Shown piece by piece: positions 1 to 64,000 of a DNA stretch of 64,000 nucleotides (the stretch's first letter is position 1; each line of letters starts with the position of its first letter). The notes beneath the pieces are model-generated. The model saw nothing but the letters and a program-made list of their open reading frames with translations, was not told the origin of the DNA and did not search any database. This DNA comes from Hyaloraphidium curvatum SAG 235-1. Its lineage: Eukaryota > Fungi > Monoblepharomycota. The stretch is taken from NCBI GenBank assembly GCA_025558095.1, contig JAIVFI010000007.1, forward strand, positions 826,791 through 890,790, written 5' to 3'. Both the position numbers and the translations under genes were made by a program.

Positions 1-1231
1 GCTCCCCACGGCGGGCGCGTCCAAGAAGCGCGAGGGCGCCTTCTGCGTCTGGACCGAGAAGGAGATCCGCGACGCGCTGGTCAAAGGCGCCGGCATGGGC
101 CTCAAGGAGGTCGAGGTTTTTGAGCACTACTACGATGTCAAGAGCGGGGGCAACGTGCGGCCGGGGCCAACGGATCCGCACGGCGAGCTGCGCGGGCAGA
201 ACGTGCTGCGGGTGCTCAGGCCCGTGGCCGAGGTCGCGGCCAAGTTCGGCATCCCCGAGGAGGAGGTCCGCGCGATCGTGGCCAAGGGCACCGCGCAGCT
301 GGCCGAGGAGCGCAAGGCCCGGCCGCCGCCGCACCTGGACGACAAGATCCTCGTGGCGTGGAACGGGCTCGCCATCTCGGGGCTGGCAAAGTGCCATGTG
401 CACCTGGTCCCCGACCTGGCCAGCTCCGAGTACCTCGAGCGCGCCCTGGCGGCCGCCGACTTTCTCCGCTCCGAGATGTACGACCCCGCGACGCACCAGC
501 TCACCCGCGTGTACCGCGAGGGCCCCGGCATCTCCCGTGGCGTCGCGGAGGACTACGCCTTCCTGATCCAGGGCCTGCTCGACCTGTACGAGGCCCTCGT
601 GCTGTCCGGCGGCGACCCCGCCCGCGCGGACGGGTACCTCCTCTGGGCCGCGGACCTGCAGGACCACCTGGACGCCAACTTCTGGGACGGCGCCGGGTGC
701 GGGTACTTCACCGGCGCGCGGAACCCGCGGCCGGAGGAGCAGCCGGGGGAGGCGGCGGACTACGTGCTCGTGCGGACCAAGGAGGACCACGACGGCGCGG
801 AGCCGAGCCCGAGCTCGGTGGGGATGGCGAATCTGGTGCGCCTGGAGGGGATGGTGCCGCTGCGGGCCAAGGAGGCGGGGGGGATGGGGTACGGCGAGCG
901 CGCGGGCAAGGTGGCGGCGGGGTTCGCGGAGCAGCTGGGCAAGTTCCCGCAGACGATGCCGCAGATGGTGGCCGCGGTCGAGGACTGGCGTTGGGGGCTC
1001 GAGAACGTGGGTGTGCTGAGGCGGTCGTGGGCCGGAAGTCTGACCGCGCCTCGCCCGCAGGTGGTGATCAAGGATGCCTCCAAGGAGGCCCTCGCCGACC
1101 TCCGCAGGTCCAAGGTCCTCGCGCGGACCTTCGTGCTTGCCACCGAGGTCACCAAGAAGTACAACGAGCGGGTGGCCGAGGCCCTGGCGGCCGATCGGAG
1201 CGGCGTGTTCGGCGTCGCCGGCAAGCTCTGA
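1..1231 (+). CDS. SPATA20/YyaL-like six-hairpin glycosidase-fold protein, 5' partial
   Basis: Motifs EGAFCVWT, RPPPHLDDKILVAWNGLAIS, EDYAFLIQGLLDLYEA, KEDHDGAEPS; probable intron ~1007-1060 with CTGAC branch site. Confidence 0.9.
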   Translation, partial: LPTAGASKKREGAFCVWTEKEIRDALVKGAGMGLKEVEVFEHYYDVKSGGNVRPGPTDPHGELRGQNVLRVLRPVAEVAAKFGIPEEEVRAIVAKGTAQLAEERKARPPPHLDDKILVAWNGLAISGLAKCHVHLVPDLASSEYLERALAAADFLRSEMYDPATHQLTRVYREGPGISRGVAEDYAFLIQGLLDLYEALVLSGGDPARADGYLLWAADLQDHLDANFWDGAGCGYFTGARNPRPEEQPGEAADYVLVRTKEDHDGAEPSPSSVGMANLVRLEGMVPLRAKEAGGMGYGERAGKVAAGFAEQLGKFPQTMPQMVAAVEDWRWGLENVGVLRRSWAGSLTAPRPQVVIKDASKEALADLRRSKVLARTFVLATEVTKKYNERVAEALAADRSGVFGVAGKL

Positions 1232-1302
1232 AGATTTGACCCAGCGGAAGTCTTGATACGACATCTCTGTCTTGATCTTGAATCGAACGACATCACAGCA
1301 TA

Positions 1303-2453
1303 TCACATCCGCGCCTCCAACGAGTCCAATCCCGCCGTTTTGAGCGCCATCCTCGCCTCGACCCCGTCCTCCTCGCCGCAACCCTCCTTCGCCCACCCCA
1401 CGCCGCCGAGCCGCTCCATCACCTCCCCCGCGGGCCAATCCCTCCCGTCTTCCGTCCTCCCGCCGGTCCACGGCGTCAGCGTGACCTTGGCCAGGTCCAC
1501 GGGGTCGTCCTTGTACGGGGAATCGGGGGGGAAGGCGTCGATGACGTGCGGGCGGTGGCCGGTGGTGATCCGCCGCGCGTAGCAGCGCTGTTTGAGGGCG
1601 AGCTGGGTGGGGGAAATCGTGCCGATGGGGAGCATGCAGACGTAGAGCGTCATGCGGGGGAACGGGTCGGGGAGCGAGCGAGTGGGAAAGGGGGGTTGGT
1701 TGCAGTGAACCGTCGTCGATTTCCAGCTGTTCGAGGGACGGAGGTCAATCACGCCGACAGCCTGAGAAGCTGGACGACAACCCACAGGAAGAAGGTGCCC
1801 GGCGGTCCGCACAGCTTGAGCCGTTCCACGCCCGGAGGCAGCGGCCGTCCGTCGCGGAAGCTCTCCGAGAACTCCTTCACGCGGCGTCCCTCCCACGCCG
1901 GATCGAAGAGCCTGTGCGATCCCGCGTACACCACGAGCCCGCCGTCGTCGACTCCCGAAGGATACAGGGCGAGATTGCCCTGAACGACGTCGTGCCGCTC
2001 GCGCGAGAAGCCCTTTTGACGAGGCATGTAGTCGACGTGCGGCCACGACGACGTCTCCTCCTGAGGCTCGCCGAGGGCCCTCAGGAGCTCCGGCGGCCGC
2101 ATGAAGCCGAGCCCGTCGAAACCAGTGATCAGCCGCGAGGGGTCGCAACGATTCACGAGCGCGAACAGGGCGCGGACGTCCGGGTGGCACCGAGCGGCCC
2201 ACGAGCACGCCGCGTGGCCGCAGCCGTACGAGTGGAAGATTCCCTTGCCTGCCTGTGGGAACCGGTCGGCGGTCCACGTCGCGGGGTCGTGCGTGACGCC
2301 GGTGCCTAAATCTGCGAGCCAGCAGAAGAACAGTCCGCGCAGGACGGTGACGTCGCCCGCGGGGAGCAGCGAGACGCCCGAGTAGCCATTTTGCTCGAGG
2401 TCCGCGAGGATCGCGGCGGGCTCCGCGAGCGTGCGGAGCGGAGTTTGGGGCAT
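1303..2453 (-). CDS. Phytanoyl-CoA dioxygenase (PhyH)-like Fe(II)/2OG dioxygenase
   Basis: WPHVD (HxD), VQGNLAL..DGGLVVYAGSH, distal His in TVHCN after an intron at ~1785-1730; ends in ARM (PTS1-like). Confidence 0.8.
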
Positions 2454-2872
2454 CTTCGGTGGGAGACAAGCGTCGCGATCGTAGATGGCGCCGTTGCGTC
2501 CGTTTCTCCCTCGATCACGGGGCCGTCCATCGTGGAATCGCTCCCTCCCGCGCCGACGAACGGATTTGCCTGTCAGTTCGAGCGGGCTTCAATCTGGAAC
2601 CATGGCCGCGCCGCCGGCGGACACGGGACATGGAACGGGACATGGAACGGCATGAACCGAACGAATGGCAACCGACGACACGTCGTGCCCCATCTGAAGC
2701 TCTCTACTGCTTGCTCATGCCGCCCCACACTTGCGGCCGCCGTCCGCGGACACCGATGCCGAAGCGACATGCCGTCTCCTCCGGTGGACGCTGCCTGGCA
2801 CGTGGACGCAACAACGACGGTCCATCGACATGTTTGGCCCGGAGCTCCTACGCGTGGCAATGCGACTACGGC

Positions 2873-3611
2873 TCAGTTTGCGGCCTTCTTGGCCCTCTTG
2901 CGGGGCTGGTCCCCGGCGGCTCCCCCGCCCGCCGCGCCGTCGGGCACCCCCTCCTCCCCGTCCGCCGTGCCCGCGGCGGACCCGCCCCCGTCGCCGCCGG
3001 CCCTCTTGCCGGCGCGCTCCCCGGGCGTTGCGCCGGCGCCGCCCTGCGTGCGCAGCCGCTGGAGGTGCAGCAGGAGGGTCCTGGGGTCGTCGCCGTGGGC
3101 TTCGACGAGCCCGACGATCCGCCCCGGATCGGGCCGGACGGCGGGCTCGGGCACCGCGGGCTTCCCGGGGCCTCGGATCGGGGGCGGGACCGCGGGCTTC
3201 GGGGGGTCGTTGCCGCGCGCGGCGGCCCGGGCCCGCTTCGCGCCGGCGTCGATGGCGTCGTTGAGCTCGACCCATGCGGTGCGGTGGTTCTCGAGGTTGG
3301 ACCGCAGGCGGGCGTTTTCGGCCTGCAGGGCTTGGATCTCGGCCTCCCTGGCTTGGGCGTGTTCCCTGGCGTCCGCGAGGTCGTCCAGGGCGTGCTGCAA
3401 CGCGGTGCAGAGGACGGCCTGGCTACTGTGGGCCACTTCCAGCAGTCCCTCGAGCTCCTCGGCCCAGGCCGCCTCGTCGGCGGCCTGCTCAGCGAGCCCC
3501 CCGGCCTGCACGGCGTTCATCGTGGCGGGGGTGCTGCGGGCCAGGTCGGGTTGAGAGGCGGACGGCGGGCGGGCGCGGGCCGGCACGGGCTCACCTCGGC
3601 GCGGCGTCCAT
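2873..3611 (-). CDS. Coiled-coil/NLS family paralogue 1 (short form)
   Basis: 17-nt exon ATGGACGCCGCGCCGAG (3611-3595), intron 3594-3534, then STPATMNAVQ, coiled coil EAEIQALQAENARLR, EAHGDDPRTL motif, C-terminal PRKRAKK. Confidence 0.75.
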
Positions 3612-3730
3612 CCCGGGAGCTGATCTGGCGGGGTCGATGCGCTGCGTGCCGGGGTTGGTTCGTGGCGCTCGATGCCGGCTTCTGCTCGGTGGCCTCGTGA
3701 CGGTCCGGTCCCAGCACAAGCGTCCAATCC

Positions 3731-3744
3731 CTGGGAGCTCCCAG
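3731..3744. promoter_or_regulatory. Palindrome CTGGGAGCTCCCAG containing the family upstream motif GAGCTCCCAG
   Basis: Same 10-mer at 7314, 13364 and 15568, each 109-129 nt upstream of a family ATG. Confidence 0.45.
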
Positions 3745-3914
3745 AAACAATCTCGCCGATTATCCGATCGAAACCCATAGCCAGACCACGCGCGCCGGAA
3801 CGCGGCCGGACGGATCCGGGATCCGCTGACAGCATCACACGGACCACCGTGTGTGTCGCGCGGACCGCCGCGCCCGCCCCGCCGGACGCGTCCCTCCGCC
3901 CTCCCCCGCGCGCG

Positions 3915-4608
3915 ATGCGCATCCCCGCTCCCGCCGCCCTCGCCTCCCGGCCCGCCCGCACATCCCCGCGCGCGGGCTACCGCCCCGTCTGCCCGCTCGC
4001 CGAGCTGCTCCCCGGCGGCGCGCGGTGGCGCCCCGAAAGGGGCCTGGGCACGGCGCGGGTGCTGTTCGCGGGGGACGCGTTCTGCGTCGCAGATGAAGAG
4101 GGGAAATTTGCGAGCGAGGCGGAGGGCGAGGGGAGGGCCGAGGTGCTTGTTCTCTCGACGCCGGACGGGCAGCTCTTCGCGCTCTCAAACGTGACCTTCC
4201 CTCCCCCGCGCTCCCCGCTTCCGCTGACCTTTTCCCCCGCCGCAGATATGCCCGCACGCGGGCTACCCCCTCCACGCCTCCTGCTCGCTGACGGACATCG
4301 AGGACGGGCTGTGGGGCAGGGTGCCCGCGGTAAGGTGCGAGCGGCACGGCTGGGCGTTCGACGCGCTGTCCGGGGGGTGCGCGGGCAACCGCAGCGTGAT
4401 CGATCTTTATGGGGTGGAGGTGGACGTGTATTTGCCGGATGGTGGGGCAGGCGGCACCGAGGAGGATGGCGGCGCTGCGGAGGGGGAAGGAGCAGGGGAC
4501 GGGGCGAAAGGGGAGGCCTGGGTTTTCGTGGGCCGGGAACCGGTCAACGCCGACGTGCCCGGACGGCGGTCGCGGTTCGGCGGGAGACCGGTGTGGGACG
4601 CCGCGTGA
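3915..4608 (+). CDS. Rieske [2Fe-2S] domain protein
   Basis: Splicing intron 4191-4245 gives LFALSN-ICPHAGYPL...VRCERHGWAFD, the CxH and CxxH Rieske ligands. Confidence 0.85.
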
Positions 4609-5108
4609 TCTTCCGCCCGTGGGGGCAGAAGCGCATCGATACCCGAGAAACCGCCCGGTTCCCTCCCCCGCCAGCCGCGTCCTTCCGATACAGGCCGCCC
4701 ACCCATCGTCCTTGCCCACGGCTCCGCACCTTCTTCCCCCGCCCGGGTTTCTCGTCCGCAACCGCCGCCCGCCAGGTGGGGTGACTCGGTGCGCGAGAAT
4801 CCTGCTCCGCCACACGGGGTTCTCGCGCGCCGACTCATTTCCGCGCCCCGATTCCGCGCCCCGCTAACTGCGCCGCGCGGATCAGCAGGGGCGCCGGCGA
4901 TGCCGGCGCTCCCCATCGGACAGACAGGCAGACAGACGGACAGACACAATTAGGCATGGGCACACTGCTCGCGCACTCGCCTTCCCCCGCTTCGCTCCCC
5001 CCACCCAACCGGGCATGCGAACACTACGCCGGCGGCGACCCGCTCGCGTTCTGCTGGGCGTGCGCGTTTCCCTCGCCCCCCCTCCCCTCCCTCCCCTCCC
5101 CCGCCCGG

Positions 5109-5426
5109 ATGGAACGGAGGGTGCGCTTCCACCCCCGCGTCGAAGTGCGCTGGACGTTCGCACCCGGGGACTACGCGCGGTCGATGTACGCGCCCGACGC
5201 CGCCCTCGAGCATGACGGCGGGGAGGGAGGAGACGGGGACGACGAGGAGGCGACGGTGGTGTCCCCCGCGGAACCGGAGGCCGCGCCAAGGGGTTCGCTG
5301 GACAGGGGGTCGGAGGGGTCGGGGACGCTGCTGGGCACGGACTGCCGCCCCGAAACGGGATTGGAAGATGGTGGGCGTGGGCGATGGGCCCGGGAGTGGC
5401 ATGCGGGGACTGCGGCGACGAAATGA
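5109..5426 (+). CDS. Small protein with PP1-docking RVxF-type motif
   Basis: MERRVRFHPRVEVRWTFAPGDYAR followed by an acidic tail. Confidence 0.5.
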   Translation: MERRVRFHPRVEVRWTFAPGDYARSMYAPDAALEHDGGEGGDGDDEEATVVSPAEPEAAPRGSLDRGSEGSGTLLGTDCRPETGLEDGGRGRWAREWHAGTAATK

Positions 5427-5981
5427 CGACAAGGGAGAGCGGCGGCTGGCACATGGGACTTGAGGGGGGAGGAAAGGTCTGTATTGAATGGCAGATTGCA
5501 TTCTTTCGACGGCATGCCATTCACGGATCCTTCCGCGGGGCGCCCGGGTCCCCGGTCTCGCGCCGGTGGTGGAAAGTCAGTCATGAGAAATCGATCCGAA
5601 ATCAGTCAGTCAGTCGACCGCAGGCCACCGCGTCACGTCCCCGCACAGGCCGTCCGTCCGTCCGTCCCTGCGCGGAGCTTGCGCCGAGCTCGCTATCATT
5701 CCGTGGTGGGGCGCAGCGGGAGAGCGCTCCCCCGTTTGCCAGCCGTCGGCCCGCCGTTGCTGAACAATCCGTGCAGCATTGTCCGACCGTCCGCCACCCG
5801 CGGCCGCAGTCAAAGCTTCCGGATTCACCCCGCTGGTGCACGAAAAGGAGTCGGAGAATCGGTTCTTGCAATAGGAGAGGAGGTTCGGCCCCTTCCCGCA
5901 CTTGTGCCGGGGCCGGCCGGCTGATGTTCCTTGGCCGTTCCTCACCCAGCGTTTTCTTCACCCACACCGGGCCCCACGGCC

Positions 5982-6356
5982 ATGGCCAAGCTCACGAGAA
6001 CCTGCCACATCATCATCTTCCTCCTCGCAATCGTAGCCACGGTCGGCGGGTCCGTGTGCTACGCCCTCGCATCCACCCGCAGCATCCAGACCGTCGGCAC
6101 CTTCTTCCTCTCCGCCGGCGCCACGGTGGCGGGGCTGTACGTCATCGGTTTCATCATCTGGAACTGCGCCGCCAAGGAGGAGGACGAGGGGGAGGATCGG
6201 GCTGCGCGGGACGCGGAAGAGGCCCGCGCCAGGGACGGGGAGGCGGCGGGCGCTGCGGGGAAGGATGGCAAAGGCGGGGCGATCGGGAAGAACCAGGTGG
6301 TCGGGGCCGCGCAGGTGGCGCTGAACATCGGGCAGCTGGTCACGGGGCTGAGCTGA
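5982..6356 (+). CDS. Small membrane protein with two TM helices
   Basis: Two hydrophobic segments (IIIFLLAIVATVGGSVCYAL; FFLSAGATVAGLYVIGFIIW), coding-like codon usage, GCCATGG start context. Confidence 0.65.
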   Translation: MAKLTRTCHIIIFLLAIVATVGGSVCYALASTRSIQTVGTFFLSAGATVAGLYVIGFIIWNCAAKEEDEGEDRAARDAEEARARDGEAAGAAGKDGKGGAIGKNQVVGAAQVALNIGQLVTGLS

Positions 6357-7194
6357 TGGCGATCCAATTGCACCGAGCCGTCCTCTTGCCGCTCCGATAA
6401 CAAGCCGGTCCACGGCGTGCGGTCGATCGCCTGGCAGGATTGCTTGTGCTCCTTCCAATCCTTCCGCTGACATCCGTCCGAGCAGTACCGCACGATCTTA
6501 CACTTCGAGCACGCCATGGCGGGTCCTTTGGCGAGGCACGCGTCGCACCGATCGGGGTTCTCGTTGAGCCCGCGCAGCTCCTCGATCCTCTCGTCGATGC
6601 TCCAGTGGCTCGGCTCTCCCGGCGGCCCGGCGAGCTTCCAGTATGCCGCAACATCCGCCAGCCCATCGCGCCCCGCGAGGAACAGCTCCTTGTCGACCTC
6701 GTCCTCCGAGAGCTTGACCGGGCGTTTCTCCTCCGTAATGCCTTCCAGGCCCGAGACGTGGGCCGCCTCGCCGTAGGCCTCCTCCGGGATCGTGATGCGG
6801 TGACGGTGTTGAAGAGCACCAGCGAGGTGTCGAGCAGCTTGATCGCGCGCGCCTTGTAGGGCAGATGGTCGGCGACGAGCTTCGCGTAGGGCACGCGATC
6901 GGCGGCTAGGACCTTGGCGAGGAACCGGACGGTGCGGGAGAGCTCCGACACGGCATTCAGCATCTCGTCCCTGCCCCATTCCGACACGGGCTTGCGCAGG
7001 ACCCGCTGCACGCGCGGGCCGAAGGTAGCAGCGCTCGCGATCAGGTCCAGCAGGTCGGGCCGGTTCGCGAGCCGCGAACTCGCGGGCGGGTGATCGGCGC
7101 AGCGGTCGAGGAGATCGACCAGCGCCATGGCGGGCTCCCGCACACGGAGGTAGAACTCCCACGCTCCCGGGTTCTCCGCGGGTACGACGACCAC
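6340..7194 (-). pseudogene. MYND zinc-finger protein with apparent 1-nt frameshift near 6800; ends uncertain
   Basis: CDAC...CSKCKIVRYCSDGCQRKDWKEHKQSC; the N-terminal half is in another frame with no intron at the switch. Confidence 0.6.
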
Positions 7195-7313
7195 GGGCAG
7201 TGGTGAGTCACCCTTGGCGTCTGTACCATTTTCGGGGACCGCGGCCGGTTGACCTGTGCTAGCAACTGCGTTATCGATTCTTCACTCCGGGCTGGCAGAG
7301 TGATCGGTCCTTC

Positions 7314-8200
7314 GAGCTCCCAGAACCGTGATCCTGGTCCCGACGACGACGACGAGTCGTCACGGCGATCCTCCATCACGAGGCACGAACCAACCCCGAC
7401 ACGCAGCGCATCGGCCCCGCCCGGATCACCTCCCGACATGGACGGCACGCCTAGGTGAGCCCGCGCCGGCCGGAGCGCCGTGCCGCCGACGGCCTCTCAA
7501 CCAGTCCCGGGCAGCATCCCCGCGAACATGAACGCCATGCAGGCCCCGCAAGCCGGCCACAACGGTACCATGGCGCCCGCCGGTTCCCCACCGGAGCCCG
7601 CCGCCGTCATCGAGCAGTTTGGAGGGGACCAGCGCCGCTCGGTCGACCGCCTCGTCGCCGGCCTAAAGGCGTACTACGAGCCGCAGCTCCGGCAGGCGCG
7701 GCAAGCCGAGACCGAGGTGGGCGTGCCCGGTTGCGTGTCGGGGAGGGCAAAGAGCTGACCGGGAGCGCGCAGGCACGCCGCAAGCTCGGCGAGGAGGAGT
7801 GCCGGTCGAAGGAGCTCGCCGAGCAGCTGGGCGAGACCCAGCAGATCGCCGCCAACCTCCACATCCAGAACGGGGATCTCAAGAGGGAGAACGACGGGCT
7901 CAAGGCCAAGGTCCGCGACGGCGAGGCCGCTGTCCTCGAGAAAGACGCCAAGATCGAGCGCCTGCTCGCCGAGAACATAAGCCTCCAGACCAAGTACGAG
8001 AGCCTCGAGAACAGCATCAAAGGCACCTTCGGCCACATGTTCCAAGGCAATCAGGGTGGCAGCGCGGGGTCCGCCGCCGAGCCGGTCACGCCGCGCTCGG
8101 AGCCCGCCGCCGCCGAGGAACGGCGCGCTTCCCCGGCCGCTTCCGAGCCCGGCCCCCCGGAGCAGCGCGCCTCTCCCTCTCTCTCGCCGCCGCCCCCGGC
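7314..8200 (+). repeat. Segmental duplication copy A (partner 15568-16470)
   Basis: Upstream region, exons 1-3 and introns align closely with 15568-16470. Confidence 0.9.
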
Positions 8201-8984
8201 CAGGCCCGTCGAGCCGGTGCCCAAGCCCGAGGAGGAGCACGGACCGCCGCCGGAGCCCGCCGGCAAGGCCGCGGCCGAGGTCTTTGAGATCCCCGACAGT
8301 GACGACGAGGAACCGCCCTCCAGGTGTGTCCTCCGCCCGCGAACCGCACCCGCACCTGCTGACGGATCCCACAGCGCCGTCAAATCGCCCACGTCGGCCA
8401 CCCAGGGCGCCTCCGGCCCCGCCAAGGGCGGCCGCAACAAGGACGGGCCCGTGCGCACCCTGCAGCGCGCCCTCCGCCAACACCACAGGGCCAACGGCGA
8501 CCCGGCCTCCGGCTCCCGCTGGGCCGCCGAGGTGAATGGCAACAGCGAGCTGCGCGAGGCCGTGCTGGCGGCGTGGGCGGCGTGCCCGGCGGACACGGAG
8601 CTCGGGCGCGTGGAAAGGGAGGCCAGGTTCCTCGAGGCCGTCAGGGGGGGGCGCGGGTACCTCTGGGAAAGGTACGAGCCCGGGCAGCCGGCGCCGGGCG
8701 GACCGGCCGGCCGCTCCCGGAGGGGTTCGGGCGCGTCGCGGGGCTCGGCCGGCGGGGGACCGGCCAGGAGGCGCAGGTCGGCCGCCGGCACGCGCGACGA
8801 AGTCCCCTACTGGAGCGACGGGGACGAGCCCGAGGCGGAGGAATCGGGCGAGGAGGAAGCAATGGGGTCGGAGGAGGAGGAGACCGACGACGGCGGCGAG
8901 TTTGACCCCGGCGCCGACTTTGACCCCGAGGAGGTCTGGGCGAGGCCGCGCAAGCGGAAGAGGGAAACGAGCCAGGAGGACTGA
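7438..8984 (+). CDS. Coiled-coil/SIM/NLS family paralogue 2
   Basis: Exon 7438-7454; introns 7455-7514, 7717-7772, 8324-8374; coiled coil, VFEIPDSDDEE, YLWERYEP, C-terminal RPRKRKR. Confidence 0.8.
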
Positions 8985-9517
8985 TCCGGCGGTGGGGCAA
9001 AAGCAGTGTACCCTTTCCCGTGTTTGTCGTGTCAATGTCAAGTGTCGTCGGCGTCGTCGCACGGGGTCCATGTTCGACCTTTCGTTCCGTTTCCATTTTC
9101 GTCCCTGCGACGAAGGGGCACGCGGCCCAATCCACGTATCTGAAGGAGCTGAGCGCGACGTCGCGCCGAGCTGCGGTTCACGAGCGCGAACGCGCGTGGC
9201 GTCTCGGGTGGCGTGGCAGTCAGAGGTCCGACCGTCTAGTCGGCGCCGCGCGGAATCCTGAGCGAGCTCATCCGAGATCCACATCGCGCCTCTTCCTTTT
9301 CAATCTTTTCCCCGCGCGGTCGCCGCTGCTGCAGCTCCATCTCTGTCGACGACGTCTGGTTTGGCCTCCCGCCCAGCCATGCCAAGGGGTTGTGTGCACT
9401 CACCTCCGCCCGGCTGCTCGCTCCCATCTGAGAACACCCTCTTCCACATCTCCCACCGCGCGACGCAAACGACCCCCGGCACGCCGCACCGCACACACTT
9501 GCGCCCCCGCCCCCACC

Positions 9518-11513
9518 ATGCCCGCCGCCCCCAGGTACGCCGGGAAGCGCCCCGACGCCGCGCCGCGCTGCGAATCTCAGACGGGCCGCCGCCAGCATTC
9601 CCGCCGAAACGAACGCCGCACAGGGGCCTGAGCCTGCTCCGCAGGTGCCCAGTGGAAACCGCAGCGAGCTCGGCGAGCCCGCCGGGGCGCAGGCGCCCGC
9701 AACCGTCCCGGAACCCCTCGTCCAGATGTACCAGGCCATGAAGCAGGCCGCGGAAGTCGAGGCCAAAGCAGAGGTGCGTTCCCCCGCCTAGTTCCCGGGA
9801 GACCGCGCCAACCGCGGTGCGCACGCAGGTCGCAGGGGTGCTGGCCGCCAAGGATGCCGAGATCCGGGCCAAGGAACGGGCCGTCGCCGAGAGGGATGCT
9901 GCGATGGCCAGGCTCAAGGAGGAGTCTGACGCCAGGGTCCGCGAAGCGGAGAAGGCCGAAGCCGAGGCCAAGAAGGAGGCCGAGCGCGCCGTCGCAGACA
10001 ACAAGAGGCTCGCCGACGAAAAGGCCGAGGTCGAGAGCGCCAAGTCCGCACTCGAGGCCGAGAACTCCAGCCTCAAGGACACCGCCACCGTCATGGTGGG
10101 GATCTTCAACAGGGCCGCCGAAGATCGCGACGCCGCCAAGGCAAAGACGGAGCGCCTGGAGGCCAGGCTCAGGGCCGAAGCGGCCCGCAGGACCAGGGCG
10201 GCGATCAGGGTCGCACGGGCCGAGGGCGAGCTACTGGCGGCCAAGCAGGAGCTCGCAGGCGGCCCGCCCACGATTTTCAGCGCCAAGGCCCTCGCCACGC
10301 CGCCGAACGAGGCGGCCACCGGCGGGGCGGCGCGGGATGGCGACCGGCCGTCGACGACGCCGCTGGCCTCGACCGCGGCCAAGGGCAAGGGACCCGCCGC
10401 GCCGCTCATGTTGGCGGGTCCGCAGCAGGGCAAGCAGCAGGACGCCACGCCCGCCGGCGCCCCGCCTGCTGGTGCCGGCGCACCACTCCGGCGGGGCCGG
10501 GGAGGTGCAGCGCGACGCCTCCCGCTCGCCCTCGCTGCCGCCGCCGTCCAGCCTCGCGGAATACCGGCCCAAGCCCGCCCAGCCGGCGTCCAGCAAGACA
10601 ACGGGCACCGGCAGTGTGAACTTGATCAGCAGCGACGAAGACGAGCCGCGGAACAGGTGAGGTTCCCGCACGCGCACCGACCCACGCCCGCTGACCGACC
10701 TCCACTTCGCGCAGCGTCCGCGGCAGCCTCCCGCCGGCGATCCTGAGCACGCTCGGCATCGCCGGCACCCCGGCGACCGAGACCAACGCCGGCGCCGACG
10801 ATGCCGCGGCCCACCCGTCCCAGTCGCACGGCGCCCCGCGGCCCCGCACCACTCTCAAGCTCCCGGCGCGCCTCCAGGGCGGGCCGCCGCAGGCCCAGAG
10901 CGCTCCGTGGCAGCCGCCGCTCTCGAGCAGGGCGCCCGCGTCCATGAACGGCATCGCCCGCCGCATCAAGTGAGTCTGCTGCCAAAACAGATCCACCGGG
11001 GCTGACCACCATCGCGGCAACAGCCACGGCACGCCGACGGCGCCCAGGCGGTCCTCCTCGGCCGGATCCACGAAGCTCGTCCGGGCCGAGCTGGAGCGGC
11101 GATTCCCCGGCAGCAACATCAGCCTCAGCAGCACCGAGATCAAGAACGCGTGGAACTGGAAGGAGGTCGAGGCGGTGCCGCACGCCGACAAGCCGGCCAA
11201 GGTCGTCGAGCAGCTGCAGAAGCGGCGCCCCGAGATGTTCCCCGCGGCGGCCGCCGACACGGCCGAAGAGGCCGCCGCCGCGCTCGCCGCACTGAGCGCC
11301 CCGCCGACCGCCGCGCGCACGCCGAGCCCGCCGGGCGCCGCCGGCCCGGCCGAACGCGCGTCCGCTAAGAGGATGCGGGAGGAGGCCGCCGGCACCGGCC
11401 ACCACGTCGACTGGAGCGACGAGTCGGGGGACGAGGCCGGGGGAGACGCGCCTACGGGCGGCGACGGAGACGAGGGGGCGCCCCGCAAGAAGACGAAAAA
11501 TGGCGAAAACTGA
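9518..11513 (+). CDS. Coiled-coil/SIM/NLS family paralogue 3 (apparent frameshift ~10450-10500)
   Basis: Exon 9518-9534; introns 9535-9595, ~9774-9828, 10657-10714, ~10970-11023; long coiled coil, VNLISSDEDE, C-terminal PRKKTK. Confidence 0.7.
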
Positions 11514-12176
11514 TTTCCGGTAGCGGTTCCATTTGTTTGCTGGGGTTTCGGGTCTGTTGTAGTCTGTGAAGTGGCAAGAGACGCCGTTCGTTGCGATTCG
11601 TGATGCCAGGCGGGCAGCATGGCATGGTGCCCGGTCCGGCCATTGATGGCACGCTCGAAACGTTAGGATACCGGAGATGGAGCAATGCCTGTGGAGCAGG
11701 TCTCTGGCGAGGCGGACTGGGGACGCGCGGGACCGGGTCGCCGTTGCGTTAAGGTGCCTCGGGGCCCCGGCCATCTTGGCAAGAGTGGATCCGTGGTGGC
11801 GGTTGCCTTTGCTCTTTGCAATGATGATATCGGCGCTAGAAGATGATGGTATCTTCCCTCCGCATTGCTCCATTGCCGTTCTACAGTTCGGACTCCACCT
11901 GGAACGTCTTTGATGCGGCCAGCTTCTTTGACCATGTTACGAAGTTCAGCACATGACGATGGATACTCGAAGATCAGCATGCGGCAAACACCATGTCGAT
12001 TGGCATGTCCTTCCCTGTCCTTCCCACTTCTACATCCGCGTTCTCGTACGTGATGCGCACTTCAACTCGACAGTGAGCTCTTCGCTATAGACGATCGGAG
12101 TCCAGCTCGAAAGATCACCCTGATGCAGCAGCAACATCATGATGCGTCATCAACACGCCCGCGCATCCGAAGCCGC

Positions 12177-12632
12177 TCACTCACCGGCCTTCGGGCGCAG
12201 CACGGCGATGCCGCAGTCCTGGGCAGTGCACCCGCGCTTGCCCGCGTGCATCTGGAAGGCAGCCACGGTGCCGTACGCGCGCCGGCAGATGGCGCACTTG
12301 AGGTGGTCGGCGCGGCAGAAGGCGTGCTTGGCCGCGTTGTCCTTGCGCGGGCGGATGCCGCACACACCGCAGGTGACCGTGCCGTCCGCGTTAGGCGGGA
12401 GCAGCACGTCCCTCTTGTTGGTGCACAGGTCGGCGTGCTTGATGGGAGTGCCGTAGACGGCGACGGACCGTGCCTCTTCGACGGCGTCGACCAGGATGCG
12501 CTTGACCTCGATCTTCTGCCGCCCCGTGCCCGGGATGCGGACGGCGACGAAGAGCGCGGGCTCGCAGTCGGGGCGCTGGTCGCGCAGCGGGTCGGCCCCG
12601 ATGCAATCGGCCCTGGCGCGGGTGGTGTTCAT
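12177..12632 (-). CDS. Small protein with two C2H2/C2HC-like zinc fingers; 3' end may be spliced
   Basis: CGVC...H..C and CAIC..Y.....F..H....C. Confidence 0.6.
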   Translation of the reverse strand: MNTTRARADCIGADPLRDQRPDCEPALFVAVRIPGTGRQKIEVKRILVDAVEEARSVAVYGTPIKHADLCTNKRDVLLPPNADGTVTCGVCGIRPRKDNAAKHAFCRADHLKCAICRRAYGTVAAFQMHAGKRGCTAQDCGIAVLRPKAGE

Positions 12633-13472
12633 GGCGGATGTGGGGAGACTGCGACGGGAAGTCAGTCACGACGCTGCACAGCCCCAGTTCGCCCCGCCTT
12701 CTCCACAAGGTGGGCCTCCCGCGCGCTGCCCCGGGGACAAATCACGCCCCACAACCGCAGAGGCCGTGCCGGCGGGTCCGGACGTGTGGATGGGACGCCC
12801 GTGCGGCGCGGCTGGCCGCGGCGCCGTCGCACGGCCTAACGCGGGGACACTCCTTGCCCAGATCATCTTTGCCGGGCGAAAACTCACGTCCAGGGAGCCG
12901 CGCAGGTTCCTCTGCTCGTTGCCTCGAAGCTGTGCGGTGCCGATGGCGGACCTGAAGTGGCGGCAGCCGGGCGGCGGTCCTGGACTGCCAGGTACGAGGC
13001 GTGTTAGAACTGGGCCCGTAGCGGCGGGGTAAACCCGCCCGTCCCGGGGACCGTCGGCCCCCAGGCTTCACGGCGCGCAACTGACGAGCAGTTTTGGGGT
13101 GCAGATGGCGAGGCACGCACAGTTTTTGGGGCGGGTGAGCCCGGCAGGAAATGAGGTGGTTTGTGCGGGTCGGGCGCCATCACGATTGCACGGCGGTGCA
13201 TCGCGCTCCACCTCCAACGGTCGCACGCCTTGCCAGCGAATCCGCCCCGGTAACCCACCAGCGAGAACATGGCGCCATTTTGGATTTCATATCCGAGGGG
13301 GATTCGGCCCGATGGACTCGTTTTTGCGGTGCGAGGTAAGCTCCATGACGAGTTCGCCCCTGCGAGCTCCCAGGACCGCGCCTACATAATCCCGTCCGCG
13401 CGCCCGCCATCACGCCGACCACGACAACCGCAATCATCACCGTTGCGCCATCCGCCCGCCCGCAAAGCCGCC

Positions 13473-14591
13473 ATGGATCCCGCGCCCAGGTGAGCCCTAC
13501 ATTCGCCGACGCACCGCACGCCTCTCAATCGGCCTCGCCCAGCAACCCTGCCGCGACGCCCGCCGCCCAGCCCCCGGCCCCTGCCCGGAACATGCCCGGA
13601 AACGGCACGCCCGCGCAGACGGTTGCCTCCAGGTAAGCACGCCCGCCTGCCGGCGCCACGGGCCTCCTCCTGACGTTCACGCCCGCAGCGCCCCCGCCCA
13701 GCTGAACGCAGCGCTCACCCCCCAGCAGTCGGCCCAGCCGGCGCCCCGCAACGGCGTCGCCCTGCTTCAGCCCCCCATTGCGGTACCTGCCCCCCCCGAA
13801 GGGAGCTGGGCCGCGCAGGCGTGCGGCCTCATCGCGTGGGGCAGCAACCGGGACGCTGCCGAGGCAGGTGACCCGCCGCGCCGCCAAGACGTGCTGCTGA
13901 CAAGCGACGGTCCGCGACGCAGATCCGCCAGCTCAAGGGGACGCTCGCCGCCAAGGAGGCCGAGAACGCAGGGCTCGTGCGCGACCTGGGGCGGGCCAAC
14001 GCGGCCGCGACCGCGGCGAAGAACGACAAGATCAAGGCCGAGGCGAGCAACGTCTCCCTCGAAAGCAAGGTCCGGAAGCTCGAGAGCACGGTCGGCAAGC
14101 TCGAGACCAAGGTCCAGGAAGGCGAGAAGGCAGCCTCCGCCGCCAAGGCCGAGTCCGAGAAGGCCAAGGCCGAGTCCGACAAGGCCAAGGCCGAATTGCA
14201 CAAGGCCAACGTCGAGGCGAGCGAAGCCAAGGCCGAGACCGCCGCCCTGCGCTCCGAGAAGGACGAGCTCCTCAAGCTCCTGGGGCCGCTCGCGGCCGCC
14301 TACAACCGCATCCAGCGCCGGCCCGCCGCCCTGCCCGCCACCCCGCCCGCGGACCCCGCGACCCCGGCGGCATCCCCCGCGCCTGCCGGACGCGGCGCCG
14401 CCACCGCCACGCCGGCGAGCGAAGGCGTGCGCACCGCGCTCGAGACGTTCGACCGGCTCCGCGCCGCCCCCAACAAGAGGCCCGCCCAGCTTGCCCGCGT
14501 GTCTGGCAGGGCGGTCGTGTCCGACAGCGAGGACAGCGACGACGAGGGCCCCCGCAAGAAGGCAAACACCGGCGGCGCGGGCAAGAAGTAG
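13473..14591 (+). CDS. Coiled-coil/NLS family paralogue 4
   Basis: Exon 13473-13489; introns 13490-13542, 13633-13688, GC-AG 13864-13922; heptad repeats AKAESEK/AKAESDK/AKAELHK, VVSDSEDSDDE, PRKKA. Confidence 0.8.
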
Positions 14592-15567
14592 GGAGCTTCT
14601 AGGCGGGTTCGATGTGCCAGGATTCATTCAATTTCGTGTCGTTCCGTGACGTGCGACGAGCATCGCGCCGGGGACGGCCGGCACCCGTCCCGCCCGGCGT
14701 TGCCTGTCTTGTGAATGTCGGCTTCGACGACTCCACGGAGCCATGGTGAGGGGATCGGGGTTCGCCTCCCCGCCACGGCAGGCGTCCATGTCCACGTCCC
14801 GTGTCGCGTTAACTCCTTTCGGGCACGTCCTCTAGGGCACTCCATTCGTTATCCAGTCCAATGCAAGTGTTTGCCAAGGCAAGGACGCCGCGCCGGGCGC
14901 GATGTCCCCCGAAACGCGGCCGAACGGGTCGGCGCCCGGCACACGCGCAGCTTCCGCTCGGCCGACAGGGGCGCGCGGCGAGCGCGAGCTTCCAACGCCA
15001 TGGCGGATTTGTGACGGAAAGGGGGGAAGAATGGGACGTCCGTGACGCGACGAGAGCATGAAGTGACGGGGCATGAGGCGAAGATGCCGCGCGAATGAAT
15101 GGCATGGCGCACGGCGTGCCCAATCCATTCGTCTGGCGTCACACGAGACCAACAAATTGGAAGTGCCGTAACTTGCTTGTGGAGTCGATCCTTCGGCTGC
15201 TGATAACATGGGCCTGGCATTGCACTGCCGAAGCCGTTGGACTGACAACGGGCAATAGAAGCCGTGGCGGAGCTTACAAATGGGACATGCACCGCGGGAT
15301 CAAACCAAATCAATTCATTCTCCAATCTTCTAGCACTAGTTTACGTCAGGGCAACGCCCGGGAGCACGGGAGCCCCGACCATACATTGGCCGATCGTTTC
15401 CGCGACAACGTTTCGTGCCCGCGAAGCGAATGTCTGTGGATTCGCCCCCCAGATCGATGATGAAATGCAATGCGTCCCTTGTCGAACGGGAAACACAGCG
15501 GATTGGACTGGTCAATATGGAATGGAGGCATTGAAAAGAATCGCGAGAGCGAGGACCCTTCATCTGC

Positions 15568-16470
15568 GAGCTCCCAGAACCAACTGTGATCCCAGTCCCG
15601 AACGACGACGACGAGCCGTCACGACGATCCTCGATCACGAGGCACGGACCAACCCCGGCACGCAGCGCATCGCCCCCGCCCGGATCACCTCCCGACATGG
15701 ACGGCACGCCGAGGTGAGCCCGTGTCGGCCGGAGCGCCGTGCCGCCGACGCCCTCTCAACTGGTCCCGGACAGCATCCCCGTGAACATGAACGCCATGCA
15801 GGCCCCACAATCCGGTCACGACGGTATCACGACGCCTGCCGGTTCGCCGCCGGAGCCCGCCGCCGTCATCGAGCAGTTCGGAGGGGACCAGCGCCGCTCG
15901 GTCGACCGCCTCGTCGCCGGACTGCGGGCCTACTACGAGCCGCAGCTCCGGCAGGCGCGGCAAAGCGACACCGAGGTGGGTGTGCTCATCTGCGTGTCGG
16001 AGAGGGCAAAGAGCTAACCGCGAGCTCGCAGGCACGCCGCAAGCTCGGCGAGGAGGAGGGCCGGTCGAAGGAGCTCGCCGAGCAGCTGGGCGAGACCCAG
16101 CAGGTCGCCGCGAACCTCCACATCCAGAACGGGGATCTCAAGAAGGAGAACGACGGGCTTAAGGCCAAGGTCCGCGACGGCGAGGCCGCTGCCGTCCAGA
16201 AGGAGGCCGAGATCGAGCGCCTGCTCGCCAAGTACAACCGCCTCCAGACGAAGTACGAGAACCTCGAGAACGGCATCAAGGGCACCTTCGGCCACATCTT
16301 CCAGACCAAACAGGGTGGTCGCGCGGGTTCCGCCGGCCCCGCCGCCGAACCGGTCACGCCGCGCTCGGAGCCCGCCGGCCGCGAGGAGCTTCGCGCTTCC
16401 CCGGCCCCTTCCGAGCCGGGCGCCCCGGAGCAGCGAGCCTCTCCCTCGCTTTCGCCCCCGCCCCTTGCCA
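15568..16470 (+). repeat. Segmental duplication copy B (partner 7314-8200)
   Basis: Direct near-identical copy including introns. Confidence 0.9.
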
Positions 16471-17256
16471 GGCTCGCCGAGCCGCGGCCTGAGAAGGATC
16501 AGGATCAGACCGCCAGGGCCCCCTTATCCCCCTCAGCCGCAATCGACCTCACGGGCGGAGACGACAACGGCGATGCTCCCGAGGCGTAAGAACGCCGCAC
16601 AATCCTGCCGGCCGGCCGAACTGATCCGAAACTGTGACCCCGGCAGCGCCAGCCCGCAGAGTGCCACCCAGTCGCCCGCCAAGTTCGGCCCGACCGAGAT
16701 CATCGAGGGCGCAATGAAGGAGGCGCACGCCCACGACCCCGCAACCCTCGAAATCCGGCTCCGTCAGCTCAGGGAAAAGGGGCCCGTGCGCTACGCCATC
16801 TGGAACAAGTGGCGCTTCCTGAAGGACAAGGCCTCGCTCTCCGAGGCCAAGAAGAAGGAGAAGCTCGTTGCCAGGTTCAGGGCCAAGTTTCCCCAGCTCT
16901 GGCTACGGTACGACCCGTCCACGGAGGCCACGGCGGGCGACAACGAGCTTGCGGCCAGCGAGGCGCTCCAGCGGCGCGGCGTCATGAGCACGGCGGCCGA
17001 ATCGGCCGATGCCGGCGATGCCGATGGCCCCAGCGCCCAAGCCGAGGAGCGTGCCGCCAAGAGGCGCAGGGCGGCGTTCGCCGCAAGGGGCACCGAGATG
17101 GTGTACAGCAGCGACGTCGAGGAGTTCGAGGCCGGGAGGTCGGGCGGGGAGGGGGATAGCGACGGCGAGTTCCTGCCCGCCTGCGAGCAAGGCGAGGAAG
17201 ACGAGGGGGAGGAGCGCAGCAAGAGGGCCAGGAGGGAGCCGAGCGACGCGCTCTAG
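15697..17256 (+). CDS. Coiled-coil/SIM/NLS family paralogue 5 (chimeric)
   Basis: Exon 15697-15713; introns 15714-15773, 15976-16031, 16586-16646; AIDLTGGDD, HAHDPATL..LWLRYDP domain, RSKRARR. Confidence 0.8.
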
Positions 17257-17721
17257 GTTCCGATTTGTATGGTCCGTCCTTTCATGTCAATCGATGTCGT
17301 CGTTCAGGTGCCGACACGTCCACGAAGACACGGGTCCTCCAGCAATTCCCCGTAACGTCGCGTCCGGGCGACCACGGCTTGTCTATGGCGCGCGTCGCTG
17401 GAGTACGAATCGAAACCCGCAGCGACGTCGCGTGATTGCGGTTCTCCAGAGATGCTCTCGTCCCGGCGAAATGGAGGACGCGTCCAGCGGAGCCACGTGA
17501 ATTGAGCAAACCGCAGCGAGATTGACTCAAGACTTGACTCAAGGATCCTTTCGAGCTCGTAGACTCAATTCATTCGGGTCTCGGCCCGGTCTGGGTGACT
17601 GTTTAGAGAGCGTCGCGTGGAGAGAATCTGGGGCCCACCTGAATCCCCCTTCAAATCTTCGCCGCCCTCGCGCTCGAATCGCTCTCGAACCCGCCTCCGC
17701 TGAGACGTTCGAGACAATGGG

Positions 17722-18771
17722 ATGACTGCCGTTGTGGGCAAAGTGCGCAGGGTCTCGGACAGGGAGGCGGACCTCGTCGAACGAGCCCGCGCGCAGTTCG
17801 AATGCAGCGTCTGTTTGGAGCCCGCATGGCCGTACAAGGAACCCCGAATCCTGCCATGCTCCCATGTTTTTGACCGCGCATGCATCGAGCGCGTTGTTCG
17901 GCACTCGGAGCAGGGCGGGGCACAGGTGCACGGCTGCCCCGAGTGCATGGAGCGGTTCGCGGGGGCCCAAGTGAAGGTTGGACGGAATCCCTGCGGGTCG
18001 AGGACGTGCCTGACTTGTTCTCCAGGATCTCAGGGAGAACGCTTTCGCCTGGCGGAGTCTGATGAAGCTGCCGGTCGCGTGCCCTCTGGGTTGCCCCTGG
18101 GAGGGGGACGTGGGGGATTTCGACACGCACTTCAACTCGTGCCCGGAGGCTCAGTGCACCACGTGCAGCTCCGCAGTCAAACTGCCGGCCACCATGGAGG
18201 TGCGTGGCGCTCGGTGCGGGATTCGTGGGCGATTTCGACCTGACTGGCACTCGAACTTAGGACCACTATCCTGTCTGCCCCAGGGTGCTCGTTCCGTGAG
18301 TTCCTTTTCGAAGTTCCCCCTGCGGACCGCGTTCCTGCAAGAGCCGGATTGGAGTACCTTGTGCGGGAGAAGTTCTGGGCCGGCCCGTTCCGCTTCACCT
18401 TTGGAGCCTTCATCGGCGGCGGGACCGTGCAGGCCGGCGTCCTCCTGGACGACCAGCGCCTCCGTTGGGCCACGATACGCTTTGCTGCGCTGGCTGTCGA
18501 CCCGGTCGGCTCGGGAACTGCCGTGAGGTCGTACCCGATTCTGCTTGGAGACGACCGCAAAATCCAGCCGGTCGTTCTCGCCGCGCTGACGAACGACACC
18601 GTCTTCGAGTTCCGCAACGGGGTCAGATGGCTCAAGGTGGACTTTCGCGTGTTCCTCCAGGACTGGCAGCTGGCGGCAGACGCGCCCACCGAGCATAATC
18701 GCGTCGAGTCGAGGATCCTCTGGCGAAGTGAACTAGTGGAAGCAGGGGACTGGCAGTACGTCCCATTCTAG
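17722..18771 (+). CDS. RING / TRAF-type zinc-finger E3 ligase-like protein, copy 1 (internally shortened)
   Basis: CSVC...PCSHVFDRAC...CPEC RING; CPLGCPWEG...HFNSC TRAF-type finger; beta-rich MATH-like C-terminus FWAGPFRF. Confidence 0.8.
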
Positions 18772-18940
18772 CGTGGCAAGGAAGCGACGAGGGTGGTTCG
18801 ACTTGGAATGGCACAGGATCTTTGGTTGGGAAACGCCGATGGATTGTCCATGTCCTTGCAGCGCCTCGCCCCTTTGCCCCCCTCGCCGGCGCCCCGCGCC
18901 GCCGGTATCCCCCGTTTCCCGGTCCTCCCGAGGAACTCCC

Positions 18941-19919
18941 TCACGGCTGCGCCAGCACGATGTCCACCGGCAGCCCCGCGCTCCGCCCGACCTCCCAAAG
19001 CGTCGTCAGCTCGATCTTCTTGACCTCGAACCGCGCCTCCTCCAGCGCCCGCCACGCCCAGATGGGGCGCGCGGACTGCTGCGCCGGGAAGGTCCTCTGT
19101 CGATCCACACGGTGTCGAATCGATGATCACGATCGAAGGGGAAGGGAACCCACCGCCATCCAGTCCCAGACGGGCCCCATCCCGCCCTGCCCCCCGCCGC
19201 CGCTCTCCTTCCTCGCCAGAGACACCACCACGATCCTCCCCCCCGGCTTGAGCACCCTCCGCACCTCGGAGAGCACCGCAGAAATCTCCTCGGGGGTGAG
19301 GAGCTCCAGGACAAAGGAGGAGAAGACGGCGTCGAAGGCACCGGGAGGGAAGGAGGGGAGGACGGTCATGGCGTCGCCGATCCTGGAATTCGGGGTCAGG
19401 AGCGGTTCGAGGGAGGGCGAAACGGAAGGCCCACTTGAGGTCGGCGCGTTCCTCGTAGCCGAGCGAGCGGAGCTTCTCGTCGGCGATCTTGGCCATCTGG
19501 CCCGAGATGTCGAGACCGGTGACGCGGCCCGTTTTGCCGACCGCTCTTGCGATCTTCCGGACATTCAATGCGCGGGATTCCACGTCAACGGCGATCAACT
19601 GCGCTGCCATTCAAGGCCCGCACCTGTATGAGCGCGTTCCCGGTTCCATAGCCGATTTCGAGCACGTGCTCCCCCCTCGCCGGCTCCAGTATATCCACGC
19701 CCCTCTCCCGAATCGGCAGCCGCGTCGCCGTGGACTTGTCATAGGCCAGCCTGGGACCGCGGGGGATCGTGACTGGGGCCCCTGCCAGACGGGGCGGAGC
19801 CGGACCCACGCGAGCGTGTTGAAGAAGGAGCGGACCTCGTCCTGCCGCCCGTTTGGGCCGCCACCCGGAGCGGCGGACGATGGTCGCGGGAGCGAAATGA
19901 TGGACGCAGCGCCCGCCAT
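18941..19919 (-). CDS. Class I SAM methyltransferase, UbiE/COQ5-like
   Basis: [39 protein letters not shown] across about 5 exons. Confidence 0.85.
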
Positions 19920-20481
19920 GATCCGTCCGCGAGGAGTGTGGGTTTGTTGGTTTGTCGCCGGTTAGGGGTTTTGCCTATGCTCCGGAAGTTTAGGCTGGTG
20001 CGGAGCCCCCGCTTGTTGTGGCCTCGCAACCGCCGAAGACGCACACCGCACACCGCGCCGCCGCCGCCGCCCGCCTCGGAGAGCTCCGCGGGCGTCCATT
20101 GGGCCGCGTGCGACGCCGGTGGAACGGCCCCGATCGGCGCCGCGGACGGCCGCGACCGGCGCGTCGGCCAAACAGCAAACAGGCCGCGGCGCATTCTGTT
20201 CCGCGGAGGCCGCACGGAGCGGAGCCGCCGGCGGAAGCCAGCTCTGAGAGTGTTGTTTGAGCGGGGAACTCGGCAGCCGGGGCCCGGGACTGTTTGGCAC
20301 GGAGGCCCCGCCGCCGGTGCATGGAGGCCCGGCCGTGACAGCGCCCGCACACCGATCGCCGAGCACGGCCGCCCCTCGCACGGAGCAGCTCGCAGCAGCC
20401 GCTCTGCAGCCAGCGGCGCCGCTTCCCCCGACCCGCCGCCCCCTCCGCCCGGCGCACCGCTCGCCGGCACCCGGCAGCCCG

Positions 20482-22582
20482 ATGAGCGGTAACCGCGCCC
20501 GCCCCTCCTCGTCGGCGACGGACAATTCGCAGCGCTCGCCGCAGAGCGCAGTCGCACCATCGCAGCCCGCCTTCTCCCCCTCGACCGAGACCGCCGTCGC
20601 CGCCGCGAAGCACCAGCGCAGGCGCTCGGCCAACTCGGCCGCGTCGGCAAAGACGACGCAGACTTGGCACACCCTCGAAAACTTCCTGGGAGCGCAGGCC
20701 CAGAACGACAAGCAGAAGGGCTACGCAAGCTCTGTCCGCTCGACCGCAACCGACGGCGCCATCGACGAGGCCGGCGAGTCGGACGTGGAGAGCAAGGGCA
20801 GCGGCAACACGACCAAGTCAAAGTCCAGCACCGCCTCGTCGGCCACGGCCGTCGCCCTCAACCAGCCCATCATCATCCTGGACGGGAACGGGAACCCGAT
20901 CCCCCTCGAGGGGATGGCGGGGAAGGAGGAGCAGAGCATGGGCTCCAGCATGACCTCGAAGGACGGCGAGAACTTCGAGTACCCCCCCGAGCGGGAGTAC
21001 CGGACCCCGTTGACCATGTTCCTGATCGGACACTTCTGGATCGTGCACCTGCTCGTCATCTGCGGCATGAGCTGGGTCATGACCTTTTACGTCCCTCAGG
21101 TGGGCTTCGTCGCATGCAGTGCGCACCGCAGCCACCTGATCCTCACCCTCCCCGCCCCTCCACGCAGTTCTACATCGACGATGAGATGTGGAACACCGGG
21201 TGCTGGTGGAAGATTGGCTACCTGCTCCCGCTGCCGTATACCCTCGTCTGCTTCGTCGGCTTGATCCTGCCCTTCCCCATCCCGCGCAAACCCGACGCCG
21301 TCATGGAGCGCATGTTCAAGCAGCGCGAGGTGGACAACCTGTACGTCGTCATCGTCACCAGGGGCTCCAACAAGGAGGCAGGTCGCACGCACCCGGTTCC
21401 GCATCCAGCGCTGACCTCTCGCCGCCCAACCAGGCCGTCTACCGCTCGTACCACTCGATGCTCCACCTCGAGGACGTGCACCCCTCGGTCCGAGTGCACG
21501 TGCTCACGGACGAGCCCTACAACTACCCGGACATCAACTGCTGGTCCTGCCCCAAGGCGTTCACCTCGGGCAAGTCCAAGTACAAGGCCCGCGCGCTCGA
21601 GTGGTACCGCAAGACGCTGAAGCTCACCGAGCGCGACTGGGTGCTGCATCTCGACGAAGAGAGGTGGGATCGGTGCGCATTTCCGCGCGGATCGCGGCTG
21701 ACTTGCTTCCCCAAAGTGTGATCGACGCCTACGGCGTCCGCCGCGTGCTCGAGTTCATCTGGTTCACCAACTTCGACATGGGCCAGGGCCCCATCTTCTA
21801 CAACCAGCATCGCTACTGGACCAACCCGTTCTACACCGTCGGCGACGCCATCCGCGTCGGCGACGACCTGTCGCGGTTCCACCTGCAGTACAACTACTTC
21901 CGCCGGCCCTTCTTCGGCGCGCACGGATCGTTCCTGCTCAACAACGGCAGGGTCGAGAACGAGGTCACGTGGGACCTGGCGTCGCTGACGGAGGACTTTG
22001 AGTTCGCCGTCAACGCGTGGGAGAAGGGGTTCAAGTGCGGCGCGGTGCCCGCGATCATCAGGGAGCAGAGCCCGCAGCGGCTGATCGACTTCCTGAAGCA
22101 GAGGCGGCGGTGGGTCTCCCCTTTGCTCTTTGTTCTCCTCGATCGGCGCTGACCCCGTCCGCGCAGGTGGTACGTCGGCATCCGCCGCCTGCCCCGGTTC
22201 CTCCCCAAGCTCTGGGCCTTCTTCTGGACCCTCGGCACGCTGGCCCTGTACTTCACCGTCGCATCCATCTTCCTCGGCATCTTCATCCCGATGGGCACGC
22301 CCCGCTGGCTCGGTGCGATCAAGGACTTTATCTTCGTCACGTTCGTCTACCTCTACGTCCTCGGTGGGCATCCACTCGCACCTCCGCCACCGACTCGGAG
22401 CGCTGACCATCCCCGCAGGCGTCTTCATCCAGGACATCGACTACGGCTTCTGGACCATCCGCGCCATCCTGCAGATCCCCGTCGTGATCGTGATCCAGTT
22501 CGGCTGCGTGGTGATGGAGTGCGTGGCCATCATGTACGCGCTCGTGTCGCCGCCGCAGGGCTTCGACATCATCAAGAAGTGA
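20482..22582 (+). CDS. GT2 glycosyltransferase, egghead/BRE-3-like beta-1,4-mannosyltransferase
   Basis: YKARALE, WVLHLDEE, DAIRVGDD, HGSFLL, SLTEDFEF, EQSP..DFLKQRRRW, multiple TM helices. Confidence 0.88.
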
Positions 22583-22678
22583 GGGATCGGCGACGGGGAT
22601 GCGGGGACTAGAGATAGAGGGGGCTGTATAGTATGGGAGGTGTACGCACGCAATTGATTCCGAAATCACTCCATGCCG

Positions 22679-23986
22679 TTTATATCTTCGGCTTCGGCGG
22701 GCGGAGCCGAGGGCCGACGACGATCAGTCCGCGGTCCCGCTGTTCCGTGAGCCATTCCCGCATGCCCTTTGGCCGGACTTGGGGCCATCTGTCGCGGGGA
22801 GGCTCGGTCAACCTGGAGAGGCCAATGCCGACTGCCAAGGCCCTACAGTTTGGTGTCGTTCAGCTTGGGATCGACCCAGTAGTGGTTGAACGCAATGAGC
22901 CTGGAGGAAACAGGGGTAAGTCGGACCCGGCACGCCCGGCAAGCGAGACCAACCTCTGGTACTGCGGGTACTTGGATCTGTCGTCGACGGGGTGTCCGAG
23001 GGGATGCCTCTCGACCTCCACGGGCACGCCGACGATCTCCTCGAACATGCGGCGCTGCTCGCCCGTCTTCCACGACTCGGTGAAGATGCGGACGGTGCGG
23101 TTGCGGGATTTGGACTGGTCCGGGTCCGAGATCATGGCGGCGATGTAGGCGCCGATCTGTTGCAAGGGGGAGAAGATATCAGGAAGAGCCCTCGAGCAAG
23201 GTCAACATGACTTACATCGTCCAAAGATATGGACATGACCTCGCCGGCACCGTCGGGTCCCACGTGAACCGAGATGGCTTTCTTGCCATCGAAATACCAG
23301 TCCAACGGGGCATTGCGCCAGATGATGTCGTAGTAGACGCCGGTCACGACGGCGGTGTACTCCAGCCCGCAGCGGATGGCCTCGTCGATGACGGCCCGTT
23401 TCCGCTTGCTTATCCGCCAGATCCGTTCCCGGGGAAGGTTCTCGTCGTCAGGCCCGTCTAATCGTGGCCATCAGTACTTGTAACAGCAGCCACGGAGGCC
23501 GGTTTGACCCACATTGGGAAGGGAAGAAGCGGGTGACACCGGCTTTTGCCGAAGCCCGAACCAGGTTGATTTCCGAGACCTCGATCGCCTTCGGGTCCAC
23601 GAGCGACAATGCCGAGATGGTGCACTGAATGCCCGCGAGCGAGCCGGCGAGCTTGTCGACGTCCGAGTAGTCGACGGCCGCGTACCGAGCGCCAAGGCCG
23701 ATGAGCTCGTCCGCGCACTCCCGCCGGTGTTTAGGCAGCTTCCGAGGCCAACTGTGAGTCAGAGAGATGCTCCTTCGATCAAAACTGATGCCGGCCCCAC
23801 GTCTTTCAGCTCTCCCCGCCCTATAATGAGCACCTCCTCGAATGTGCCGGACTCCCGTCGGTTGAGCTCCAGAATCGCCTTTGCGATGTAATAGCCTGTC
23901 GTCAGCCCCGCATTCGGGTCGCCCTTTATCGCTCCTGCAATGCAGACGCGTCTGAGCGGGCCATCGTGTTTCCCTGGGGAGGGCAT
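22679..23986 (-). CDS. NmrA/isoflavone reductase-like NAD(P)-binding protein
   Basis: VDYSDVDKLAGSLAGI, NLVRASAKAGVTRFFPSQ, LEYTAVVTG, ISLDD-IGAYIA. Confidence 0.8.
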
Positions 23987-24095
23987 CGCGTGGGAGGCGT
24001 TCGCGGAAAGTTTGCCGCCGGTCGGTCGCAAGAACAGCAATCGAATCTTCTCGCAGCACGAATCTATCTAGATCCCAAATATAGGAACAACGACA

Positions 24096-26521
24096 TCAAT
24101 AACGAGCCTGATCTTCCCAGATTCCGAGCTCTTCGTTCCACCTCATCCCGCCCTTGCGCTTCAGAAACTCGAAAGCCCCGACCGCGACGCCCACCGCCGG
24201 CACGAGCCGCACGACGCTGGTGCCCCAGCCCTTGTAGAAGCCGAGAAGGCCGTCCCGCTGCCACACCTGCTTCGCGCAGTCCCAGGTGGAGCTGTAGGAG
24301 AAGGGATGCAGCACGGTCTTTTGCGCCATCATCCTGGAGCGGACCAGCTGGAGCGGGTACAGCATGCTCTCGGCCAGCAGCGAGGTCACCATCGTCATGT
24401 ACTGGAACGGGAGTTGGTCAGCTCGTGCTTGATCGGAACGGCGGGAAGAGAATACGCACCAGGACTCGCGTCGGGGACGGTGGCACATAAGTGCCCTCCT
24501 CGCTCTCGTTGTCGTCGAAGTACCGGTTCTCCAGCACTTCGTAGGCCGCATCCGAAATGGCTGTAAATGGAGTGAGAAGGGGTGTCCCAAAGGTTGATGA
24601 CGGAAAAGTTCACTCACCGACATATGGCACCACTGACGCCAGACTCGCACCGAGGCCGGCATAGAATCCGCGCACCCCTTGGAACTGGTACACCTCCGAC
24701 GCGGCTTTCCAAAAGGTATTTGGCCGCGAGCGCGCGCCTCGCGCCTCCAGAAGCCGAGAGAGCCGGGTCTGTACCCGCTTGGCCTCAACAGCAGGATCCA
24801 CCGACGTCGAGAAGGATCGAGAGCCTCCGCCGGCTCTGCGGGGCCGATCGCGTCCGGGTCCGTCGCCGTCCTTGCCGACAGGAAACTTCGCCTTGTCGGC
24901 CGCCTCGGTCTTGGGAGCTGCTACTTTGGGCTTCGAGTTCGCGTTCGCCTTGTTCCCGCCATCCGAAGCCTTGGCGTCACCGGGCGGCGGTGGTCCTGCC
25001 TCCTTAGCCGGAGCAGTCTTCTTCACCTCCAAGCTCTTTATGGCCACGTTCTCGCCTTCGACGAGTCTCTCGACACCACTCATCATCCGCGTCCGGATCG
25101 TATCGAGCTGGGAAATGCCCAGTCAGCGGCGTGATGGGTTGACAAGGCGACGAGGGTACTGTACCGGGTGAACAAAGCACTGAGCCACCAGTCCGCTGAT
25201 CGACGTCGCGAGAAGCAGGCCTGATCGTGGCAGAGCGTAGTAATCCTCGATGCCTTGACGCTGGGCAATGTGATACCGCGCAAGCCCCAGCGACAACGTC
25301 CGAACCGCCGTCTCCAGCGGTAGCTTCACCAAAGCCGTCGTGTTTCCGCGGAACAAGCCCCGCACCAAGCCTCCGTCCTTTGAAATGTACCGTACGGCTT
25401 CCTGAAAGCGCCGATAAGTCAATGCCCGGCCTTGAGACGTCAAGAGAGATGGCTGCGCTGGCGGTTTCGGCGCCTCGGCTCCAGTCTTTTCGGCAGCAGC
25501 AGCCACCCTGGCCCGGCGCCGTGCACGCCGCTCCCGCCGGCCTCCCGCGTCCACCAACTGCGCGCCTCCCAGCTGCCAGTACACTCTGATCCGATCCAGA
25601 GGAGCCGTAAGAGTCCGGGCAATAGCGGTGCTGGCCATGGCCGCAGCAACGATGCGGCCCTGGAGCTCCTCGGCGCGCGATGCCGATAGGGGCAGATTGA
25701 TCATGTCCATCCCGAAAACCGAGTAGCTGAGCGAGTAGATGTTCTCCTGGTACTTATAGATCTTCAGAAGGCCTTCGGCATCCGCCGTCGCACCGGGTGG
25801 AGCAAGGAGGAAGTGATCACGGAACTCTTGGAAGGTCAGCTGGGCAAGTAGGTGAGCCGTCTCGATGGCGCGCGACGAAATTGCAGCTTACCAGGCCATC
25901 TTTGCCTTCCTTCCCCATGAGGCTGTTGATGAAGGCTTCCTCCTCCAGGAAGCTCAAGTCGAGCTCCTCGCGAAGAGCGTGCCGGAGTTCTTCCTTGGAG
26001 ACCTTGAAGTCGCCAGATATAGACGTGGTGTCACCTTCTTCACCATCTGGCCCGCCACTTCCCGAGTCCAGCATGGTGAAAAGGTTCCAGAGTTCCTGCT
26101 CCTTTGCCAATACGAACGCCTCAAACTCCTCGTAGTCGAGCAGACCTTTGTCCTCGTCTCTATCCGCAAACTCCATTATCTGGGCCGACAATGTCCGTGC
26201 CGTGGTACTCGTCCGTCGCTTCCGCTTTGCCTCGGCCTCGGCCTTCTCGTGGAGCTCCCCGGTATGCCCCTCGTCGTGGGCCAGGTCCGCGACAGACGAC
26301 CCGCTCCCCAGTCGCCGAAAGTAGTCCTCCAGCTCCGCAACATCGATCTTGCCGCTCCGATCGCGATCCATGGCATCGAAGAGCCTCTTGATCCGGGCCC
26401 GGTCCGACGCCAGGGAAAGCGATGGCGGCAGGGGGACCTTCGGCACGTCGGGCCGCTCCGGTTCCGGCGGCGCGGGAACAAAATCCGGCCGCACGCGAAT
26501 GTCGTTCGGCCTAGGATCCAT
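24096..26521 (-). CDS. Calcium-binding mitochondrial carrier (SCaMC/Sal1-type ATP-Mg/Pi carrier)
   Basis: EF-hand DRDRSGKIDVAEL; carrier repeats APLDRIRV, GLFRGN, GFYAGL, YPLQLVRSRM, GFYKG. Confidence 0.88.
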
Positions 26522-26913
26522 GGCGAAAGCTGTCCGTCGTCAAGCTCACGCAGGGTCCCCGATGCCGCCAGGGACTCGGGAGGAGACTGCCACGCGAATG
26601 GACGCGATGCGGGTGGCCGACGCAGAAGACGGGGTAACAGTTTCCCAAAGATGCCAAGCGGCGCGTAGAGTCTGTCCAGAATGGTGCGCACTGCGCGTTT
26701 GGAGCTCCGACCGAATCAGGGACCTGATCGGCGCCCGCTAAGGCGTTCCTCCATCGGCTCTCTAGGCCCCCGCCTTATGATAGCCCCGGAAGAGAGTCCG
26801 CACTTTAGCCGCGCACGCTCACCTCAGTCATCGCTCACACCGTCCGACGACAGTTGGCCGGGAGAAACCGTTGCGGACCGTTGCGACTGTGTATGGGATC
26901 CGGAGCCAGCACG

Positions 26914-27596
26914 ATGGCCAGCGCAGCTACGAAGGAGAAGGGTGCGCTTCGCCTCGAGCCGGTCCACGGGCGACCTTCTCACGGCCTCTCAAATCGCCCC
27001 TCTTGGTCGTCGTCCTCGGCCGAACACCGCTTTTTGGGCCTCTCGCCTATGTCTCTTCGACCTGGATCTGCTCTTGCCGGCCTGCCGACCGCTTTGTGTC
27101 GCCTACGTCTCGTCGGCCTGGATCTGCCCTTGCCGGCCTTCATTCGAAACAGTCGCCCAGCTCATCAAGGACAACAAGATCATGGTGTTCTCCAAGAGCT
27201 ACTGCCCGTACTGCGATACCGCCAAGTCGACGTTGAACAAGATGGGCCTCGACTACAAGCGGGTCGAGCTCGACGAGATCCGTGGGTCCCCCCGTTCCGG
27301 CGCCAGAGGAACTTGTACTTAACCACCCTTGGTGCTTCTCTTAGCCGACGGATCCCAGATCCAGGCGTATCTGCAGCAGATCACCGGCCAGCGGACCGTC
27401 CCCAACATCTTTGTCCGCGGTGGGTGTCGCTTTTGGCCTCCAGCGACTTTGGGAGCTGACGTCCGGCATTCTGACCTCAGAACGTCATGTCGGAGGCTGC
27501 GACGCAACTCTGGATGCCGTCCGCCGCGGCACCTTCCAGGCCCTGGTCGACGGCAAGTCGGACGCCGAGAGCGCCTTCAAGCTCGTTAAGCTCTGA
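26914..27596 (+). CDS. Dithiol glutaredoxin
   Basis: FSKSYCPYC, GQRTVPNIF, HVGGCD; 3 introns, the first about 210 nt. Confidence 0.93.
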
Positions 27597-27749
27597 GCTT
27601 CGCGGGGGGAATCGTTCAACGAACTCCCAAAACCCAACATGTAATCATTTCTTGATGCCATAGATGGATTCGCGTCTAGAAAAGACCGTACGGACAACGC
27701 CTCGAACGCCAAGCAACCACCAAACTCAGAGGCCCACTACCCTGCCTGC

Positions 27750-29134
27750 CTAGAAAGGCGCGTTGTGCCATCGCTCCCCTTCGGTCAAAGCGCCCTCCTT
27801 CTTCAGATCCCGCGTCACGATCGGAGGCTGCCCCGCGGGCACATCCGCCGCCAGGCCCCAGTCCTGTACAAACAGGCGAAAGTCAAGCTTCACCATCCGT
27901 TTCCCGTCTCGCAGCTGGATGAAGGGGTTATCCGCCTGATCGACGATCTTGATGGTCTGTCCTCTGCCATCCGAACCCATGATGGCCGAGTACGAGTTCG
28001 GGTTCGTGCGGGGGCCGGCGGGATTGACGGCGTGCGCGACGAAGCGGATCTTGGCCCAACGGAGGCGCTCGTCGGCAAGGAAGGGGCCTCCGAAGACTTG
28101 TCCGTTTTCAATCATAACTTCGAGTCGGAAGCGGAAAGGGCCAGCATAGAAATTTCGGAGAGCGATGGCTCTTCTGGCGAGCTGGGCGGCGTCGTTGCTG
28201 GGCGGTGGAACCTCCACGTAGAACTCGTCGTAGAAGGCGTGGCGCTGGCCCTTGACAGGGAGGGCAACGGGCCGGAGGCTCGCGAGCTCCTTCTCGTGGT
28301 TCACGAGCAACTCGTTCAGCAGCGCTAGGTGGCGGTCCTTGGCACTCGTCATGTGCCGCTTCATCATGCTGCGCTTGCACTCGAGGGATTCGTAGGTTTG
28401 AGCGGCGCAAGAAAGGTCAAGGTACCGGTTCCTACCTCATGGTCACAGCCTCGTGACTCGCAGGACAGGATTTCGTGGGGACAGACCTCGAAGTGGGCAT
28501 CCAGCAGGTCGCGGGTGACTTCGACACTGCACCCCTCGTTGTCGCAGGCAAGAACCGCCTTGGGGCAATCTTCGGCGTGTTCCTGCACGACGTCCCAATG
28601 ACTCGCTTTTCAGCAACGTCTCGAAGCCACGTTTTCGGAGACCTACTCACCTCAAGGGTATCGGGTGGCCGGACCACGGCACCACAGTCAGCGCACTTGC
28701 CTTTCTCGCACGAGTTGAAGTGCGTGTCGAGGTCCCCGACGTCGCCTTCCCAGGAGCACTCCAACGGGCACGGAATCAGAAGGTTCATGAGCGTCCGCCA
28801 CGCGAACTTGTCCTCCTGCAGATCCTGCACCGCAAATCAGATCCTTTCCGGCCGAACGCAACGGACGGATCCCGCCCACCTTGATTTGGGTGCGGGAGAA
28901 ACGCTGGGCGCACTCGGGGCAACTGTGCACCGCTGTCCCGGCCTGCTCGGCAAGTTGGACCACCCGCTCGAGGCACGCGCGGTCAAAGACATGCGAGCAC
29001 GGGAGCACGCGGGGTTCCTTGTAGGGCAGAGATAGTTCCAGACAGATCGCGCACTCGAACTGCTTCCGGCTCTTCTCGAGAAACGCTGTCTCGCGTTCCG
29101 GTCGTTTCCGGACGGAGCCCGCGGCGGTGGGCAT
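27750..29134 (-). CDS. RING / TRAF-type zinc-finger E3 ligase-like protein, copy 2 (full length)
   Basis: CAIC...PCSHVFDRAC...CPEC; several TRAF fingers (CDNEGC..H...CP), short coiled coil, FYAGPFRF MATH-like domain; paralogue of 17722-18771. Confidence 0.85.
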
Positions 29135-29657
29135 GCTGCTACCCGACACGCTTCCGAGGCTCGAGCGCCAATGACGATGCCCCCACGAACGCGGGCCGGT
29201 CCGGGAGTTCGTGAAGTCACGCGGTGATATCTGATGGGCCGCCCCGTCGCCGCGGCACGCCGGCAGCCGGCTCGCGGTGTCCGACATCGGAGCTGGTTCC
29301 CTTCCAATCGCTGATCTCTATACCGAACTGATCTAAAGCACTTTATACATCGCTCATCGTTCACTGCTGCTCCCTGGACGCGCCGCATTGTAAAGTCACG
29401 CATTGTAAAGTCACGGAATGTGCATGGGATGGTCCAGCAAGCTAACGTTCCCACGACATGGAGCCTGACAAAAGGGCCTTTAGACCCGACGTTCACGCTC
29501 TGCGAAAGCGTTTCGGCATTTGTGCCGTGACGGGCCGATGTCACTCGCCATGGGCACGGTCACGGACCTCCGAGCAACCGCCCCAAATGCCTCCTAGACC
29601 TCGCGATACGACAACGACATTGATTGACACGAAAGCACGAAACATACAAATCGGATC

Positions 29658-31206
29658 TTAGTACTCCCTGCTCGGCTCCCTCCTGGCCCTCTTGCGGCGC
29701 TCCTCCCCCTCGTCTTCCTCGCCATCCTCGCGGGCGGGCAGGAACTCGCCGTCGCTCTCCTCATCCTCGCTCGACTCCTCGACCCCGGGCTCCTCCGCGT
29801 CGCTACTGTTGGCGACTTCGTTGTGCCTCTCCGAGGAGGCCGCCCTGCGCCGCTTGGCCGCACCCGCTCCAGCAGGGTCGCTGGAGGTGTTGGGGGTGCC
29901 AGCCGCGGCCGACGGAGCCGCGGTGCGGATGACGCCGCGCTCCTCGAGAGATTCGCGGGCGGCTCGCTCGCGCTCGGTCTCCTGCGTGTCGGCGGCGGGA
30001 TCGTACCTCAGCCAGAGGCCGGGGAACGTGGCCTTGAACCTCGCGATGTAGATCTCCTGCTTCCTCTCGTCGGAGAGCGAGGCGTCACCCCGCAGGAGGC
30101 GCCACTTGTTCGAGATGGCGTTGCGCACAGCACCCCTGGCCCTAAGCTGGCGTAGCCTGACCTTTAGGGTTGCGGGGTCGTTGGCGTGCACCTCCCTCAG
30201 GACGCTTTCGATGATCTCGGTCGGGCCCCTGGCGAGCGTCTGGGTGGTGCTCTGGGGGCTACCATTGCTGAGGACTGGATCAGTTTCCCTGAGGATGGCG
30301 GGCGATCGGGTACTCAGGGTACTCACGACTGGGCGTCGTCGTCGTCGTCGCCAGTGAGATCCCACACGATGGCGGCCGAGGGGGACCTGCTCTCCCTGGC
30401 AGTCTGCTCGGGCTTGGACCGCGGCTCGGCGAGCTTGGCCGGCGGCGGCAGCGAGGGCGATCGGGAGTCGCGCTGGGCCCGGGCGGCGGGCTCGGAGCTG
30501 CGCTCCTCGATGACCGGGGGCTCTGAGGGCGCAGGCGAAATGCGCCGCTCCGGGACAACGGGCTCCGCGGGCGGAGTGACCGGCAAGGGAACGAGTGCGT
30601 CGACCTGGGCGGCAGGGTTGCCCTGGAGGAAGCTGTTGAAGCTGGCGGCCGTGGCGGCCATCATGTTGCGGAGGTTGGCGTTCTCGGCCTGCAAGGCGGC
30701 CGCTTCGACCCTGGCCCGGTCGACGTAGGCAGCAGCGGCGTGCTGAGTCTCATGGAGCCGGATCTCGAGCTCGCGGGCCTTGTTCTCGGAGTCGGTGTTG
30801 CTGGCGACGAGCCGGGCGTTCTCCGTGGCGAGCTGGGCGTTCTCCGCTTCCTTGACGGCGAGCTCCCCGCGGAGCCGATGGATCTGCGGGTCGGCATCAG
30901 CGTCGGGCTCCCACACCGGCGGCGGATTGCATTACCTCGGCCACGTCGGCGGGCCTGCCGTGGGCGACGATGTCTTCGGTGCGCTGGAACTGGACGCGGG
31001 CCTCGTGGAGCGCGGCCATAGCGGCGTCGAGCTGGGCCCCGGCGCCCCCGGCGGGCATGAGAGCGGGGCCGTGGGGCGTGTGCTGGACGGGCTGCGGGGG
31101 CTGCAGGGCGTTCATCTCGGCGGGAGTGCTGCGAGGAACGCCGGTTGAGAAGGCTGTCGCCGATGACCTGCCGGCCAACGCTGGCTCACCTGGGGGCGCC
31201 GTCCAT
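29658..31206 (-). CDS. Coiled-coil/SIM/NLS family paralogue 6
   Basis: Exon 31206-31190; intron 31189-31129 plus two more; IVWDLTGDDDDD, HANDPATL..LWLRYDP, RRKRARR. Confidence 0.8.
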
Positions 31207-31626
31207 GGTCGACGTCGACGTGGGCGGATGTGACGTTTTTGCTTGCTTGGCGTAGTTCGCTCCGTGTGATGGCACGGCGACAATGGACGGCGTTTTATCG
31301 TCGCGGGACGGCGGACACTCAGCCTTAGAGCTCACAGAATCCGATCACGCATCATCATCAATCATGCCCCCGATCCACAGCCAGTGCGTTGTCATCCAGC
31401 GGGCAGTGGATCCCGCTTCCCGCGATGCTGGGACGGCGAATGCCCAGAGCTCGAGCACCGGATGATGTTCGAGAGAGTTCTATGTTCATTGTACATCTGG
31501 CTTCTCCCGCCACTCCCGCAAAAAGCATTCTGTGACGCTTGCAGCCTCAACGTCTATAGCCCCAGGGAAATCCCCATGTGATCGCGACGAGTCCGGCTCG
31601 CCGATAACTCAACGGCCGCCGGCGGC

Positions 31627-32784
31627 TCAGAACAGCCCGGCCATCCTCAACCTGCTCTCAAAGTCCTCGTGGTTGATGTACGCCCCGCAAAGGGTCCTGT
31701 CCCCCGTGTAGGCGTCCCGCCCGTGGAGCACCCTCCAGTTGTCGAACAGCATCGCCTCGCCCGGCGCCAGCACGTGGCGCCACTGGTACTTGCGGTCGTT
31801 GGCGCGCAGGTCGAACTCGCGCAGGGCGGCGTAGAAGGCGATGTGCTCGTCGGCGGGGAGGAGGAAGGGGGCGCGGTCGTAGTTGTTGAACGAGACCTGG
31901 ATCAGCTGGCCGTCCGGGCCGTGCCGCAGGATCGGGCGCGAGGCCATGAGGTGCGAGCCGTCGCCGATGTACTGCCCCGGCACGTGCACCGTCGAAAGGG
32001 TGCGGTAGTGCTCCGGGTGTTCACGCTTGATGTCCTCGGCGATCCGGAAGGCGTCCACCATGGTCGACTCGCCGCCCGTGCCCTCGAAGCGGAGGCAGTG
32101 GAGGAGCTGCAGGCCGGGGGCATCGTGCGAGTAGGTGCCGTCGGTGTGGCCGCGGAGCTCGAGGTTGGTGTAGGCCGTGTCGGCCATCGAGTTGTCGGCG
32201 GTGAAGGTCCAGAAGCCGCCAAAGATGGTCTCCCTGATGTATGCCACCTTCTTGACCAGCTCCTCCGTGGCCTCGGCGGTGGGCGGCGTGCCGACGACCA
32301 GGGCAAAGCCGTACTGGGCGACCAGCTGGAGCCACTTGAGCACCCCGGCGTCCGAGGCCATGACCTCGGCGTACGGCACGGTGGGGGCCTTGAACGAGGC
32401 GGCGTCCCACAGCTGCTTCGGCAGCTCCACGCGGGCGCTGGCCTGCCTCGGCACGCGGAAGCGGCGCAGGAAGGCCAGGGGCAGCCTCGACGGCTTCTCC
32501 GGCTGGCCCCCGGCGGGCGTCTTCCACGCCACCTCGAGCTCCTCGCCGTCCCCGCCGGCGACGACCTTTGCCGCCTCGCCGACGAGGTCCGGCAGCTTCG
32601 CGGTGAACAGCTGGCGCTGGCCGGTGGCGGCGAGGTACGTCTCGGCGTCATGGGCATGGTCCCGAAGCCACACCCATGGGTACTCGGTCGCCACGCCGTC
32701 GGACCACGTGACGCGGAGCCGGTCGGCCTGCGGCTCGGCGGCCGCGATGGCGGGCTCAGAGGCGGTGGGCGGGTCGGAGGGCAT
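31627..32784 (-). CDS. Trimethyllysine dioxygenase / gamma-butyrobetaine hydroxylase family (TauD), intronless
   Basis: WVWLRDH N-domain, HTDGTY (HxD), GGESTMVD, FNNYDR, FDNWRVLHGR. Confidence 0.92.
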   Translation of the reverse strand: MPSDPPTASEPAIAAAEPQADRLRVTWSDGVATEYPWVWLRDHAHDAETYLAATGQRQLFTAKLPDLVGEAAKVVAGGDGEELEVAWKTPAGGQPEKPSRLPLAFLRRFRVPRQASARVELPKQLWDAASFKAPTVPYAEVMASDAGVLKWLQLVAQYGFALVVGTPPTAEATEELVKKVAYIRETIFGGFWTFTADNSMADTAYTNLELRGHTDGTYSHDAPGLQLLHCLRFEGTGGESTMVDAFRIAEDIKREHPEHYRTLSTVHVPGQYIGDGSHLMASRPILRHGPDGQLIQVSFNNYDRAPFLLPADEHIAFYAALREFDLRANDRKYQWRHVLAPGEAMLFDNWRVLHGRDAYTGDRTLCGAYINHEDFESRLRMAGLF

Positions 32785-33277
32785 CGTTGCTTCGGTTCGT
32801 TGAAAGTTCCGCCAGCGGCGGCCCCGGATTTATTGGCCGCCGCCGGCACAGCGGTCGGCCGGTCCCTCCATCCGACCTAGCACGGTCAAACCGTTCAAAG
32901 GGGGATCCAATTGCCGAACAAAGAGGTGAGATTGATGTTCGCCTGACCCGATCGATGATTTCCCGGAGGTCTTTGTCCCAAAGCTTCATGAGCACGCAGT
33001 AGAAGAGCTGATAATCTGCTCCAAGGCGACGATCATCTCCCGGAGGACAAAATCGACAGGCCACATCAATCATGTAGCTTCACATCACTGACTGAGTAGA
33101 TTTTGGAGGGACGATGCCTCGGAATCTTTGTGAAGCTGGTTGCGACGGCGGCAGCTCGGAGTCGATCGACTTGACCCCCTGCCTCAGGGACCACCCGATC
33201 CAAACACGCGAGCCATTGGCCCGCGAATCCCGCGGTGCGGCCGCCCAATACCCCGCATCTAGAGCGCGGCGGCCACC

Positions 33278-35542
33278 ATGGAGTCCATCGCGGCGTTTGT
33301 CCGCGAGGACATTGTCCCAAAGTGAGTGGGAGACGACTTTCGCGACCCTGATCCCCTGACCTCTCCCTCGATGGCAGCGCCTCGGCGGTGTTCCTGCCGC
33401 TCGCGCTGCTCGGGCTCGGCATCCTCCCGCAGAGCGTCAACCCGAAGCCCGAGATCGTCGGCACCGACACGCCGATCCTGCGCCGCAAATCCGCGCTCGA
33501 CAACGTGCTGCTCTTCGGCGTGCTGCGGCTCGCCGCCGACGTCGTGTGGCGGTCACCGTCGGCCGTGCGGTCGGGCACGCTGGTCGCGCTGGCCACGGCG
33601 GGCGTCGCGTACCCGCTGAGGAAGCAGGCCGAGGGCACGCCCCGGTTCGCGCGGCCGAGCAAGGCCTTCGGCACCTTCTGGCTCGCGTTTGCCGCCGTGC
33701 AGCTGGCCAGGGGCTGGGCGGGCGAGTCGTGGGCCGTCAGGGGGATCGGCATCGCGTGGGGGCTGGCGGCGGGGATCCTGGGTGTGCTCGAGGCCGTGGC
33801 GATGCCGCGCGAGGCAATCAAGGTGGGCCGACCGGGCTCCGTGTGCCGTGGATTTGGTCCAATCTTCTCGATTGCAGGACCCGGCGGCGCGGCCCGCGCC
33901 TTCCCGCGTCATGTCGATGCTGACCGAGAACATGGCGCGGGGACCGTTCCCCGAAGAGTCGGGCATACCGCGGCCAACGATCCAGACGCTCATGTTCTTC
34001 GACGAGGGCCTGCCGTCGCGGGACGAGATGGCGAAGCTCGTCGAGGCCTCGATCCTCAAGTTCTACCGCTTCAAATCCATCCCCGCCCTCGACAGCAAGG
34101 GGCGTTGGATCTGGCAGGAGGACCCCAACTTCTCGCTCGACGACCACCTCCTGGAGGAGACCGTGCCGGACCTGCCCGCGCTGCACAAGTTCGTCGAATC
34201 GCTCTTCGACGGCTCCGAGATCGACCCGGACAAGCCCAAGTGGCAGTTCTACCTGGTCAAGTTCGAGGGGACCGACAGGGGGGCGATCGTGATGAACGTG
34301 GACCACGTGCTCGGAGACGGGCTGAGCTTCGTCAGGCTGGCGCTCGAGATGGTCCGGGATGGTTGGTGGCGACCCTTGGCAGCTTCCACCCATCTCATTG
34401 CCTTGCCATTTCCAGAAAAGGGCGACACGATCGACTTTCTCAACCCCGCCGTCGCCTCCAAGGGCAAATCCGGTTCGGCCGCCAAGGACGCCAACGGCAA
34501 GAAGCCCACCAAGATCGTCAAGGGCATCCGCGGCGTCACGGGCGCCCTGTACCTCGGCTACTCCCTCCTCACCAGCCACGTCAAGGCGCTCGCGACGCAG
34601 CTCGGGCCGGGGGACACCAAGACCCTGATCAAGGACGAATACGCGCCCTACAGGTTCAACCAGACCCGGACGACGGTGTACCTGCCCATCATCAGCCTGG
34701 AGGCTGTGAAGAAGATGAAGGCGACGACCAAGGAGGGGTTCTCGGGGTACACAGTCAACGACGTGCTCACGGCCGTCCTCGCCGGTTGGTTTGTTCCACG
34801 CTGCCAACGCGACGCTGCTGATTACCGAACAGGCGCCTTCCGCCGATACCTCCTGTACCGCGAGGACCCCGTCCTCAAGTCGGACGAGTCTTCGAACGTG
34901 CAGGTCCGCGCCCTCCTCCCCTTCTCCTTCCCGCGCAACTTCTCCGACGACGACCTGCACAACCAATGTGGGTCCTCCGCCATCCCCGCTCGATCGACCC
35001 TCACCCACCTTTCCAGGGTGCTTCATCTCCATCCCCCTCCCCGTCGGCCTTGCGACCCCGGCAGAGCGGCTCAAGAGCGTCAACGCGACCATGACGGGGA
35101 TCAAAAAGTCGCCGGACCCGCTCGCGTTCATGAACGTGCAGCGCTTGGGCATGGGCGTGCTGCCAAAGGGGCAGGCGGCGCAGGCGGGCCTCGAGTCGAT
35201 GACCAAGCACACGATGGTGTTCACCAACGTCGGTAGCGGATGCGTGTCGGTCCCCCGACGGCGTTCTGACCCGTGGCCCCGCAGGTGCCGGCGATGCAGG
35301 AGTACGTCTACCTGGCGGGCAAGAAGGTCACCTCCATCTTCCCCGTCATCAGCAACATCGTGCCCCAGATCTCGGCGCTATCCTACGCCGGCCAGATCAC
35401 CATCAACATGGTCGTGGACCCCGAGATCATCGTCGACCACGAGAAGCTGAGCGACTTCTTCATGGAGGAGCTGGTCGAGGCGAAGGACCTCATGCTGGGC
35501 GAGGCGGGCAAGGACGTGGACGTGCTGTTCAAGAAGAACTAA
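33278..35542 (+). CDS. Wax ester synthase/DGAT (WS/DGAT) with N-terminal membrane region
   Basis: DPDKPKWQFY, DHVLGDG, TVNDVL, VFTNV-P, SALSYAG. Confidence 0.85.
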
Positions 35543-35700
35543 TCGAGAGAATGTATTGGGCGCAGAACTGGCCTGCTCTGTTTCAAACAGGAACCCGCAA
35601 TCTCCGCAAGAAACTCGATCCAATCTGTCACCTCCTCGAATGAGTTCATACGTAGGCGGAACAGCAGACAACGTACCTCACCAAAGATCCTGCGAATCAC

Positions 35701-36938
35701 TCAAAGGCCAGAGCCGCCGCGATCATGAACGACGCCTCCTCGGTGATCTCGAGCTGCATCTTGGACATCGAGATGGCGCAGAACTGGCGACCCCACTCGA
35801 GCGACTCCTCCCCCATGAGCACCGTCATCATGCTCTTGATTTTGCCGGTGGCCGGGTTGTAGATGAGGTCGAACTCGGCGCGGACGTTGTCCCAGTCTGG
35901 CCGTGGACCGCGCGGTGAATCCTCGGGTTCGCCAAACGGTCGCGATCACTAACCCTGCCGCCCCTTGAAGCTGGGATTCATCGTCCACGCCGTCGGGTCC
36001 ATCTTCCACGACGAGACGGTCTCGCCGCGGATGTGGTTCGGGGAGGGGGTGACGAGGAAGTCGGTGATCTCGAACTTGTGCGCTTTGGCGATCTCGTCGG
36101 TGCGCTGCATGGTCTCGATGATGGCATCTGGGAGAAAACGACAGTCAAGGTGCGCCTTGTGGCGATCTAGATTACCTACGCTTCGTCTTGTTGGTCCTGC
36201 CGAATCCGAAGAAGATGGTTTCCTCTGCAATCTGATTCAGCGACCTCGGCGATGTCACGATCGCCGCACCCACCTCCTTCGTCGAAGAGGTCGAGCGTGT
36301 CCGCAAAGGCGATGTTCGCTTTGCTGACGAAGGCCTGCATGAGCTCCTTGGCCTTGTTCAGATCAGCGGGATCGCGGGGGTTCGCGGCCATGCGCGACAT
36401 GAGCAGCTCCTTGACGGCGACGTCCTGGAGCTGGTCCCCGGTGACCTCGTTGACGATCTGGAACAGTAATGAGTTGAGGAGCTCCGTCCGAATGCCCGAT
36501 CAAGGCACCAACCCTTTCGACCTGGAGCGCCCCCGTGACGTAGAGCGTCGTGTTGCCGAAGAATTCTGCAAGGGAACACATCACGGATGGCCGAATAGTC
36601 GAGCTGGTACTCTCACCCTTTCTCCCGTTGCCCATGTCGGCCGTCAGCTTCCCCTTGAATCGCACGCGGTGGGGCATCGGGGGCATCCATTTGCCGACGT
36701 CCGTGGCCGGCTCTCCGATCATCTCCCAGATGGACCCCTGCGGGTAAGCCGCGAGCGAGGCTTCGAAGGCACCGGGGCCGGAGAAGGTGGCAAAAACGTC
36801 CCGGACCCCGAAGTCCGGGCCGATGAGGCCGTCGAACTTGCCCGTGGAGCCGCCCGAGGCATACGCGTTGAAGGCGGAAACGTAGCGACGGGCCAGGTCG
36901 ACGAGGTCGCGGGGATCGTCGCGCTCGACAGCAGGCAT
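35701..36938 (-). CDS. Hypothetical multi-exon protein, possibly tandem SnoaL/NTF2-like domains
   Basis: DLARRYVSAFN..FDGLIGPDF start typical of SnoaL-like folds; several short introns. Confidence 0.5.
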
Positions 36939-37083
36939 GGTGTTGGTGTGTGGGTGTTGGCGAATCGATTCGATGAGTCGACGCCGATCGTCGACGCCGC
37001 GCTGGCCAACAAGCGGCAGAACTGACTGACCCGCAACAACGGCCTCTGCGTTCCTCTCCCGCCAGTTTCTGTCGCGAATAGCA

Positions 37084-38562
37084 ATGCCTGCCGTCAAAAA
37101 CACTCGCTGGTGCGGTCTGCCGGGTCGATGGCCTGAAAGTGTCCCCGCCGACGCGTCTTCTCTGTCACCGCAGCCTCTACGTGACCGAGCCCGTGAACCG
37201 CGCTCCCGAGCTCTCGGACTTTAAGATTGTCTCCGAGGATCTCGACATCGACAATGTCGCGAAGGGCTCCGTGGTCACGGAGAACCTCTGTGCGTGTCTT
37301 TGAGGCCCGTTGCTCTTCTGTGCCGTTGACGTTCTTCTGCTCGTGGGCGTCGCCGCGTTGGCCCGGTTCAAGATGTCTCGCTGGATCCCTATCTCCGTGG
37401 CCGTATGAGGCAGGGCGTGAAGAGCTACATCCCGCCTTTCTCGCTCAACGAGCCTTTCGTCTCGCACGCTGTCTCTCGCGTGGCCAAGTCGGGAGCTGAC
37501 GGCTTCAAGGAGGGAGACCTGGTCTACCTCATGGGCTCGTGGGAATCGTACACCGTAGGCGCTTTAGTCGTGCTCCTTCCATGGCCGTGTTTGACTCCAT
37601 TTGGCCAGGTCCACAAGGATGCCTCCAAGGTGCCCCAGCTGAAGGTGCTGGAGCCGGCAAAGGGCATTCCGCTCAGCTACTACATCGGAGTGCTCGGCAT
37701 GCCCGGTACGTTCCCTTGGCGCTTGTCTCCCTGGTGCTGATCTTCTCCGCTCCAGGCATGACTGCGTGGGCCGGCCTCATGGTGCTCGCGCATCCGAAAG
37801 CAGGCGAAACACTGTTTGTTTCGGCAGCTTCGGGCGCCGTCGGGCAGGTCGTTGTCCAGTACGGCAAGAAAATGGGCATGAGGGTCGTCGGTTGCGCGGG
37901 CAGCGACGAGAAGTGCGAATGGGTCAAGAAGGAGCTCGGCGCGGACGAGTGTTTGAATGTGCGTGGGCGGTTGGAGCGCTGTGGATTGCCCTTTGACCAC
38001 CGAACTGCTCGCAGTACAAGAAGCCTCCCGGGGGAAGCATTGCCGCTGCCGTCAAGGCGGCCTGCCCCAACGGGATCGACGTCAACTTCGAGAACGTCGG
38101 CGGCGAGATCTACGAGGCCGTGCTGGCCAACATGAACAAGGGCGGACGCGTCTCCGTTTGCGGCTGGATCACTGGTCGGTCGCGCAGTTGATCGTGTCAT
38201 TCGGGTTCTCATTGAGTTTCCCAAAGACTACAACAAGAGCTCGATGGGTGGGACGCCGGAGAGGCTCGAGCAGGACCGCGTCGACAAGGATCTCGAGTAC
38301 TGCCGCTGGTTTCTCGTTTCGGCGCCCGAGTTCAAGGAGCACGTGGCCGAGCAACAGAAGAAGACCACCGAGTGGATCCTGGACGGTTCGATGAAGGTGA
38401 AAGAAGACATCCGGGACGGGCTGGAGCAGGCGCCGGCCGCTTTCATCGACATGCTCCAGGGTGAGCTGCACCGAGAGTCCATCGGAGATCTCTTCCTTAA
38501 CCGCCGAATCGCACATAGGTGGCAACTTCGGGAAGGCAGTTGTTCGGATCAAGAAGGAGTAG
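37084..38562 (+). CDS. NADP-dependent alkenal/prostaglandin reductase-like oxidoreductase (MDR)
   Basis: SLDPYLRGRM, GVLGMPG-MTAWAG, FVSAASGAVG, GIDVNFENVGG, GLEQAPAAF, GNFGK. Confidence 0.92.
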
Positions 38563-38567
38563 AAGCG

Positions 38568-39098
38568 TCAGCTTGCTGGGCGAGCTAATTTTCGCGGTGA
38601 TTGCCGTTCCTTCGCCTGTTTCCAAGTCCGGGAACCCTCGTGTTTGAGCAGCCACTCCTTCGCTTCAAGTCCGCCGGCGTAACCGGTCAGGGTGCCGTTG
38701 CTCCCCACCAGACGGTGGCACGGGATGATAATGCTAATGGGATTAGTCGCGTTCGCCCTTCCGACGGCCCTGGCGCTCGCCACGCCGAGCTCCGAGGCCA
38801 GCTGGGCATAGGTCCGTGTCTCCCCCGCTGGGATCTCCCGCAACTTCTCCCAAACGCGTCGCTGGTACGGAGAGCCTTTCGGGGCCAGCTCCAAATTGAA
38901 TTCTTTCCGCGTCCCCGCAAAGTACTCCTCCAGCTGCCTCCGTGGTTCGGTCAAGCGCACCGCGTCACGCACGGCGCCGGGGTGCCGCGCGAGTTCCCGC
39001 GTCGGATCGCGCGTGTAGAGGTGCGTGAGCGCTCCGTCGACATTGGCAATAATCAGAATCTCGCCGACTGGCGATTTCAGCGTGTCGTAGAAAGCCAT
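38568..39098 (-). CDS. ogt: Methylated-DNA--protein-cysteine methyltransferase, intronless
   Basis: QLEEYFAG, IPAGETRTY, ARAVGRAN, IIIPCHRL active site, GYAGG. Confidence 0.95.
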   Translation of the reverse strand: MAFYDTLKSPVGEILIIANVDGALTHLYTRDPTRELARHPGAVRDAVRLTEPRRQLEEYFAGTRKEFNLELAPKGSPYQRRVWEKLREIPAGETRTYAQLASELGVASARAVGRANATNPISIIIPCHRLVGSNGTLTGYAGGLEAKEWLLKHEGSRTWKQAKERQSPRKLARPAS

Positions 39099-39156
39099 TC
39101 GTTGCTTCGGCGCGAGATCGCGATCACGGCGTAAACAAGCACCAAAATCATGCCAA

Positions 39157-40539
39157 ATGGAGGCCCATGCGCCTTCCGTAGGGTCTTCCAAAGCCGCCGA
39201 AGCTGCGAACGAGGACCCATTTATTCACTGGGAAAGCGATGTCTCCGAGAACGAAGGGCTGGCAAGCGGCATCGCGCCCGAGTGCGTCATGACCGAGGCC
39301 GAGCTGCCTGCGGAGCTCGCCAGCACCGCGTCAGAGGACGAAGGAGGACATCGGCCTCTTGACGTGGTGCCGCGTCGTTTGGAATTGCATAAATCAGACG
39401 TCCGTGTTGGTTTCGAAGGAGATAGACTTCCGGACGCCGGGGGAGACACAGATTCCGATGCCTCCGTCCAGGAAGACTCTGGCTCGGACTTTGTCGACGA
39501 AGGCAGCCCTTTGCCAGAGTCATCTCATTCCTCTGACGATGCGGAAAGCGGCTCGGATTTCGAGGAACCGCGGAGGAAGAGACGCAGGACTGTTCAGAAG
39601 GCTCGCTCGCTGCCGAAGTTTCACAAGCTCCCACACGAAACCAGCGGACCGGAGGGAGTTAGCTCAGCGCCAGCAGAGCAGATGTCGGCACGTCCCGCCG
39701 TGCAGACACTACCTACGCCACCAGCAACGCCTGCTACCGTGAGGACGACAAAACCAAGAACCCGAGAAACACCGCGGGCAGGGGACGGGTGCAAGCACCC
39801 CGGCTGCCGGTATTACCGTCTGTACGGTGATCCCCAGGAGGCAAAGAAGCTGTTTTGCGTGGAGCACAAACGGCCGACCGACGTTCCCATTTATCGGAAG
39901 AGCCTTTCCGAATGTTCGCGGGCAGGGTGCACTGCGATCGGCCCTTATGTCGCGCTGGATGGCTCGGGCCCTGCCTACTGTCGCAAGCACAGGCCGGACA
40001 ATACGACACACGTGAGCAACTTGAAGAAGCTGTGCAAGACGCCGGGCTGCACGTCACGTGCCGACTACGGGAACGACGACAAGCCCGTGGCCTGCATCGC
40101 GCACATGGAGAAGGGCATGGCCTCCTACCGGAGGACGCATCGGCGCACCTGCGCCCACGAGGGATGCCCGACCATCCCGAACTACAACTTTCCTGGCGTA
40201 AAGCCACCGCTCTTTTGTGCCCGGCACGCCAAAGTCGGCATGGTTCACCTTCGAAAGGATCATTGTCAGCACCCTGGCTGCCTCATTAAGCCCTATTATG
40301 ACTTTCTCGGGGCAACGAAAGGGAAGTTCTGCAAGGCCCATGCCGAACCTGACATGATCGACGTGATGAGCCGCCTGTGTGAACATCCCGGGTGCGTCAA
40401 GGCCGCGTGGTGGGGACCGCCCGGGAAACGTGTCAAGGGTCTGAAGGGCTCGGCGAAGAGGGTTCGGTGTGGGGAATACAAGCTACCGGGCATGGTAGAT
40501 TGCACTCGGCCTGTTCCACACAACGAAGAGTCAGAATGA
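39157..40539 (+). CDS. EsV-1-7-type cysteine-rich repeat protein, intronless
   Basis: About six repeats C..PGC...P.Y...G....FC..H...M(V/I)D after an acidic N-terminus with PRRKRRR. Confidence 0.85.
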   Translation: MEAHAPSVGSSKAAEAANEDPFIHWESDVSENEGLASGIAPECVMTEAELPAELASTASEDEGGHRPLDVVPRRLELHKSDVRVGFEGDRLPDAGGDTDSDASVQEDSGSDFVDEGSPLPESSHSSDDAESGSDFEEPRRKRRRTVQKARSLPKFHKLPHETSGPEGVSSAPAEQMSARPAVQTLPTPPATPATVRTTKPRTRETPRAGDGCKHPGCRYYRLYGDPQEAKKLFCVEHKRPTDVPIYRKSLSECSRAGCTAIGPYVALDGSGPAYCRKHRPDNTTHVSNLKKLCKTPGCTSRADYGNDDKPVACIAHMEKGMASYRRTHRRTCAHEGCPTIPNYNFPGVKPPLFCARHAKVGMVHLRKDHCQHPGCLIKPYYDFLGATKGKFCKAHAEPDMIDVMSRLCEHPGCVKAAWWGPPGKRVKGLKGSAKRVRCGEYKLPGMVDCTRPVPHNEESE

Positions 40540-40593
40540 TGCGCCATGAATCCTATTAAAGGAAGTGCAATTCAAGTTTCGGACTGGCTGTGC

Positions 40594-41778
40594 CTAATGC
40601 AGCGCGCACTCTTCGCGCACCAGATCCAGATAGGTCCGCAGTGTGACTGTTCCCTGCTCTGCAGCCTCCAACCCGGTCCCCTCAAGCGCCGAAAGCTCTG
40701 CCGCGATTCGGTCAAACTTCTTCAGCGCCCGATCGGCTCCGTCGTAGAGCTTCGATGCCGCGGCATAAATGTCCGCCGCAGCGGCGGCGTCGAACTCGCC
40801 GACGAAGGCCAGCGGCTTGAAAACGCCCCGCGAGGGATCCGGCGTCCCCGTGAAGAAGTGCACGTCCTGCGCGTCGGTGCCCGGCCGCGCCAGCAAGCTG
40901 ACTTGGGCGCCGTTTGTGCGGAATCCTTCGGACGGCATGCAGATCCCCGATCTGCGGTCGCGGAGGATCGACATCATGTCATTGGGGCCAAAGGCGCCGG
41001 AAGATGACGCCTTGCGGAGGAGGTTCCAACCAGCCGATTCCCGTCCTTGGGTCTTGCGCCCCTTCGGTGGCGGCGGGTCGTCCGAGAAAGCCAGCGCAAA
41101 GTCGAGGTCGTCTTGGCCGTCGAAATACCCTGCAGCGATCGCGTATTCCCGCAAGCCAGCCGAGCAACGCTCGAACTTGGTCCGGATAGAGAGGCAGTTG
41201 GATATGTTGCGGCATCCCGAAGTGACGCGCTCCGCGGCCCACCATTTGCCGGCCGTCTCCAGCACCCAGGCTTCGGATCGGTCGGCGATCAGGAACGAGT
41301 TGTGGTAGGTGAAGCTGCCGCCGCCTTCCTCGCACGCCCCGGCCTGGCCGAACTCTTCGAGCAGCGAGGTGATGCACGACACGGCCTCTTCCGCGGTCCT
41401 GCACCTCTCCGCCGCGAGCCGCACGAGATCCATTCCCAACAGCGCCGGCGGGTCGTCGACTATCGGCTCCTTTGTCCACACAGCTTCGTTGCCAATGACG
41501 AGGCCAGCCTCGTTGGCGGCCATCTCCGCCCCCCACATCCACTTTGGGCGGGACAGCGCGACCGCGAGAGTTGAAGCAGCTTGTGGGATGGAGATATACG
41601 TGCACTGCACGGTCGATTCGGGCCCGTGCGTCGCGGCCGCGTGGACCTCGACGAGCTGTACTTCGCGGCTCGGGCGGTCCGAGTTCTTGCCAAACACGAC
41701 CCCTCCATGGGCGGTGGCCGGCGGCAGGGCGACAAAGGTGTCGCAAGAGCGCGGCGGAGGGCCCCAACGCGTCCGCAT
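40594..41778 (-). CDS. Secernin / peptidase C69 family, intronless
   Basis: SCDTFVALP, FGKNSDRP, WMWGAEM, GNEAVWT, GMDLVRL, YHNSFLIAD. Confidence 0.93.
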   Translation of the reverse strand: MRTRWGPPPRSCDTFVALPPATAHGGVVFGKNSDRPSREVQLVEVHAAATHGPESTVQCTYISIPQAASTLAVALSRPKWMWGAEMAANEAGLVIGNEAVWTKEPIVDDPPALLGMDLVRLAAERCRTAEEAVSCITSLLEEFGQAGACEEGGGSFTYHNSFLIADRSEAWVLETAGKWWAAERVTSGCRNISNCLSIRTKFERCSAGLREYAIAAGYFDGQDDLDFALAFSDDPPPPKGRKTQGRESAGWNLLRKASSSGAFGPNDMMSILRDRRSGICMPSEGFRTNGAQVSLLARPGTDAQDVHFFTGTPDPSRGVFKPLAFVGEFDAAAAADIYAAASKLYDGADRALKKFDRIAAELSALEGTGLEAAEQGTVTLRTYLDLVREECALH

Positions 41779-41942
41779 CGTGGGGAGCGCGGGGCCGGAG
41801 TTTCGTGTCGAGGGAGCACGGCTGGGCCAAGCACGACCTGGACCTTACTCATCACCTGGCAGCGAATACAGCGCTCGGGACGGCCAGCTGTGGCGAAAAT
41901 GTCCTCAAAAACACATCAAGTTCTCTCTCTCGATCGCCCACA

Positions 41943-43203
41943 TTACAGTTTGGCAGCTCCGTTGGCTGGCACGCCCGCGGCACCCGAGGCCTTCATTCTG
42001 GCCACCTCCTCCGCCGAGAATCCGAGTTCGGCGAGGATCTCGTCCGTGTGCTGTCCCAGACCCGGTGCTCTCGTCGGAGCCTTCTTGGTCACCCCGCCGA
42101 TCTCGACCGGCGTGCCCACGGTCATCCCCTTGCCTTCCGCAAACGGCCGAATCATTCCGGCCGCGCGGATCTGCTCGTCCGCAACGACATCGTCCAGGGT
42201 CGAGATCAGCCCGTAGGTTATGCCCTCGGCGTCGAATTTCTTCGCCAGCTCGGCGCGGTCGTGCTTTGCGAAGCTCTGGTCCAGGATCGCGATCATTTCG
42301 GGCGCGTGGTCCCTCCGTCCCTCCTTGGTCGAGAACCGCGGGTCCTCGAGGACCTCGGGGCACCCCAGGATCCGGCAGGCCGGAGCAATCAGCTTCTCGT
42401 TGAGGATCGACAGGTTGATCCAGCGGTTGCAGGCGCAGCGGTAGTTGTTGAACAGGGGCGAGTTGGCCTCGTGCCGCGGCTTGGGGTTGCGGATGTCCCC
42501 GTCCTCGAGCTTGCCCTGGATCAGCGACGAGTTGGACCAGAGTCCATTGGCGAGGAGGGAGGTGGCCACCACACCGCCTTTGCCCGTCCGCTCACGCAGG
42601 TAGAGACCGGTCGCAATCGAGGCATAGAGAGCAAGCGCGGTCGGGTGGTCACCCATCCCGCCGACCGAGGTGGCAGGGGCACCTTCGTAGTCGGGCTTGA
42701 CGAAGTCCTGGAGGCCAGACCTGGCCCAATCTTTGTGCGGCGCGTCAGGAGCTTCGGAAGCAGCCGAACAGCTACCAACACTCACAGGCCGTCGCGTCGA
42801 AGCCGGGCTTGTCCTTCTCCGGCCCGATTTCGCCCCAGGCCGAGACGCTAGCATAGATCAGCCGCGGGTTCAGCGCCAGCATCGACTCAGCGTCGATTCC
42901 CAGGCGCTTCCGACTCGGAAAGGGCACGTTGCAGACCAGAATATCGGCCTGCTTGGTCAGCCGCCGGAACGCTTCGCTTCCTTCGGGGCTCTTGAGATCC
43001 AGCACCAGGGACCGCCTGCTCCGCCCTTCGAGCTCGAACATCCAGGTCTGCCCGTCCGCGAGGATGGTCCGGAACGGGTCTCCTTCGGGGTTCTCCACCT
43101 TGACGACGTCGGCGCCGAAATCAGCGAGGATCGTCGACGCCGACGGTCCCGCGATATAGGTCGCGCAGTCAATGACCTTCAGGCCAGCAAACGGGAGCGA
43201 CAT
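41943..43203 (-). CDS. Class III CoA-transferase (CaiB/BaiF)
   Basis: LADFGADVVKVE..GDP.R, LNPRLIYASVSAWG, KPGFD, APGLGQHT; one intron; ends in AKL. Confidence 0.93.
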
Positions 43204-43635
43204 CGCGGCGGCACGGACGGCAGCGGCAACGCGCAGTGGTGCTGTGAGGTAGAATGGGCAAAGTGAAGTGGGAGAAGGGGAGGGAGGCAGCCGAAGGGAG
43301 GCAGGAGAGCCGGAGGGAGGCAGCCGAAGTGGGAGACGCTGCCTACAGAATCGGGGCCACGCAGCTCAGGTCCCACGATGTGCGAACGAATGGCCTCCGA
43401 GAAAAGAGATTCGCTCCACGCCGCGGCCAAAGAGTAGCAGCGGTCGTGTGCAGAGCGGTAATCGCTGGCCACCTCGGCTCAAGCTGGCCGCGTGCTTTGC
43501 CACCAGGCCCAACTCACCATCGACGTTGGCGACGCAAAGCAGCGTGGATGGAGTGAGTATTTGACAAAGCTTGACAGAGTCATTACATGAAGAAGTTAGT
43601 AGCCCCTGGTCTCCACCCGTGCCGTCAGTATGCCG

Positions 43636-44984
43636 TCAGTATGGCCCATCTCCCACCGCCATCGCCTCGCACACCCGCCCCGGCCGCACGTACCCCAGGA
43701 GGTCGAAATCCGGCCCGTACCAGTCCATCAGCGCGCCCGCGCACGGCTCCGAGTCCAATTCTTTGACGACCCCGTTTGCCCTCGCCTCGGCTTCCTGCAC
43801 CTTTTGGGGATCGGGATGGTCCGCCTGCGCATTGATCCTCACGTTGCGCGCCGAGTAGAGCGGCAGCGCGGGATACGACATGTTCCGGCCGGCGTTGATG
43901 GAGTGCACCACGGCATCCATGTCCGCCGCTAGGGATTCGACCCGGACGACGTAGTCCACGATGCAGCTCCGACTATGGGCGTCGCAGATAGAGCCGGTCT
44001 GCGCTGCCCAGTGCACGTTGGGCGCGTCCGTGATGTTGCCCTCGCTGCATAAGCCACCGCCGGCGTCCGGATTTCTGCACCAATCCTGAACGGCTATGGT
44101 CTTGCCACAGTAATTGAAGCTGCTGGCCGCGCGGTCGATGGGATCCCGCACAGACGTAAACACGTAGTACTGCAGCCACTTGTGGCGCGGGATGCGGTGG
44201 CAGGCATAGTAGTCCGAATCCAGCGGCGTGTACTGTGTCTCGGTGCAGCTTTCGGAGAAGGGAGCGTGGAAGAAGACGGATCTCCCGGATTCGCCGGCCT
44301 TGACGGGGCAAACGGCCGGCCGCAGGAAGCCAGGACCCATGGACGAGCTCCCCGCTTTGGCCATCTTGACCATGATGAACCTGTGTGACGGGCGAGGGCA
44401 GACTTAGGACGCCTCCGCAACGTCAACCCCGGCCAAACAGCTGCGCACCTGTATGCGTCCGAGAAGTGGCACGATGCGGCCTGCGGATCGTGCCACACGC
44501 TATTCCATGATGCGGACGCCTTCCAAAAAGGTGGCATCGCCGTGTCGAACAGGGGTATGTGCTTGTGCACGTTGCAGATACCGAATCCGAGAGACGGGCA
44601 GGACCGGGGATCCCCAACGACGGGCGGTTCAACCCCGGTCGCAGGACCGCCCACGCATGCGGAAACTGTTCCTAGCACATGCTGTTCCAAAGGGCCGCGG
44701 GTGGCAAGGAAGATGGCCTTGCGCCGGGGGGCTGCGAGGAGCTGCCGGGGCAGCGGCGCCAGCTGCTTCTCTGCCTCGTCCGAGAGCCGCGACAGCGACA
44801 CGAGGAAGCCGCATGCACACACCGCGACTGCGACTGCGGCGAGCCACCGGATGGGAGGGTGCCAGACGGCGCGCCCATCCGGCCGCGGCGACAAGGGGAG
44901 CGCCAGAGGCATCGACCCCGGCCGGACCCCGGCTACAGCCCTGGCAGCCCCGTCGCACCCTTCCGGGACGCCCTCGAGGGCCAC
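43636..44984 (-). CDS. Type II membrane sulfotransferase (Sulfotransfer_2-like); start uncertain
   Basis: TM anchor, KMAKAGSSS (5'-PSB-like), SVRDPIDRAASSFNY (3'-PB), VDYVVRVE, YGPDFDLLGY. Confidence 0.75.
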
Positions 44985-45531
44985 GAAGAGGTGACGGGGT
45001 GCCAGGTTTCAGCCAGAGGCGATGCCCCTTGGAGCGGCGAACTTTGCGTGCTACAAGGCTATCTGAGTGAGTTCCCCAGTCCCCCGCCGACCGACCGGAG
45101 GGATGCCGCACCACCAGCCCCATCTGCGCCCTGACGCCAGCATTGAGCGTCCTAAATCCTATTCGGGACTGACGGAAACTGCAATTCGCTCTTGTCGACG
45201 GAGCACTACGCAGGCTCCCAACAACTCTCTAGCTCGGCTTGGGCTGACTCAATGCGCCCCGATCTCGATCCTCTAGGCGTCGTGGATTAAAATCGTGCGC
45301 ATACAGTGCCGGCGGATGCTGGTGATTTGCCACTGTTTTGATGCGTAGTGGAGTATGCTTCGTGTGAGCGGATCGCGTGTATGGTGCGCGAGCAAGGCAG
45401 AGTCCGTCACGGTGCTGCGTTCGGCTGAGAGGAGAGACTTGACGCCTGCACATGCACCGTGCCATTGCGTTGTCTCTGGACGCGAACTGCCCATCCACGA
45501 TCATGGTCACGTATCAAACCATCACGGGAGC

Positions 45532-45597
45532 ATAGAGGAAACTATGACTTGTACGGCGTTGGGGATAGAGGAAACTATGACTTGTACGGCGTTGGGG
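45532..45597. repeat. Perfect 33-bp tandem duplication
   Basis: ATAGAGGAAACTATGACTTGTACGGCGTTGGGG x2. Confidence 0.95.
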
Positions 45598-46104
45598 AAC
45601 CGACGTGCCAGACGCTCCTGTATGCGTGTCCACGGGGCAAGCGGGTTCAAAGTGTACAGCTCGTGACAAGGATGAATTATGTTCGTGGCATGTCCTGTCG
45701 AAGCTTGTGGCTTCCGCCGTGCCGGCCGGAGACCGGGTTTCAGGCTGAAGGGTTTCTCCGGCGCTGACCCGCCCGTGCCGGACTTTCCCTCAACCGGCCT
45801 TGCGGCTCCCGCCATCTCCCACCTCTCCCACCCCCCGCGGGTCGTCGCACGCACACGTACGTCTTCTCCCTGCCGACACACCGCCCGCGGCCTCACGCTC
45901 CCGCCTCGTTTGCTTCCGTCTTGCCGTTCCGATACCAAATCCCCTCGAACCCGCGGCCCCGCCTCCCTCCTCTCCCACCTCCGGTGGCTCGTCGCCTACC
46001 TCGTTTCCCTTACTTCCTGCGGTCTCCGACGCCGAATTGTCTTGAACCGGCGGCCTCGCGCTCCCAGTTCCCTACCCTGCGTCCTACCAACTCCAGAGAC
46101 AACG

Positions 46105-48667
46105 ATGCCGTCCCGCTTCAAGCCCAACCCGGCTACCATGTTCCAGTGCGTTGGCACGCGGCCTGTGCTCCGCTCTCGATCGCAATTAACGCTTTCCGCG
46201 GCCCCTCCCTCCCCTGCCTCTCTCGAACTCCAACGATCTCCTGCCAACCTTCGCTCCCTGCCTCCCAGGTTTGACTTCGACCCGAAAGAACTGAAACAGA
46301 AATACTTGTGTGTTCGCTCGTCGTAACCTTGCTGGACGAGCCTGACCGTCTCCTTAGGGCCGAGCGCGACAAGCGGCTGAGGCCGGATGGCCTGGACCAG
46401 TACATCATGCAGGCCGAGGTCGAGGACAAGTCCCTCGTCGACGACCCGTGGTGCGAGCCCCTTGAGAGGAAGATCAGGAAGGAGGAGGTGACGGTGCTCA
46501 GTGGGTTGAGCCTTCCGGTGGCCGGGACGCGGTCTGACCTCTCCCGTGCCAGTCCTCGGCGGCGGGTTCTCCGGACTGCTCTCGGCCAAGAAGATTCTTG
46601 ACGCCGGCATCGAGGACTTCATGATCCTCGAGAAGGGGAGCGACTTTGGAGGGACTTGGTGTAGGTTGATCTCGGGCCGCTCCACCTCTCTCGACTTATT
46701 CTCGGACGCCGTGATCAGACTGGAACCGCTACCCCGGTGCCATGTGCGACACCGAGGCCTACATCTGTACGTGGACGTGCGGCGCCCGCAGCGGCGGATT
46801 GCTCACTGCCTGCTCCAGACATGCCTCTGCTCGAGGAGACCGGCTACGTTCCCGTCGAGAAGTACACGCGGGCCCCGGAAATCCTCCAACACTGCCGCCG
46901 CATCGGCGAGAAGTACGACCTCTACCGCCGCACGCTCTTCCAGACCTGCGCCGCGGACCTCGCCTGGGACGATGCCGCCAACCGCTGGGTCTGCACGTCG
47001 GACCGCGGCGACGTGATCACGGCCAAGTACGTCGTCGTCGGATCGGGCCTCGGGACAAGCAAGATCAAGCTGCCCAAGGTGCCCGGCCTCGGCAGCTTCA
47101 AGGGCAAGACGATCCACACCATGCGCTGGTTGGTCTCATTGATTGCCGCTTCGTCTCTTTGGCTGATGGCGTTGGGATCAGGGACTACGAGTACACCGGC
47201 GGCGATTCGTACGGTGGCCTCACCAAGCTCGCGGACAAGAAGGTTGCGGTGGTCGGCACCGGCTGCACTGGCCTACAGGTCGTGCCCAACGTCGCCAACT
47301 ACGCCAAGCACCTCTACGTAGTCCGTGGGTCTCTGCATTCCGCGCACCTGCCTCCGTCTCGCCTCACCCAGCGCGCCCGTCGGCAGAGCGCACCCCGTCG
47401 GCGGTCGACATCCGCGGCAACCGCAAAACCGACCCGGAATGGGCCAAGGGCCTGAAGCCCGGCTGGCAGCGCGAGCGCGACGAGAACTACGCGATGTTCT
47501 CGGCCATGACGCCGCAGCCTGTGGACATGGTGGACGATGGGTGGACCGACCTCTTCACCCAGGTAGGTAGTTGCCGAGATTGGTTCGATCCCAGCTCATT
47601 GTTGTTCCAGCTCGTCTCGCTCGTCGGCGCCCAGATGATGCTGGGTCTCGGCAAGGAGTACACCCCGGAGGAGCTCTTTGAGCTGGCCAACTTCAAGAAG
47701 CAGGACGAGATCCGGAAGCGGACCGCCGAGATCGTCAAGAACCCCGAGACGGCCGAGAAGCTCAAGGCATGGTACCACGCCCTCTGCAAGCGCCCGACCT
47801 TTTCCGATGAGTACCTCGAGACGTTCAACAAGGAGAACGTGACGCTGCTGGACACGGACGGGAAGGGCGTCGAGCGGATCACGGAGAAGGGCATCGTCGT
47901 GGTGCGTTCCTTGCCTTCGGGTTCTCGTAGTTCGCTGACGCGACATCACTTAGAACGGCGAGGAGATCGAGATCGACTGCCTCATCTTCGCGACCGGCTT
48001 CGAGCTGGGCACCAACTGGGTCACCCGCAGCGGCTACCACGTCAAGGGCCGCGGCGGCGTCACCCTCGAGGAGAAGTGGAAGGACGGCGTCTCGACCCTG
48101 TTCGGCTGCGCGACCAACGGCTTCCCCAACATGTTCCTGGCGGGCAGCGTGTCCCAGGCCGTGCTGAACCCCAACTTCACCCGGCTGTGGGTCGACGTCG
48201 TGTGATTCGCTCGAAGAAGGTGTGCTGACCCGACTTCACCCCGCAGCGCCGAGGACCAGACCGACTTCCTCGCCCACGCGATCAAGGAGGCCGAGGCCCG
48301 CGGCGCGGACTTTGTGGAGGTCACCAAGGAGGGAGAGGACGCCTGGGTCGAGGAGGTGATTGCCAAGACGCGGATGAACACCAAGTTCAGCTCCGAGTGC
48401 ACCCCTGGGTGAGTTTGCTCCGACGCTGCCGTTCGAAAGTGAAGCTGATCTTCCATGTCCGTCCTCAGCTACTACGTACGTCCGCCCCCCTGCCTCCGAT
48501 AAGGTGATTTGAGGTTGACTGACGCGCTTCCGCAGAACAACGAGGGCGACCTTTCCAAGATGAAGGCCCGCAACGGCATGTACGGCGCCGGCCCGATCGT
48601 CTACCGGCAAAAGATCCAGGAGTGGAAGGCGAAGGTCGACGGGGTCGAGTTCGGGAAGGCAAAGTGA
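46105..48667 (+). CDS. Baeyer-Villiger monooxygenase
   Basis: GGGFSG, GGTW-WNRYPG..CD, FKGKTIHTMRW fingerprint, GTGCTG, ATGF, ECTPG-YY-NNEG. Confidence 0.93.
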
Positions 48668-48904
48668 GACACGGCACGGTGAAGAGGATGATGGTCTCGG
48701 TCGGCTGTATATTTGGATAGAGTGATTGAGGATAGATGTCATTGACTGAGCGATAGATCCGGATCACTTTTTGTCGCCTGCTGGCTTCGGGGGTCTGCGA
48801 GTGCCATGGGGAGACGCCTCTGACGGATCGATCGCCCGCGCTCGACTGCCAGCTCTTTCTGTCGGTCCAGTGCCGCTCGCCGCTCTGCTTGCCACGCTCC
48901 CACC

Positions 48905-50254
48905 ATGTCGGCCGCGCCCCAGATTCCCGAAAACCTCTCGCGGTGCAGCTACGCGCGCCAGGTGCTCTCCGCGTCGGAGCCGAACGCCATCTTGGCCGCG
49001 GCCGCCACGAACCAGCCGGGGGTGATCGAGGGCATGCTCGCGGCGCTGGGCGAGGACCACAAGAAGGTGCTACGAAAGCCGGTGGTCGCGTGCGTGCCGC
49101 TCCCGAGCGGGAACGAGCGCCCCGTGCGGTTCTGGGCCACGGAGGTCGCGGCCGCGGCGGGGTCGTTGGAGTTCCTAAAATGGTGGCGCGCCAACATCGG
49201 AAAGTTCTCGGACATGTGCGAAATCTTCTTTGGTGCGCTTTCGGACCGCGGATCGGACAAGGTTCTCCGCTGGCTGGTCACGGCACCCGAAGTCCGCAAG
49301 GATCTGGAGGAGGCGCTCGTGCAGCCTTTCGCCGACTACCCGAGGGTCACACTTTCTTGAAGGCATTCGGGGGTCGATCCCGATCATGAGCCGAGCAAAG
49401 AGGTCATCGCAAACCTCCGCTCCCGAAGATGGCTGTTCAAGGCCGTGGGGAAGGTGCTGCGAAAGACGCCGGGGTTCCCGCTTGCGGACCACCTTCCGAG
49501 ATTGTACATGGATTGCCCGGACGCTCGCCTCCGGCAGTACCTTGTCGAAGATCTGGGGCTCGGACCCACGCCGGAGAACATTGCCAAGTTCCTCAAGGAA
49601 ATGCAGAATCGTGCTGGTTACGAGTTTTGGGGCGTTCCCAGAACGGCAGGCGAAACGCTCCTCGACATGATCCAGCTGAACTGCTTTACGGATTCAGATC
49701 GCCGCCGTATTCTGGGAAGCTTCCTGCCCGAAAACTGCAGCTGGCTGAAAACCGCCGTTCTGTACACTACTGCATTGGAACGTGGCTGGATCGAACCTTC
49801 TTCCGCGATGGTAAACGGCCTGTTGAGTTTCGATGAGGCACAGGACCCGGAGTCGAACCTACACGAGGCCTTCCGAGCCGTGAACGCCTTCCTCACAAGG
49901 CTCCATTGCCCTCCCTCAGCCGAGCAGCTCGCCTACGCGATCGAGTGCGCCAAGGACGAAGACTCGGACTGGGTGTACGGCTGCCGCGGGTTCGTCCTGC
50001 TCCTCCTGTACCGCGGCGCCCCGGCGGACGATCCCGCCGTCGGGGAGGCGGTGAAGGCAGGCGAAGGCCGCGCGCGGTACGGCGACTTCGCGAACGACGT
50101 GCTGGAGGTCAAGTGCTGGAAGAGGTGGGGGGAACGCAAGATGATCGGGAACTTGCCGCCGGAGCTCGTGGAGAAAGTGATGCTCGAGACGTGGGAGCAC
50201 TGGTGCAAGCTGGGCGATCGATCCGACGGCAGTCAGTCTGACGACAGCATGTAG
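48905..50254 (+). CDS. Hypothetical degenerate ankyrin-like protein with C-terminal F-box-like motif
   Basis: AAAAGSLEFLKW, LLLLYRGA, terminal NLPPELVEKVM; probable intron ~49345-49400. Confidence 0.5.
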
Positions 50255-50421
50255 AGTCCGGCAAGGCGTGGGAAGAAGAGAATCTTTTGCCTTTCAATCC
50301 ATCGTCCGGTCTTTGCCACACGGACGTCTCTTCTTGAGGATCGAGAATTCTACCGTGGAAACTCCGCCCCAACCCGCTGCCGAACTGTCTCCCCCGACGA
50401 ATCGCGCCGCCAAACCTCACC

Positions 50422-52027
50422 ATGGCCGAGCTCTCGTTCCCGCTGAAGTGTCGCGCCGCCATTTTGGAAGAGTGGGGCTTGCCTGCGCGGTGGCGGCCGC
50501 GATTGACAACGCGTCCCGCACACCGTCCTCCGCCGCGACCGGAAACCCGACAGGTACAATAAGCCCCTCACGATCCGCGAGGTACGCGGCGCGCTGCACG
50601 TGATTCGAGGCAGTGCTGACCGTAGGGTGCAGGTGGAATGGCAGGAGCCTGATGTCGGGGAAGTGTTGGTCCGTGTTCACACGGCGGGCATCTGCCACTC
50701 GGTGGGGTCGGCGACGGGCTCCTTGCCGACTGCTACGTGACTGATGGCGGATTTTCCTGCTTGAAGGATCTGCACCTCATCAAGGGTGACTGGGCTGGCG
50801 GCATCGGCAGCGTTCCCATGGCAAGTCTCGTCGTCCCCGCAGTTGAGCAGAAATCTTGACGCCTCTCGCGCGCGTTCCAGCTCCTTGGACACGAGGGCGC
50901 CGGCGTCGTCGTCAAGCCCGGCCGCGGCTGCGACCGCGTTAAGGAGGGCGACCGTGGGTCCCCTGCCGCTCCAACGTCCCGACTGGAAGCTGATCTAGCT
51001 CCTTGTACACAGACGTCATCTTCCTGTTCAACGATAACTGCGGGAAATGCAACATGTCGGTCGTTTGAAAGCGACGGTTTTGATTGCCGTTGACAAATAT
51101 CTCCCCACCCGAATGCAGGTGCCAGGTCGGCCGGCCCAACCTCTGCCAGAGCGGCCGCATCAACAAGATCCGCGCCAAGCTTGACGGCCAGCCGCTGCCC
51201 TCCATGGCCGGCCTCGGCCTGTACTCGGAGTTCGTCGTGGTCTCGGAAGACCAGCTCGTGCCCGTGCACGACAAGGAGATCGGCCTGGACCGCTGCGCCA
51301 TCGTCGGCTGCGCCGTGACCACAGGCGTGTGCGCCGCGATCAATGCCGGCAAGGTCGAAATGGGCTCCACCGTGGCCGTGGTGGGCTGCGGCGGGGTGGG
51401 GCTCAACGTGATCCAGGGCGCGAGGCTGGTCAACGCGAGCACCATCATCGCCATCGACCTGCTCGACAACAAGCTCGAGTACGCGACGCAGTTCGGCGCG
51501 ACGCACACGATCAACGGCGGCGCCGTGGATGCCGTTGCCGAGGTGCACAAGATCTGCCCCGGAGGCGTCGAGTACGCGTTCGATGCCATCGGCAACTCCA
51601 AGGTGCTCGAGCAGATCGTCGCCATGGTCCGGCCCGGCGGCACCGCCGTCGAGGTCGGCGTGGCCCCCGTGCAGCAGATGGCTTCGATCAACCCCGTACG
51701 TTGCCCCGGCTGCCGTTCTGGTGTTCCTCGGGCTGATCGTTCGTGCCCGCCGTGCGCAGTTCTCGCTCGCGCTCATGGAGAAGACCGTCAAGGGGACGCT
51801 CTATGGCGGGGCGAGATATGAGGTGGACATGACCAGGATGCTCGCACTCTACAAGCAGAAGCGCCTGAAGCTCGACGAGCTCATCTCCAAGACCATCACC
51901 CTGGAGGAGATCAACGAAGGGTGGGTGGGACTGTGATAGGAAGGGTGTGTCGATCTCGATCCCTGGACCCGACAGCTTCGACCTGCTCAAGGCCGGCGGC
52001 GTCGCCCGCGCCGTCATCAAGATGTAG
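50422..52027 (+). CDS. Zn-dependent alcohol dehydrogenase (class III-like)
   Basis: GICHS-D, LGHEGAG, CGKC..C....NLC, GCAVTTG, GCGGVG, KLDELIS. Confidence 0.93.
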
Positions 52028-52154
52028 GCTGGGCTCGTCGCAGGCGGTTCTCTTAAGGCAGAACGAAGTTGATGGCACACGTGTACTGCAATCTTTGCAG
52101 TCGAATATTCAAACGCACGGGATTGCCAAACACACTACCCTGGCCTACAACGCC

Positions 52155-52961
52155 TCACAGGCTCGCCTTCCCGCTGGCTCCGGCGTGCTCCACAATCTGC
52201 ACCGCGAGCAAGTCCCCGCTGTGTCCCGCGATCCCCTCCCCCTTGTCCCCGGCGGGGTAGTACGCCGCGCCCTTCCCGAGCCGCACCTCCCCGCCCTTGC
52301 CGTCGCGCACGGCCAGCCACCCCTCGGCCACGTACACGGCTTGAAAGGAGGAACGGGGCGCGAGCCACTGCCCCGCCTCGCTGCCCGCGGCCTTGGTAGC
52401 ACGCACCGCGCGCGCCGACATCCGTCCGCCCGTCAAGTTGTCCAGCGCAAAGTCGCGCACCTCCACGTCGAACCCCGGCCCGGCACCGTACGGCGCGTCC
52501 TTTGCAAACTGCAGCACGATCTTCTCCCCCTCGGAACCGCGCAGGTTCTTGGGGGTCACGAGGAGCAGCAGCTCCAGCCCGTCGCCCGCGGCCCGCTCCC
52601 GGTGCGTCGGGCCGTTGAACGCCGGCACCACCGTCCCGGTTGTCAAATCGTGCGTGCCGATTTCCTGGAATTCCACCCTGAGCCAGCCCGAGAGCACGTA
52701 CGCGAGGGAGAACCCCTCGTCGTGCTTGTGCAGGAGCTCCTTGACCGCGCCCTCGCCCTCGATGCGGACCAGCTGGAGGGAGTAGGAGGGGTCGGGGGAG
52801 GCAAGGTCGCGCACGGTGATGCCCGGTTCGGAGAGCTCGTAGGCGTTGAAGGTGGGGAGGCGGTACGGGGCCGCGGAGGCGGGCTGGATCTGCGGGGGCA
52901 GCTCGGCGGGGTCGGCGGCGAAGGCGGCAGACGGGAGCGGCGGGCGCACCTGGGTGGCCAT
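52155..52961 (-). CDS. Tandem cupin-like protein, intronless
   Basis: Duplicated RD.....T/S and YV..GWL motifs (YVLSGWL, YVAEGWL). Confidence 0.7.
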   Translation of the reverse strand: MATQVRPPLPSAAFAADPAELPPQIQPASAAPYRLPTFNAYELSEPGITVRDLASPDPSYSLQLVRIEGEGAVKELLHKHDEGFSLAYVLSGWLRVEFQEIGTHDLTTGTVVPAFNGPTHRERAAGDGLELLLLVTPKNLRGSEGEKIVLQFAKDAPYGAGPGFDVEVRDFALDNLTGGRMSARAVRATKAAGSEAGQWLAPRSSFQAVYVAEGWLAVRDGKGGEVRLGKGAAYYPAGDKGEGIAGHSGDLLAVQIVEHAGASGKASL

Positions 52962-55129
52962 GTTGGGGGGTGGAGGTTGCGGAGTGTTCGGGAAATGTGA
53001 AATGTGCCTAGCGGGACTGGAAGGCGACGATTGCGCTGTGTCTCCCGCGGTTTGGAGTGCGGCGTGGCGAGAGGCGGCGGTGGTTTCCGCACCAAGGCGG
53101 CCGCCCCGGACCCCAAGGTTCCGATATGCATCGCGGCGATCGAAATGAGCCTGGATTCGTTCCTCGGATCCGCCTTCGGAGGCAGGAACGTCACCTTCGA
53201 TGCCTGCTTGTACCTTGTACTCCGCCGTTTAAGCGAAGCCGGGCGCTAGATTCCAAATCGTCCTTCGCAGAGGGAATGCCGTTCGATTCTAGTGCTGTGA
53301 GATGAAACATCCGTACGCAAGAAGCAGGGAATAGCGTCTTCCAAAAGAGCGGCCAGCGTCGGATGAGCCGGCCGCGGCGGCCAAGTCCCTTGCCGCCGCA
53401 GAACTGCGACGCGCTCGAGCTACTGGGGGCCTTTGGAGGACGAGCGGTGCCTTTCGCGTCCGCAGGTTCCCGTCTGAATGTGATGGTGAAGGGGGAAGCA
53501 TGCGCGGACGGACGGGACCGGCAGCAGCAGCTCCGGAGCAGCACGAGACCGCCACGTCATGCGGCGCCCGGACGGGCCTCGGACAACGGGGAGCTGAGGC
53601 GCGGTCGATTTCCCAGTCCGCCGGCGCTACAGTGGTGCTGATGACGCTCCTGGGAGTCGACCGCGCCGCGCCTCGGGCATAGGGCGGAAAGGGCGGACGG
53701 GGTTCCGGATGGAGAAGCCCCTGCGATGCCGCGACGTGGCGCCGGCGTTCCTTCCCGGAAGGGAATGCCGTCGAAGTTCACAGGCTGAGCGACGCAGGGG
53801 ACTCCTTACACATGCGCCGCAAACCTGGTTTTCTGTTGCCATCGCGTTGGAGGACCGGCCCGGCCGCGGACTTGGGAGCGGAGGCGCCGTCCCTTCCGGA
53901 TCATCGGCGCTGCGCGGCTCCGAGGATGCGGACGCGATGGCGCCACCTATCTACCAGGGTTAGGAGATGGACAGGGGGCGGAGAAGGAAACTATTCGCCG
54001 CTGGTTCCGCGCCTCGGCGTCCCGAACGGAGATGTCTCGATTGCGGATTCGTACCGCGGCGCAGGGGACTCTGTAAGGGACAGTCGGACCTCCGAACGAA
54101 CTCGCCATCAAGCCGTCATGGTGGGAAAGGAGGCGAGGCTTCTCGCCGTCGAAGCCGGTATTTCCGGATACCGGCCTGTTCCATCGGAGATGGCCGCGCC
54201 GCCCCTTCTGGACATGCAAGGGCTACGAACGTGGACGCGGCACGGGCAGGCGGTGAAGCACTTCGGCGCCGCAGGTCTCGTCGTGCGGCGTTCCCCGCGA
54301 GGAGCACCGGTGATTATGAGCCAACTACGGCGCCGGAGATGCTGCAGCCGAGCACTTCCTGCCGGGCCACGGACCGGACTACGACTTGGATGGACGGCAT
54401 GGCATGGCACCGGGCAGGCGGCGGTCGAATCTCCGTCCCGCCGACCGATGCGTCTGTCTGCGGAACGTAGTACAGTCGTTCGCCGCCTGCGGGGATGCAC
54501 GGTTGGACGGCGGAGGCGCGGATCGAGCAGATCGCCGACGGAGCGTTCCATCGGCAAAAGCCTCTCAGTGATCAGCGCCTCCGATCTGTGCGCATTCCGT
54601 TTAAGGGACGAACAGGACCACGGCTTCGGGACAGTCAGCATACTCATTTTCTGTGGGAGGCAAGGATTTGCCTGACTGTTGCACGCACGAAGCGGACAGA
54701 GGCGGCGTGGGCTCTCCACTGACGTTTGCGGATGATTACTGCGAACGCATCCTGGATTGGTTTGAAGGACCAGTAACCTTGCTGTGGACAGCTCAGGAGG
54801 CGCGATCGCGTGTCTTCGTTCCGGGGACTTGGCAATAACGGACGGAGGGCCGGGTGCGGGCCGGCGGCGCGGTGGCCATCGGGGCGTTGCTTGTGGGAAC
54901 GGGCAACGTTTGCGGTTCCGCATTGGGCCGTCGAACTACGGGGACCGTTTGGGCGGACGAAACTGACACGATGGACGATCGGGCAGCAGGGACTGCTGCG
55001 CGCGAGGTCGACGCGGAGAATCAAGGCCCGCTAGGCAGAGCGGAGCCGCCGGAGCAGGTTGGATGAAGAGAAAAAGAACGAGTCGACTGGTATCGCCTAC
55101 AGATGCAGCTCCACCCCCGAAACTGCCCC

Positions 55130-56345
55130 TCAAGCCGCCGCCCCCGGCCCCGCGTCCGCGACTGCCTCCGCCGTCCTGACCTCGGCACAGACCTCCCTGT
55201 GCCCACCCCTCCACGCCTCCTTCTGGCACTCGACGGAGCAGTAGACCGCCGTCAGGCACCTCTTGCACCTGCGCAGCACGACCCCCGTAGCGCCGCACGC
55301 GTCGCACCGCTCCACCCGCTCCGGCGAGTCCTTGCAGCACGGGCACTTGCCCGGCCCGTGCTCGGAGGCGAGGGCAGATTGCAGGGAGATTAGGTTGCCG
55401 GAGAGCATGAGGAGGGAGAGGTCGCCGGACCGGTGATCGGGGGGGAAGGAGGCAAGCATGGCGGCGACGGAGGCGGCGAGGTCCTTGGCGGGGGAGCGGA
55501 GGCCCTGGATCAAGCCGCGGCATCAGCGATGGAAGCCATGAGGAAGGAGGGAGGCGCACCTTGGCCGCGAGTTCATTGGAGTGCCGCGGCCAGGCCGCAG
55601 GGGAGAACCGGAACATGATCTGGATGCAGTTGATGAAGTGGCCGTACGTCGATGCGACTTCCCTCGGGCTACGGGGCTGCATTTTGCCGGGACGCGGGAA
55701 GCCGAGGCCGCCGGCGTCGATGGCGGGTCGCAGGAGCAGCAGGGTGTCGGCAGCGAGGTCGAGGAAGGCGACGTCCTTGGCGAGCCGGACGGCCGACGTC
55801 TCCGAGGTCGCCATAGTCATGATGATCTTGAAGATGATCGTCTCGGCCGAGTTGGCGAAGAAGTTGTGGTAGACGAGGCGGAGTGGGTCGGCGATCGACG
55901 GGACCCCGGTGTCGTCCGCGCCGTCCCTCCAGCGGGGCTTCCAGCCGGCCCTTGCCGCCACCTCGGCCAGCTTGAAGGCGCACTTTCGGACGGCGTGGAA
56001 CGACCTGCCGAACACCTGCAGCCATGTGTCGTTGCTCACCGCCAGCGGCGGCGCCTCCAGGGGCTGCTGGAGCCCGCCGAAGTAGGCCGGCCCAAGGCTG
56101 GCTGCTGCTCCCGGCCCGGAGAGTGCGCCCAGAACGGCGCGGAGCGGGCGAGCAAGCTCGGCTTCGGTTGACCGCATCCGCGGCTCCACACTTCCGGCCC
56201 ACGCGCGGGGCCACTGGGCGACGGGGCGCGAGAGCAGCGCGTCGGCGGCGCGCGAGGTGCGGTCTGCAACGGCGAGGGACGCTTCGGAGACAAGGCTGAC
56301 GAAGCGATTACGCTCGAAGGCAGCCCAGCTGGCCGTCGTCGGCAT
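55130..56345 (-). CDS. MYND zinc-finger protein
   Basis: CDAC..RCKRCLTAVYCSVECQKEAWRGGHREVC; one intron ~55560-55510. Confidence 0.85.
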
Positions 56346-57287
56346 CGCGGCGGTGATGGGCGCGTCTTGTTTGTCGTGACGTGTCGCTGCAAGTCCTTTG
56401 CTGCGCAAAGCTTCGACGCATGGGCGTTGGCGGCCACACCTCGACAGGATGCGTGATTCGCTCCTTTGCTCGAAACCTTCCCTGCTATCTTGTTGCAAAA
56501 CGCACGTGAGCCTAAGACGCGCGGAACCGGAACACTCGGGGGGGCAACGCCACGTCAGCAGCTCGGGACTCGGCCGCGGAAGCTGGACCGGGCGGCGCTA
56601 GTTGCGCTGCATGTACAGATGGAACGGGGATGGTGGACAGTAGACGGACAGACAGCCGGCCTGCGCCGCCCGCACCGGCTCTCCGACGTTCCCGTGACGG
56701 CGAAGCTTGAGGAGGCTGCGCAGGGCTCCAAACCTAAGGCATGGCACAGCCTGGGAAGCCCGGTTGCGGATCGGGACAGTATGGATATGTCGTGAAGGAC
56801 CCGGATCTGCGGGCCCATCAAGAGCGGTACCACAGCGGTGGACGGAGGCGTCCGTCGGTGCAGGTCGGGATTGTCGGCTCGCTAGCCGGACTGGACGGGG
56901 CAATGTCGGGATCTCGTCGTTTGCACCTTTATCGCGCGCGGAAAGGACATGGCCAAGCGGCGCGGATTGGACTTGGAGGTGCCAGCGGATGCTTCCACGG
57001 GCGGCCTGCTGGTTCCCCTCCGTGCCGCAGCAGATGCCCGATCTCAGACTCACGGCTATGAACTGGGCGACAATCGAGGGAGCTCGCGACGTGGACTCGC
57101 CTGCTCGGAGCATGGGATAGCAACGACGATCTGCCGGACGGGGTGAAGGTACGGCCGCACACCGGGTTGCCGACGGAACGCTCGGCGTCGACTTGGTGTC
57201 AGCCGCGCCTTGGTCGCGGACGACTGAGTGGTCTGAACGCGGACACTGGGTCCGAGGCGCCTTTGGATTCAGGATGCACCGGAGCTA

Positions 57288-59721
57288 ATGAGCTCCGATG
57301 CAGCGGATCTGAGGGCGTCGCTGCTTCTGCAATGGAATGGACCGGGGACGAAAGCAGCGAGAGGGAGCCCATGCACGGGGCTGCAGGCGTCGGCGCTCCT
57401 GGACGGAAGCGCCGTGACATCTTGCACTCTGCAGCGGCGCAGGTGCCTCACCAAGGGACTGCGAACTCCGCATTCACCAAGACAATATACACGAAAAGCG
57501 AACCCCTGCCCCCCGAAATTTACCCTTCCATCTCGTAGAGCCACTGAGCCGTGCCCTCCACCCGACGACTTACCTCACCGGCCGCCCTCCCAGCCGCCGT
57601 GGACACCCCCTGCAGCGACCCCGATCCTGAATCCTGGCCGCCGTCCGAAGAACCTCCAGCAGAGCCGCTGCCGTTGCCGCGAACGCAAAGATTGACCCAG
57701 CGTCGGAATATGGGTTCTGTGCCGCGCACCAGGGCCGCCGTAAGCCGCTGGCGTGCGGAAGTCATGAAGAGGGCCCTCAGCCCATCGATGTCATCCCCGG
57801 GGCCGTCAGGGTCAGGGCCGCGGGGGAAGGCGAGGAGAGAGAGCTGTTGAAGAAGCCGCTCGAACTCGGGATGGAACGTCCCTGGAGATTCCATCACTGC
57901 GGGAACGAGAGAGGTCGGAGTGTCGGTCCCGATCAGGTAGTGGCGCTGGTAGTGCCGGATCTTAGCAAGATAGCGCGCCTCGGCGGCCGCAAGCGCCTTG
58001 GTGGCCGCTGCGGGGAGCTGCACGGGGTTCGGGTACGTGACCGAGATGTCGATGAACCACCGGAGAGACGAGTTGAGGAGCCATACGTAGGCATCGCAGC
58101 GATGGTCCGTGTTGATGGTCCCGCGATCGGGATGCTCGAGTGCCACCTCCGTGGCATGGTGATCGGGGGAAGCCGAAGCGGCCGGCGGCGGGGGAGCAGG
58201 GGCTGCCCGCCGGAGTACGCCCTCGGCAGCAAGCACGGCTTCCTTGACGACGTGCAGGGGAACGTTGGGGAGGGCGCGGAGGATCTCGAGCAGCGCGTTG
58301 ATCAGGACTGGTTTTCCCCCCCAGGCCCAAGTTTCTGCACTTCGTGGACGACAATTGGACCTTTCCTGCGGGCAGAAACGCGTGCCATCTGCGCGGCCGG
58401 CCTGGCGACGCGGCGCCACTCGTGGAAATGCTTCCTCTGGGCGGGGCGGACCTGGCCGATGACGCGCTACAAAAGGCCAACGGCACGCGCCTCGAGGGCG
58501 CCGCTCTTCAACGACGGCACATTCGGCACCAAGCAGCTGGCCGTCGGCACGGCAACGTTTGCTTTCGGGTCCTTTGTCTCGACGGTCGTGCCGACGATCT
58601 TTGCGTCGTACAGAGCATCGCTGGCGCTCGTCACGTCCAAAACCGGCGCCTCGGCGGGGGCCGCGGAAGCGGGTACGGCGCAGAAGGCACCCGAGGTGCG
58701 GGACTTCTCCGACCACGGAGCGGCCGGAGCGGCCCGCTGGGTGCAGTTGGCCGACGGGCTCCTGGGCCCGACCGACGCCCGAGTGCTGCTCGAGCACGAC
58801 CCCAAGGACGACCTGTGCCCGTGCCCCCTCGCGCGCTGTGCCGGCCCGCTCGTTGCCCGCGCCGGAGCCCTCAGGGTGTTCGAGGCCCTATTCAAGACCT
58901 CCCTCATCCTCCTCGTCATGCTGGCGGGCAGCTGGACCGCGCTGGTGTCCCCGGGCATCGCCGCGCGGACTTGGACGACGCCCTGGTCCGCCGTGTTTGC
59001 GGCCATCTACGTCCTGACCATGCTCACCGTCTCCCCGCCCGTCATGCTCCTGCGCTTCTCGACCAACGTGCTCCTCCTCCAGCTGTCCCAGCGGGTGGAT
59101 CGGAGGGCCATGAAGGCCGCGCTTCGCGCCGTGCTCGAGCACCACCGCGCATCAACGGACCCTGACGCCCCCGCGCCTCCGGCATCCCCGGGTCGGGCCG
59201 CCTACATGGATCTCCACGCCTCCTTCTCCGCCGTCTGGCGCCGCCGCGTGCTGCAATCCAACGTCTCCGCGCCCGTCATCTTCGCCACGCTCGTGCACCT
59301 CCTCATGCTCGTCGTAAACGCGGCCGCGTGCTCCTGCCTCCCGGCGGCATACATCATCTACATCGGCTACATCGGGATGATGAACCTCATCGACCTCGTC
59401 AACGTCGCCGCGGCCAACGCGCAGGTCAGCGACGTCCGCTCGCTGTACCTCGACACCGTGCGCGAGATCCGCGAGATGCAGCGCGAATCCCCCCCCTCCT
59501 CCTCCGCGGGCGCGCGTTGGGCGATGGACCGCGACGCCGCCGTGCTCTCCTCCTACGTCGCCTCGGACATGCACCGCGCCAGGCTGTTCGGCCTCGTGGT
59601 GACCTACGGCGTCGTCAGGACCGTGCTGGTGACGGTGCTTACGCTGCTCGTGGCGCTGTGGAGCGTGATGAGGGGGCTGGGGCTGGTGCTGACGATGGAG
59701 ACGATTTGGCCCACGGTTTAG
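57288..59721 (+). pseudogene. Multi-TM gustatory-receptor-like protein gene interrupted by a retroelement; 5' boundary tentative
   Basis: About 6-7 hydrophobic helices in 58311-59721; terminal ARLFGLVVTYGVVRTVLVTVLTLLVAL; paralogue at 63433-63840. Confidence 0.6.
57462..58304 (-). mobile_element. 5'-truncated non-LTR retrotransposon, restriction-like endonuclease (RLE) end
   Basis: E...RCD...FIDISV..P...AEARYLAKIRHY...LVPAVMESPG.FH; stop at 57520, short 3' UTR; GGACTG on both flanks. Confidence 0.75.
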
Positions 59722-60080
59722 ACCGGGCACGAGGCATGATGGTGCCGATGGATGGGGGGAACGGTCTCTTGCGTTGATCGGGGGATAGCCAGGGGCTATT
59801 GGCGTCCGGCCCATGGCGCATTCGGAACGGGCGGCGTTTCCGGGGGCCGAGGGACGCCAAGGACCCCGGACGTGGCGGCTTTTGATTTGAATTCGAGTTT
59901 CTCCATGTCTGCGATCTCTTAGGCTCCAATCGGCGGCCTTCGGGCTGCGAATGAGCCCGTTGGCGTTGTTTGTCTCCCGAGCGCCGATGGCGGCTGGTGC
60001 CGTGCCGACATCCGATCGTTCGTTGTCGCGCTGCCCACGTCCACCGGGCCCCTCTCCTTCGCGCCGCCTCCCCTTGCCCG

Positions 60081-61914
60081 ATGGCCGACGCTTCGGTTCT
60101 CCTCGGCTGGGCCGTCATGGCCGCGGCCACGCTGTACCTCCTCCGGCAGCTCTTCAACAAGTTCTTCCTCGATTTTGACGACGACTTCAAGACCGTCCTC
60201 TCGATGCCCTTCGTCGACCGCCCACCGGCCGACCGCGTCACGCAGATGCACCTCGTTGACGCCGAGCTCATCCGCAAGCACGGCCCGCGGGTGCGCTACG
60301 TCAACATGCTCAAGCCTTGGGAGTCGACGCTGGTCATCGCCGACCCCGCGCTGCTCCGCGAGATCTTCGTCGGCGTCGACTGGCAGAAGTGGCAGCGCGG
60401 CACGTACGGCACGCCGGCAGAGGCGCACGCGGCCTACACCGCGGGTGGGGGGCACTAGACCGCCGTCGCTATCGTCCTTCTGATCGGCATTGTCCCCCGA
60501 TACGGTAGGCCTGATCTCGACGCCCAACGGCCAGCTCTGGCGCGACACCCGCGCTCTCTTCGAGCGCACCTTCACCACCGTCGCCGTGAGGAAGTACACC
60601 CCGATCCTGCTCGAGATCCGCTCCGTGCTTGTGGACCAGCTCGCCAAGGCCAACAAGGAGAACCCGGACGGCTTCGATATCTTCCCTTACTATCACCGTT
60701 GGTTGCTGGACGGATGCGGGTCCCCCGTTCGACGCCAACGTCGCCCCCTTTCCGGCAGGGTTCACTTTCGACACCATCACGCGCCTCGTCTTCGGTTCCG
60801 AAATCCGCGCCCAGACCGAGGCCCGGGGCGCCGACTACGCCAAGAACTTCGACCTCTGGCTCGACTCGGGCGCCCTCCTGCAGATCTGCCACCAGCTGCT
60901 GGGCAAATGGTCGTGGTCGCTTCTGGGCAGCGTCGTGCGGCAGCAGAAAAAGTCCAACGACATGATGTTCGGCCTCATCGAGGAGCAGGTGCAGCGGCTC
61001 AAGCGCGGGGAGAAGCGCAACTGCATCTTCGACGACGTTTACGGCAAGGAGGACATTTCGGCGCTCATCGACGACGACCACCTCCGAAAGGCCCTCATGT
61101 CGGTGCTCTTTGCCGGCCACGACACGACCGCCGCCCTGCTGTCCTTCATGACCTACGAGCTTTCCAAGCGCCCCGAGCTGCAGGCCGCCATCCGCGCCGA
61201 GGTCGAGGAGGTCAACGGCCCCGGCGAGCTCGAGAACCTCGAGGTGCTGGAGAAGTGCAAGGTGCTCAACGCGTGCATCAAGGAGAGCCTGCGGATGCGG
61301 CCCTCGGCGCCCTACGGTGCGGCGAGGTACGTCACCGACGGCTTCGAGCTCAGGTACCAGGACCTCGAGGGCAAGCCGGCAAAGGTCATCGTGGGGAGCC
61401 ACCAGATGGTCTTCCCGGCGCTTCACGCCATGCAGAACTACCAGCCCTACTGGTGGGTGTCCGCCGGGCGCCTCTTGGTGGCGATCGCGCTGACGACCTG
61501 CGGGCAGGGACAAGGACGTCAACAAGTTCCTCCCCGAGCGGTACTACGACGACCCCAACGGGGGCTCCAAGGCCGGCCTGTTCTCCAACGCGCCCTTCGG
61601 CAACGGCGCCCGGCGCTGCGTCGGTGAGCGCCTCGCACGTTGGTTTCCTGCGCGCTCCCGGAGGAGGATGGCCTCTGATTCCCGTTCCCAACCCCCGCGT
61701 GCCGCAGTCGGCGAGGGCCGCCTCGCGATCGCCTCGGTGCTCCGCAAGTACGACATCGTCGCGGTGCCCGAGGGCCCGGACACGTGGCAGTTCCAGGAGG
61801 TCTTTGCCGGCACCATCAAGCCCAACAAGGTGGGTCGGCCGCGTGGCTGCCAGACGGCGGAGGTTGACGCTGTGTCGGCAGGTGATGATCAAGCTCAAGC
61901 CGATCGCGGCGTGA
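60081..61914 (+). CDS. Cytochrome P450
   Basis: N-terminal TM anchor, AGHDTT, KESLR, FLPER, PFGNGARRCVG. Confidence 0.95.
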
Positions 61915-62513
61915 GGATCGCGCTGCGGGGCATGAGGCGGAGGTTTGGCAACGGGGTGCCCGAGAGGGTCGTCCTGGACCGGGACGAGGAGGCTTTCTGG
62001 GGTGCGCGGGACATGCTGGAGGAGCTGCGGGACCAGGAGATGTGTGACGTCCTTACCGGTTTGACTACGCGGACGACGTGACGGGGATGTGGGACCTACT
62101 ATTTTCAGAGAACCAGAGTCTAGAAACCAGAACTACCGCCACGGCAATGAGAGGGGCTGTACGGCCGGCTCCGTCGCGACGGCCACGACGCCCGGGCGGC
62201 TCCGTATCGATCCGCACTCTCCCATGTAATCCGATTAATCTATCCGGTTCGCCTGCTCGGCATTTTCCAAAGTAAGGTGCCGGGCGCCGGCGGGATGGCC
62301 AACCAAGATCCAAGATCCGCGATCCGTCCGCCACAGCCACAATTTCGCCGCAGGATTGTTGCGCGCCCGCTGGTCGGCTCGCCTCGATCCGCTGGAACGA
62401 GCAGGCCACCGTTCGGCACCGACCCGTCCGCAACGCTGCGCCCGGTCCGACCCCCGCGAACCCGGTCGGGCCAACCCCCGCGCCCTTTTCCCCGGCACAG
62501 CCCGGCGCCCACG

Positions 62514-63297
62514 ATGTTCCCCAGGCACGCAGTGGGCCTCCTTCCCCTCCTCCTCTTACTGTCTATTGCGCCGTGTGCCGCAAGGTGAGCCTCCGGGGAA
62601 CCGTCCCGCGCGGCTTCTAAGCGGTTCGCGCGACCGCGACACCGGCCGATCCGCAATATCAGCCCCTTGCCCGGCCAAACGCAAGTCGATTTCGCTGAGG
62701 CGTGCGGAGCTTGCGACCCGAGTGCCTACTGGTGGGCAACGTGTGCAGCCGCCCCGCTCCAAACTGACGCTCCGTGGCAGCGAGTTCGCCTTCCCCGGCA
62801 CACCCCGGGGCCGGGTCGCCTGCGTGCGGTACCAGGGCGAGCCCAAGGCCACGCTGTACAGGCGCTATTCGACCTCCACCTCTGCCGGCACCGTCGTCTG
62901 TTCCCAACCCGACCCGGCGCCGTGCCTCCAGGTCAGCGAAGGCTTCGGCGCCTCCGCGGCGATCCCCGACGGCGGCACCTCCCAGCCGCCCCAGCTGGTT
63001 GCCCTCGCCAGCGCGGTGCCCTACAGTATCAGGAACTTTGGTTCCGTCCCTCTGGACGTCACCCTGACCATCACGGGAGGATTCCGCTTCGCCGCCGGAG
63101 ACCTCCTGGACCAGCTCGTCTTCACGTCCATTGGCTTCTTGACCATAACATCCTTCAACCTCGTGCCCACCGTGGCAGGCACGGGAGTCTCGGGCGTCGT
63201 GACCATCGCCACGAACGACCCCCTGCGCCCGTTGTTCAGCTTCACCGTGGTTGCGGACGTCACTAGCATCAGCGGGCGGCGCGATCGGCGCGAGTAG
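62514..63297 (+). CDS. Secreted protein with Ig-like (choice-of-anchor D / ASH-like) domain
   Basis: Signal peptide LLPLLLLLSIAPCAA, intron from 62585; YSIRNFGSVPLDV...VTIATNDP. Confidence 0.6.
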
Positions 63298-63432
63298 GGC
63301 TTGTTCTGGCCACGGTGAACCATGAGGCGAACGCATTTGGCGTAGTAGAATCATCGTTCGCTGCACGCGACATCTACGCGGGGACATCGACGTCCCGCCA
63401 CCATTCCGTCGCTAATCAGTCGCGGGATCCAC

Positions 63433-63840
63433 CTACCCCGCCCTCACCGGACACGCCGTCTCGGCCGTGAGCGGCACCCCGAAGTTGTGCAGCACGCTCG
63501 CGAGCCCCAGCGCCGCCGTCAGCAGCGTTGCAAAGTAACCCCTCACTGCTGAGCCCGTCACGATGAAGCCCGCGAATCGCGCGCGGTACCGTCCGACCTC
63601 GGCGAAGCTCCCCAAGAGGGCGTCCAACGCGGTGAGCTCGGGGGCCAGCTCAGAGCGGAACGAGGCGCCGGAGGGGCCGGGGAGTGAGGTGCCGATCGTG
63701 AGCAGCGCGCGGGCTTCCTCGCGCGCGCGCTCGTACGTTTCCAGGAGCGTATTGACGGCGCCGTTCCAGAACGCCAGGTTGACGAGATCGATGGTGTTCG
63801 ATCCCAGGAGGATGAAGATGAGGCCCGCATAGGCCGAGAG
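63433..63840 (-). pseudogene. 3' remnant of a gustatory-receptor-like multi-TM gene cut by the telomere
   Basis: Open frame from the telomere junction: NTIDLVNLAFWNGAV...RARFAGFIVTGSAVRGYFATLLT...TAETACP, aligning with the 58311-59721 C-terminus. Confidence 0.85.
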
Positions 63841-64000
63841 GTTAGGTTAGGTTAGGTTAGGTTAGGTTAGGTTAGGTTAGGTTAGGGTTAGGTTAGGTTA
63901 GGTTAGGTTAGGTTAGGTTAGGTTAGGTTAGGTTAGGTTAGGTTAGGTTAGGTTAGGTTAGGTTAGGTTAGGTTAGGTTAGGTTAGGTTAGGTTAGGTTA
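63841..64000 (+). repeat. Telomeric repeat (TTAGG)n
   Basis: About 32 pentamers with the G-rich strand running to the window end; one TTAGGG at 63882-63887. Confidence 0.93.

Follow-up and report, generated by a model that had tools for sequence, protein, structure and literature searches.

The end of contig 7 of Hyaloraphidium curvatum carries a subtelomeric cluster of seven related genes, g1 to g7, at 821.7-858.0 kb, which is a genuine family of paralogues. Probably it is a lineage-restricted (orphan) multigene family, built by tandem and inverted segmental duplication and since diversified into mosaics, short forms and probable decaying copies. The window, a stretch of 64,000 nucleotides, is the terminal 64 kb of the chromosome: the contig stops at window base 64000 within a (TTAGG)n telomere repeat, which places the cluster 33-68 kb from the chromosome end. 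The ATG of g6 is 32.6 kb from the repeat, within the tens of kilobases taken to define a subtelomeric family. A first-pass annotation had proposed a real family near a chromosome end; gene structure and paralogy agree with it, and the end is a true telomere. It counted six members, and all six sites stand, but at least seven genes share the same 5′ module, the seventh being g7. The features are as follows.

2873..3611, minus strand: g1; exon 1 3611-3595, intron 1 3594-3534 (61 nt), exon 2 3533-2873; 225 aa.
7438..8984, plus strand: g2; exons 7438-7454, 7515-7716, 7773-8323, 8375-8984; 459 aa; SIM-like VFEIPDSDDEE 8280-8312, helical domain 8433-8690, KRKR near the end.
9518..11513, plus strand: g3; exons 9518-9534, 9596-9773, 9829-10656, 10715-10969, 11024-11513; SIM-like VNLISSDEDE 10616-10645, divergent helical domain 11058-11249.
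13473..14591, plus strand: g4; exons 13473-13489, 13543-13632, 13689-13863, 13923-14591; 316 aa; GC-AG intron 13864-13922, SIM-like AVVSDSEDSDDE 14511-14546, helical domain absent.
15697..17256, plus strand: g5; exons 15697-15713, 15774-15975, 16032-16585, 16647-17256; 460 aa; coiled coil about 16032-16280, SIM-like AIDLTGGDD 16539-16565, helical domain 16675-16932.
29658..31206, minus strand: g6; exons 31206-31190, 31128-30936, 30883-30327, 30267-29658; 458 aa; SIM-like IVWDLTGDDDDD 30370-30335, helical domain 30239-29982.
3.7 kb upstream of the window, minus strand: g7; ATG at 7071 in the upstream stretch L021; peptide MDGAH followed by S.
7310..7514, plus strand: example 5′ module (g2), from the alignment; GAGCTCCCAG 7314-7323, 5′ leader, 17 coding nt, intron 1 with GTGAGCC and TCTCAAC.
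3744-3534 (minus), 9400-9595, 13364-13542, 15568-15773 and 31330-31129 (minus): equivalent 5′ modules, from the alignment.
63838..64000, plus strand: (TTAGG)n telomere repeat, end of contig 7.

The family is tied together by its 5′ end. At six of six sites in the window the ATG is followed by 14 nt ending in AG and then by GTGAGC or GTACGC; intron 1 is in phase 2 and measures 61, 60, 61, 53, 60 and 61 nt in g1 to g6, and exon 2 opens with C, completing an AGC (Ser) codon across the intron. The 17-nt first exon, the 53-61 nt phase-2 intron and the split Ser codon had all been read from the letters beforehand, and they are present at every one of the six ATGs. If TCTCA(A/G) in the branch region and C-A-x-(C/T)-C-C at the start of exon 2 are added to these elements, the module so defined occurs in seven genes. 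Their exon 2 encodes S-x-P-A-x-x-N-A-x-Q, so that the N-terminal peptide common to the cluster is M-D-x-x-P followed by S-I-P-A-x-M-N-A-x-Q. A degenerate exon/donor pattern, ATGSMNSSNNNNCCNAGGTRMGCC, matches the 31.9-Mb genome six times, always at g1-g6, and its reversed control never; the intron-1 module pattern is likewise confined to the cluster in a genome-wide count. GAGCTCCCAG was dropped as a genome-wide promoter element: with 158 occurrences against 136 in the reversed control, it is merely a trait of these paralogous promoters. Intron 1 is no known RNA: Rfam returned no match over the entire window.

A phase-0 intron after a Glu codon, another shared feature that had been proposed for five genes, is seen in g2, g3, g4, g5 and g6 and is missing from g1. 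The g4 copy of this intron has a GC donor instead of GT, and assembled RNA contigs confirm the splice. These contigs cover two of the seven genes, g3 and g4, and isoform proportions cannot be read from them; intron 1 is spliced in both genes, which bears out the predicted junction where it could be checked. In g3, introns 1 and 2 are spliced but 10970-11023 stays in the contigs and brings in a stop at its donor; the stretch 10250-10850 has hardly any coverage. In g4, intron 1 and the GC-AG intron are spliced, and the additional intron of this gene, 13633-13688, is retained in the sole contig that covers it, in which case the reading frame would end at 13703.

Exon models are clean in g1, g2, g5, g6 and g7. 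In g3 there is a frameshift: a +1 frame change is required near 10440-10505, since the conserved C-terminal parts would otherwise be out of frame. Two further copies lie elsewhere in the genome, a 5′-truncated one on contig 5 (L020 4598-5976), 97.8% identical to g6, and a distant paralogue on contig 16. The family had been called unrecognised, which is true in part. The NCBI hypothetical protein DFJ74DRAFT_765677 is identical to the spliced g1 model, the contig-16 paralogue is annotated as a hypothetical protein and g5 appears in the public protein set as a 227-aa fragment model alone; g2 exons 3-4 found no match in that set by word-index search, not even g2 itself.

Searches and folding were run exon by exon, and joined models served for alignment, identity and dN/dS only. 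The full-length product is that of g2, g5, g6 and g7, and of g3 once its frame is corrected. It consists of the N-terminal peptide, a coiled coil of ~80 residues, a Pro/Ser-rich linker, one or two SIM-like motifs, a helical domain, an acidic tail and a basic end. For the coiled coil, modelling predicts a parallel dimer with the two chains in register. The homodimer prediction for g5 exon 3 scored 0.59 and the best of three controls 0.00, the mark for this score being attained by 21 of 30 solved one-chain pairs and by none of 23 single chains. Predicted contacts are i-i, in register and with 3-4 spacing over residues 1-82 of the exon, with contact agreement between runs of at least 94% and partner pLDDT of at least 86.

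The linker is disordered and contains S-P sites, and its SIM-like motifs, short stretches of the SUMO-interaction type, are hydrophobic and acid-flanked. Against the core pattern [VIL]-x-[VIL]-[VIL] or [VIL]-[VIL]-x-[VIL] with acidic or phosphorylatable flanks in a disordered region, g3 (VNLI+SSDEDE), g5 (AIDLT+GGDD) and g6 (IVWDLT+DDDDD) fit, g2 (VFEI+PDSDDEE) and g4 (AVV+SDSEDSDDE) fit loosely, and no such motif occurs at this position in g1 or g7. Order prediction for exon 4 marks residues about 12-92 alone as ordered. This helical domain, ~80 residues long and compact, was modelled on the basis of the aligned divergent copies, with pLDDT 88 and pTM 0.75; it is missing in g4 and mostly missing in g1, where a remnant (about 3142-3053) precedes the C-terminus PRKRAKKAAN. 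The C-terminal basic patches are as first described. Near the terminus, g1, g2, g3, g5 and g6 have a strict K-K/R-x-K/R, the classical monopartite NLS pattern, and g4 and g7 have none; judged from these patches, the proteins are probably nuclear.

Outside this genome the helical domain has no detectable relative, in sequence or in structure. Its profile (six sequences, 85 positions) was compared with 1.84 billion representative proteins, a collection that misses unannotated genes, and its only hits were two proteins encoded by this genome itself and a single repeat artefact; at HMMER sensitivity, the family is thus lineage-specific, as had been supposed. Against PDB sequences the best E-value was 0.5. 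Foldseek gave nothing above noise (PDB E of 2 or more, BFVD E of 0.86 or more), so this proposed check, too, turned up no known family. In the ESM Atlas, fold matches did not exceed TM 0.54 and feature scores peaked at 0.84, too low to carry meaning; a wide VIA-align search reached at most Z 4.8, and a scan of metagenome contigs found no relative. Pfam, applied to every exon of the family, gave only sub-threshold coiled-coil noise.

The copies themselves record how the cluster would have grown. Most pairs of members are 23-37% identical, as the description "otherwise highly diverged" had it, but g2/g5 reach 57% and g5/g6 47%. Nucleotide identity between g2 and g5 is 81-95% over the 5′ two thirds and falls to 55% in exon 4; between g5 and g6 it is 74% in that exon and about 60% outside it. 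The gene g5 is a mosaic, with g2-like 5′ two thirds and a g6-like exon 4. Inverted arms lie at 16410-18510 and 30496-28014, and RING-finger genes (Pfam zf-RING_2, above cut-off) downstream of g5 and g6 were duplicated jointly with the 3′ halves of these two genes. One ancestral gene probably gave rise to the seven members, each retaining its 5′ module (promoter motif, leader, 17 nt, intron and peptide). Tandem and inverted segmental duplication would have enlarged the family within the final 70 kb of one chromosome, and recombination or gene conversion among the copies would have left mosaics, short forms that lack the domain and probable decaying copies.

Pairwise dN/dS ranges from 0.13 to 0.8 among members and is about 1 for the truncated contig-5 copy only; neither the N-terminal part nor the helical domain reaches 1, and the tails go up to 0.8, all these being crude values made rough by strong GC3 bias, with YN00 giving none for several pairs. 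With values in this range, positive selection was dropped as an explanation, and the earlier idea of fast evolution under genetic conflict is unsupported. The same figures bear on whether the cluster is mostly evolutionary debris, that is, recent duplicates of one functional gene drifting to pseudogenes with no function of their own. The frameshift in g3, the retained introns with in-frame stops in g3 and g4, the loss of most or all of the helical domain in g1 and g4, the truncated contig-5 copy with its dN/dS about 1 and the tails at 0.8 would all suit such decay. We nevertheless hold it unlikely: five members have long intact frames over 3-4 exons despite divergence to 23-57% identity, dN/dS of the N-terminal part and of the helical domain stays under 1, divergent copies align into a confidently folded domain, and transcripts of g3 and g4 are detected. 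It is even harder to see in the family a very divergent form of a known nuclear coiled-coil family (kinetochore, cohesion-protector, or meiotic axis/DSB; shugoshin or Mer2 type) whose signal has been lost, and we rate this improbable. The layout is similar (conserved N-terminal peptide, central coiled coil, short conserved C-terminal part, basic end), and weak matches to Pfam coiled-coil families include Shugoshin_N at E 0.1. Yet all Pfam matches of the members stay below the family cut-offs, neither fold nor sequence searches matched the helical domain, no hit comes from any other fungus among the 1.84 billion representatives, and seven tandem mosaic copies are unexpected for single-copy housekeeping factors. 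Shugoshin (PF07558 / PF07557) in particular resembles the family in its N-terminal coiled coil and basic C-terminus, but copy number and helical domain do not fit; this identity was rejected at 12.8 bits against a cut-off of 30, with no Shugoshin_C match.

Returning to an orphan family, the likeliest function of its products, though a rather doubtful one, would be that of nuclear dimeric adaptors, whose SIM-like motifs would hold SUMO-modified partners and whose helical domain would hold a specific one. SIM-containing nuclear adaptors and subunits of SUMO-targeted ubiquitin ligases (STUbLs; RNF4, Slx5/Slx8, PIAS-type SIMs) offer a parallel in the cores I-D-L-T, V-N-L-I and I-V-W-D-L-T, followed by Asp, Glu or Ser in a disordered region, in the basic NLS-like end and in the two members beside RING-finger genes. 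Unlike them, the family has no sequence homology to RNF4, Slx5-Slx8 or PIAS, to which its helical domain and N-terminal peptide are foreign; the RING expected of RNF4 or Slx5-Slx8 was found by Pfam in the exons of no member. A Rad60-SLD profile, run exon by exon through the genome in search of a SUMO gene, returned only ubiquitin, ubiquitin fusions and a ubiquilin-like gene. A wider proposal makes the family one half of a lineage-specific, diversifying nuclear ubiquitin/SUMO system, in which SIM-bearing dimers would recruit the RING proteins encoded just downstream of g5 and g6, as a split SUMO-targeted ligase or TRIM-like module; conflict with selfish elements or viruses would drive the system's expansion. 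The co-duplicated zf-RING_2 genes next to g5 and g6, the SIM-like motifs and the subtelomeric, mosaic cluster are in its favour; but a RING neighbour accompanies only two of the seven members, dN/dS has no sign of positive selection and gene neighbourhood alone is weak evidence, and we think this quite unlikely.

TRIM/RBCC proteins such as PML, a fast-diversifying multigene family, invite a similar comparison: a dimerising coiled coil, putative nuclear targeting and SUMO-SIM logic, many genes and a RING nearby. Here, by contrast, separate genes encode the RING and the coiled coil, there is no B-box, and the coiled coil is predicted to be parallel; that of TRIM proteins is antiparallel. Identity with TRIM/RBCC was rejected, TRIM_CC scoring 16.2 bits against a cut-off of 30 in the contig-16 paralogue only, with no RING or B-box. 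That the family and its co-duplicated RING genes form a split-gene fungal analogue of TRIM/PML or STUbL surveillance, built on a helical fold not seen before and diversifying by subtelomeric recombination, would be a long shot; in such a lineage-specific nuclear system, the dimeric SIM-bearing adaptors would deliver SUMO-marked targets to a RING ligase. The likeness to subtelomeric families of fungi and protists is broader: a telomere within tens of kilobases, tandem and inverted duplication, recombination mosaics, truncated copies elsewhere, and a conserved 5′ end before a variable body. Such families mostly encode surface, secreted or metabolic proteins; the present products differ in lacking a signal peptide and in their apparently nuclear character.

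The value of the finding is chiefly descriptive: a well-delimited orphan family is added to an early-diverging fungus, one that public annotation covers in part, with g1 correct, g5 a fragment and g2 missing. A small helical domain is defined, confidently modelled and unlike any known sequence or structure, which makes it an inexpensive choice for structural work and interaction screens. The cluster also illustrates cleanly how a subtelomeric family is built, by duplication, recombination between copies and loss of a domain, with one 5′ regulatory and splicing module kept. Should the RING neighbours prove to cooperate with the SIM-like motifs, Hyaloraphidium would possess an independently evolved SUMO-dependent nuclear system.

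The last part of contig 7 holds a gene family with a common structure, a position near a chromosome end, a mosaic history and no detectable relatives. Its hallmark is a 17-nt first exon. At each of the six positions proposed in the first-pass annotation (3611 and 31206 on the minus strand; 7438, 9518, 13473 and 15697 on the plus strand; g1 to g6 in window order), an ATG and 14 further nucleotides ending in AG precede a GTGAGC or GTACGC donor. Exon models built from coordinates place intron 1 in phase 2, with lengths of 61, 60, 61, 53, 60 and 61 nt, and exon 2 opens with C in all six, completing the predicted serine codon as AGC. Across the whole genome (31.9 Mb), the degenerate pattern ATGSMNSSNNNNCCNAGGTRMGCC has six matches, each at one of these sites, whereas its reversed control has none; chance would not produce this, and the observation is real. 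Matches to a looser intron-1 pattern are likewise confined to this cluster. The second intron, in phase 0 after a GAG (Glu) codon, is seen in g2, g3, g4, g5 and g6 and is missing from g1.

All six members stand, but the family is larger: a seventh gene, g7, carries the same 5′ module (promoter motif, 5′ leader, 17 coding nucleotides, intron 1 and the start of exon 2) upstream of the window. A genome search with a profile of the C-terminal helical domain, hereafter the domain, returned seven loci: g2, g3, g5, g6, g7, a contig-5 copy and a distant contig-16 paralogue.

Members outside the window and other features of the cluster (window coordinates unless a region is named)
L021 (region holding g7), ATG at 7071, minus: g7, 411 aa, opening MDGAH+S-IPAHMNAIQ, same 5′ module, 3.7 kb before the window
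L020 4598-5976 (G000:C5:132.6-134.0 kb): contig-5 copy, 97.8% nucleotide identity with g6 across the 3′ two thirds
L022 3725-5302 (G000:C16): contig-16 paralogue, NCBI KAI9021887.1, hypothetical protein DFJ74DRAFT_768493
3731-3744, 7314-7323, 13364-13373 and 15568-15577; L021 about 7198-7189, minus: GAGCTCCCAG sites
12119-12183, 12649-12887 and 12985-13085: introns of the minus-strand gene 11929-13086, from an RNA contig
17722-18243, plus, and 28688-29287, minus: RING-finger paralogues (Pfam zf-RING_2, zf-RING_11 and zf-C3HC4 above cut-offs)
63838-64000: telomere repeat, about 160 bases, some 30 TTAGG copies and one TTAGGG variant

The contig-5 copy, a recent duplicate of g6, lies on another chromosome. 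A gene rich in Thr and Arg ends in front of it, and the copy begins abruptly there, so it is 5′-truncated. Its frames are still open. The contig-16 paralogue has the family's layout, from coiled coil through Pro-rich linker and domain to acidic/basic tail, with a different 5′ end that lacks the 5′ module. In its public model, the first 60 residues seem to derive from a doubtful frame.

Splicing was checked against the contigs of one run over 9450-15449, spanning g3 and g4; these contigs represent RNA, since they skip introns on both strands and end in Illumina adapters. They remove intron 1 (9535-9595) and intron 2 (9774-9828) of g3 and intron 1 of g4 (13490-13542). The phase-0 second intron of g4, a GC-AG intron (13864-13922, donor GCAGGT), is also spliced; the paralogues have GT at this position. 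Two other introns are retained: 13633-13688 of g4, which leaves a frame ending at 13703 when read from the ATG and a coiled-coil part that lacks its own methionine, and 10970-11023 of g3, whose donor then yields a stop. As the contigs keep the commoner form, spliced forms of both may still exist. The g3 gene further requires a +1 frame change near 10440-10505, which may mark either a pseudogene or a fault in the assembly; RNA coverage is almost nil over 10250-10850. For g1, the NCBI protein DFJ74DRAFT_765677 (225 aa) equals the spliced model exactly, MDAAPS included, and lends it independent support.

In the 5′-module alignment, five of the seven genes have a conserved in-frame ATG in exon 2, at M-N-A, and retention of intron 1 leads to a stop (AGG TGA). 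One idea is that splicing of intron 1 might select between two frames, a short upstream one of six codons and one that starts ten codons later. Five of the seven family ATGs are preceded, at about 110-130 nt, by the motif GAGCTCCCAG, which at g1 takes the form of the 14-nt palindrome CTGGGAGCTCCCAG; the motif was observed 5 times in the window against 0.33 expected, and genome-wide it shows no enrichment.

Seven blocks, numbered by their order in the whole-family protein alignment, make up the proteins.

Protein blocks
Block 1, N-terminal: M-D-G-x-P-S-I-P-A-x-M-N-A-x-Q
Block 2, helical region: exon-3 part predicted as a parallel in-register dimer
Block 3, Pro/Ser-rich linker: conserved S-P sites
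Block 4, acid-flanked hydrophobic motif directly before a phase-2 intron: VNLISSDEDE, AIDLTGGDD, IVWDLTGDDDDD; looser versions VFEIPDSDDEE and AVVSDSEDSDDE
Block 5, domain signature (domain of about 80 residues): G-P-T-x-I-I-E ... H-A-x-D-P-x-T-L ... R-L-R-Q-L-R ... N-x-W ... F-P-x-L-W-x-R-Y-D-P
Block 6: basic A-A-K-R-R-R-A-A patch, second V-x-Y/W-S-S-D-x-E-E motif, acidic run
Block 7, terminal K-K/R-x-K/R patch: g1, g2, g3, g5 and g6

The C-terminal basic patches are as first described. Search, fold and complex runs took single exons or stored proteins as input, never the joined spliced models, which were assembled locally from coordinates with an X at the g3 frame change. Two copies of the g5 exon-3 part (95 residues) scored 0.59 as a dimer, where the highest of three control scores was 0.00; at least 94% of contacts recur between runs, with a partner pLDDT of 86 or more. 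Of 30 solved one-chain pairs, 21 came up to this mark, and of 23 single chains none did. The prediction supports a parallel dimeric coiled coil in g5. The domain itself is modelled as a helical bundle, with four long helices and two short ones (pLDDT 88, pTM 0.75), and is the only ordered part when the whole of exon 4 is predicted.

No known family was recovered. Every exon was searched against Pfam, where no family reaches its cut-off and the matches are generic coiled-coil models. The domain found no match in a PDB sequence search, in Foldseek (best E 2), in VIA-align, where the top Z among 48,161 chains was 4.8 and so within the noise for helical models, in BFVD or in the ESM Atlas, and a scan of metagenome contigs revealed no close relatives. 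A six-sequence HMMER profile of the domain, run against 1.84 billion representative proteins, retrieved three: g5, as a fragment model of 227 aa; the paralogue on contig 16; and a repetitive protein, which is an artefact. This fits the proposed lineage specificity, and the family is an orphan at the sensitivity available, in protein libraries that miss never-annotated genes such as g2.

The copies have a mixed ancestry. At the nucleotide level, g2 and g5 are 95% identical over the last 60 nt upstream and 90% over intron 1 and exon 2, falling to 81% in exon 3 and just 55% in exon 4; for g5 and g6 the figure is 74% in exon 4 and close to 60% outside it. Since g5 resembles g2 in front and g6 behind, the copies have recombined. 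An inverted duplication (arms 16410-18510 and 30496-28014) takes in the RING-finger paralogues, one lying directly downstream of each of these two genes; the plus-strand copy aligns to the other in pieces only. The two genes concerned are g5 and g6. With g2 and g5, g1 has in common only the 5′ module (82% over 165 nt) and a domain remnant, and g4 terminates right after the SUMO-interaction-like motif. The high divergence noted earlier holds for most pairs (23-37% protein identity), but not for g2/g5 (57%) or g5/g6 (47%). G+C is 66-72% over most of the cluster (1-22000) versus 61-63% in the inverted-arm spacer (22000-30000), which could reflect frequent recombination with GC-biased conversion.

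The expected chromosome end is indeed close: the window (G000:C7:826791-890790) reaches the end of the contig, 890,790 bases long, which is closed by (TTAGG)n, so the cluster lies 33 to 68 kb from the chromosome end. The usual fungal telomere repeat is TTAGGG; the unit here has five bases. Two other genes lie within the cluster. Between g1 and g2, an open frame at 6059-7162 (minus strand) encodes a MYND zinc finger (Pfam PF01753, E 2.6e-10). Between g3 and g4, the minus-strand gene 11929-13086 has three introns supported by an RNA contig, and its 151-aa Cys-rich product has no match in Pfam.

Genetic conflict had been offered as one possible setting for this expansion. That reading has so far found no support: pairwise dN/dS, a crude estimate, is 0.13-0.8 among intact pairs and about 1 when g6 is compared with the contig-5 copy, indicating relaxed purifying selection, with no sign of positive selection. 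A nuclear location would follow from the classical NLS consensus, and the resemblance of short motifs to known SUMO-interaction motifs suggests that the proteins may bind SUMO. They may also work with the neighbouring RING proteins, as the joint duplication seen for two of the seven members hints. A tentative function for the family would be that of a nuclear dimeric SUMO-reading adaptor, a possibility to which we give rather less than even weight.
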